Below, piece after piece: positions 1-64,000 of a stretch of 64,000 nt of DNA. Made by a program: the position numbers and the translations under genes. The notes beneath the pieces are model-generated. The model was not told the DNA's origin. It worked only from the letters and a program-made list of their open reading frames with translations, and did no database searches. The stretch covers positions 806,001 to 870,000 of the forward strand of contig CM052834.1 in the NCBI GenBank assembly GCA_028534125.1. Direction: 5' to 3'. This DNA is from Lama glama. Taxonomy: Eukaryota. The number at the start of each line of letters is the position of its first letter. The stretch's first letter is position 1.

Positions 1-639
1 AGATAAAAATAAAGTCACACCAAGCAGAAGATGAGATGCCTCTCCCGCCCTGCCCGCCTTCCTGCAACAGATCAACTTGTTTTCTTACTTTGCATTTGCC
101 ATTTTTAGAAGGGGGTTGAAAGTAAAATCCAAGACTCCACTGGAGAGAAGGCGAGCCCAGCAGCCTCCCTGCCGCCTCCCGGGCACGCGGCACACACCAC
201 GCTCGCAGCACCTGGCGCACGCTGCGGGGCCCCCGGCACGTGAAGGGCCGGCTCGCAAACCTTCCGACTTCGGTTGCAAATCGGACTGGGGGACTGGAGG
301 GGTCTTGGCTCCTGAAAGAGCAAGGCAGTTGCCATTTTAAGGAAATGCATGAGAGTCTTTCAGGAGACCTCTGCCTGAAACGCAGGAAAATCTGGCTGCC
401 TCGGCCCCATGAGACCCTCTCAGATTCCAAATGTCCTTCCCCAGGTGGTTTCCAGAGATGAGCTTTCTGAAGCTCAAGACAGTTATTTTAAACTCCAGTT
501 CCTTAAATTGTATTTCTAAGATATAATTAGGGATTCCTCACTCTTGGCCAGACAACTGCTAATAAGGCCCTGTGTACGCGGTGGTGCGAGCCAGTGAAAC
601 CCGCCAAACACCCACAGCGGCCCCGAGGCACGCCTGCCT

Positions 640-738
640 CTCTCTCCATCTCTGTGTCTCTCTGCCTCTGTGTCTTTCTGTCTCTCGCTCCCCATCTCTG
701 TCTCAGCCTGTCTCTCACACCCGTGCACACACACACGG
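640..738 (+). repeat. (TC/TG)-rich low-complexity tract ending in (CA)n
   Basis: ctctctccatctctgtgtctctctgcctctgtgtctttctgtctctc...cacacacacac. Confidence 0.7.
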
Positions 739-3700
739 AGCACCATTTGTCTCGAAGTGCATCACACTTCGGCTCATGATGGCCTCCTAGCGAGTTTCTT
801 CTTGTTACAACCACCAGACAGACCTCCGACACACACAGTGATGCTTACAGATTTTTCTAAAGGTGTTTGATTACTGTTCTTATGAAAGCAACTCCAGTAA
901 TAACACACGTCCTGCAAAACCAAGACCATGGTGGGGCCCAGGGTAACGTTGAGACTCGCCCCCAGTAAGGACAGACACCCAGCCAGGAGAGCCCCATGTC
1001 TGCTCGGCACGGATCGCCCAGTCACCAGATGCGGGAGGTCCGGGGACCAGGGCACCTGGAATAGAGTCTCCAGGAAGCTCAAGTGTGTGGAAAGGCACCG
1101 GTGCTTGGCGGTTTCCATGTCGGATACCAAGCCCTCAGTCAGACCTCAGGTTAAGCCCGGAAGAACCGCCTCAGAGACAAACAGCATTTGTTATGGGCAA
1201 GACGCCTTTGCTGGGGAGGGTGGGCGTGGATGACTGTGCCTCTGGCTTCGCTGGGTTAGCTCAGCCTCCCAGGCGTCCCGGCGTGGGCCGAGCGTCAGCT
1301 GCTGGGACGGGAAGTGCAACCGATGATTAAACATGAAGACACGGCTCTGCTGGACGGTGAACAGCCACTGCCCCCTGGCAGTGCCCTTCCTCAGGCCCCC
1401 AGATCCTCCCTCAAATTCAGACAGACGGTCTCGGCTCATGAGACGGGCAGCCCTGGCCAAGGGCCTCCTTGTGAGCGTCTCAGCTCACACAGCCATCCTC
1501 GCCAAGCGGGGCGGCCCCGGGTCCACACAGCCCCCACTCCACTCCCCCCTCTACTCCCCACTCAGCACCTGGTTACTCTCGGGCCTGAACTGCGCTGTGT
1601 GCACGACGTGTCCACGTGCGTGTCTGTCATTCCTCTGAGACTGGAAGCCTCTGACGTCTCACGCTTGGCTCATCGCTTTACACGTAACACGTGCCTGGGC
1701 ACCGCACGTATTTCAGGAACGTCTGCGGCTAGAGACGTCTAAAACCCGAAGCTCTAACAGCCTCCGAGAGGACTCCCACCCTCCCCAAGCCCCGCGGGGC
1801 CCGGCCCCCTCTGTGAAACTGTTCTGGGCTCACCTCCCCCGGGGTTTCTGCTCCTCCTAACCTCCAGGGACGCACTGCGCCTCCGACACCTCATCGGACT
1901 GGTTCTGTCTTGTGAACATCCGAGTCTCGCCGTGTGTCCCCTCACCCCGCCAGACGGGACGGTCCCTGAAGGCCAGGACCTCGGGGAAACGCACACATCA
2001 GAAATCCACGCCTGAAAGACGCATGTCCCGTGGGAGATGCTAACCCACTTCCCATTGTTCTAAGTGGGAAATGATGACTGTCCAGCTCAGCCCCCTGCCT
2101 CCCTAAACGCCCCCAAACCCAGCTCAGCCCGAGGCGTCCATGCGCCACTCCCACCCCCAATTACCAACCGGGGAGGGGCACCTCACCCGCTACCCACCCC
2201 TCAACGCCTGCCTTCCTGTAGCTCTGGGCGTGGCGCCAGGGGTTTCACACAGAGAGAGGAGGAGAGGTTCCTGACATCCCAGGCTTCCGGCCCCTCGGGG
2301 TGACAGCCACACACACGACTACACACGGTTTCCAGTTCTGTAAGAGACGGGAGCATGAGGGGCAGCCCGAAAGGTTGTAACATGGAGCCTGGGGACATTC
2401 GATGAGGCCTGAGTAGAAGGAAAAGGAGGTTCTGGGCCTCGTCCCTGTGACCTGCCACCTCCCAGACCCGCCAGCCCGTCTCCAGACTGGACACGTGAGG
2501 CCGGCCTCTCGGGGGGGGGGGGCGGGAGGGACTCAAACCTCCACATGCACAGCTTTCCCAGTCCAACTGCAGAGCCTGTCGCCTGGTGTCACCCAGACCC
2601 TTCATTCAAAGGGCCCTGGGGAGTGAACGCCTCCGAGGGAGGGTGGCGGCTGGAGAGAGGGAGGAGACGGGAGACTCGCTGGCTCCCCCAGCCCCCAGCA
2701 CAGGAGGTGGAGACCCCGTCCCTTGGGAGGGAGGGAGGGAGGCTGGCTCTGGGGGGTGGGGTGTGCGTAAGAGGTTTTCAATATGCATTCTGAGCAACAT
2801 GTTAGCCGTCTGGTTCTGAGTCATTCATAACTCATCAACTTGTTGTTTTGCAAGCGCCGTTTGATGTCCAAGAAGCATCCGGGCCTCCCCAACCCCGTGC
2901 CCCTTTGAAGTGTGCCGTGTGGATGTCACAGCGGCCTGTGCCCTGGGAGCAGAGCCAGGGGCCCTGGCCCCGAAATGGGCGAGGGGCCGGCCTGTGGTGC
3001 GGGCCCTGCAGCCTACAGCCCCCGGGCCACCCTGAGCTCTGCTCAGCCATCCCTCTGCCGTCAGGATGCTTCCCGGTGCCCGGGTGGGGGCTGCCGGAGC
3101 TGGGGGCGAGGTGGGGGCTTGTCCACGCTCACCTCCTTGGTTGCTGACAAGGCCAGGTGGGCACAAAGGAGGTTCAGAAAGTGACCCTAAAAGCAGGAAG
3201 CCCAGGACAGGCTCAGTGTTTGATGACGCTCCCGCCGCAGCAGGACGTCCCCCAGAGGCAGCTGCGGGGGGGGGGGGGCACCTGGTTGTCACTAGCCTGG
3301 GGGGGAGCTGGGAGGGGTGGAAGCCAAGGGTCTAGGCCCCCCACAACGGGGGAGACCTACCCCAGCAGGGAGCAGTCCTGGCCGAGATGCCAACAGCACC
3401 TGAGCGAGAGCCGCATGGAGAGGAAGGGGGCGGGGCCGTGACGCTGCGTCCTGTGGCACCGGGGGGCACAAAACGGGACAGGCAGACGCGACACCCGACT
3501 CCATCTTCTTGGCAACCAGCCTGTCCCTTCTCCGCCCTGACGTCACTGCCTTTCTGAACAGTTCAGAGGCGCGTCCCTCTGTGGGGAAGACCACCCACAC
3601 TCGACTTCAGACAGCCCTCAGCGTGGAGATCAAGTCACTTCCTAAACACTCCAGGGGACGTTAACAGGATGGCCAGGACTCTATCAGCCAAGGAAACAGA

Positions 3701-4429
3701 AAACCCGTGGACTGCAAACAGCCGCTCGCTAGGTTCCCGTGACCACGCACGTAGCGCTCCAGAAACAAAGCCTCTCCTTGCGGAGAAAAGAAGTCTGCCT
3801 GGGGTGGGGGCCACGGGGACGCGTCAGGTGGACGCGTCTCCCGCGGGGCCCGGCGCGTTCCGAGGGGCTGCGGCCCTCTGCCCGCTCAGGCAGGAGCCGG
3901 CAGAGCTCAGAGTCCACTCACAACCCAACTGAACTGGAGGAGGAGTCAAGGCGGTGTCGGCCGGAGGCGCTTCCCTGCGAAGTGGGTCCTTCCTCCTCCG
4001 AGTGGCAGCTGGTGAGACGGCCGGGGGCTGGGGGCGGCCCCCCAGGAGGCAGAGGGCAGGACAGACGTCTCCCAGAGGGTGTGATTCTGAAGGACCCAGG
4101 AGAGAAGCCGGGGCTCCTGCCTCCCCCAGTAACCCCCACGCCCATTAATAAAGCTGGAAACGTCTTTAAATGGCCCAAGAGAAGACGGAAAAGATGAACC
4201 ATTACCACTCGCGCTGGCTGTCGTGGCTGCCGCCTGGTTCCTTAGCTCCTGTGCGGGTTTTAACAGAGAGAGGAACTTGAGAGCGCACAACAGCATCGAC
4301 TGCCTGGAGGGAAGGGGACCGGGCGTCCGGCAAGGAGGGGAAACACACAAAACGAGAGCCTTGAGACGATGAAGCTTCAGCTGGAGCAGCTCCAAGGTCC
4401 CAGGCCGGCCGCTGCCCACCCCCCGGCAG

Positions 4430-4502
4430 CTGGAGCCTCAGTTTCCCTATTTTCACAATGAAAGATTGCGCCCCAAGGCTTTCCAACCCTAAGACGCTGT
4501 AA
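4430..4502 (+). mobile_element. MIR SINE fragment
   Basis: gagcctcagtttccctattttcacaatg core. Confidence 0.6.
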
Positions 4503-4829
4503 GTCGATTTATCCAAAGCAACGTCTGCGTGTTGCCTGGGTCCGCTCAGATGAGGGGAGCAGGGGTCCAAGGTCATCAAATTACATTTCCCTCGTCAGCA
4601 CAACTCAGAAGGAAAAACAGAAATATTTCTGCACAGGATGAAGGATTAAAAAATATACATATAAACGGTCAGGAATCTCCGAGTCCTCGCCAGGCAGACT
4701 AATATGCTGGAATTGCTGCCCCAGAAGCAAGGCTCCTCTTCCGTGCTGGGTGTGCACCCCTCTCTCAGGGATCAAATCCAATCCAGATTCATCTAAACTG
4801 GTCAGGACACCCCCGTTCTCCCTGCCAAA

Positions 4830-5110
4830 GGGACATCTGACTGACTCCCGGCCAATGAGACAAGGTAGTGCCAGCTGGACGCTTCTGGGAAAGGTGTCCT
4901 CAGTCCTGATCCTCAGGGCAGAGCTGCCCTGGACGCTGCTGCTCCACCTGTGATGTCCGGAGCAGTGGCAGCCATCCTGTGACTTCCAGGGGGGCTCTCT
5001 GAGGACGGCCCTGGCACCCCGAAGATGGCAGAGCACAGGCACCAGGAGGACCATACCTCAAAGTCCATCAGGACGTCATGGGTGCGACACAGGACATCCT
5101 GGAGCCAGGC
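4830..5110 (+). mobile_element. MLT1-like LTR fragment
   Basis: cttctgggaaag...tgtgatgtccggagcagtggcagccatcctgtgac motif. Confidence 0.45.
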
Positions 5111-6385
5111 GAGAGGGACAAACTTGCCACCAGTGTCGGGGGGATGAGTTCACACAGCCAGTGCCTCACCGACAGAGGCTTCAGGGAGAGTCACGAGGGA
5201 TTTTGGATAGCAGACCACAGTGTGGGACTAAGAGCAAGTGCGACACACACACAGCGCGTCCCTCACTGAAGACAAACCACCCAACATCATGGTGCCGCTC
5301 TGGGCGTCACCTCTGACGGCCCTGGGCAGCTGTGCGCCCTGCCGCTCCGGGTCCTCGTCCCTCGAAACCGGGACCCCCGTCTGACCCTCCCACCCCATCC
5401 CAGCCCTCCTGGGCCTCCCCGGTGCAACCTGACAGCCACAGGGAGAAAATGAAGAGGTTTTCTACCAGGGACACTGCAGGAATTTGTCTTTGTCTCGAAT
5501 GTGGTTCCATTTCCGGGTTTTGTAATGAAGTCCCCAGGACCTGGGGACGTGGAGATGCCAGGGCATCGAGCAGCCCTGCGCTGTCCCCTCCCCCACCACG
5601 CACATCTCAGGAGCCGCAGTGAATGGCTGACCCGCCGGTCGTCCTGTGCCAGGACACAACCGAGGGCCTCCCGGGGCTGCGTCCTGGGGGAGGCAGAGGC
5701 TGGAGGAGTGGCAGGCGGCTGCCCCGGCCCCGAGCCCTGTCCTGGGCTCCAGTCCCAAGGCCACCTCTCCCCGCCGGGGCAGGCAACCACACGGTGACAG
5801 AGGGTCATTTCCATACAAGGGCCTTCCGGCAGTGAAAGCTCACTTAGGAGGAAATAAATTTGAATCAAATTTACGAAACCGGAGAACATGCAAACCAGGC
5901 ACCTTCCCAGTGAACCTGTGGCTTGGTTTGCAAATGATTCGGATGTTGCATTTCAAGACGGGGTTCACCTCTGCACCGGACTGATTCTGGGGAGGTTGTT
6001 TACAGAAGCCCTGGTCCTACTAAAGGGCTCTCACGATGTCAGATTGTGAAATTAACAAGATGCATTTTAGTTTGGAGCTTCTGGTTCAAAAACCAATTAT
6101 CCTCCAGCTTGGGCCGGTCAATCCCTGATTTAAACATAGGAAAACCGCACTGATCTGAATGTTTCTGGAGGAAGAAGACAGAGAGGAGTCTTGTCTAAAC
6201 GGATGAGAAAATTCCAAATGGCTGGTTTTTGAAGAAAGACGGTTCCAGTGCTTGTAGCAATGAGCACACCGTAGGCTGAGGTTTAAACGAGCACTCGTGA
6301 GTGAAGCTGAGTTAGTCACCGAAAAGTTACCATCCACAGCAGGCTTTTATTACGTAATAATGAATTACTTTATAACAGAGTCTGA

Positions 6386-6592
6386 ATTTTTTTATTTAAT
6401 AATTTTTTTTAGAGTTTTGGCTTTTTTTAGTGGAAGTAGAGTTGATTACAACGCTGTGCTGGCTTCCGGTGTGCGGCAGACTGACTCAGTTATGCACACA
6501 TGTCTTCTTTTTCATTATGTTATTGAGCTTGTTACAGGTTACGAGAGACTGAATATAGTTCCCTGTGCTACCCAGTTGGACCCTGTTGTTTA
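6386..6592 (-). mobile_element. 5'-truncated L1 3' end (laurasiatherian/artiodactyl type)
   Basis: T-rich tail, then gaagtagagttgattacaa...tgaatatagttccctgtgct...ggaccctgttgttta, a typical antisense L1 3' UTR. Confidence 0.8.
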
Positions 6593-9500
6593 AATTTTTT
6601 TAAATCAATAGGAAACACAGACTGTGTCCGATTTCCTGGGGCACAGTTTGAACTTAAGTTTCACAAAACTTAGGATTTAACTGGGCACCTTCAGCGGTCA
6701 GTGAGCGGCTTCAGTGGACACAGACGCAGGGAGGCCGGGCGGGGGTCCACTCGAGGAAGAACGCACGCCCCCCTGAGTGTGGAATCTACCTTGCCAGCAG
6801 AAGCAGCCAGCAGCCTGCGGGGACTCACACGTCCACCTCCCCGTCCCAGCAGCTACAGCTCCCACCTCGGGCCAGGGGTCCCGGGAGGAAGGATGCGTTG
6901 GGCCAGCCGCTACCTGGTGGGGAGGCGGCTCGGGACAGTGCGCCGGGCAGGGGCTGCCGACCTAGACAGGGCCAGACAGGCTTTGCCAGGCAGCTCCAGC
7001 CCATCCACCATGAACCAGAAGGCAACTGCAGATGGGTCCTGTGCTGCTCGAATCTCTAGGTGCCTGGGTCTTCCCCGTACCCCACCCACCTTGCTCCTAT
7101 CAGCTCTGGTCGGGTTGGCCCATGTGACGTTTGAAACACCCAGGAAGAGCTGTCTGCAGGGAGCCTGGGCCTCCAGGATGCTAAACCGGCCGCCGTCGCT
7201 GCCTCCCGGGACCGCGCTGCCCACCCCGGCAGCCCCCGCCCCTTCCACGTCGCTCTCTCACCGGGGCCGTGGGCCCCCTTCTCTTGCATTTCACCGTGAA
7301 TGTGTGTACGTCCCGGCTGGAGCTGCGAAGGCCTTCCTTCCAAAAGTGGTCCAAGCCAGAGGGGGTCTGAAACAGCAGTCCCACATTCCTCACTCGCAAA
7401 GATGTTACTTTCCCTCGTGACTCCCAGCCGCTGTGCAGCGTGTCGGGAACCTCGATGCCACTTACAATCTCTGAGTCTGAAACACCAGCTTGACAGTGAA
7501 CGGAAGAGCAGTTTGGAAGTTGGAGACCGTCTATAAATTACTTCTGTGTGAAAACTCAAATCATCTCACCGCTGGAACTCTGTTCAGGCTACACTGAGGG
7601 CATCTTGCCAGGAAGACCAGGTTGTCCTTTATCAGTTTATCCCTGAGAAGGACACAGGGTCCTGGACTCACTAATTCCCACAGAGAAGGTGGTTAACTGG
7701 CAAAGCTCAGGGAGGAAGCTGGATGCACGCAAGGAGCTTCCCAGACCAGCAGGAGGACTCCGGGCCCCGTCCTGGGACCAGCTTCTGGGCCACCAGCAGC
7801 AGCACGTGCACAAGCCAGTCTCAGGAGTCGCCACGGGGCAGCACGCAACCTCTGGCGCAGACGCCACGAGAAGCCGCACGCCCAGAGAAGGCCCCGCTCC
7901 ACCAGGGTCCGCTCTGCCAGTCACACTTGCCGGGGAGGGCACACCTGGGGATGTGGCGTGGGGGCTCCCCAGTCCGAAACCTCTGCCCCAGGTCCCCGGG
8001 AACTTGGACCCGTGGCCTCAGAGGTCTCTCCCCTCGGGAGCCGGGAGCGCCGCTGACACTGACCACAGCGGAGGGTGGACACAGGGCCCCCGCCCCACGC
8101 TTCCCGCAGAAGCCGGCCCCTCCCTCTGGCACCCACGGCACTCGCCGTGCCCACGACCAGAAGGCATTTTAATAGAAAGCAATTGTTTTTCCTCGTGACA
8201 ACAATGTTTTCCAAAGGACCCTGTCTCTGAAACAGCAGAGCTCTGAAGCTGCAGGACGGGGGAGCTGGAAACGCCCTTCGGCACGTCTGACCCCGCCTTT
8301 TCCGCAGGAGAAACGGGGCCCCGAGACCTGCCCAAGTGGCGGCGGCTCAGCCCCAGACCCAGGTGCTTCCTGCTGCCTGGGGCGGGGGCAGGTCTGGGTC
8401 TGGCCCGCCCTCTGCCCTCCGGCCGTGCGGTCAGGGCGGCCTGGGAAGCCTGCCGAGGCTCTGGGACACCAGCAGCGCCCCTCGTGACCAGTCACCCGGA
8501 CCAGCTGACGGTGGTGGGCACAGCCACGGAGCCACGGCTCCTGCCACCATCACCGCCGTGGCCAGGGGCGTTCAGACACACACGTCTCTCCTCCCACGAA
8601 GGGACGGACACTCACAGGACAGCGTCAGAACATGGTTTCCGTAACTCGAAGCTTCTCTACCAGGTTCCACTGTCACCAGAAAGACATCCGGTCAGCCTGC
8701 CGTTGGGAACAAAGCGTCCCAGTGTCCCCACAGGACCTTCGTTTGGGAAGCCATCCCACCTTCTAGGGGATGGCTTTTCAGGTGTCCCAGGGCAGGACGC
8801 GGGCTAGACCCTGACGGACGCGCAGCTGCTGGAGGGCAGGAAACCCAGGGACGCCTCCCCCGGGTGTGTGATGAATAAGCGAAGGAATGAATGGAGCGCC
8901 CAGCGGAGGCCAATGAACATCTGCAACACTGCCAAAAGATTGCTTAAAAACAACGGCCTCGGGACAGCTAAGCCCTGGACGGAGGCCGCACAACATGGCA
9001 GGGGGTGGGGGTGCCCTTCCCGCCTCCGCTCGGCCCCACCGAGCAGACACACCTGGGAGTGACGAGACGCGCCCTCGGCGACGCCGGTGGCGGCAGACTC
9101 ACCGCGCCCCTTCCTACAGTGTTGTGAAACCCTCTGTTGAAGTCGATTGGCAATGTTTAAACAGCACGTCGCACAGAAGTACGCTGTTACTGATTAGGCA
9201 TGAGGAGCAAGGCAGTGCCATTTCATGCTAACGCAGCACACACGGAAAGCCCTCACCTTTCCAAACACACCTTCAAGGTTTCACATAATCTCGTTTTAGT
9301 GTAGGAACGGTGAGCGCTAGTCCCTCAGCGGAGAAACGCCGGGCACGGCCCAGAAGACGCTTCCCCTGGGCTCGGGAAGTGCCGGTGCCCGACCTTGAGG
9401 ACTCCGACTCTGACCTTGATCAAGGCAGTGGCGCCGGACGCCCTTTGCTGTCTGGGAGCACGGATCGGAAAGGATGCGCGTTCCCCACCTGGAGGCGCGC

Positions 9501-10784
9501 TCCCCGGTCGTCCCGCGAGTGTTGCCCCCCTTCCTTAACCACCACTGGTCAGCGCGGCTCGGAATGGTCCCCGCCCCCAGCGGCCTGACTGGGTGCCCTC
9601 TTGTCGCCGTGGCTGAGGGCCCCCTGCTGTCCTCTCCCCCGGGTCCCGCTCAGCTTGCTGTCAGATGGTCAGCGTCTCTCTTCGTGAAGTTGCCAGCCCC
9701 ACCCCCTCGTCTTGGGCAGCACGGCCAGAGCCCAGCTCAGTCCCCAACCGGGAAGCCAAGACGTCCCCGCGTGAGGGAGTGGCCCCCCCGTTTCCGGGGA
9801 CCGGACCCTCCAGCCTTCCTCTCTCTGTGTGGACTCGGTCGCTCCCCCCTCCCTCGGTAGACCCCCAGGCTTGACATCCGCACACACAACCCTCCAGGCA
9901 CCTCCGCACCAGCCCCACGCTCGTTTAGGAGCCGGGGAGAAATCCAGGGTCCACCTGAAGCCAGAGCCACACAAAGCGGCCAGTGGGGCTGGAGAAGGCC
10001 AGGCCTGCCCACGCCACACCCACCCCCGAGCCAGAGCCGGCAGGGTGCCCGTCCAGGGTGCCCAGGCTCCCCTCCCCACAGGGCTCCGGGTGGCCGACTA
10101 CGTGCCATCTGCTCGGGACACTTGGGAAAGTCCCACGCTTCCCAGAGAACACGCCTTGCACCCCATAGTCACACAAACGAGACTGAAGAGGAGACAAGAC
10201 AAGCCGTATCATGCAGGCCTAGGGACCGAACATCGGTCTCCTCTCTGGGGACGCGGTGCAGAGGGACAGCGGTGACTTTACCCAGAGGGCCCAAGAGGCT
10301 CGACGTCTGTTCCCCACGACCCCACTGTCCCACAAAAACACTCAAAAATCAAAAACAAAACGAAACCAGACGAGGCCCAAAGTAGGAAAGCCACATGCCC
10401 CGCTGGCCACACTCCCACGACGTCCCCCGGCTTGCGTGCGCTCCACCCATTCACCTCGTCTGCTCACCACGGCAGCGCCGCTCCTGCTGGTGGCCGATGG
10501 AGGGCGACTGCTCAGGCTCAGGTGCCGCCATCACTCGTGTGCAGGCAGAAACTCGCAGGTCACCTGGCCGGCTCCCTCCTCGCCCCGACAGTCCTCCAGC
10601 CCCAGCTTCCAGGGTCAGAGAACCCACGCATCTCAACATGTCCTGTCTCTAAAGAGCTCCTTCTTGAACCCACAGCATCCAACACTAACAACCCACACTC
10701 AGCCTGCCCCCCTCGTGGACCCATCTCCTCCGGGCCCCACAGCTGTCCACCAGGGGCCTCGGACAAGCAGCCCTCACAGCCCGC

Positions 10785-10885
10785 CGCTTCACTTAAGCGT
10801 CTGTGTCCTCACCTGTAACACGGGGACAATCCCACCAACCCCCTGCGGGGACTGTGGGAGGAGGCGAGAAGCTGTAATTAAATGA
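10785..10885 (+). mobile_element. MIR SINE fragment
   Basis: gcgtctgtgtcctcacctgtaacacggggacaat, a diverged form of cctcagtttcctcatctgtaaaatggggataat. Confidence 0.6.
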
Positions 10886-11292
10886 CATCCTGCATGTCCA
10901 TCTCCAGGCCCCCGGTAACCCCAGCACGGTGGCCCCGGCCAGGTCGCTCCTCCCTCCGCACTGCGGCTGCAGCCTGGGATCGGGTCCTCGTTCCAGCAGC
11001 CGTGAGTCACACAAAAACAAAATACCTGGCTGTTCTCCGTGGGGAAGACCCTGGAGTCTGGCCCCCCCGTCACGTGTTTGGGTGGCTCCGTCTGGGAATC
11101 TAAGTCTCAGACAAGTCTGGGGTGGCCTGTCGATCTTAACTCTGTCCCCACGGAAGGCCCTGGGCCCCCTCCGAGCTGTCTCTCCGTTTGTGCTTAGAGG
11201 TTCTCTGAGCGACACGCACATGAGCTCAGAAACGTCAGCCCCGAGCCGGGAGGCTGCCGCGCTTCCCTCAAGATGGCTTTAATTCTGCTCCA

Positions 11293-11375
11293 CGTTGTAC
11301 AGATGAAGAAACTGAGGTGCCCGAGATGAGCCGGCCTACGGGACCCGCAGAGCTCAGGCCAGTGCGTGCTGTCTG
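11293..11375 (-). mobile_element. MIR SINE fragment
   Basis: ttgtacagatgaagaaactgagg core. Confidence 0.6.
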
Positions 11376-11399
11376 CCCCGAGACCCCTTCATCCCCGTG

Positions 11400-11460
11400 A
11401 CCCGGCGCCCAGCATGGGGCCCGGCACACAGTAGGTGCTCAGTGAATCCTCCTGCAATAA
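11400..11460 (+). mobile_element. L2 3' end fragment
   Basis: cccagcatggggcccggcacacagtaggtgctcagtgaat. Confidence 0.65.
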
Positions 11461-14264
11461 AAAACACACGACCTCACTGGACACAGCCACCCCCATCTCG
11501 AAAATGGTAAAACCAGGCTGCACAGGATCAGACGACCCTCTGGAGGTGCCCACGGCCGGGAAGCGTGAGAGGAGGACCCAGGCCGCCTGCTCCAAAGCCT
11601 CTCAGCTCGCCTGACCGCCTTCCTCTCGGCGAAACGCCCCAGGATGCAGCACGTGGCCAGGGGAGCGCTGCCACGCCAGCTCCGAGAGCTCGCCCGCTGT
11701 GGCCACGCGCCACGCGCCAGGTCTAGCCCTGAGAAGGGGAAACCTACGGGACCCCAAACTCCTCCGAGCAGAGGCGCTCCCCAGCCCTCCCCCCGCTGCC
11801 TCATCCTGGGACAGTTTGCTTCCCGAGAAGGGAGAGGGCTCCGTGCCAGGCCTGCTGGCCTTCCTGGCAGATGCGGCTCCGGGCCTGGGTGCCCCAGCGC
11901 CCTGCCCGGCCCCGGCCTTGTCGCCAGCCCCCCCGCGCCCTGCCAGGAGAGGGGCGCTCTCCCTCCGGTGTGCCGGTGTGCCGGGCAAGGCGTCTGTCTC
12001 CGCGCGCACACACCCCGGGGCACACCTTGTCCTCAGCGTGGGCTCCACTCCTCCGTCCCTTACCACGTGCTCCACGTGTGGCAGATCTCCCGGAGGAGAC
12101 GGGGACTGGGAGACGTGCCCCCATCCCAGCAGACATGAACACAGGCTCAAGGAAGGTCTGCGTGGGGTGGGGCGGACCCCCGACGAAACTCAGAGCCCAG
12201 CTGACAGGGCAGAGAGAGGGAGGGCCCTGAGGACCCGGCGTGAGTGGCTCTCCCTTGCCCATCAGACGAAGAGAAACTACGAACGTTCCACTAGAGCAGA
12301 GGAGGGTGAGGAGCTGCACCTCCCAGGAGGGGAGCCCGCCACGGGTGCAGGCGGTCTGGGGCTGAAGGAGCCGCAGGAGGAAGGGCAGGGCTGCCCTGGC
12401 AGAGGGCTCGTGTCAGAGTGCGGAGCAAGGGCACTCTGTCCGCTACAGGACACCCGTCGTGACCGTGACTGTGACGCTCTGTCCTTGTGGACCCCCCCCG
12501 CCGCCGACGTCCGCCTCTCCCGCCGGCCGTCCTTGTCCCTGGAGCCCTTCTGGTTTGTGGATTCCAGGCTGGAGCCAGCACTCCAGCAGCACCGCACCCA
12601 CCGCAGAACCACTCAGTACACAAACCAGAGGGGCCCGGGTGGACGTCGGGAGCCCACGGCCCGGAGCTCCCGCACCAGCTCCACACCAAGCACTCGGCGG
12701 GGCGGCGACCTCAGAAGCCCTTCCGACCGACGGGGGTCTCTGTGGGCCTGAGGTGCCGACCGCCTGAGAGGTCTGTGGTTTTCCTCTTCACCAGACAACG
12801 CGCTTGGTCAGGGATCTGGCCAAAACCAACAGTTCGCTAACCAACCAGCGGCAGGCCCGGGGGCTCTGCGGGTCCGTGGTAACGCACCACCCCCTTACTT
12901 CCGTGCTGCACCCCTCGGTCGGGGCAGGACGGCGGAGAGACGCAAGAACAGGCAGATTGTAGGAAGAGACTTCGGGTTCCAAGTCCTCAGACATCCACGC
13001 CCATGCTCCTTTAACCCATTCCACGGGCACTAGGCTGTGCCAGCCACAGAAGAGACCCCTCGTGTCCACATGCTCGGCCTCCTCCCAGAACCCCGGGAAC
13101 CCATCCGGAACGGAGCACACCCCCGGGCCCTTCTGAGAACCGGGCACCAGCCAACCCTCCCTGGTGGGAGCCAGGGCATGAAGGAAGCTGCGGGGTCGGC
13201 CCGCTGCCCAGCGTCAATGGGCGTTGCCAGGAGCTGAGACGCGTTCGCAGGCTTTCGTGACAGCCCGGAAGCAGCCCGAACCCCAGGCCCGGCGCCCTAG
13301 CACCAGAGCCGGCTGCAGAGTGCATTCTAACTCACCCTCGTCGAGCCTCTGGGACCTGGGACGTCTGCAGACCCCACGCCCCCAGCATCAACCCTATGAG
13401 GCTCACACCTTCCCACAGGCATTTTTAAGGAAAACAGTGACCGTGTGCAATCCCCAGAGACCAGTAAGCATGGAAGCACCCCATCCCTTCCCACCCCACC
13501 AGCCCTGGTTCCCGGAGTCGCCACCTGGGACGCGGGTCCGTCTCCCACCCGCTACGTCCTCGGGTTTCAGCAGCCCCCTCAGACGGTCATCCATCTGAAA
13601 GGCCGGCCACTCTTAGTAAGAAGCAGGGAGCCTCTTTCTAAGCCATGATGTCCCTCTGGAGACTCTGCTTCCCTTATTCCTTTTTTCCTGCAAACCTACA
13701 GCTGGAGGAGAACCTTGCCATGTGCAGGTGCCCAGCCTCCCCCACCCCTCACCCCCCGGCTGCATCTCCCTTCACAAGAGGCCGAGGGAAAGATCTCAGA
13801 GGTCACAGGGAGCCCCGAACTAACTGCACGGGATGATGAGAAGGGGTGCACGCAAGCTTTGAGGCCAGGTCTGCCTGAACTCGGGTCAGTTTAATTTTTT
13901 TTTTATTTAAAAAGTCACTGTTTAAGCTGAGGTTGAGTCTCTCTCTGCCTGCCTTCACTGCAGACACGAACCCAGAGGAGAGGATGAGAGGGGAACAGCT
14001 ACTTGACAGGCGTGCAGGCTGCCTGCATCTCATCCTCTCCTGGTTGCTAAGCACCCAGAAACCCATAAGCAGCCTGTAACGGGTGCAGTCACAGGCAAAG
14101 ACAGATGCTCGTCCACAAAAAGGCTCTCTGGATGCCGAGAAGGCAGCCCACTGGAAAAGGTGTGCTCCAAGCTGCTTGGGAAAGTCTGGGTGGAAAGGAA
14201 AAGGTGCCCAGCCTAAGCTGTCAGGCGCCTCTTGGTTAAGCCAAACCTTGCTGTGGCTAAAGTG

Positions 14265-15185
14265 NNNNNNNNNNNNNNNNNNNNNNNNNNNNNNNNNNNN
14301 NNNNNNNNNNNNNNNNNNNNNNNNNNNNNNNNNNNNNNNNNNNNNNNNNNNNNNNNNNNNNNNNNNNNNNNNNNNNNNNNNNNNNNNNNNNNNNNNNNNN
14401 NNNNNNNNNNNNNNNNNNNNNNNNNNNNNNNNNNNNNNNNNNNNNNNNNNNNNNNNNNNNNNNNNNNNNNNNNNNNNNNNNNNNNNNNNNNNNNNNNNNN
14501 NNNNNNNNNNNNNNNNNNNNNNNNNNNNNNNNNNNNNNNNNNNNNNNNNNNNNNNNNNNNNNNNNNNNNNNNNNNNNNNNNNNNNNNNNNNNNNNNNNNN
14601 NNNNNNNNNNNNNNNNNNNNNNNNNNNNNNNNNNNNNNNNNNNNNNNNNNNNNNNNNNNNNNNNNNNNNNNNNNNNNNNNNNNNNNNNNNNNNNNNNNNN
14701 NNNNNNNNNNNNNNNNNNNNNNNNNNNNNNNNNNNNNNNNNNNNNNNNNNNNNNNNNNNNNNNNNNNNNNNNNNNNNNNNNNNNNNNNNNNNNNNNNNNN
14801 NNNNNNNNNNNNNNNNNNNNNNNNNNNNNNNNNNNNNNNNNNNNNNNNNNNNNNNNNNNNNNNNNNNNNNNNNNNNNNNNNNNNNNNNNNNNNNNNNNNN
14901 NNNNNNNNNNNNNNNNNNNNNNNNNNNNNNNNNNNNNNNNNNNNNNNNNNNNNNNNNNNNNNNNNNNNNNNNNNNNNNNNNNNNNNNNNNNNNNNNNNNN
15001 NNNNNNNNNNNNNNNNNNNNNNNNNNNNNNNNNNNNNNNNNNNNNNNNNNNNNNNNNNNNNNNNNNNNNNNNNNNNNNNNNNNNNNNNNNNNNNNNNNNN
15101 NNNNNNNNNNNNNNNNNNNNNNNNNNNNNNNNNNNNNNNNNNNNNNNNNNNNNNNNNNNNNNNNNNNNNNNNNNNNNNNNNNNNN
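14265..15185. other. Assembly gap (921 N)
   Basis: Run of n characters. Confidence 1.
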
Positions 15186-15245
15186 AGGATGAACAGGTGA
15201 ATGGATGGCTGGATAGATCGCTGGGTGGATGGATACATGGATGGC
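15186..15245 (+). repeat. (TGGA)n-like degenerate microsatellite at gap edge
   Basis: ggatgaacaggtgaatggatggctggatagatcgctgggtggatggatacatggatgg. Confidence 0.75.
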
Positions 15246-17869
15246 CCACGGCACTACAAATGCTGGCTTAGCTCTGGACTCATCAGAAACTCTGCTGGAT
15301 GTCCCTAGCCAGCCCCAGCTCTTTAGTGATGGTGAAGGTGTTCCAACAGACTCACAACCAAGGACACAAGGAGATGGGTTGGGGGCGGCATTTCTCCATG
15401 GGTCACACCTTCATAGCAGGTGGCATTCCACTCCTCTGGGATGAGGGACACGGAGCTGCTCTGTCTGGACTCTGGGGGTGGAAGCTTTCTGCCTTGGGGT
15501 TTGGAGTGTGAAGCACTCGGAGGGCCCAGGAGACGCCACGCCTAGGGATGCTCGGGGTGGACTAAGAAGCACGTCCTGCCGTCCGGCTGCTAACCAGCTG
15601 CACACAGCGCCCTCCAGACAGGTAAAGCTCCACCCCGGTCCCCCTTACCAGGCAGGGAGGAAGCTTTCCGCTCTGGGGTCTAACTCAGTCCTGCCCTTCC
15701 CATCGTGGGTCAGGTCACGTCACATCTCTGCCCAAAGGCCTTCAGCGGTGGCCCATCTCACTCAAGGGGAGGAGCCAGTGTCCTTAAATGGTCCAGAACG
15801 CCCTCCACTGTCTGTCCCTCCCACCCCTACCAGCGACCTCCCCTCCTGTTCACTCTCCCTCGGCCCAGGCCACATCCACGCCGACCATGCTGGCCCCACT
15901 GCCCATTATTCCCGACACACTGCAGGCACCACGCCCCTCAGCGGCATGCTCCCCGCCAGCATGCCGACGGCCCACGGTGTCACCTTAAATGCCACCCTCT
16001 CAGGAGCCTTCCTGACGCTCTTTAAGGCTGCAGGTCTGGTCCCCACCCCCCAGGGCCGCACTGGTCCTGCTTCCGGCTGCCACCCCCATCCCAGCACGGA
16101 AACAGGTCCTCTCACCTCCAGCTCCCCCGTGAGAGGGTACGCTCCCCAGAAAGAGGGACTTCCGTGTTCCGCTGAACCACCAGGATTAGGAAAAATGCCC
16201 ACCATCTCGTGGGGACGTGGTCGTATCTGTTTAGTTAGCTGATCACAGGCCCGTCCTCCTCTGCCAGGCACTGCGTCCCTATTCCGAAAACTGACCCACG
16301 GAAGGAAGGCAGCTGCCCTGCTCGTCCTGCCCCGCGGCGCCGCGCACCACTGGACGGCGGCGGGCCTGCTCCACAGAAGGCCCCCAGCTGCTGGCCGCGG
16401 AAGGGCCAGCGGGACCAACACGGGCGCTTCACGGGCTCTGCTGAAGTGACGGGCCTGGACAAGGTCGTCGTCAGACGCTAAAGTCACGAGGTGAGAGGTC
16501 GGCGGGGGCTCGGCAACGAGGGGTCGGCTGACAGCCCCGGAGCCCGTTCCTGTCTCGGCCGCACTGGCGTCCTCCCACGGGGTGGGCACGGCCACCCAGA
16601 ACACCTGGACCCTCCGGCACAAGCGCGGCCTGAGCCCGGCCCCCGGCCGACAGAAAGCGAGCAGGGCACAGGGAGGGGAACGACCGAGTGAGGCGGCGTC
16701 CGCCGGGCCGGGCCGACACGAGAGGCCGGCCCAGCTCTCCCGCAAACAAGGGACGTCCACGACGGGCGGGGCGCGTGGCCAAGAGATCCGGGGGCACGCG
16801 CAGGCGTGGGGTCCGGGTCTCCCCAGGGGCCCGATTCAAGCCGGCCAGCCGCCAAGAGACGCGTTCATCGCAAGGGGCAGTAGGAACACTTCAAACACAA
16901 GCAGGACATCAGATGATACTGAGGACTTGCGGGGGCTGTGGCCGCTGCTGCCTGGGGTGGTACACACACCTGGTTGGTTTTTCCTTTTAAGCAGTCCTCG
17001 CCTGCCAGAGAAGACCACCAGCGCACGTGCAGGTGAACTGGAGTCTGCTTTCAAACACCTCAGGGATAAAACTCTCGAGGAAGTCGGTTGCCCCAAGCTG
17101 GCAGGTGCTGACGTTGGAGCTGAGGGGGGGTACCTGGGAACCCACGACACAAGGCTGTTTACTTGCATTATGTTTCAAAGGTTTCGTTGAAAACCGTTCT
17201 TTAAAAATTCATAAACTTCCTGTTTTGTAGATGAACTTAATGAAGTTTAAAAAAAAAAAAAAAGTACCAGAATAGTTCTGTGCTCTTCTGGCTGGAGCCG
17301 TGGACGGAGGTCAAGCCTGGGGAGCAGCGGAGCTGGCCGCTTTCCCACCACGGCGTGCCCAGCGCCCTGGCCCTGGCTGACAGAGAGGCCTGCTGGTTTG
17401 TGTCTGCAGACGAAGGCCAGACAGTCCTGAGACGAGGAGAGTCTCTCCCCGCCCCGAGGACGCGGGGCCGCCTGGCCACCTGTCCCCCTGGCCCCTGCGG
17501 ACCTCTCCCATGTCCCCCCCCGCGTCCCCCCCGCCCGTCTGTCCCCCTCCCTTTGGGCACCTCCTCGGTCTCTTCAGTGAGATGTTCTCGAACAACATCT
17601 AAATAGGTCATAAATCCGTGACCTCGTGTGGGAAGCACTAAACCCCTCCTCTGAAGTCTGCTGCCGCGGCTCAGCGGTGGGCGGGGCTAACGTTCGCTGA
17701 ATTCCAGGCCCATAAAAGGCAGGTGCACTGTCCCCGTGCCCCAGACGAGGACACCGAGTGCAGAGGGGTTGGGGGCGTTCCCGGGTGTCACCAGGCTCAC
17801 CGTGGTACCAGCGGTTTGAACAGGGTGCTGACTTGGTCTGTGTCAGGCCCTGTTGTAGACAAATCTGCA

Positions 17870-18000
17870 TCGGCTCCTTCCACCCTCACCACACCCCGCA
17901 AGGTGGGAGCTGTGGTTGGGCCCATTCTGCTGACCGGGACACGGAGGCCCAGCAAGGTTAAGTCACTTCCCGAGGTCACAAAGCTCGTCACTGGCTGAGT
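17870..18000 (-). mobile_element. MIR SINE fragment
   Basis: cccattctgctgaccgggacacggaggcccagcaaggttaagtcacttcccgaggtcaca. Confidence 0.65.
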
Positions 18001-20559
18001 GGGAGTGGGGTGGGAGCGGGGCCCGAGGACGGGCCCACGGGTGGAGGCATCTCCCGAGCTGGCCGTGGATGGAGTGGTGGCCCACGGCGGGGTCACCGTG
18101 TGTCCCGGTTTGCCCAGGCCTGCTGTCCGCACGTAGTGACTCACACAGCCCCCTTCTTTCTCAAATGTGCCCTAGTTTGGATGATAAATGATACGGTCCC
18201 TTAATTATAAGCTTCTCCAGGGTAAGAAAAGCACATGATAGCCAATTAATTAATACTTGTTGAATAAAAGGGTAATGACTTTCTTTAACGGTGACGGACC
18301 TCCTGGGGAACGGAGAGATGACCAAGTAGCAGTCTCCGCGGTTCCCTTGGCAACGCTTGGATCCTGTGACTCACGGCCCTTCCCTACGAGTCCCCTCAGA
18401 GCTGCTCTGCCCGCCGACAGCCCGGGGCCTCCCACAGCATCGTGGGGCCCGTGAGGACCCCCATTCACCCCCAGACAGAGGCTGGCCCCCGGTCCTCGGC
18501 ATCCCAGCCCCTAAACTGGGCACCTCCCGCAGGCCCAGCTCCCCATCCGCTCCGCTGTCACTGCACTTCTGGGCGGGGGGGCCCCGGCCCCAGCCCTGGC
18601 CCCGCCCCACACGCTCCCTCCAAGACAAGGTGCACCACCGGCCAGGCTGCCCGGTTTCCCCCATTCCGGCGCGGTGTGGCATCCGCCCAACTCCAGCCCT
18701 GCGGGTGCCCCTCTCCCTCCTGCAGCAGGGAAGCAACGCTGTCTCTGGTTCTGTCACCTCGTCTGCCTGAGGAGACACGAGCTGCCCCGTGGGGCAGGGC
18801 ACACGGACGGGAGGCTTGGGCCTTGTCTTCAGTCTGAAGTCATCTCCCCGACCTCGTGCCCTCCTGAGGCGCAGGTGGTCGGCGCTGTAGACACAGGTCT
18901 TAATGGCTGCACTTAGAGGAAAGCATAAAGCTGTGAGATCTCATCGTCCTCATCAGTAACATTAATTTTAAAGCTGAGATAATGCGTTCCTGACTCATCA
19001 CAGCCACATGGCATTTAGCGGACAAGCACATCGCTGCTTAATCTGGGGACCAGGAGCTCCTGGAGATGTGATGTGCACACCGGCCCCTGCCAGGGCCAGG
19101 GCTCTCGGCGCCCCGAACACTTAAGACGACCTTTGCCCAGACCTGCAACAAGGGGCTCGCAGCCCGGATGCGGGGCCCCAGGGAGGCCTTTGCCGGGCCT
19201 CTCCCTCTGGTCACCCGCACATCCCAGTGTCTGGAATAACCGCCCTCATCGAGCCGTCCACCCACCAGCCGCTCTCCTCCACGAGCATTGGCTTCTCTGT
19301 GCTACTTCCCACTTCAGCCCCCGAGAGGCGCTCAGATTGCACCTGCGCAGGACCGACGGGGCAGGAGGAGGGGCAGCAGAGGGAACCAAGACCCTGAGTG
19401 ACGCCCCCCCAGTCGGGTGTCGGGGGGCCCTGTACAGAGCGCCTCCGCCGGGCGCTCTCTCCTGACGCCGCCCCGCCGCCCACCGCCCCGCGGGAGCTGA
19501 GCTGGGGCTGTGTGGCCAGGGCCCCGTCCTCCTCAGCGTCCCCTTTGCAAGCTGGCTGCAGTGGGGGCCGCTGAGGACCGAGGGCCAGCCTCCAGGGCCA
19601 ACTCGCCGGCTCCCGGGGAAGCTGTGTCCCGTCACACACCCTCAGACTCCGGCCGCGTGCGACAGGACGCCTCGGCCTGACCAGCCGTGCTGCCCGGGCC
19701 CGGCCACCAGACCTGCATCACACCTCCCCCGTCTGGGCCACTCTGGGGGGAGACGTGCTCAGGAACCCGGCCCCAACTTGATGCCACCACCGTGAACGGG
19801 CCCCGCGCGGCCCGAGTCACACCTGCCCCCCAACCCCAACCTCCAACAGGCGTCGGCCCCACTCCCGCCGGAAAGCCAGGCCTTTGAGCACGGTGGCCCC
19901 AGCCCAGTGGCCAGGCCTAGAACTACCCCCTGCTGGCCACTCGCCCACGTGCAATCCGCCCAGCTCAACCCAGCCCAGCCTCAGAGGGCCCCTGCCCACT
20001 GGAGGCAGGAGTGGGGAGAGCACAACCGAGGCCCCTCCGCCCCTGGCACCCCGAGCACCCCCGGACCGGGGCCAGGAGTCTCTGCCCCAGCTCCCGGCGC
20101 TTACGTTGGAACATGGTGTCTTGAAGAGGGTGACTCACTGCAGCTGCGAGCACTGACTGATGACTCTGATCCTCCTGAAGCCACTGGCTCACAAGGGTCT
20201 CCCTCCATCTGGGCCGAGACCCAGCCCCGCGGCCAACATGCCAGGAGAGCGGCTCCCCTTCCCGGCGGCCACGCTGAGCCCCCATCTCCCCTGGTCTGAA
20301 ATGGACTTTTCCCTCTAAATACGGGTGTCTGACCGAAAACAACGCCAGCTCAATCAAAAGAGAGGGCTCGTCCCCGTGTCAGGAAGGACACCCCATTCCC
20401 GGAAGTCCTGCACACGCTGAGGCCACGTTAGAAAGGATGAGACTGAGCAAAACTCCCGCTGCCCGAAAGTGCAAAGAACCTTTAGTGACTCAGCCCTGGC
20501 CAGGCTCAAATCGGGGCCGAAAGTCCCAGGGCTAACTGCCCGCCAAGGCTGGACCCGGG

Positions 20560-20650
20560 ATTGTCATCTCCTGAGCATCTCCCGTGTGCCAAGCGCTGGG
20601 TGAGCCCTGGGGACAAAAGAGTGAGAGAACAAACAGGCGTCGAACCTGCC
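20560..20650 (-). mobile_element. L2 fragment
   Basis: ctgagcatctcccgtgtgccaagcgctgggtgagccctggggacaaaagagtga. Confidence 0.55.
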
Positions 20651-22359
20651 GAGGCCCCAGAGAGGGCGCCTCCCTCCTGCCCCACGCCCCTCTGTAGCTC
20701 TTGCTCGGCCCCAGAAAGTCACTCCAGCCCCCACGTCCGGGTCCACGGCTCCCAGACGGAACGTGGTACGTGTGTCCAGGGGCTTCCTCAGTCAACTCCC
20801 CCCGCACAGCGGACCTGCCCAGGGCACCCTGGAGGCAGCGCCTCGACCCAGGGTGACCGCCCCGTGATCAGGTTCTGAAATCCAGGCCCAGCGGCAGGGA
20901 CGTGGGAGACTGCAGAGCACGTGCGTGTGGTGACCCGGGGAGTCCGCGCGCAGCCTGGCTACGCCAGACACAGCAAGGCGGCAGCCGGCACACGCGTGAC
21001 CTGCCCTGAGCACCCCCTGCCACGAGCACCTCAGCCCCGTCCTGTACCGTCACCAGGTCCGGCCCAGCGGCCGCAGGCGACAGAAGAGGGATGACCACGC
21101 ACGGGGAGGTGCGCCCAGCTCCCCAGCCAGCAGCCCCAGGAGGGGCCGCGAGCAGGCACTTAAGAGGCAGGGCCTCCCTGGGGACAGAGACTGTATCTGA
21201 GTCACCGCCCATCCCGGGCCAGGCTCAGGGGTCTTGCAAGCATCCGGGCTGCTGGCCGCACACGCTCCAGGCCGGGAGCAGACCGGAGAGGGATTTCAAG
21301 CCACAGAGAACAACAGCATGAAGGCACCTCTGCGTACAGTGACGTTCCTCAAAGTAAAAAGCAGGGAGGCAGTTCGGCAGCCCTACGCCCCCCGCGGCGG
21401 GAGGAGGGCGGCCGGGCCCGCAGCTGCAGGCCAGCGCCAGCACGGCCGCCCGCGGACTCGCTCACCACGGGCGGGGCGCCCGGCCAGCTCTGAGCACCGG
21501 ACACCCCGCGGTCCCACTGGGGCAGAGCACATGGAGCGCGTCGTGTGAAGGTGGCCCTGGAGTCCGGCCTGCCCTCCGCAGCAAGGACAGATGGTGCTTT
21601 TCAGCGTGCCATCCGCAACCCGACACAAAGGGGCTCTTTGCTTCCGGGAAGCCCGGGGCGGGGGGCAGGGCATCCCGAGGCTCAGAGAGGTCGCCCTTTC
21701 CTCCGGGTCCAGAACCAGGAGAGGACGAAACCCACACACCCGTCAGCATCTCCCGAGGCTCTCAGGGGACGCTACCCCCTGAATATCTTCCCGCCTTCCC
21801 AGTGTGGGTACCCCATGGCAGTGGGTCTGGATCACCGGGTTCCTGTTAGAGGCATCTCCTCTCCTTGAGGACTGAAAAGCCCAAAACCGCAGGCCCCGAA
21901 GGTCACACAGAATAACCGCAGCCCTGTCGTAATACAGGAGATCTGAGGGGGGCCCAGGGCGTCCGAGGGCGGTCTCCCACCTGTGCTACGTTCAGGTGCA
22001 TCGTGTGATGCCCCCTTTACCCTCATCTGCTCATAACCCACAGAACACCCCCAAGTTTATGTTTTCCAGTGGCACCGTCTGAAGCCTGGGCTCAGAGGCC
22101 GTGCACTGCGCCCTGCAGAACACAGCCTCGCAGGGACGTCCAGTTCCAGCAGGCCCAGCAAGGGCACCGGGGGGAGGGCAGAACCCAGAAGCTACGAGAG
22201 ACGCCCACGATCAGCTAGTTCAATGCCGTCTTACAGAGGAGAAGGCTGAACTCAGTCCTACCCTTGAGCCTCCTAAATGCCTTCCCACCCCTTCTGGCTC
22301 GTCGTTCACACAGATGCCAAGAAATGTTTCTGAGACACAATTCTGCTCATTCTTACTCT

Positions 22360-22535
22360 CCTGATTAAAGCTCTCCTACAGAGTCTTCGGGATAAAGCTC
22401 AAACTCGTTAGTGTGACACGCACGGCTCTTGATCTGGCCTCTGCCTTTCTCTGAGCTGCGTGTCCTCCCAGTCCTGGGACCACCACACACACACACTCCC
22501 TTCCAGCCATACTGAGCTGCCTGGAGTTGTTGAAA
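22360..22535 (+). mobile_element. L2 fragment
   Basis: ggataaagctcaaactcgttag...gatctggcctctgcc...ccagccatactgagctgc. Confidence 0.55.
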
Positions 22536-25199
22536 TATCGATTGTGGACATAGATCTCTAGCTGTTACATGGCACAGACTCCAAGCCACCCAGCTGAGAC
22601 GAAGACACGTGATCAGAGACTCCAGCGTCTGCCCACAGGGGAGGGGGGCTTGGGGCTAGAGTTCAATCAGACTCATGCTTCAAAGGGACGTGAGAGGATC
22701 CACAGGCTCTCCAGCTGGTCACTGACAATGTCCAGAATGTAATCCAAGATTACCAGACACAAAACTACGCTCCCTGCTTAAGAGAACAGGAGGTCAAAGG
22801 AGACAAGGCCTGAGACGACCAGGGGCTGGCATCAGCAGACAGGGTCCGTCACACGCAGCGCTCTGCCGTCCCCGTCTCTGCTGGGAGAGCAACCACTGCC
22901 TGAAAGCTCTGCCCCCTTGCTCGGTAACTCGCTCATCGGCTCTTCCCAGGGCTCCGCATTCGTCCTGATCACTCACGAGCTTGCCGTCCAGTTGTCTGGT
23001 TACTTGCTTGCCTCCTCCATCTCTCCTGAAGCAGGGGTGGGCCATTTGTGTCAGCGACATCAACGCAGAGCACGGGCTGGAGGACCAGTGTGGGCTGAAT
23101 GGACAAAGAGACTGAGAACAACGGTGGACGCTCGCACATCGCTGACTCACGGGCGGCCCCTCACACCACGTTCACGGTCTTGAAACCACGTGGCACCTCC
23201 TCCTCCTCCTGCTGCGTCTCACGCAGGTCACTTCTGTGCGAGGAGGATGTGGACGCCGAAGCGCAGAGATGTGCTCTCACCCCCACATCCCTCCATCTGA
23301 AGCCTGCTCGGTGGGCTTCTCCCTGAGCCCCACTTCCCAAGGTGGGTCTTACTCCTGCTTGATGTCAGTTCCCGACATGCTCACTGACCCCTCCCTCGGG
23401 CTGTAAGCCTCACTGAGTTAACTCCCACTGGGCGCCTCACGATGCCAGGTGGGCACGTGGCCCATTCCACTCCCCCAACCCACGAGGGAGGCAGGATCCA
23501 GGTCACCACCACTTCACGGATCATGACACTGAGAAGGCTTTTTTCACAAGGTTAGCAACTGGCAGCCTCCTCTGCCCATCATCCTAGACGAAGAAAGACT
23601 TAAAGAGAAGCAATCTTTCCTCTCATTCCTGACACGCCTTAGGCGTCTCACTTCGACTTTAAAGAGGTTTGCTGGAGGGAGGCAGCGCGTCCGCCCACTG
23701 TGGAAATCTGAAATAAACCCCCGAGCCATGAAGAGCCGGTCAGCTGACCGACCCCACCTGCACACAGGCTGCCGCCCATCCGCTTCGGGTTTCTCTCACC
23801 TTCCAAAGGGGCGTGAGTGGAGGCGGCGCTCTGCTCCCGTCAGGGCCGCCGAGAGGGGACGAGCTGGAGCAATATGGGCAGACACGGCCCCAGAGCCCAT
23901 CATCCCAGCCGTACGGAATGTCTGCTGGGCCTAATGGGATCGGGACCACGGTCTGAGGGCGGAAGGAGCACAGCTCCCCGGAGATGATCGGCCTCTGCGG
24001 CCTCGCTGGAGTGCTAATGGAATTAACGGGCAGAAGACACTTTGAAGTCGGCCCTCACGAGCCACATGTCCTCTGCAGGGCGCACTGAGTCCAAGATTCC
24101 TCCTTGCTCGTTGAGCAGTTACTGACGCTTGGCGTTCTGGTTCTCCTGTGTGTTCTGGAATTCTTTCCGACTCTGAGAGCCAATGCTGAAACTGAGTTAA
24201 ACATGAACTGTCGAGATGAGTCTAGATGGGGGTTCTGGAAGCCCAAGTCTAGCTCACGAACCAGCGACGACAAGGCAGCACGTGGCCCAGCTCCTCCCTC
24301 TGCCCCCACGAGTCCCCGTGTGCTGGGAACCGTCCAGACACCCGCGCTCCGGGCACACACACCCACCAGGACTTAAAGGCAACACTCAACATGGGTTATT
24401 TCACTTAAGCAGAAAAAGATCCTCCGACAGCACCTCCTCACTCATGCTCCCGGAAGCCAGGCTGTACGCACCGGGGGCCGAGTCTGCGCTGGTAAGACTG
24501 AGACAAGCGAGGCTTGTGCGTGCCTTTCCCAGAATCTCAGGGCAGAACGTCAGAAAGTTTTATTTGCATCCCAGCCTGTTTTTCAGTGCCAACTGCTTGG
24601 ATCACCGAGCCTCCCTCCAACTTCATACCTGAGAAGGTTCAGTTACTTAAACCCAGAGGAGCCGCGGGAAAAGAACACACGCCTGTGGGTCTGTCGCGTC
24701 TGGCAGCTCAGAGACGAACTGGAGTCTCCCCTTGGAAAATCGCTCAAGAATGAAGTGTCTCATGCGAGCAGTTTCCTACCATTGAACTTACTCCACTTTC
24801 CACAGTGTGGTTTGAAAGTAAAGATTCCCACTTGATTTATCTGCGCTGGCAGCAAGCAAGAGGAGTCTCTGAATCACTCACCAGAAACCTGAGACTCCAG
24901 GAGGCAACCTGTGTCTGCGTGAGTCTCTCCGGTCCCACAAACGACGGGGCTCTGTTAAAGCGCCGCCGTGCGTAATCAGTGCCGCTGGTGCTCTTCGCAG
25001 GCTGCAGCGATCCCCCTCAAGTCACCACACTGTTTATTAAAACGATAAAGACGCGTCTTGAAACACAACCGGCAGTTTACCGGTCAGAAAGCGCTCACCC
25101 AAGGATGAGGAGACACACCCTTTGCTTCCCAGTTACCGTGCGCGTCGCCCCGGCCATGTTCACTGCGCACGAACACTGCGAGGGCCACACCTGCCTCGT

Positions 25200-25345
25200 T
25201 TCACGGGCGCGCCGACCTCCTTGGGAAGCTGGCATTACCGGCTCTAGTTCTGATGAGAAAAGTGGTGTTTAACGAGGTCACCTGCTCAAGGTCACACATC
25301 AGGTACGTGGCGCAACTAGGACTCCAGCCCAGGCGGGTCTAACCC
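25200..25345 (-). mobile_element. MIR SINE fragment
   Basis: tctgatgagaaaagtg...gaggtcacctgctcaaggtcacacatcaggtacgtggc...ccaggcgggtctaac. Confidence 0.6.
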
Positions 25346-27334
25346 CACATGTCTCCGCAACATTCCCTGTTGTCCCCGGGGCTTCGCTCTGAGATGGGAC
25401 GTGCTTGTCTTTATGTCACACACGGCCAGGTCACAGATGCCGGGGTCAGCCGAAGGCACTCAGCAGACTGCAACACGGGGCGTGCCTGCGGCCACAGCAA
25501 GGAGACTCTCTGGACGAACTGATCATTCGTCCGAGAACTTTACGTTTGTCACAGGTCTTGGGGACCATCAGCGCAACCCCCGCGTCTACGGGGAAGGATG
25601 GGACCCAGGGTGGAGGGTTTGTCCCCGGATCTCCACTTCTCGGATAAACCTCCGTCACGTCTCATCAGAAAGACTGGCCAGCACGCACTCGTGCCCCCAC
25701 GTCCAGGCGTGCGGAGGCAGAGGGGCGACAGGCAGACCCCGTGTCTGGCGCCAGAGGATGCAGTCAGGGCGACTGAGCACGAAGCCATCCAAAAACCACA
25801 GGGGTATTTCATGAGGCACCGACGTGACTGACGGACGGCAGGGCCACGTGCCTCCTGGGGTGGAGACAGGGGCGGGCAGCAGGGTCTTGCAGGGACTGGC
25901 AAAGGGAAGACGATGGACCTCCGGCGCTGGACGGAGGGAGGAACCGAGCGGCCTGGGCGAACAGACAAACCTGAGGGAGGACGTGCCCCTGGCGTCTGCT
26001 GGGCCCAGAGACAGGAACGTTTCACTCCAGCCGGTTCCGGGCCCAGAGCCTGAGGGGCCCGCCTGGCAGGCAGGGGGCCCCAGGGATGTTTTCCATCAGC
26101 CATACTTAGCCCTGCTTTGTACCAGGGCCATGACCCCGACAAGCCTCATCGTCACTGGAATGCCGTCCAAGTCAAGGGAAACGCAGGAGACGCCAGAGCT
26201 GTTGCGACATCGGTCCAAAGTCGGGGTGGGGCGGCCTGACTCAGCGGGGAAACTCACTCACCAGCCTCTCCTGGCACCTGGGCCAGACTCAGCCGATTCT
26301 GACCCCTTTTCCTGTGAACCTTCTCCAAAGCCGAAAGCCACTTTTCTGCCCCCTTGGGAGACAGAAGAGGCTGCACAGGACACCCCACACAGAGGCGTCG
26401 CGGATTCCGGACGGCGCCCGATGTGGCTCTGCAGACCCGCCCGCCCGGCCGTGGCCCCCCTGCATCAGGCTGCTCGCCTCCAGTGGGGACACTCGGACCA
26501 CCGCTGGCTACGGTGCTTCTGAGGCTCAAGTGCCACACGAGGAGATTCTCTGCAAAGTTTAAAGCATCACAGACGTCAGCGGTCAGACTTCTAAAAGGGA
26601 GACACGTCCACGGGTCTTCCAGACACGTGGGCAAGCGAGGGACGGAAGTTTTCCTGGTTTTAAGGGAGACGCTCGAGGAGGCCGAGCTTCGTGCTGGTTC
26701 TCAGGACAGCTGCCCGCAGACGCACCCGGACAGGGACGCTCCATCTGGCACGGACACCAGCTCGGGGCCCGGCCGGCCCTGCTGAGCACAACCCCCCCTC
26801 ACCCCCCGAGGCCCCGCACGCGGCCCGCAGTGAGCCGGCCTCCAGCCTCGTCTCTCCCGCTGGCCCTCTCCGTCCCTCCTCTGCTCACTGCAGGGCACTT
26901 CCGCCCCTCTTCCCACCCCTTCCCTGGGCTCCCGACAGGACGGGCAGCTGTGCTCAGGGACAGTCAACGGGCAAGGCTAACGGACCGCAAAGCAGGCTCT
27001 CTGCTTCCAGTTTCCGTTTTGTGAGGACTCCCCCTCCAACGGCGAACTCTCCTTGTCCATTTCCGCCAACTTTCTCTCGTGCTCCCAGCGTCTCGGCGGA
27101 GGGCACGTGAGCACCCTCGTCTCGGCCGCACAGACGGGCTCTCAGTCTGCTCCTCAGAGCCAGCTGGTCTGGGCTCAGCGGGAGGAAACAAGGGGTCCCG
27201 GTGGGAAGGGGCTTATCCGGGCTTGCCGGGCTGTGAAGAAAGAGGTCACCCTCTCGCCTGGGTCTCAGTCTGGAAGTAAGGTCCCCTCCGTGAGAGTCCA
27301 GAACGGGAAAGGTGGCTGGGAAGGCTGGCAACTC

Positions 27335-27445
27335 ACAGCAAACCTGCAGGAAGCCATCAGTGGCCCCATTTCACAGATGAGAAACTGAGGCTTACTGGTA
27401 AATGCACGAGGTCAGTGACCTCACAGTCCAGCTGGAGACACAAAA
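27335..27445 (-). mobile_element. MIR SINE fragment
   Basis: ccccatttcacagatgagaaactgaggctt core. Confidence 0.7.
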
Positions 27446-29539
27446 TCCGGCCATGCTGATGCGAACAGAGCGCCCCACGGCCCCAGAGTCTGAGTGTGTC
27501 TGCCCAGCACCTGCCTCCGACAGCCACTCCTTCAAAACAAAACAAAGCAAAAACAAAAGTCCCCAAGCAATTTCCACCCCCTGAGTCACCAACCAGGAAA
27601 CCGACCGGCAAGGCTGCCCACGGTCTCCAGGAGAATGTCCGCAGCTGTGCTCAGAGGCCAGAACGGCGGGGGGCCCAAGCGTGGCCTGCGTTTGTCCACA
27701 GCATCTTCGCCCCTCCACACACGTGTCCAGCCCCACCCCGCGCCTGCTGGGCCCAGAAAGTGCCAGGACGGGGACGAGGCGGGAAGTGGGCCACCAGCTC
27801 CCTCATTGTTCACGTCGTGGGGCTCCCAGCCTCTCTGGCCCCGCTCGTCTCCTTGGAGCTTTTATCTCTGCTGCGCAGGGCCGCGTGATGGGGTCTGGAT
27901 GGCGGGGAGGGTGACCCTCGGGCCCCTTAGCCCGCAACGCGGCCTATCAGCAGTGCCTTCACCTCCCCGGGCCCCTCCTCGGCCCTCAGCCCCAAACCCA
28001 GGAGGTGGGGATGTGTAGTGGCCCCAGCTCCTCTCTCCCAAAGACCCTTTCACACCCCACCAGCCAGTGATGCCCGGGCCAAGGTTCTGCTGACCACACA
28101 CACCATGTTGACAACGGACTTCCTGCCCGTCCCTAACTCAGGGGACCACTAGCCAGGGCACCTGGTCAGCTGGAACAGCCGGGCTGCAGTGCCAAGTGTG
28201 CACGCCCTGTCCACTGAGAGCACAGAGCCCTGACTCATCTGTGACTCTTCAGAGTCTGGTCGCAAATAAGTGGGCAGTTTCCATTATGGGTTTGAAATAT
28301 TAAAAAGTGCTGTGGCCATTACGACGCCTTTATGAGACATTAGACCCTGGAGACGCCAGGCCGGGAATGACCACGAGCGTGGCTCACAGCATCCTCCCTC
28401 CTAGAGACCTTCGTGCACTCCCGAAATTCCAGATATCCATTAAGACTCAAAGAACTGAGTCTCAGATAATTAGATGTCAGGTAGCAGACGTGTATGTCCT
28501 GGGGGGGTCACGGGGGCTGCAGCTGCCCGCCCTCGTGGCCCTGCTGTGCCTGAGCTGCGGGGTGAGCTGGGGAGGTGGGCAGGTCGGGTTCGATCCACCT
28601 GGAGGAGGAGAGGCCGGAGGGCTCACGCCAGAGCCGCCGTGTTCATCAGAGCCGAGGGCCCCCGACGCGCCAGGCACTGTGCACAGAGGATGACCCAGCC
28701 TGGGCCCAGCCAGCGACCTGCTTCTTCCCTTCAGGAGAAAAAGCAAAACGCATCGCCCCTGACAACGCGCCATTCGAGCGCATGAAGGACGCACGCCTGG
28801 CCCTCCCGACACAGCGTCAGAGCAACAGCCACACCCCCAGAAACGGGACAGAGGGGACGGGCCAGGCCACCAGCAAGAAGGCCCAGACAGGAGCAACGCA
28901 GAGGACAAGCTCTGAAAAGAGAAACTGCCCCGTGCCCGGCACGTGGCAGAGGCTCGGGACGAGGCACGTTGAATAAGCAAGTGAACACAGGACTCTGGTC
29001 CTACGGGAAGCGATTCTGAAGGACGAGGCCCCTCTCAGCAACGAGCTGTGACCTTCGTCCAGCTTTCATTTTTATCTGCTCACGTCCACTCACCGTAGCG
29101 TCAAACGGCTCTCAAAGGCTCATTGCAAAACAAACGAACGAAACACAAACAAATCCGCAGTTCTCGTCCTGACCGCCCCACCTCCTCCCCCAGCAAGCAC
29201 CGCGCCAGCTCCTCAGCTGCTTCTTTGAGTCACTAATCCTATGCTTTCAGGCCTTAGACTTACGGAGCTTCCTGCCAAGCTGCAGGCTCCCGCCACGGGC
29301 AGCGAGGGCGGGCCTCTGCGACGCGCCCCCGGCCCCCTCCTCAGGACCTGCCCCTTGCTCTGCATCGTGGTGACCACAAAGGCCCCTCACAGGGCTCTCT
29401 GCCTGTCTCCTGTGCTGGGGCCGGCGTTCCCCGAGCCCCGTTTCCCTTGGCCTCCCCCGCCCCGGGATGGAGAGCTCCCCTTGGTGCTTCTCCACGTGGA
29501 GCTCATTTGGTTCTGGGTCTGGGTCTGGGGTTCCCTTCA

Positions 29540-31540
29540 TTGTGTCTGTGGTTGCTCCCGTTGAGCCCTCACTCATCTGACAACATCTGTTCCACTCGGT
29601 GCCCGAGGGGCAGTCTGGCTGGGTATAAAATCCCCAGCTGGCGACCGCGTCCCTCCAGAATCTCGAGGGCGCTGCGCCGCTAGCTCTAGCCTCCCGGGTT
29701 GGAGCATCAGGAGCCAGGCCGATCCCTGATCCTTTGTGATGAACTGTAGTAATGCCACGCCACGCAGGGAAAACTCTCCAGAACGTGCAAGAGTGCCGAT
29801 GGTCCCGCTTCTCTGACGCTTTCACACGCGGTGCTGTCTGGTGTGGGCCCTTCAGCCTGCAAACGAACGCCCTGTAGTTGCAGGAAAGACCCTGGAGTGT
29901 CCCCCTGGTGGTCCCCCCCCAGCGTCGCCTCCTCCTGGGACGCCCGGCGTTCAGACGCGCGACATCTCGGCGTGGTGGTCTCACTGTCTTATTTTTCTCC
30001 TAATTTCCAGCTCTGGTATTTTTTTTTTCGCCCTACTTTCCTGGAGATTCATTAATTTGGTTTTCCAATGACTCACAGCCCTCAGCTACAACACTTTTAA
30101 TTTCTAAGAGTCCCTTTTCGTTTCTTCAGTGCTCCTTCTGCATAGAAATCAGTTGCTGTTTCAGGCAAGTAGCATCTCTCATCTCTCCGAAGACAGAAGA
30201 GAATGTTGGTGGTGGCGCTTTGGGGTTTTTTTAAGGTTTCTTCTTTCACTTTCTGTTTTAAATATGCGTCCTTTGCTTGTTTGCCTTGCTTTCTATTTTC
30301 ATCCTAAGGGACTTCCTCAAATATTTAGGTGTCCTTAATTGACTGACCATATATAAGAGTGAGACACAGAGGACTGATGGGTGGCGAGTGGGGCTTGCCA
30401 GCTAGACTCGGCCAGAGAGGCCGCAGCTGAACCGTCCGCAGGGCCTAGGCCTTTCTCCAGGCTAGACCGGGCTCCGCCAGCCTGAAGGCCGCCGGGAGGA
30501 GGCTCGCATCTCCTGCCTGTGCGAGCCCAGCGAGGGCACAGCTGGGAAGTCCCAGCCCCCACTCCCCACCGGCAGCCTGCCCTCGGGGGTCCCAGCCACG
30601 CCCAACCCGGGCTCCTCCCGGTCTATGGGAGAGCGCAACCCTCCGGCCTCCTGCTGAAGCGGGGGGAGTGCTGGCTGCTGGCACGGGGGCGGGCAGCAGG
30701 GAGCAAAGTAAAGCAAAGTACTTCTTAACCAGACTTGGAAGCAGTTCACCACTTTTCAGCCCCATTTTCGCCGCCACTTCCGAAGTTCTCTGACCACTAG
30801 TTCCAAGCCTTTGGGGAGTCGTGAGTCGCACATTCTCTCGTCTCATGTTCCTCGTCGCAGCTCAGGAGCCCACTGTCTCACACGGGTAAGGCCGGCTCCT
30901 GCCTGTCCGTCTCTGCAGCCTGCAAAGCTACCGGTGTCCCTCTGCCTGCTGCCGCTGGGACCACGGAGGCAGGGCCGCTCTGGCAAACTCTGGATGCAGC
31001 TCAACCTTGACCCAGCACCACGGTCAAGGAGGGCGTGGCTTCTGGGGTGAAGTGGGCATCAACGCTGCCTTAGAAGAGGTGCGTGCCCTCTGCCCCCAGA
31101 GCCTGGCCGGAGCAGGGCGTGCGCGTCCACGTCCACTGTGCCGAGTCTCCGTGGGAACCCTGGGGGAGGCACTGGGCACTGGTCACCTGACCAACCTCCG
31201 GGACGCTGGTCCGGGCAGACCCCGCAGGACGCGCAGGCCTCTACCAAAGCCCCGGAGAAGCGCAGCCCCGTCAAGCGGTCGGCTGCAGCTACGTGGTCGT
31301 CAAGGGCCAAGGCGAACTCCCAGGCCCAACGGGGCCTCCGAGGCAACTTCAAACACACGAAATGAACAGAGAAACGCGGCCCTCAGACACACGCACGCAC
31401 GGACGCACACGTGTGGCTCCTGCTGTCTTCTTTTCCACTCGTTTTATCTCTGTGGCTGATGCGTTTTTTAAAAGATCACTTTACCATAATTTTCGCGTGG
31501 TTTTGGAAGAGAGCATTCAATCGGAGTTTCTAAACTACCG
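29540..31540 (-). mobile_element. Ancient HAL1/L1M-type LINE remnant, degraded and probably interrupted; ends approximate
   Basis: Recognisable antisense motifs: cagtctggctgggtataaaat, ccctgatcctttgtgatg, tctcatctctccgaagac, ataagagtgagacac...gtggggcttg, tttaccataattttcgcgtggttttgg. Confidence 0.55.
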
Positions 31541-34500
31541 TGGGCTTTTCTTCCTCATTACCATACTTCATTCTATTTTTATAAAATATAACATCTATTT
31601 GGAACAGTGAATAAAACACATTTTACAGATTAATGAATAATTGTGAAGCAAACGCTCACGTAACTAGCGTCCTGATCAAGAGACACACCCCTGCCGGCAC
31701 CCAGACGCCTCCCGGTGTCCCCGCCCCCGCCACGACCCCACCCGCCCCCACCAGCACCACTTCCCCACCTTCCCTGACGGCGCCCCCGTGTGCGAACGCG
31801 CCGCCGTAAAGGGCGGTCTGGCTCTGCCAGGGCTTAGCGTCCCGCGAACAGGATGCACTGCACCCCTGCTCGACGAGACGAGAACCCCGTCTCGTCGGAT
31901 GCAGCCTCGGCCCCGCATCTTTACCCCTCCACGAAAAGCTCTCTGCAACGTTACTGATAAACACGAGACTGTCAGGACTGATGGAGGGGCTGCGAGGGAA
32001 GAGAAGTCCAGTGATCTGCTGGAAGCTTAAGAGGGAAAGTCCTCAGGTGCACAAGTATTTCTCTCGGAAGCCTGAACCATAATCAGACCTTTCCCAGTGG
32101 GTGGAAAGCGCCTCGAGACGGCTTGGCGGGGCGTCCAGCTCATCCTCCCAGTGCTGGGAGGGTCAGCGCTCGTCCCAGGGCCCATTTTCCATCAGGAGAC
32201 GCTCGGACCGGAACCGGTGATGCCCCCGAGAGGCGGCGGTGTCTGCTCACAACCCAGCACGTTCTCCCGGGCAGCCAAGGCCCCGGGAGCCACGAGTCCT
32301 CCTCTGGGACTCTCATTACGAGGAAATGGACCGAGGGCAGACGCACCTCAGCAGACAGGCCAGCCATCCCAGGCAGTTCCATGGAGGCCGAGGAACGGGG
32401 AGAAGACGGCCTTTAAGCCCCACTTGGTAGAGCCCCCGAGGGGCCCTCAGGGAGCCCGTGGGGCAGTCTTCCTTCTCGAGAAGGGAACTGAAGGCCAAGG
32501 GAGGGAGGTGATTCGTCTGAGTCACGAGGCTCGTTGGCCTTTGTGCCCTCCGTCTGCGGGGGCAGGCGCGCCACGTGACCGCCCAGATCCTGGAGACGCA
32601 GACGCTGACCCCTGTGGTCCACACGGGCACCAGCCCCCCGCCCAGGGGACAGCCACCACGGCACATGGCTTCCTGCTCCGTGTTCTCCACACAGAACCGG
32701 GCCATTCACACACCAGGGTGTGACTGTGTGCGAGTGTGTGTGTGTCTCTGCGCGGGCATGGTCATGACTGGAGCAGACACCCCCTCCATCCATGGCAGCA
32801 GCATCTCCCCCCATGGCCTGGGGCTCACCAGGTAGGAAGACCCCGCCTCTCCTCACAACCTGTAAACAGGGGCGGCACCTGCTCCCGAGCAGGCAAGACG
32901 GGTCCTTGGAGAGCGCAGAGCCGCTCGGGAAGCAGCCTGGGCCCCCCCCCGGCTCGAGGCCCTTGTCACCTGGACCCCAAGTGGCCACAAGCACCACACG
33001 CACTATCCTGTCTCCTTGGCGGCCAGGGTGACACGGGGAGCCATGAGGGAACAGCACAGAGGAAGCCGGACTCCCGAGGGGACACCCTGGGCCTAGGCGG
33101 GGAGGGAGGAGGAGACGGTGTGAACCGCGGGGGGCCCTCGGTGACCCTGCCCCGGGCCCCGTCCTTGGCAGAGCCGTAACTGGAAACCCAAACCCACGCT
33201 CCCGGCTGGGAACCCGGCGTCCTCCCTCGGCCTTCCTCCCTCTAATGCCCCACTGCCCCGACTGGGCGAGGGGCCACCAGGACGCTGGACGCAGCAGCCA
33301 CCACGGCCACCTGGCCTGCGGAGGGGCAGCCTGCTTCACCCGAGGCACGTCCGTCCGGCACCCCCTTCTCCCATCGCCCGCCCCGCCTCCGGCCGGAATC
33401 CCGGGCCTCGGAGCTGCCCTTCCTGCGAACCCACCTCGCTGCCTGCCGGCCGCCGGCCACCGGTCACACAACTGGGGTGGGAGCAGGGTCTCCAGGCCGT
33501 TGTTTGCTAAGTGGGGCTGTCCCTGGGGCAGGTGGCTAAGCCCCCAGGGGGCAGGAAGAGCCCAAGACTCCAAGTGGAGAGCCCGGGGACCCTCCGGGGG
33601 GGCGGCTGCAGGCCTTACGCAGAACCTCCCGGTCGGAGAGGGGGCCTCGGGGCGTCCTGGGAGCGGGCAGTGCCTTCCTTCCTCCGTGAGTTTAAAAGGA
33701 CTGCGGCCAGCGTCTGGGGAGGCAGGGGCACGTGGGAGCGAGAGGACCTGGAGGTGCGGGAGACCTGGTGGTGGGGCCTGGAGGGACCCGGGCCAGTCAG
33801 CTTTTCGGAGGGTTAACACTTCACGTTCTGCCAAGTACATTCAGCCGTCTACGCAGGACCCGGGCTCGAGTGCCTGCTCCCGGGAAGGCAGACCCCGGCC
33901 CTTCCTCCCCGTGGAAGCCCAGAGCACTGCTGTCAACAAAGCAGGTGAGTTCGGGGGACCCAGTGAGATCGGTGACTGTCACTCGCCCGCTGCACGGCTG
34001 TTACAGGCAGACCAACAGTGAACGCAGCGTGAAAGCCAGACCAACACGAGGAAGCACGCAGGACACCACGGCGCCGGCCGCCTCAGGCCCTGGGCGCCGC
34101 CGGGGTAACGTAGCACCGTGTGTCCCGTGTCACCTGAGAGGCACTGCTAAGAGATCAGGAAGACAGGAGGGTGGAGAGGCCCCCCGCCGAGAAGCAGGGA
34201 CGCAGAAGGAAACTGAAAGCTCCAACTCGCCAGTGAAATTCTGAGTCTGTGCCGCTGTGTTTAAAAACACCACCTTAAATCGTCACTCACTGCACGCCAG
34301 CCACGCACGGTTCCCCCGGACACCCTCTGCGTCAGGGCTCACGGACGTGACAGAATCAGCCCCACCTGTTTTAAGTCCACCCAACTTTCTAGAAGGGGGG
34401 CCGCGTGGCCGTCATCAGGCCGCTTTGTGGCCCGGAAGCCCCACGTGGACGTCACCACGTGGGCGGGCTCCCCTCCGCTCTGGAGAGCACTCATCTTCCG

Positions 34501-35959
34501 CTCCGTCTTCGCTCTGCGAGGTACCCGGGGGGAGGGGGACGCGCATTCCGTGCGTCCTGTTGTCGGTCAGTCGGGGGCACATCTTCCAAGCAATGGCTCC
34601 CCTGGAGACCAAGGCCAGGATCCCGTCCTCTCTGCCTCTTCACTGTCACGTTCCAGCCAGACCCTGACTCGCGTCCACCCTGAGCTCTGGGCAGCCAGAC
34701 CGGGAGCGGACGCCAGCTCCTCGGCAGCACTGGAAGTCCTCGGCTGACGTCGGGGTGCCAGCCCCTTTCTCTCTCGCCACCCAGATTCCGTCCCCACATC
34801 CCGCTCTCCCTGCTGGGCCCCAGCCGTGTGGCCTCCGTGCCCGAGATCCCGTCGCCACTTGTTGTGGCCTGGGTCCTGCTCCCTGCTTCCTGCCGACGGT
34901 CCTGTCTTGACTCGTAAACTCGTCTGGATCCTGGAGCCACTGCTGGGCCCACATCCCCTGCTCTGGGGCCCGCACAGGCCCCGTGGGAGGCCCCGCCTGC
35001 GGCCCTCAGCGGACACCAGCCTCTCCCCCGCACCTCAGGCCGCTGTCTCCTTGTCAAGGGCAGCCCTGCCCAAAGAAACTGTCTGGTGGGCTGGACGGTC
35101 ACAAAGAGTCAGGAAATCAAGATGCGGCTGCAAACCAGAGGAGACAGCAGCCTGCCCTCTGCTTCTAGAAGATTCCTACAGCGGGACCTGCCCAGACTCC
35201 CGCTCTCCAGGCACCGTCAGTGGGGACAGTCCCCAGGTTCCCAAATCAGAACAGTGAACGGGGCGTGGGCTTCTGAAGCGGGTCCGGGAAGAGGACGGTG
35301 GCGGCCCAGTGCCACTTTGCTGGGCCTCCATCTCCCTCCCTCCCTTTCTCCCTCTCGCACCCCGAGCTTTGGGCCCATAAGGGAAGCCCCCTGAGCCTGA
35401 ATCCTCGCACCGGCCTGGCGGGGGGCCAGACACGTGCGTCTACCGAGCGTTCCCAAGGGCTCTCGGGACAAAGCACACAATCCCACGATGGGTCGGAGCC
35501 GCCCTGACTGCCTCAGCCTCAGACCTGCAAACGCCGCCCGTGGGCTCTCAGACCCAGCAGACTCGTCGGTGTCTGAGTTCACTCCACGTAGCCCCAGTGT
35601 CATCCTGCAAGGTTTCTGCTGTGCTCAGGTGGCCGCCAAGACCACATCTTCCCAGATGACCCCAGGAAACACCAAGCCCCACGCGGAGCCTCCGCTGGAA
35701 AGGCCGAGAGCCAGTTTCAGGGCTGGTCCAGACGGGATGCCGAGCAGGGAGCCCCGCGGACACCCGCCAGCCTGCCCGGAGGGGGCTTGCAGTCGCGCTC
35801 AGGGCCTAGGACACCCACGTCGCAGGGCACAGCCCCCAGCCCCGGGGAGGGAGCCCCTCTTGTGGTCTCGGACACCAGACCCTCTCCCCGCCCCCCGGGC
35901 CCCTTTGCTAACGTATCTGGGGTGGACACAGCGGCAAACATTTCACACGCAGGAAAGAA

Positions 35960-36080
35960 CGGGCACTCAGAGTCCCGGGAACGCGGTTCAAATCCCCACT
36001 CCCCCAGGCCGTGGCCCCGCTGTGTGGCCCTGGCTGGGTCACCCTGCCTCTAACCCGCTTCCTCGTCCGCAAACGAGAGC
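35960..36080 (+). mobile_element. MIR SINE fragment
   Basis: ggttcaaatcccc...gctgtgtggccctggctgggtcac...cttcctcgtccgcaaa. Confidence 0.55.
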
Positions 36081-39000
36081 TGCACACCCCAGAGTCGCAG
36101 AGTGCCCGTAAAGACAAGAGCTCCTGGCACAGGACGCCTGCTCCGGAATTAAAAGCGCGGTGACCGTTATCAGTCTGATCAAAGGAGGAGGTGGGTCAGA
36201 ACGTCTGGACTGCAACGCGTCCCGGAAACCAGAGCCCTGGCCACGCGGCCCGGTTAAATACGCAAACGTGGGCACGGGCTTGGCACGTGGAAGCCTCGCG
36301 CGGGGCCGGGAGACAAGCTCCGATGCTGCCTTGCCCATCGGTGGGTCGGTGTTGCCGTGCAGGTCTTTTCAACGCGGTATTTGAGTACAAGGGCAGAGCC
36401 GATGCTTCCAAAGAGACTGTCAGGCGGGCGGGGCTGCCTGTCACGAGATTTACCGGGGGTTTCTGGGGCTGTGTGGACAACGGGTTTGCTGCGACGTGAC
36501 ACATTTGGGCTGTTTCCCGCCTCTATCTCCACTCCAAAGTCCCTGCAGAGACTGCGATTTCTTTATGACTTGATGGTGCTAATTCCTTCAGAAAGTTTCA
36601 AAAGGCCTGACAGGTTTCATACGAGCACATATGTGTGTGTGACTGTAATAGTAAATAAAAAGCCCCAGAAGTCGCACAAACCTCTGCCCCGCCCGGCGCC
36701 GCCCGGCTGTCCCAGACGTGCTGACGGCACGCCGCCTTCCGGGGGCCCCGCACGGTGACAGCGGGAATCGGAGGGGTCGGGGACTGAGGCCACGGAAACC
36801 CGGGTGTCAGGGCGAGTCTCACGGAACGGCTCTCCTGGGACAGAGCCTGCCGCCTGTTTGATCGCCCACAGACGGCCCCAGAACGGCCTGGGAAGGGAGA
36901 GGGCCCGCGCGCTTTGTAAGTCACGCCCCCCGCCCCCTGCCGGCGGGCTTGGTTTCGGAACCCCTCTCCCGGGAGAGGCGCGCCCTCCCCTCCTCCCGCT
37001 CCTGCCGGGCCCCTCAGCGCGTCCGGGCCCCCCCTCGGCCTCAGCCTCCGGCCTCCTCTCGACAGCCGGTCGGTGGAAGGAAGCTAACGGCCACCAGGAA
37101 GTGCTGACGGCACGCAGCGTTGGTGGGTCCCCGACACTAGCCAAGCCGAGCGTCTGCTCTGCCGTATTTGGTCGCCTGAGGAAGCTGTCGACGACGCTCG
37201 TGTCGTGTGAACGTCGGGGGACACGCTGTCTGGGAGGGGCCGGGCTGGACGGCGCCCCGACTCCAACTGCCATTTCCTCCCAGGTCCGCCCGATCTCTTG
37301 GAACTCAGCCAAACGGCTCAGTTCCTTTGGAGCTTCTGAAACCCAAACAGAGGCACCTCAGTGCCTCGGGGCCGCCTCCCCATCTCCGGGAGCCTAGTTC
37401 GCTTCCACAGATGCCGCCGTGGTCCTGAGCTGTGCAGGCCTGCAGCGGGAGGGCATGGAGCACGCAGGACTCCAGGGGAGTGAGCATGCTCCGACCCAGG
37501 GGGCACGTCGGCCCGCGCGCTCCGCCCAGGTCTGGGTGGACTCGGCTGCCCTCTCCCACGTCCCCGACGCCGGCCCCACGGGGGTCACATTAGTCCCTAG
37601 ACCTTAACCTTGAATGACTCAGCAGAGCCTCAGGAGAGTCACCCAAAAGCCCGAGAAGGAGGGAAGACTGACAAGGCTGACGTGATGGGAGGCACGTGCC
37701 CTCCCCACCGGCAGGCAGGCAGACGCAGCGTCGAGAGCATCTCTTCCAGCTTCACGGGAAATAGGATTATTAAACCCATCAGCGAGCAGAACCAGGGACT
37801 GGCTTTCCAGACGGTTGGTTCTGCTGCTGTCTGGACCCTGCCCTTCCTCCAGGGCAACGGCCTCTGACCCCCGCCCTCCTGCATCCTCCGCCAGGGCAAG
37901 GAGCTGGTCGCCGTTGTCATCCTTCCCTGTGACGCCCTGACTCCCCGCCGACCTGCCTGCCCCCTGCCTCGCACGCTGCTCTGCGAGCGTTTTATTACGG
38001 GTGATTGCGAGGAGGTGACTCTGCCGGTTCCGACGACGAGAAAGGGGGGAGATTCTCGGCGGCCCCTCCCCCCCACGACCTTGGGGCGATTCCCTCATCC
38101 TGCCGAGTCAGATCTACCTACACCCCCGAGGGCAGGGACCCCAAGCCACTGTGTTGGGTCCACACGCGCCCACGATGCCCAGCGGCGGAGCCTCAGGTGG
38201 TCACGATGTGTCTCTCCCGCTGCCCCAGCCCGCGGAGGCATTCGGAGGCCCTCGTAAAAGCAACGGTACTTTCTGTCTGAAAAGTACTGCACAGTTTTCA
38301 GGGAGCTTTCAGAAACAGTCTCTCTGATGAGCTGACTCCCCTCCCGGAAAGCCCAGCGTTCAGTTCAGTGTGACTCGCGCCAAGTCACCGGTGGAGGCGA
38401 GGCTGGGGAGACCGCCAGCCCCAGCCTGCACCGCCTCCTCCAGGCAGCGCAGCCTCCCAGACTCTGCAATGCCAGGGGGGCCTTCGGGCGAATTCGGATG
38501 GGAAACACCATCGCAGGGAAACCCACGCATGCCCCACGTTTACGGTCGTGGACCCTCACCCAGCGCTCCCCATGACGTCCCCGTGGCCCGGTGTCCCAGC
38601 CCACCGCCTGGCACGTGGCGGCGTCCACAGACGGTCATCGAACGAGTGGAGGATAAAAAAGTGAGTGAAGCAAACTGACAAGTGCAGGACGAGGTGTGCC
38701 GTGACCACGAGACGTCCAACCTCAGGAATCCACTGGTTTCCGAAAAGCTGACCTGACTTACAGAATCGCACGTGTTTGAGATAAAACAGCTTTAACATAA
38801 GCAAAGGGCCACCAGAGTAAACAGAGAGTTTTATGATTTTGCTCCAAGAGGCCAAGACCAAGATTCCTACTCTGGAGAAAAGGAAGAGAAAACATTCAGG
38901 CAGAAAACCCTCTTGAGTCCAGAAGGATAAAAATGACCATAAAAATTGTTTTTACAAAAATAAACAAGCTCTACTAAAAACGGCTGGAGACGCGGGGAGC

Positions 39001-41919
39001 GAAAACGACTCCGGCAATCAGAGAGTTTCAGCTCGCCCTGCGAGGTGAGGCAGCACGTCGGCCCGGCAGAGGGACCCGCTTCTGAGCGCAGAGACTGGCT
39101 GCGGGCACAGTCTCTCCAGAGCAGCGCTGCCCTCCTGGCCCAACGTGGCAGAGAGGCGACCAGTCTGCCTCCGGGACCCTGTCCTTGCTCCTGGCGGCAG
39201 GTGCGCCTGCCCTCGAGCAGTCGCAACCCACCCCTTCCCCTCCCTCCTTGAACCCGGCAAGTCTCAAGTTTCACGACCCGGGGCCCTTCACCTGGAGCGA
39301 GAGTTCCACCACCTACCCTGGGACGTCTTCTCGTCACAGTCTAAGGGACAGGATGACAGCCTCCCTCCCCCAACAACGGGATTCCGCGTCGCGGTTCTCT
39401 CGGTAGGCCACGTGAAACACTCATTTAAAACGAACGCAGTCACGCCAACGTAAGTGTGAGTAATTTAGAGGCCAGTCACAGTTGAGTAATTACTTTTTAA
39501 CTGGGCGCTGGTGCCTCTGCCCCTGAGAAGGACGCCCCGTGAGGGCGTCCGCGGTGAGCACCGCGGCCCACACGCAGCAGGTGTCAGTGGGGATTTGCTG
39601 ACAAACGCGCGCAGGTCGGTCGCTCCAAGGTCGTTCCTGGGCTGAACCCTGAGGACTCACGTCTCTGTGTCAGAATTGCACCTTTTGCAGGAACCATGTC
39701 TCCTGTTTTCTCACCCAGACTCTCTCGACTGTCGGCCTCACCTGAGAGCCACTTCTCAGAGGAAAACCTCGTTTACTCTCCCAGCTCACACGATTCACCT
39801 GCTGCCTTCCGGGCTCCACCAACCACGTGGGGATCTCGGAGCCCTGCGTTCAGCCCCTGCCCTGCCCGTGTCTCAGCCCCGTTTCCTCCGCGCCGGTGGA
39901 GGGGCGCGTTTGCCCCGTACGCCCGCCCCGTGCTGGCCACAGGCGACTGCGGGGCTCCGCTCAGCTGCGTGCGGGCGGGCAGCAAACCGGCCCCCAAGGG
40001 TCAAACGCAGTGGTTACAAATTTGTAGTCAAACGTCCTCAAGCAGCTTCAAAACTGAAGACACAGCCGTCCACGTAGACAGCACGTCCTGCTGGGCGCTG
40101 GGTGGGGTGGGCGAGAAGTCAGGGAGCTTCAGGACAAGCATCACCCCCCCACCGCCCGCAAGAGCCAGGAACTCCCACGTCACGAGGCCCCTCGACAGAG
40201 TCCCTCAACCTGAAAGGGAGCACGGGGGACACAGGCCTTTTCCGGATCCTCCTCCTTGTCCGTCGAGCCCTGAAACTAGCTTGTGCGCTGAACACGCCCG
40301 CGGGTCCTCCCACTGGAAAGCGGGCTCCGGTGCCGTCAGCCCGGAGAGGCCGCTGCGGAGGGACGGACACTCAGGCCCCGCATGGGATGGCAGGCGGTTC
40401 CCTCAGGAACCTGCGTGTGGACAAGCTGCCAGGTGACGGTGGGGGGCTGCGGCTCCGAGACCACGCGTGCAGAGCGGTCAGGACTGCGGCCCCGAGGAGC
40501 CTGGCCTCCGTGACCCCCAGGCGTCCTCACGGGACCCCGAGAAGTGATGCTGTGACCGCACCTGCCAGGCTTTCCTCTCCGACGGGATCTGCCCAGGCCC
40601 AGCAAGTGCCACTCCTGGGACGGTGAGAGGGAGCGATGACCGTCACCCCCTCTGTTCACCTTCCGGCACTCTCTGGGACACGTCCTGCTCCCCGGGCTGA
40701 TCAGCAGGGACTGCCCCCCACCCCATTCAGAGCAGACCCCGACTCCCCGCGGCCTGTGCCTGGGTCCCTCCTCCCAGCCTCCTCGCCTGCAGCTCCAGAC
40801 CTGGCGGCCTCCGCGTGGCCCGTGGAGGTGGGACGTGGGGGGCCAGCTGCTGCTCACTGTCCCGGGGGATGGGGAGAGGGGCTAGCCCGCCCGGCACACG
40901 CGTCCTCTGAGCCGTGTCCACGCGCGGCCCTCTGCCGGCACCCGCAGCTCTGCGGTCTGTGCACCTGGGCCCGCGAGGGCCTGACCCAGCGGGAGTCCGG
41001 CCGGTGGAAGGCTGTGCAGAGCCGCAACGCCCGACAGCCGCCCTCCTTGTCCAGGCCACACCCTGTTTCCACGGACTCAGAGACTCAGGCCGGTTCCGGC
41101 CCTGACAGGCCGCCCAGAGCGCAGACAGACAAGCTCGTGTTTCCAACAGTCCCGTGTGTTTGAGGCGGGCCAGGCAGGTGGCAGGACCGCACCTGCCCCA
41201 CCCCCGTGCTGGGAGGGGGACCGAGAGGAGGGCCGGGCCAGCTGCGCCGGGGCCCCCACACGAGGGGGCGGGCCGGGCCCCACGGGAAGTAAGTTGGCCC
41301 GACGCCCCACCCGCCTCTGCAGCCACACGGCTCCCATCCGGCCTGGAAAGGTCAAGAACTAAATCTGGATTTCAGCCTGCGCTCTCATCCCCAAGTTATC
41401 TTGAGAGGAGGCCGAGGGAAAGTTCACAGGGGAACATGCCAGGAGGGGTCAGCGCATGCGTCTGCTCCAGTGACGACAGCAGTGACCGTCGCCGTGAGAA
41501 CTGGGCTCCATTCGCAGCCGCTGGCCTCCCCGCAGCGCCCTCTCCTCTGGGCCCGACGCTGCCGACGGGGTTACCACCCCTGCTTCACAGCCCAGGAGCC
41601 TCGAGTCTAGGAGGCGGGGTGACATCCAGTCCTGATGGAGCTGGAACCCGGGACAATGAGCCCAGCCCAGGGATGTCGCCGCTGTCAGAATCCCCCGTGC
41701 TTTGAGCATCACGGCCCCGCGCACCTGCCCCCGCGCACCCGCCCCAGCGCCTTCCAGGCGGCACCAGTGTCTCACACACACAACGGCCCCCGCAGTCACT
41801 GGCGGAGAGACCGACGTGGTTGCCCCACACACACAGGGCGAGGCCCAGTGACTGAAGCAAATGCCCCCCTTGCAGGCCCTGGGGGGCCACGGGGCACTAA
41901 GGCAGGGACTGGGAGGCAC

Positions 41920-42000
41920 ACCTGGGCTGTGCGGCCTGGTCAAGCTAATTCACTTCTCTGTGCCTCACTCTCCTCCCCCTGAAATGAAAGGCCTCCAACG
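41920..42000 (+). mobile_element. MIR SINE fragment
   Basis: gctgtgcggcctggtcaagctaattcacttctctgtgcctcactctcctcccctgaaatg. Confidence 0.6.
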
Positions 42001-43534
42001 GTCCAGGGGTCTCCCGGTGAGTCAGCACGGCCTTGCTCTCAGGACGCTGCCGCCGCAGGGCGAATGGCGAGCGTGGACGTTACTGTTACAGCTAGACAGA
42101 CGGCTGATCTGACAGCTTCAATCACACAGAAACCGGTGAGAACAAAGGGAGAGGAGGGGAAGAAAGGCTTTGGAGAAGCCAAAATCAGCATCCCCAAATC
42201 CACCTTTAGGGCCGGTGCACTTCACTGCTAAGGGAGACCCACTGCTCCCACTCGGCACACGACCGGCTGCAAGGGTCTGCGGCCCGGCTCCAGGCCCACA
42301 GGCGCGGGCAGCGTGCCCCACGGGCGGGCCGGGGCCGGGGCCGGCTGACGCCCGCAGCGGCGGGCCCTGAGCATCACACGGGCCCTCCCGGACCCCAGCT
42401 CCGGGACCACACGTCCTCCGCTCCCCTCCCCACAAAGGCGTCACAGCCTCACAGCAGATCTCACACTTGAGATGCCCGAGGACAGTGCAGTCCCGGAAAA
42501 AGGATGAAATATGCCCCCAATTTTCTTGTAAGGATCCAAGGATTCGAATTTTATATTCTAGAAAGACTTTCCGCAAATATACTTAGGTTAAAAGGAGCTG
42601 GTACATGAAAGGGGTTCCATTACCTGCAGCGTGAAAGTATATATGGAACATTTCTCGCCCAAAATGAACACAAATGGATAAAAATGGAGCAAGAGGTGTC
42701 ACCTACTCAGACTTCAAAGCCGCGTCCCTCTCACCCTGTCCTCGGGCAAGTGCAGAGCAGGCCAGGCCTCCTCCTCTGAAACCTCGAGGGAGGGGCACCC
42801 CGCACTCAGAGCTGCGCCCGCGGGTGACGCGGCCTCCGTGCGGGACCCTCCGTCCACCGGAGAGCCCGGCCCCTGCCGCACTGGCCTCCCCACACCCCGT
42901 CCTCTCTCCTGAGGGCAGCGGGCCTGGGGGCGGGTGGTTCTAAACCTCGCGCTGTCTGTGAGGGTGGCGGTGGGAGGGTCACAGCCCCCACGCAGCCCAG
43001 GGAGCCCTGGACACCTCCGCACCCGGCGGCAGCTGTCCCGTGACGTGGAGGACACACGCCTGCACCCACAGCACAGCGTCGTCTGCGTTTCGAGGGCAGA
43101 GCGTCTCCCTTCTCCGAGCGGCACTGTCCTCACCCGGGAAGCGGGAGGGCCAGAGGACGTCTCGCGGGGTTACTGAGACGCTTCAGGCCCTTGGGCAGCG
43201 TCCGCACCCGGAGCCAGCACGTGAGCCCACGGTCACCGAGTTAGAGCTCCAAGTCCTGCAGCGCGTGACCCGTGTGCCTTTGGCGGCCTCGGCTGTGCCC
43301 AGTTTACCTGCCAGAGAACCAAGCTGATCCTTTAAAATGCCAGCGACTGCCGTTAGGGTGTTTAACCCCGGAGACCTCTCCGCACTGCGCCTCCTGGGCC
43401 CTGAAGCTTCCGGAGAACAGGGCGAAGCCTCACCCTCACACAGCCCCGCGTCCGTGCGGCGCTCGGCCCTCAGCCAGCAGTCACTGCGCTCCTGCGGCCT
43501 CAAGGGGCGCCGTCTGGCGGGGCGCGTCCTCCCC

Positions 43535-43640
43535 CTCCACTCGCTCAACAAGCGTTTATCGAGGGCCTGACGAGCACCAGTCCCCGCAGGAGGCACCGGG
43601 TCCGAGCAGCCGTCCAGAGGGATACATCCTCTGCCCTCAA
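43535..43640 (-). mobile_element. L2 3' end fragment
   Basis: cactcgctcaacaagcgtttatcgagggcc, a diverged form of cattcattcaacaaatatttattgagcacc. Confidence 0.55.
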
Positions 43641-45680
43641 GTAAACAAGTAAACAGATATGGTGACTCACTGTCGTGGACATTAGAGGCCGTGCTTGCCA
43701 AGCGCTGGCGCCTGGTGGCCGCGCCGCAGAGGGACTCACTGTGACTGAGCAGGCGTCACGGCCCCACCGCCAGCAGACACACAACAGAAAGGTTCAGAGA
43801 GTGACGGGGGCCACGCAGCCCAGGCCTCTCCTCCCCGGTCAGCGCCTGCAGCCCCGGCCCCAGAACGGCTTTCAGGTCACACCCTCGCCCAGGTCCCAGC
43901 CGGACCCCGGGAGGGGGGGAGGGGGGAGGGGGGCCCACCCTCCACCCTCCACCCTCCACCGAAACCCCTTCCCCCGGCCCTACGTCAGGCTGACTCTCCC
44001 CTCAGGAGGCAGACTGAGCCCCGCGCCTCCCACCCCGCAGCCCATGCATGGCGCGGACCGGATTCCCTGGGACGCAAGAGCCACGTGGCTCCTCACCACG
44101 GTCAGTGTCTTGTGCGAGCCCAGGCCTGTGCAAAGTGTGAGTGTCTGGTGCATTAGGACAATGCCTGCCTGAGATCAGTTCTCCGACTCATCTCAGAGCT
44201 CGAGGGGCCCTCAGCCGTGGGGTGTCCCCTGCCGGGTGTGGCCTGGCTCCCGAGCTGTGACCAGGAGGGGCACGGGGTTGTCCCAGGCACAGTCACTGCG
44301 GGGCGGGGGCAGCCCCACAGCCACCAGGCCCCTCTGCTCCCCACCCCGTGCGGCGGGACCAGGAAGGTGACGCGGGGCTGACACGCCCATGTCCCAGGGT
44401 GGGGGCAGCTGCCAGAAGCAGGCCTTCTGGGTTTCCTCCCCAGCAAAGCTCTCCTGCGGGAACACTGGTGCGGCTCACCTCCGGGACCAGACAGAGGCGG
44501 CCCCCAGCCTCTGCTGAGAGCTCTCCAGGCAGCACACGCTGGACCGTGCGGACACTGCCCGGAGGGTCCACGGCCCCAACTCACCTCAACCCCAAGGCCA
44601 GCCGAGGTGGCCACTGTCACCCCCATTTCACAGCATAAATGGGAAACTGTGCACCCCGGCGTTCTTCCCAGCACTCAGCGCCCTCTCCCCTGACCCCAGC
44701 CCCACAGTAACCCCCCTCCCTCCACCTCTGGGGACAGCCTGGCCCTGGCTCCAGAAAGTACACAGCCCTGTTCTCCGCACAAGGTCAGATGCCAAATAGA
44801 TTCTCTTAACAGTTCAGCCCAAGCCAAGTCTGCGTGGGCCTCTGGGTTTGCAGAGCTGGGCGTTTTCCACGCACAGTGAGTCTGCTCCGTGGAAACGGAG
44901 CGGTTTACCTGCAGGGGAGCGGCTGCTGGGGCGGGGGTGGGTGTCAGAGCGCTATTATACAGGACACTCTGGGTGGCGGGTGGCAGGTGGCACTGCCCGT
45001 AACCGGACCGTGACGGATGCGGAGAGAAACGTCGCGTCAAGGGGCCAGTTCACATTTCAGTCTGCTCCGCCGGCACCAGGAAAGGAAACAAAGATGACAA
45101 ATTGGGGTGCAACCATGGATGTTAGACGGAGCACCAAACACACAGGCTTGGACTGAAATGATGAGGAAAAGGCCTATAACGGTTCCAGCCTCGGACATGT
45201 TCCACCACCTGGGAAGAGAAGACGGGGACGGGGGAAGAAAGTGAACAGGCGAGTCAGACGGGGGGCAGGGCTGCGGCTCGGAGGGGCTGCTCCCGCCAGC
45301 GTGCCAGCGCCTTTGCTGAACAAACAGGTCGTCCTTGGACCCCACGAGGGGCCCTGTCGGCAGTCGACGCGGCCCCCCTTTCTGTCTGGATCCTAAAGAG
45401 AGCCGTGGGGAGAGGGCGCGCTGGCGGGGACCCACTCCCAGGACCTCGGAGGTGCTGGTCGCTTTTCTCAGAGACCATCCAGTGAGCCCTGGCATCGCGG
45501 GGGGGGGTGGCATGAACACACCGACTCCCGGGCCCACCCGCACGCACAGACCGGGATGTGCGGGGCCTGGGGCTCTGCGTTCTGACTCCCAGCTGACCCT
45601 CACGCACCCACCGCGGCTGCAGAACCACCACTGAAGGCGCAGCAGCGCCTACTTCGCAGAGCAGGGCTCCAGAGACGCCC

Positions 45681-45913
45681 TTTCTCTTCTTCTTCTTTTT
45701 TTTTTTTTTTAATTGAAGGACAGTCAGTTACAATGTGTCGGTTTCCGGTGCACAGCGCAACGTCCCAGCCGTGGGTCTACATACATACATTCGTCTTCAT
45801 ATTCTTTTCCTTTAAAGGCTACAAGACACTGAGTAGAGCTCCCTGTGCTGTGCAGAAGAAACCCGCCTTTCATCTGTTTTGTATACAGCGGTTAACCTTT
45901 GCAAATCTCAAAC
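45681..45913 (-). mobile_element. 5'-truncated L1 3' end, camelid/cetartiodactyl-type
   Basis: Poly-T followed by aattgaaggacagtcagttacaatgtgtc...ccctgtgctgtgcagaagaaa...gcaaatctcaaac, resembling the recalled antisense 3' UTR of camelid L1. Confidence 0.8.
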
Positions 45914-47827
45914 ACGGCCCCTTCTTATTCAAACAAAAGCTATGCAAGCCGCGGGGGCGGGGGGGGCGGGTTCTCAAGCTTCATTGCAGGGGCTCGTAAA
46001 TGACCTGGGGACCACGTTCACGTGACGAGGCGAGTTTCAGTCAAGGCTCAGTAAACAGCCATCTGCACCTCCCGTTTCAGGGCCCTCAAGGCTGCAGACG
46101 TGGTCAGTGTCCCCTCCTCCCACGCTGAGCCCACGCTCAGCTCTCCTCACTGTCCAGCCTTGAGCTGCCAGAGAGACAGGTGTGAACCACCAGCCAGTGC
46201 CTCCTTTACGCTTAAACTCTGTTCTCTTAGCTTCTAGGACGCGGCTCTCCCCGATTTTCCCCTGACTGTCAGGCCAAGCGTCCCTGGGGCCGGGCGCGCC
46301 CCTCCCCTCACCTGCCCCGCCTCTCCCGCTGCACCTGCCGCAGGTGCTCGGCGCCAGGCCCGGGGCTCTTTCCACCCCCCCACCCCGTCTCTCCCCAGCA
46401 CAGCTGTCTCCAAGCTCCTGCCCCGCACCTGCCCCGTAGGACAAATCCACCTGCATTTGTAGGAGCTCCTCACTTAACCCCAAACTGCCCCCCTCGTCCC
46501 CTCCCCCTTAAATGTGACCTTTCTCCCCAAGTCTTTCTTCTGGCTGACGGCACCTACTGACCCACACTGCCCCCCAACAGGAGGAATTTTAGAAACTCAG
46601 CCTCCTGGGCCACGCCCTGGAACTCCAAACCCGAACCAGAGCTTCCAAAACACTGGCGTCTGTGCGGTTCAAGCTCTCCAGGCATTTACAACAGCCAAGA
46701 AGGGTCGGGAGTCACTGCCCTGCCCAGCGGCCGCGCTGGTACAGAGGATACCGGCCCAGCGTGGAGCTGGGGACAGAAGTCTAGGAACAATCTACACAGA
46801 AAGGGAATGAAAAATCGTGGAAGTGGCTGAGCTCACCAAGGGAGACAACGGAAAACCAGAAGGAGACGGGCAGGACAGAGCCCAGTCACAGATCCGCAGA
46901 CACAGGAAGGGGAGTCAGAGAGACGAGGCAGACCGGGAGCCAACTGTGCCCCAACCAAGGCGTGGGGGTCTTCCAAGGGGCACCGGACAACAGCTGTGCG
47001 GGGGGGGTCCTGACCACACTGCTGGCGCCCCTGCTCTCCTGCCCCATCAGCCAGCGTGGCTTCTGCTTGGCTGTTCGTTTCAGGGCTTTTCCTAGAGACC
47101 GTGGCCTTCCAGTCGGGGCCCTCACTGCCGCAGGGAAGGCACGGCCCAGGGGGTGCAGAAGATGAAGTCTGACGGTGGCTTCTGAGGTCCAGGGCAAAGG
47201 TCAGGTCACAGACGAGTCTGGAAGACCCCAGAGGAGTTTGCTGGGTGACCGCGACGCCACAAAGATCCTAAGACGGACTCAGGAGCACCAGTGAGAAGCA
47301 AACATGCGTGAGACCCCGGGTGCGTCCTGGAATCCGCAGCCCATCCCGCCCCCGCGGCCCCAGAGATGACCCAGAGAGCCTGACTGGGGAACAGGAGACC
47401 ACGCCGTCTGCACGCGCAGAGTCCAAGGCCTCCCGGGGGGTCCAGCGGGCGTGGAGCATGCCAAGGGGTGTCTGCCCCCCGGGCCAGTGACGCGGTGGCC
47501 CCGGGGAGACCCCAGAAGGAGCCACAAGCCCAGGGGACGGGCCGAGGCTGACACCACCGGGCCCAGCGGGGCCTCAGGTCAGATGCTATGTTCTGTTAGA
47601 GAAAGAAAAACAAGTCAGGTTTCTCCTCCTCCCGAGTTTGCCAGCTGAGACCCGTGTCTGCTGCACCCCGCGGACGGGGGCCGGGGCTCCGAGGGGGGAG
47701 CAGAGAGGAGCCGGCCGAGGAGGCGAAGGCAGACCCCGCCTCAGAAATGTCAGACTCAAAGCACGACCCTGTGTGTGTGCACACATCCCCGAAAGGCAGT
47801 TCAGGGACGGAGCCAGCGGAGCTGGGA

Positions 47828-47875
47828 AGTGTCTGTGTGTGTGTGTGCGTGCGCGTGTGTATGCGCGTGTGTGTA
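47828..47875 (+). repeat. (TG)n/(CG) microsatellite
   Basis: gtgtctgtgtgtgtgtgtgcgtgcgcgtgtgtatgcgcgtgtgtgta. Confidence 0.85.
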
Positions 47876-48169
47876 TTTAGGATGGAGGATACCCCCCATC
47901 TTCCCAGCATGCTTCCTTAATTCACAAAGTCACTGCCCAACCCACGGCTCGAGACAGGCAGCCACTGCCTTGGTAACTGCAACCCCCTTCAGGCCCCCAC
48001 GCTCTCCTCTGCACCCCCAGCTCCTACTGTAACCCCCACAAGTCCTGGCCATTCCTACCACCTCTCCCTCCACCCACGGCCCCGCCCCGCCCTGCCCCGC
48101 CAGTCACCTGAGAGGACAGAGCGACAGGCCGGGAAGCCTTGAGAGGCGTGGGCTGGCATGTGGCTGTCA

Positions 48170-48290
48170 CCCTTTTCTTCATATCAGCGTCACTGGGGTA
48201 CAATTCACACACCGTGAGATTCGCTCACTGTAAACACACGGCACACGGAAGTCCAAACCGTGCGACCAACAGCACCACCCAGTTTTAGAG
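48170..48290 (-). mobile_element. Old L1M (L1MB-like) 3' end fragment
   Basis: agcgtcactggggtacaattcacacaccgtgagattcgc...accacccagttttagag resembles the recalled consensus agctttattgagatataattcacataccataaaattcac...ttttagaac. Confidence 0.6.
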
Positions 48291-48350
48291 CGCAAGCGTC
48301 ACTCGGCGGAGCGACTTGAGCGCAAGCGTCACTCGGCGGAGCGATTTGAG
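48288..48350 (+). repeat. 30-bp tandem duplication (2 copies, 1 mismatch)
   Basis: gagcgcaagcgtcactcggcggagcgactt (48288-48317) and gagcgcaagcgtcactcggcggagcgattt (48318-48347), followed by gag. Confidence 0.95.
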
Positions 48351-49849
48351 AAACCACTGTCTCGCCACGTCTCTCTGCGCCCCTCTGCGCCCTCCGCGTC
48401 CCCCACCCCAGAGGACATCCCGGGACCCCGTGCTCTCCAGCCTGGAGGGGTGGGCCCTGCAAACCCCAGCCCGCCCAGCTCCCCCGGAGGCCCTGCTAAT
48501 CCTCCTGGGCTCTGGGGCCCAAGATGACAGCAGACCCCTCTGTGCTCCGGCCCAGAGTCGACCCAAAGCTTCACTGGCTTCCAGAGAAGACGAGGATTCT
48601 TTCTCCAAACTTTAGATTAAGTGTGAAGCTCCTTCGGGGAGGACAGGGTGGGGCGGGAGGTGACACTCGGGAAAGGAGAGACACCAACAGAGGCGGCCCT
48701 CCCAGGGGCCACGTGGGACACTCCTTTTGTATTTCTCTTGACACAGCGAAGCTTTCCTGACTGTTAAGGGACGCATTCACGCCTCCGAAGGCCACGTGGA
48801 CTCCGGTGGCCATGTCATCACTTGGCACAGGAGCCAGCTCCGGGCCTGACCCCACATGTGGCCCACGGGCGGCGGCCGCCACCTCACACCCCAAACATCG
48901 TCCAAGATGGAGCTGCAGCTCGTGTGAGAACCCGGCCACGAAGCCCCAGTGGGCGTCAGACGGACCTGCTGGTGGAGCCAAGGCAAAAGGGCAGCGGCCG
49001 AAGAGCAGGATAATTAATGGCCCCGCGATATTGCGAGAAGCCAGGGAAGCAGCAGGCGGCTCGGCTCCGCCCGCCTCCTCCAGGAACCATCTCATCGGAC
49101 GGTCCGGTCTCGCTTGCTAGAGGAAGGTGCTGGCGGCAGGAGAGGCGCTCTGTGGGGCTCCCGTGAGAGCCGTGGTGTCCTGGCAGCGGACGGCGGGGGA
49201 CAGGGCTTCCCTCAGCGCCGGCGGCCCCGCGCCCGGAGCGCCCGGCTGCGTTCCAGCGCTCCCTCCCCCATGCCCGACGGCGCGAAGGCCTCTGTGATGA
49301 CTTCACGCTCAGCCCAAAGTAAACACTCTCCACACTTTTTCCATGGACACATTCTAACCCAAACTGCCAGCCCTGGCCTCCCAACCAACCAGATGGAAAG
49401 CCACCGTCCCCAAGAACATAAAACCTTTCTAACCAAACAGTACGTCTCGGCTGCGAGACACACTTTCCTATAAGCTTCCTAGAAATTATTTATCGAGCAC
49501 CGAGGCTACAGATAACCCGAGCGACCCCTCCCTGCAGAACAAAGGCCCCGGAAACAGACGCCACAGATGACCCAGAACACTCGCTGACCCCGCAAACACC
49601 TGCCCTTGAGGGTGCCGCCCAGAACTCACACTCCTGGGCGCACACTCAGCTCACTGCCACCTGATCGCCATGCTCCTTCCGAACACAGGCCGAGAGACGA
49701 CAGGCGCTGACCTGAACAAAGCGCAGCAGAGCTGACACCCGGGCAGATGTCCGCACGCGCCAGACGCGCTCTCGCTCGGGCCCGCGTGACCCGCGCTCGG
49801 CCTCCCCCGACTTGGATGCAAAGGCAGACGCTCGCGACGGCGCACTTAC

Positions 49850-49955
49850 CAGGTTGGAATTGGTGGCGTTGGAGTCGTCTTCTGGGAAGGGGATGTAGAT
49901 GGCTAAGGCCACGCAATTGGCAAAAATCGTCAGCAAAATGATGATTTCAAATGGC
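49850..49955 (-). CDS. CACNA1C: CACNA1C coding exon 3 (106 nt): domain I S1 segment and S1-S2 loop
   Basis: Translates (K)[35 protein letters not shown]. Acceptor CCCCTTCCGCAG|G at 49956/49955, donor CTG|GTAAGT at 49850/49849. Joins exon 2 in frame (AA|G = Lys). Confidence 0.98.
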
Positions 49956-53760
<3,805 letters not shown>

Positions 53761-53894
53761 TTATGGGGAGGAAACAGGAGCGTCTGCGATACGTGCTGGA
53801 TCCCAGGCTCACAATTTTTAAAAAAATCTTATTTCCAACTACGGGAGGAGCCGGGGAGGCCACAGGGAAACATGAGTGTGTGATGCAGGGAGTG

Positions 53895-53990
53895 CACTCT
53901 GGTCCCAGCTCAGCCGTGTGACCTTGGACACGTCACTCCCCACCCCTCAGTCTCACTGCGTCACGTCAGGGGGACAAGACCGGAGATGGA
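53895..53990 (+). mobile_element. MIR SINE fragment
   Basis: tcccagctcagccgtgtgaccttggacacgtcac...cctcagtctc. Confidence 0.55.
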
Positions 53991-54378
53991 TGCGTTACGG
54001 CTCGTCTGGGCCTTGGAAACACAGGGAGAAGAAAAGGACGCAGAAAAAGATGAAGATGCAATGCAATACGTGTCAATTAAACACATATTTATAAGAAAAC
54101 ATACGAAGAGAGCAGAATGGCTGTCTGTGGAAGGAGGAGAGGACAATGAGACCAGGACACGGGGACAGACAGGAAGGAGGAATGAATGCGTGAGAGCCAC
54201 TGCAGGAATCAGGGCTGACAGACGGTGAATCGAAGGGTATAATTCACTCGAATCTCTGCACCTGAGTTCCAAAAACAAAAGAAAAACAAGGTGAAGGGGT
54301 TGAGCCAAAGCAAGGTCACCACCAGGTGCTTCAAACCCATCTGGCAACGAGCGCTGGGTGGATGGGGGGGTTCGGAGC

Positions 54379-54777
54379 TGTGATGGTTTTAAATCACGTC
54401 AGCAAATCATCTGACATCATCCCATTGAGAAACAGGATCTCTGCGCCCTCCTCCTGGAGTGGGGCTGGCCCTTGGTGACTGTTGTGAGCGAGAACGCACA
54501 GCAGCAGTGACAGCAGGCATGATCTCCAAGGCTAGGGTGGAGAACGCCACCCCAGCCCCGAGGCCGCCATGCTGTGAGGAAGCCCAGCCAGCCTATGCTG
54601 GGGGGTCCCAGGCAGCCCCCAGGGGCTCCAGTCACCAACTGACCACAACCCCATGACGGAACCCAAGCCAGAACCGCCCAGCAAGCCCATCCTGGATTCC
54701 TGGCCTGCAGAAACCCGGAGACAGCTCGGCGTCTGCAGCAGTAAAGCCGCCTGTTTGGCTGACTCACTGCGTAGCGT
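54379..54777 (+). mobile_element. MLT1F-like ERVL-MaLR solo LTR
   Basis: Begins tgtgatggttttaaa and contains gccgccatgctgtgaggaagccca, ccaagccagaaccgcccagc and gattcctggcctgcagaaac, all typical of MLT1F. Confidence 0.75.
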
Positions 54778-55329
54778 TTGGATGTGGGAAGGGCGCTGTG
54801 TGCAGCAGGAGGTGACCAGGTGGGGGAGAGGGACACAGGCAGGAATGAAGCCTGGGTAGGAACCTGTGGAATCCTGCAGAAGCGTCTGCACATCTCAGGT
54901 CTGAAGGCAACTGACACCTTCAGGACTGTCCCTACGACACCGCGCACACCTGGTGGGCTGGCCTCTGTCTGGTCGGCTGGAGCCTCACCCCAGGGATTCC
55001 AGATCCTACAGGGTTTACTAAGGGATGGGCTCAGCCGGGGCCCCAGGACAGACTGTGACCTTGGACTTGCCGGCTGGCCAGGTGCCACAAAATGCAGAGA
55101 ACAGGGTAATAAGCCTGTGGGCAGAGAGCCCGGCACCTGGACGCCACGTCTGTCACCCAGGAGACAGCGGCCAGAGCCAGACCAGCGGGCAAACATCACC
55201 TGCAAGCTGCTGGCCCAGACACACGGCCCCTTCCCCGCCCCACCGCAGCACACTGGGTCCGAGTGAGCACGCTGCCTCCCCGGCCACCTCTCCCCAGCTC
55301 TCATCTTGGGCTCATCCCTCTAGGTCTGA

Positions 55330-55620
55330 GCGTCAAGCTAACTTTTGCTCCCAGTGTGACTGGCTGTCTAGACCCTCTCACCCCCACTGCCACCCTGTCC
55401 CGCATGGGGGCCAGTTCAGAGCTCAGCACGTGACCCGGCTTAGCCACAGAGCCTGGAGCCACTCTGCCCTAGAGACAGACTGAAAACCACTGGGCACCTG
55501 CATCCAGCCATACCTGATGCCAGCCTTACCCTGAGCTTTCCGGTTCTATTCCTCAAGAAACTGCAGCTGACCTAAACTGGGTTTCTGTCCCCGGAAGCCA
55601 GAAGAGTCTTGACCAATACG
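55330..55620 (+). mobile_element. MLT1J/K-like LTR fragment
   Basis: gcacctgcatccagccatacctgatgcc...gggtttctgtc...agagtcttgaccaatac, an MLT1-type 3' end. Confidence 0.6.
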
Positions 55621-57397
55621 CTTGCTCAGTGCTACAAAGCTTGTACCTCCCTGGGCTGTCATTCCCACCAGATTCCAAAGTCTATGTCCTTCCGGTAATC
55701 ACACCAGTGACAGACGGCAAGTGTCCAGCCTTGTGCCAACTGATGGGCATGACTGTCCAAAACGCTGTACCTAAGGGTTCTGGGACTTTCCTGAGCGCAG
55801 CAGGGAGGCGAACGGTGATGGATCAGTGATGTCTACCAGGGGCACAAGAGGCCGAGAACGGCGTGACGGCTACACGTACCCCCCACGACACCACATAAGC
55901 ATCGCAGGTCCGCTCGGGTACCAGCTGGTCGGCTGCCCTCCTTGCCCTGACAGCTGCCTCCTGCGCCTTCACACCTGGCCCCGGTGGCGTCAGAGCCCCG
56001 TCCCCACTCCTCAGTTCACCGTCTCCTCCGCCTGGCACGGACTCCGCGTCAGCATCACTCCCTCCTCGGGCCCCCCCCACCCCAGCTGTGAGGCAGTGCC
56101 GCCCCCCCGCCCCTGGGGGAAGGGGTTCAGCCAGGACGGCAGGACCCCGGAGGTGCCTGCGCTGTCTCGTCTCTCGCACACTTGCTGCCGTCCTCTCTGC
56201 GCTCACCGGGTGGGTCTGAAGCACAAATCGAGGAAGACCCGCTAGGCCAGGCCTGCACCTTTCCCACGAGACCCGGGAAGCAAAGGCTGGAGGAGAGAAC
56301 CTGCCGTACCGAGGCACCTGCCCCCGGAGAGCAGCGCGCACATCTCCATCGCGTGGGAGAGCGGGGGACCGTGAAGGGAGAGGGCTCCGTGTCCACGCCT
56401 CCTGGGGCCTCGCACATGTGCCACCCGCACACGTGTGCACTCACATGTGGCCACAAGCGAAGCAGCTCCTCGGGGGTAACGGCCTGAGGTTGAAGGGGCT
56501 GCACTTCCGCCCCAAGAACACCCCTGATATCTGATGTGGTCTTCCCGGGACGGCACCCACCATGCCACCCACCGCAGGACAGAGGAGGGCGGACGCATCT
56601 CTTTCCATCTGCCACCCCGGACTGCCTGGGTGCAGTGGGCTCGTGTCTCACTGGGCTCACCAGCGAGGGCTGCGACTCTGAACTTCCCGTTGGATCTTCA
56701 ATGAATAACCTTCCTTCCTGACCCCCGTTTGGCATCGACGATGCTGACTGGCCTCCGCTGAGCTCCAGGACCCACTGATCCTCTCCTCTCACGGACATAA
56801 AAGCAGCCATGTCTCCACCCCGTGGGACCCTCCAGACCTCGACCCTCTCCTGACGACGAGGCCCCAACACCTCCTGCCCTCCTGCACGCTGTGGTCTTCA
56901 AACTCTCACCTTCGCCGGCCCCCCGGATGTTGCCCTAATCCCCTCACAGCCCAGACCCTCCCCAAACCAAGCAATGCCAGAGGTTTTGGGCAACGTCTGG
57001 GAAGAAGGCAGGAAGCAGTAGGCAAGCAGACACATCCTTCCCCCCGGAAAGGCCGGGATGGGAGCGTCCCGGGCGCCCCGAGGCATCAGGACCAGGGCTT
57101 CCAAGGGCAAGCGGTCGAGGGTCCACGGAGCAGAGAGGGGGTCTGAATGCCTTGTCTTGGGGGGCTGACTTCGGAGGACTCTGCGCTGGGGGTGACCTCA
57201 TTTATACCATGAACTGTTCCCAGGGCCCCAGGACCTCTCAGGAGTGCACCATCTGGAGAAAGCACATACGAACAAGCCCGTGGGGAGAAATGGAATGTCA
57301 GCCTATCCCAGCCAGAGGACAGGAAAACAGCCGGCAGTATTTCAGTCCCGGCACCCGAGCGCTGCTGCAGCCCCGTGACACCACGGAGGGCCTCGGG

Positions 57398-57524
57398 ACA
57401 CACACACACACGTGCACGCACACACGCACATGTACACACATGCATGCACATGCACACATGTGCATGCTCACGTGCACACACACGTACACGTGCACGCGCA
57501 TGTGCGCACACGTATGCGCACATG
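57398..57524 (+). repeat. Degenerate (CA)n alternating purine-pyrimidine tract
   Basis: acacacacacacgtgcacgcacacacgcacatgtacacacatgcatgc...tgcgcacatg. Confidence 0.9.
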
Positions 57525-58589
57525 GGGGAGAAAGGCGTGGCCCTCAGCCGGCCTCACCCAGGCTGCACCTCGAGGCCCAGCTCAGCCTCCCTTCCTCAAG
57601 TCACTGTCCCCCACCCACTGGGATGACCCCCCACCCAGACCCGGGGCTCCGTCAGGCCCCCAGGCCCCCCATGACAAGAGGGCGCAGTAATCCAAGAATC
57701 CCAGGGCTGGAAAAGCTCCATCTCAGGCCCCACATTAGTGGATCCGGAGCAGAGCCGTGGAGGAAGGGAAGCAGCACTGCGTCCCTGATGGCTCTGTTAG
57801 CGCGAAATAACCACCCGATGCAAAGAGACCAATTTTCAAATTATAAAGCTGATTCAAAGCTCTGTCTCCTGGCTGCCAGCTGAAAAGATGCCACCGGTTA
57901 AGTCTGCGCTGGCTCCTGCCTCCCTAGACTCTCCGCACTGAGGCTCCAGTCTCTGGACCAGCCCCGGGGCAGCAGCTCAGTGGCCCGGCCACACACACAC
58001 ACTAGTGGGTGCTCCCGGCGGGGCTCCTCCTCGTGCAGGACAAAGTGACGGCCACCTGTCACACAGCCCAGCCCCCCCGAAGACAGAGCAGGTTCCCCTC
58101 CTGCACACACAGCTGCTGCTGCTGCTCCAAGGGCCCAGGACGAGGCCAGGCCCCCAGGCATGTCAGCTCTGCAAGGGTCCTGCTCCCGGGATCTCCACGA
58201 GGGAGAGGGTGATGCTGGGACCTGGAGCCGTTCAGCTAAGAACGGCTGAGTTTTTCCTTAGTCCACCTCCATCGCCACACCTGGTCCAGGGCCACATCCC
58301 GAACCTACCCAGTATGTTTGCTACTGTAACATAATGTCGTGACAGCACATCGTGATATGGAGGACCTGGGAAACGGCGCTGGAATCCATCCACCCGTGCC
58401 TGAAAGGACATGCTTTTCCAGGCCCCCCTGCTTACTTCCTGGCCATGATGGTGGGGGAGCACTTCTGGGGAAGAGGCTGTGAGCAACGATTTCCACCTCC
58501 AAGGCCACCACCCCGGTCCAGGCCACCACCCCTCTGTCGCCTGCGATGCTGCAGGCGCCCCCGGCACCCGCCTCCCTTCTCTTGCCCAA

Positions 58590-58870
58590 CCTCCAGCAGC
58601 AGCCAGAATGACCTTTTAGAAATACGAATCACGAATCAGGCCCTGTCACTGTCCCAGTTAAATCTCTTCGAAGTTCAGGCTCTGGCACAGCCCGTGAGCC
58701 CGCGTGGACCAGCCCTCCCACTTCTCTGAGCCTCCTCCCTCAGTCCGGTCCAATGCTCGCCTGTCGCCCTGGTCCCGTTTCGCTCAGACATGCTCAGTTT
58801 TCACCTGCCGCAGTGCCTTTGCGCGCACTCAGCAGGCCGTTCCCTCTGCTCTCTGCTGCGGATTCCTTCT
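58590..58870 (+). mobile_element. L2 fragment
   Basis: cagcagccagaatgaccttttagaaat...gcctttgc...gccgttccctctgc. Confidence 0.55.
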
Positions 58871-60097
58871 CAGATCTCCTCCCGACCCCCACCTCCTGTC
58901 TAACCAGTCAGACTGGAAACCCTGGCAGCCAGCAGGCTCCCCACCCATCTCCCTGCCTCCGTGTTATCTCTGACTGGAGAAGCCCAACCCCTGGCACCGG
59001 AAGGCGTCCCAATTAGCCATGTGTGCAGAAGAGGTGTGGGGCCGCAGGCCTGCTTCGCCAGCACGACCTCCCTCTTTGGCCTCTGCGCCTTCAGCCGTGC
59101 ACAGAGGGGGTCACTCTCCAGGACCGGCCTCAGTACACACATCACCATCCCAGCTGGTGACAGGGCGGAGGAACAGCAGTTCACACGTGCAAAGGCGAGG
59201 GCCACACACGCACTTCCTCCTCGGGTCCCACGCATCCTTGCGCTCAGCGGTCCTGCGGCGCAAAGGAAGGGCTTTCTCTCCGGCCGACGGCCACCCAAGA
59301 TCTTCTCAGAAGCGCTCGTCTTGCTGCAGGGACCAGGCGCCTACGTTCCCTTTAAGAGCGTAGCAGCCGACCTGAAACAGAAACCGAGCTTTCTCTGCCC
59401 ATTAAAGGCCAAATGAGTAGAAAGCAGAAGGCCATTAATCTTCTCTATCTGGTGCGTGAGGCAGATGGCAGGAACGCTCTGATGGGTTAGACGCTGTCTC
59501 AGTCTCAGGAGATAGCGAGGGCCTGCCACCACCAGCCCGGTGGGGCTCACCCTGGGGAGGTGGGGGTCTGGCTTAGCCCTGGGCAGACTGGTGGTGGACT
59601 GGCTCAGCAGCCACTGGCCGCCGCCTCCGTGCCCTGCTGTCCCCTGGGGGCTCGGAGCCGAACACCCCCGTCCAGCCTCCCTGTGTCCAGACTGGTGGGG
59701 CCGTGGGCTCGGCCAACTCAAGACCCGCTGACACTGAGTCAGGCGGGGGGGCATTGATTTCAACATTCTCCCTCTGTAGGGACAGACAGGCTCTGGCCGT
59801 GGCTTCCTGGTCCCTGGACCGTGGACACGGTGGTGTGGTCGCGAAGCCAGCTCCCGGCACAGCAAGTCCTGACGCTTCAGCTGACACCAGAGTCCCAGCG
59901 CTCACAAAGGTCCGCTCCCCGGTGCGGTCTGAGGTCACGCCTGGAGGCCTTGCCCCCAGTTCTCATATTAAGTGTCCTTCCTCTTAAAACGGCCACAGCA
60001 CTGTCTGCTGCAGGTCTGAACTCCAACTGACCCAGGCGGGCTGCCGCGCACCGGCCCGTGGAACTCCTGCCACGGTGGGGGTAAGAAGAATTCTGGG

Positions 60098-60250
60098 GGT
60101 CCGATATGGTGGCCACCAGTCAGGAGCTTTTCAGCCCTTGAGGTGCAGCCAGTCCAACTGAGGAGCTGCACTTTAAATCTCATTTAATTTCAGTTAGTTT
60201 ACATGTAAGCAGCCTCACGTGGCCAGGACCCGCCACTGCGGACGGCCCAG
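60098..60250. mobile_element. MER3-like hAT-Charlie non-autonomous DNA transposon
   Basis: gtccgatatggtggccaccag...actgaggagctgcactttaaatctcatttaattt...cacgtggccag...cggacggccc, a quasi-palindromic MER3 layout. Confidence 0.7.
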
Positions 60251-63200
60251 GTCTATGCGCAGAGGGAGTCGCGATGGCAGGCCCAGACGAGGAGGGAGAA
60301 GCAGTGAGAAACGGGGGACAGCGCTGGATCCCACTTGCGAGGGAACTGAAGACAGCGATCGAGGCCTGCTTCAGAGCTGCTGGGTGGGCGGGTTTTCTGA
60401 TCGGGAAATAACCACCCAGGCAGAAAGACGTATTTCAAAGCACAAGAGAGTCTAAGATCCAACAAACAACACAGAAGCGAAAAGTCACTTTTCAGGGCTA
60501 ATACTCTCAACAAATGAATGGGACACTAATTTCCCCAGTGGGCAGACGGGGAAGCTGACATTTCCCCCCAGACAAGGGGGCCCACGGGAGCCCCAGGACA
60601 TCCCAGCTGGATGGAGGCCCCTCCCCAGACCGAGCACCCAGAGGGTCCACCGCCCCCTTCTCTTACCTGAGCTGTTTCCGCACCATTGCCAACAGCATCC
60701 CCTCGGTCTCTCTGCCCTCCTCATCCCAAACCCTCTACAAACACAGCTGATGGGAGACTGAGACGCTCAGAACGGGTCCACGGCCGTGGAAGTCAAATCT
60801 CCACAACAAAGAGACCAGGGTGAGGGACTGCGGACAGCTGTGGCCACCCCCTCAACTCTGGGGTCGGGCGCTGCCTTAATAGCCCGCCTGTCTACGCTCC
60901 ATCCCACCTCTCTGGGGCGGGGCAAAGCAGAGACCCCGGCGCACCTCAGAAGCCCAGGCCAATGGCAAGGGGACCAGCAATCACACCCCGGCGATCCAGC
61001 GAACTCAGCCTGTCCCCTGCTCTCCACGGAGAGCACATGGGGAGGAAGCCTGGGAGGGACCCCCAGAAGCAGACCAGCCTCCTGCTGCAGAGGACCCTCA
61101 CCCGAAGGCCGACCCCTCGTGGTACTCAGGGTCACGCTGACCTCAGAGAGCAGGAGCAGGAGCAGGAGCACAGCCGGGAAGCAGACACAGACCCGCACGA
61201 GCAGCCAAGAGCAACGGGGAGGAAAGCCTTCTTCCGCTGACTTCCCGGCAGGGGTGGCGGTGGGGGAGCCTGTCCCCACCTGCTGATGGCAAACCTGAGT
61301 CGCAAGGCCTCGCGGAGGGCTCGCTCAAGCTGACTGGGAGTCAGCCTTTCGCTCATCGAGGGTCAATGCCAAGCGGCCACGGCAGCAAAGGGCAGACCAG
61401 GCCCCGACGGAGGTCGGATCCAGCTAGAAAAATGGGGAATCCCCCAGGTGGCTGGGGTCTGGGGACAGGCGCGGCGCAGAGAGCGGGAGGAGGGTCACAG
61501 AGGCCCCGAGCAGCGGCGACGGGGCCCAGACACCAGCTCCCGCTGCCCTTCAGTGGGCCAGCGCCCAAGGACCTCACCCCCACGCAGGGCCCTCCTCCGG
61601 CCCTCCCAACGACCCAGGAGCCCCTTGCGGGCAGGAACCAGCCCTGTTGGCTCAGAAACCCTCGCACATGCTTGTCACCCAGGAGGTGCTCAAAGCATGG
61701 CGGCTGCAGGGAAGTTCTGCAGAATTTCTGTTCAGGCTTCACTGATTTCTGAGCAGAAGTTCACAGGGAAGATGTTATTCGATAACGCGGATCAGTGTGT
61801 CTGCCAAGTGGCAGACGTGTTTATGTCCTCGTTCAGTGGTTGCTGCCTGTCCCCACCGGAAAGGAAGCCCAGGAAACAGGCACCCTCGTCCACCTCGTCC
61901 ACCCAACTCACTACTCGGTCCCCAGCCCACAACGCCTGCGTGGGACGCGCGCACACGAGAGGCGTGTTGAGTGGATGAATGAGCGGATGTCGCGGAAGGT
62001 AACTGTCCCGCGGCCTTGTTCCCCTTCACATTCACCACTTAGACTCTGGCCCCGTGATACCAAGGGGTTTGCTGCTCTGGACCCATTTTATTGCTGGAAA
62101 AACAGAGACACAAGGTTTCCAAACATCAGAACCGAACACCGGAGTCAGGGCTGCTTTGGGAGGAGAGTTTTTAGCAGATTCAGTGGCCAGGACCTCCTTC
62201 CTCCTCACCACCGGGGAGGGCGGGGCACAGGACAGCCCAGTCCCCTCACGGACACCCGCCTGCCGGCCTACTTCACCCACTGAGGGGGGCAGGGCACCTT
62301 CGGGAACCAGCAGTAACTCCCCGACTCCATCCCATGCGGGCCAGCGCCCAGCCCCATGGCCACGGCTCTGACTCCGTGGAAGAGCGGGTGCCACCCCGCT
62401 GAGGCCCAGACTCAGACCCTCGCGGCTGATGGCCCTCCCGATCCCCCGGAGAGAAGGTCTGACTGCGCCCCACCGGGGACGGGGAGGCTGAGCTCTGGAA
62501 CCCTGCCCAGGCGGCGGGAGCAGGAGCCGACAGACCCGGTCGGCAGAGCGATGCAGCACTGCCCAGAGCCCCCAGGCCTGAGTCGTGCCGCCGTCGGACC
62601 ACCAGCCCTTCGGAGAAGTGGGAGCAGAGCCGGGCGCGGGGGGAGCACGCGGCTTTCCTCCAGCCACACGGCTCTCGCCATCAGAACCCGGGCCCCCGAC
62701 CCTACGACCGCATTCACTGCACCGGCCTCCCCGCCGAGCTCCGAGTGCCACAGCTTCCCCGGGGCTCGGTCTGCTCGTCTGCAGAACAGAGGACAGCGCG
62801 TCCCTCCCAGGCCGGCCGTGGAGACGAGTGAGATTCTGCCTGTGGAAGCGCGGCTCAAATATGAAGCGCTGCCTAATAAGGACCACGCTCCTCGGGGCCC
62901 AAGGGAAAGTCCCAGTCTTCTGCGACGCGAAATAAAGCATGAAGCCTGTTTTACAGAAAACAGAAATCTTTTCCCCACAAGCACACCTCCTCGTTAAGCA
63001 ACCACCTCTTAAAAATCGCGGCGTCTCACACACAAAGATTAAGCGTGTCGCTGTGTGGAAGAGTGACTCTCCAGAGAATTCAGGACACGGAGAATTCCAG
63101 AGATTCCTGCAAACCAGGCTCCCTTTCCCAAGGCGCTGTGTCAGTGGAAGGCTCTGAAATTCTCCCATCGCCAGCGGGATGTGCTGGGGGCCGGGGGCCC

Positions 63201-64000
63201 CGCGCACGTTCACACACCGCACACACCGCACACACCAGCACACGCCCGGCAGCCTCTCCGGCCTCCTCCTGGACGCGGATCATCACCGCGGTGGGACAAA
63301 GCAGCACGTGGGCCCTGAACGTGACAGGCCACCCCACAAGCACGCTCCGCATAAGCACAGCGGTTCTTTCGTTTAGAAAAGTCAGTGCCTTTTGTCCCAT
63401 GAATCCTCACAAAACCAGACGGCCGGCAGGCGAGAAGATGGAAGGCGATGAAAAGTGAGCCCGCGGCCCTGAGGCGGCCGCTCCCCGGAAAGACTACGCT
63501 TCAGACAGACACGAAGCCACCGTGACTCCCCCAGAGTCTGGGGAAGAACTGGAAGTGGACGCGGCTGGGCTCCCGGCTCCGTCGCCCCTTGTCCTGGGCT
63601 CACGGGCAAATCGCTCTCGACTCCCTCGTCTTCAGAGTGAGAAGGCTGCGCCAGACGCCGTGATGCTCGGCTTCCAGAACCCTGTGGCCCGGGCCATCCC
63701 CGCCCCCGCTGGTCTAACCCCCCTCAGCCCCTGGGTGCCTGGGTCTCCTCCCCAGTGGCCCCGAGGACCAGGGCTGGCGGGGTGCAGCCCGACACCCACG
63801 CCCTCCGCTCGCCGGTCGGGTGCTCGGTCTGGGAGCGTGTGCCCCGCTGCCCCACGTGGCCTGGGCTGACAGAGCAGGTTCAGCTCCGGGGCCACGCAGC
63901 AGGAGGGCTAGCAGAGCACAACCTCGGCCCCCTCCTCTTCTGGTTGATTATCCCAGGGTCTTCCCAGGACGTCAGAGTCTCAACGTGGCTTAAGGGACGC

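Follow-up and report, generated by a model that had tools for sequence, protein, structure and literature searches.

The window, by which we mean the whole stretch of 64,000 nucleotides analysed (positions 1..64000), is located 0.81-0.87 Mb from the start of the 19.9 Mb scaffold C19 (G000) of Lama glama and covers exons 2-3 of CACNA1C with introns, the gene lying on the minus strand. The coding exon at 53411..53732 (minus strand), presumably exon 2, encodes CaV1.2 residues ~18-124. Its GC3 is 97% (104 of 107 codons) and its protein product is nearly unchanged, with one difference in 106 aligned residues. The coding exon at 49850..49955 (minus strand), presumably exon 3, encodes residues 125-159, all 35 identical to CaV1.2; GC3 is 24/35 here. 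Below, W stands for A/T and S for G/C, W>S for a change from A/T to G/C and S>W for the reverse; gBGC is GC-biased gene conversion.

Base composition of the window and the chromosome end

The initial annotation described the window as GC-rich and CpG-dense almost throughout, and its composition agrees: GC is 62.1% and CpG o/e 0.61 (63,079 non-N bases), GC of the individual 1-kb bins ranges from 0.49 to 0.70, and 39 of 124 tiles pass island thresholds. Twenty-five 10 kb samples from mid-chromosome positions have a median GC of 0.39 and a median CpG o/e of 0.22. A CpG o/e of 0.5 or more was found in 23 of 71 chromosome-end samples versus none of the 25 mid-chromosome ones. The effect is therefore regional and common to other chromosome ends rather than specific to the window, which is part of a GC- and CpG-rich block of ~0.5 Mb (C19 ~0.5-1.05 Mb) with W>S-biased substitution.

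Scaffold C19 is GC-rich across its first ~4 Mb and AT-rich at the far end. Since the first 0.5 Mb is less GC-rich (41-56%) and a search of the first 10 kb found no telomere array, the bias is not maximal at the assembled tip.

An assembly artefact was ruled out, as the sequence was recovered in independent sequencing runs: 19 of the 24 runs listed, from eight studies, contain 77-97% of the words sampled from 36001-45600, and four runs spanning 36680-41930 differ from the window at 10-24 letters each. Inflation by tandem repeats was ruled out as well (14 TRF rows, all below 90 bases).

Repeat copies in the window

Among common repeats, a BLAST comparison between the window and 1.39 Mb of sampled genome brought up just the two L1 pieces; the MIR and L2 copies were found by iterated HMMs. 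All consensuses were built from copies of this genome and not from recall.

The L1 3' end fragment at 45700..45915 (minus strand), the first example of the initial annotation, carries 31 W>S, 2 S>W and 2 GC-neutral changes in 180 sites (33:0 W>S:S>W in the initial alignment), so that its reported skew stands against a genome-built consensus too. Each of 26 reference copies of the same subfamily has 1-11 W>S and 0-6 S>W changes (Fisher p=1e-4). A member of this family in locus L031 immediately follows a reading frame that matches residues 1166-1273 of human L1 ORF2p (E=3e-37; a Pfam search gave no match), a position behind the ORF2p C-terminus that identifies the family as a LINE-1 3' end. Our first reference set, chosen for its resemblance to the GC-shifted copy, was biased toward W>S. 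For the second, the query and three near-duplicate partners were removed (26 of 30 kept), but this set favours young copies and its 7.6-fold W>S ratio overstates the effect, so we rely on the position-sampled 2.6-fold ratio described below.

Could the consensus itself be at fault, through ancestral CpGs lost elsewhere, a GC-rich subfamily or RNA editing before insertion? Majority consensuses do drop ancestral CpGs, and this L1 family comprises five or more subfamilies. However, at the five CpG-making sites of the 45.7 kb copy the 26 references show either TG or CA, never a mix of the two, and no more than one CG, and CpG-suspect columns were excluded from the rate comparison. No GC-rich sister subfamily appeared among the 40 scored of 2165 candidates, the best genome-wide matches being just 77-83% identical. 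A-to-I editing is contradicted by equal A>G and T>C rates and by W>S transversions, which are raised too. For the 45.7 kb copy such an artefact is already refuted, and as a general explanation it retains next to no probability.

The older L1 3' end fragment at 6422..6607 (minus strand) was likewise correctly placed and characterised in the initial annotation: it shows 14:0 W>S:S>W on invariant columns and, against its nearest subfamily, 20 W>S, 2 S>W and 7 W>W changes. The third example, at 43538..43587, which we take to be an L2 3' tail, fared less uniformly. Its 26-base core has 7 W>S versus 0 S>W changes and a purine/pyrimidine match of 26/26, equalled by none of 200 shuffled windows, but taken by itself its HMM score is weak (E=0.06); used as a search seed, it gave no matches. 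Two other fragments, presumably also L2, have 9 W>S versus 1 S>W (11390..11462) and 5 versus 4 (20564..20628).

Of the fragments that we assign to MIR, those at 17892..18006 and 50988..51061 have 10 W>S versus 3 S>W and 6 versus 3, respectively, while raw counts for the one at 25219..25347 are without bias (8 versus 10); three further short pieces lie at 11277, 41926 and 53898. Pooled, the six window copies give 32 W>S to 21 S>W. The statement that repeats differ from consensus almost only by W>S thus holds for the L1 copies and fails for MIR.

The accompanying statement that these changes often create CpG is overstated. The 45.7 kb copy has 8 CpGs versus none in its subfamily consensus, but only 5 of its 31 W>S changes create one. 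W>S transitions in L1 run no faster when they make a CpG than when they do not: the rates are 0.195 versus 0.185 in the window and 0.085 versus 0.163 in neighbouring copies. The gain of CpG is a secondary effect that accompanies GC gain as a by-product.

Substitution rates near the chromosome end and in the interior

We compared 26 L1 copies from the window and C19 0.5-1.05 Mb with 42 interior copies. Near the end, W>S substitution is 2.59-fold faster, S>W is reduced to 0.53 of the interior rate and GC-neutral change is nearly the same (x0.90). For L1, non-CpG GC* rises from 0.39 (0.34-0.46) in the interior to 0.75 (0.70-0.79) nearby; in the window it reaches 0.89. MIR (53 versus 58 interior copies) behaves similarly, with W>S x1.74, S>W x0.56, neutral x0.94 and GC* of 0.64 versus 0.37; nine L2 copies show a weaker S>W drop (x0.83). 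In a subfamily-wise count S>W was not lowered (0.099 versus 0.095), and neutral change ran at 1.4x.

The per-copy W>S rate correlates with local CpG o/e (rho 0.46, n=110) and the neutral rate does not (rho -0.06). As grouping copies by CpG o/e is partly circular, it was replaced by grouping on position only, which gave an L1 GC* of 0.56 at 0.8 Mb from other chromosome ends versus 0.39 in the interior (p=9e-8 in the subfamily-wise count).

The pattern of raised W>S, lowered S>W and flat GC-neutral change applies to transitions and transversions alike and to both strands. On the plus strand A>G is 0.159 (337/2120) and T>C 0.172 (316/1832; p=0.26). A transcription-strand bias was considered and rejected. 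Transitions make up 76% of W>S changes here and 74% in the interior. The W>S:S>W ratio varies widely between neighbouring L1 copies, from 3:6 to 52:7. Over-dispersion of W>S among copies possibly hints at episodes, and was found in interior copies too.

Selection for high GC across the block, whether on isochores or through chromatin or transcript effects, might be suggested by the 97% GC3 of exon 2. Against it, the bias hits dead L1, MIR and L2 fragments on both strands, differs between neighbouring copies as described and tracks position near chromosome ends. We consider selection very unlikely, noting that weak directional selection and gBGC leave an identical population-genetic trace, so the variant test below does not separate the two.

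Timing of the GC gain

Non-CpG GC* is 0.76 since L1 insertion versus 0.50 (0.40-0.60) earlier, a rise that indirectly favours a lineage-specific GC gain. Part of the GC-richness of the block is thus older than the L1 insertions, which entered an already GC-rich region. Two copies nearby belong to the youngest L1 subfamily: the one at C19:0.6 Mb has 26:3 W>S:S>W, the other 3:6. The gain, earlier called fairly recent, is so in relative terms, with a part that predates the L1s.

Rare alleles

The variant test drew on four other genomes and covered a single stretch of 5.25 kb (36680..41930) without a control region, with 37 sites in five haplotypes polarised by minor allele. The count leaves out 37796-37798, where three adjacent changes represent one complex event, and six further rows with no W>S change among them, as judged from per-run totals. 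Among singletons 20 are S>W and 2 are W>S, a departure from a mutation bias of GC* 0.74 with p=5e-6; among doubletons the numbers are 7 and 2. CpG transitions account for 13 of the 20 S>W singletons, or 13 in 786 CpG sites versus 7 in 2621 other G/C sites, a 6.2-fold excess. Non-CpG singletons alone give 7 S>W to 2 W>S (p=0.025 against GC* 0.74, p=0.06 against GC* 0.64). Rare alleles being AT-biased, we conclude that mutation is AT-biased, that CpGs are still decaying and that the GC gain is a fixation bias.

This bears on the idea that mutation in the block is locally GC-biased, with most new mutations being W>S. Such a bias would yield the same long-term substitution excess in repeats, and W>S is raised 2.6-fold, more than the ~2-fold rise expected under constant gBGC given how far S>W falls. 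Given the singletons, it is viable only as a past bias that has since stopped, and we regard it as very improbable.

Reduced germline methylation, in which CpGs are spared deamination and GC-richness follows, is an extremely unlikely explanation. In an unmethylated CpG island CpGs should not be hypermutable, and here they evidently are. Moreover, 26 of the 31 W>S changes at 45.7 kb create no CpG, and interior rates combined with zero CpG decay give an equilibrium GC of just 0.39. With the measured rates and a CpG decay of 6-10x, simulated GC equilibrates at 0.63-0.65 nearby and 0.34-0.35 in the interior, with a CpG o/e of 0.37-0.50, below the value seen in the window. The rare-allele CpG excess of ~6-fold is also below the ~10-fold required for the interior o/e of 0.22. 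Reduced methylation may contribute to the CpG excess.

GC-biased gene conversion as the probable explanation

Taken with the AT-biased rare alleles, the acceleration of W>S and the halving of S>W are very probably due to gBGC near the chromosome end, by far the most likely reading and the one proposed in the initial annotation; the flat neutral rate and strand symmetry support it as well. In heterozygotes, meiotic recombination near the chromosome end would lead to conversion favouring G/C alleles. Local recombination would be high, position near the scaffold end serving as its proxy; crossover rate and telomere distance are known correlates of GC* (PMC2346554), and gBGC is known to proceed in short strong episodes (PMC4510005). 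Conversion may likewise act here in local episodes and may persist today, the variant set fitting ongoing and stopped gBGC alike. CpGs would accumulate as a by-product of GC gain, likely also through slower CpG loss in GC-rich DNA.

Comparison with known systems

A close likeness is the primate GC* gradient, in which W>S rate and GC* rise near chromosome ends in non-coding DNA including introns (Duret and Arndt, 2008, PMC2346554). Human GC* averages 0.37 and GC is being lost from GC-rich regions, whereas here non-CpG GC* is ~0.75 over ~0.5 Mb and the simulated equilibrium matches or slightly exceeds the present GC of 0.62. The methods differ, being repeat consensus over tens of My here and primate trios there. 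A rough episodic fit gives B ~4 for about half of the time, within the range of hotspot episodic gBGC (Glemin et al., 2015, PMC4510005). The human genome-wide mean B is 0.27-0.43 in that work; our average of ~1.5 is relative to the interior and derives from substitutions, not allele frequencies.

The runaway GC of gerbils (Pracana et al., 2020, PMC7403616) shares a large W>S-skewed block and extreme GC3, 73-100% in the gerbil high-GC region. In gerbils all mutational categories are reportedly accelerated, while here the neutral rate is ~0.9x (x0.90-0.94, with 1.4x in the subfamily-wise count) and hardly any change is seen in the protein. In birds, isochores are reinforced under a stable karyotype (Mugal et al., 2013, PMC3684855), and in mammals CpG islands become denser toward telomeres and in karyotypes with more chromosomes (Han et al., 2008, PMC2441465); the llama too has many chromosomes with GC- and CpG-rich ends. 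The camelid karyotype has been stable for >11 My (PMC13751797).

In the literature searched, with most subscription journals outside the search and sources accessible in part, we found no camelid study of gBGC or GC evolution and no study relating CACNA1C to gBGC; the main text of PMC11161765 contains no camelid word.

Implications for camelid chromosome ends

The process is known already, and as a single locus this one is ordinary in kind, a strong example of that process. The case is unusually clean: substitutions and rare alleles are opposed in the same DNA, which makes fixation bias separable from mutation bias. At chromosome ends in this lineage, both CpG-island calls made from sequence and W>S-driven signals of accelerated evolution will probably mislead.

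We tentatively speculate, with somewhat less than even confidence, that sustained gBGC may act on camelid chromosome ends, that it intensified during the last third of placental history, and that it is strong enough to have built, and to maintain, half-megabase methylated introns at 62-64% GC with CpG-island-like density. In this mammal isochores would then be reinforced, as in birds, instead of eroding, since a stable karyotype of many chromosomes keeps the same DNA at recombining ends. If this genome-wide reading is true, camelids would offer a large-bodied mammal for testing the stable-karyotype hypothesis of isochore reinforcement.

Gene content and base composition

The stretch, common to four closely related organisms, lies at 806001-870000 of a 19.9 Mb scaffold (C19) of a genome in which 36 scaffolds within C1-C37 are sized 12-109 Mb. 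Two CACNA1C exons are located on its minus strand and the remainder is CACNA1C intron. One, probably exon 2 (53411-53732), codes for CaV1.2 residues 19-124; over 106 aligned residues it departs from the solved CaV1.2 structure's sequence at a single amino acid, with S in place of N19. The other, probably exon 3 (49850-49955), codes for residues 125-159, which are identical. GC3 reaches 97% in exon 2 (104/107 codons); exon 3, 3.5 kb away, has just 24/35. Nearly every 2-kb bin of the window (1-64000) has more C than G and more A than T on the plus strand, a skew of the kind that transcription usually leaves on a gene read from the minus strand.

The window is GC-rich and CpG-dense, as the initial annotation stated (62.1% GC, CpG o/e 0.61). 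It belongs to a GC-rich block at about 0.5-1.05 Mb of C19, where GC is mostly 0.55-0.64 with dips to 0.48; GC is 41-56% in the first 0.5 Mb, 52-54% at 1.8-4 Mb and 36-44% past 5.5 Mb. Samples of 10 kb were drawn 0.8 Mb inward of the two ends of other scaffolds (n=71) and mid-chromosome (n=25); CpG o/e was at least 0.5 in 23/71 end samples vs 0/25, and GC at least 0.60 in 13/71 vs 0/25. CpG density came within 10% of the window's in 4 of the 96 samples, every one at a chromosome end. CpG-island thresholds were passed by 39 of 124 window tiles (500 bases) vs 5 of 493 mid-chromosome tiles. The window is not unique; it stands near the top of a pattern that spans the genome.

The assembled tip of C19 (0-0.41 Mb, sampled stretches L031-L034) has a GC of 41-53%, lower than at 0.5-1.05 Mb, and no telomere array was found in its first 10 kb; gene content, rearrangement or scaffold ordering may account for this. 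Modest GC (0.43-0.49) with CpG o/e of 0.51-0.65 was observed in L196, L197 and L217 (C19 0.94-0.97 Mb), where L1 copies show A/T>G/C (W>S) to G/C>A/T (S>W) counts of 12:0, 23:5, 38:7 and 12:4. L099, L096, L122, L131, L135, L145 and L150 are of the same type, all near scaffold ends. Such stretches are probably AT-rich DNA at an early stage of GC gain and would be the best sites for measuring current GC-biased gene conversion (gBGC). L162, L171 and L176 (mid C9, C25 and C31; GC 0.52-0.56, CpG o/e merely 0.20-0.25) look like old GC-rich DNA, seemingly decaying, and provide a natural control for the ends.

Substitution bias in repeats

Repeat consensuses were built from this genome's own copies. 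The copies at 45.7 kb and 6.4 kb belong to a family of L1 3' ends, one member of which is located directly behind an ORF2p C-terminus; two other families we take to be MIR and L2. All three copies singled out by the initial annotation proved to be W>S-shifted. Compared with 26 same-subfamily copies, the 45.7 kb L1 has 31 W>S, 2 S>W and 2 GC-neutral changes over 180 sites (p=1e-4), both S>W changes falling within its poorly aligned end. The 6.4 kb L1 gives 14:0 or 20:2, depending on the method. The 26-base L2 core at 43538 matches at 26/26 positions in purine/pyrimidine code, reached by 0/200 shuffles, and carries 7 W>S and 0 S>W changes. By W>S rate, the two L1s come 6th and 9th among 90 copies. 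The changes had also been said to create CpG often. The gain is real, since other copies have plain TG or CA at the five CpG-making sites of the 45.7 kb L1, so its CpGs were gained and not retained; but these are only 5 of its 31 W>S changes.

A>G and T>C changes have broken the CA/TG microsatellites at 57398-57482, 31380-31420 and 47830-47875 into units that contain CG; a tandem duplication of 30 bases is located at 48288-48350. The regions 29500-30400 and 31400-31950 were not recovered by BLAST against the sampled genome; by resemblance they may be very old L1 pieces with a heavy GC shift.

For rates, we used columns invariant across subfamilies, dropped CpG-suspect columns and grouped copies by position alone. 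The W>S excess held in L1, MIR and L2. In L1, non-CpG GC* reaches 0.89 for the 2 window copies, against 0.75 for 24 copies nearby, 0.56 for 63 at other ends and 0.39 for 42 interior ones; the corresponding values are 0.64, 0.64, 0.46 and 0.37 for MIR and 0.75, 0.56, 0.45 and 0.39 for L2. Relative to the interior, L1 rates are x2.59 for W>S, x0.53 for S>W and x0.90 for GC-neutral changes; therefore the copies are neither older nor more mutated overall. A subfamily-wise count, which keeps more columns, agrees in direction with weaker S>W suppression (W>S x3.6, S>W unchanged, neutral x1.4; GC* 0.66 vs 0.36). CpG-making transitions were not preferred in the position-grouped count. The bias is strand-symmetric and transversions are raised too, so neither RNA editing nor a transcription-strand effect can explain it.

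Mutation and fixation

Four runs with four organism labels were compared over 36680-41930, with the rarer allele in the set of five haplotypes treated as derived; 37 of the 40 variants listed were used, and six more lie outside this set. Among the variants listed, singletons comprise 20 S>W, 2 W>S and 2 S>S, and doubletons 7 S>W and 2 W>S. CpG transitions make up 13 of these 20 S>W singletons, a rate 6.2x that of the remaining G/C sites. Newly arisen variation is thus AT-biased and CpGs are still decaying, as expected under methylation. The variants listed reject a mutation bias of GC* 0.74 (p=5e-6; non-CpG only, 2/9, p=0.025). Either biased fixation or a process since stopped must account for the GC gained over the long term. 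In the same region, a 14-base insertion at 37087 is present in 2/4 runs, and three adjacent differences at 37796-37798 are common to 3/4 runs, leaving the assembly nearly alone there.

Timing, strength and mechanism

The GC gain had been proposed to be fairly recent, and the repeats bear this out in part. With the MIR record split into the L1 and pre-L1 periods, the former being about 1/3 of the whole, GC* is 0.76 vs 0.50 here (0.40-0.60, an optimistic interval from resampling sites, not copies) and 0.39 vs 0.35 in the interior. L1s of the youngest subfamily diverge: 26:3 at C19 0.6 Mb, but 3:6 at 0.53 Mb. Under the measured rates a 55% GC start reaches 60%; therefore the block was GC-rich beforehand and gained several points. 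With a GC* of 0.74, gBGC strength (B) would average about 1.5 more than in the interior. When CpG decay is set to 6-10x, a context simulation predicts equilibrium GC of 0.63-0.65 and CpG o/e of 0.37-0.50; in this model GC is matched and near equilibrium, and CpG is under-predicted. Partial hypomethylation, or a lower rate of CpG decay where DNA is GC-rich, likely raised the CpG excess further.

Recombination-linked repair favouring G/C near this end very probably drives the GC gain, in agreement with the strong gBGC initially proposed. Substitutions are W>S-biased and strand-symmetric, and rare alleles run in the opposite direction. High recombination, and conversion as the agent, are suggested by the position and by published correlations (PMC2346554; PMC4510005). 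A/T:G/C mismatches arising from recombination would be repaired toward G/C, raising the fixation of G/C alleles throughout the DNA, dead repeats and synonymous sites included; exon 2 GC3 (104/107) would be an instance of the latter. Selection for GC is formally inseparable from gBGC with these data.

A telomere-ward increase of GC* and CpG density is established in mammals (PMC2346554; PMC2441465; PMC6636035; PMC8336415). Gerbil blocks are more extreme than here, with all rates raised (PMC7403616), and bird isochores are reinforced under a stable karyotype (PMC3684855). Our literature search found no camelid study of this, although such work may exist in supplementary files or in subscription journals outside that search. 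Overall, the window is a real, well-supported and strong instance of a known process, and we tentatively consider, at somewhat less than even chances, that isochores are being reinforced lineage-wide at camelid chromosome ends.
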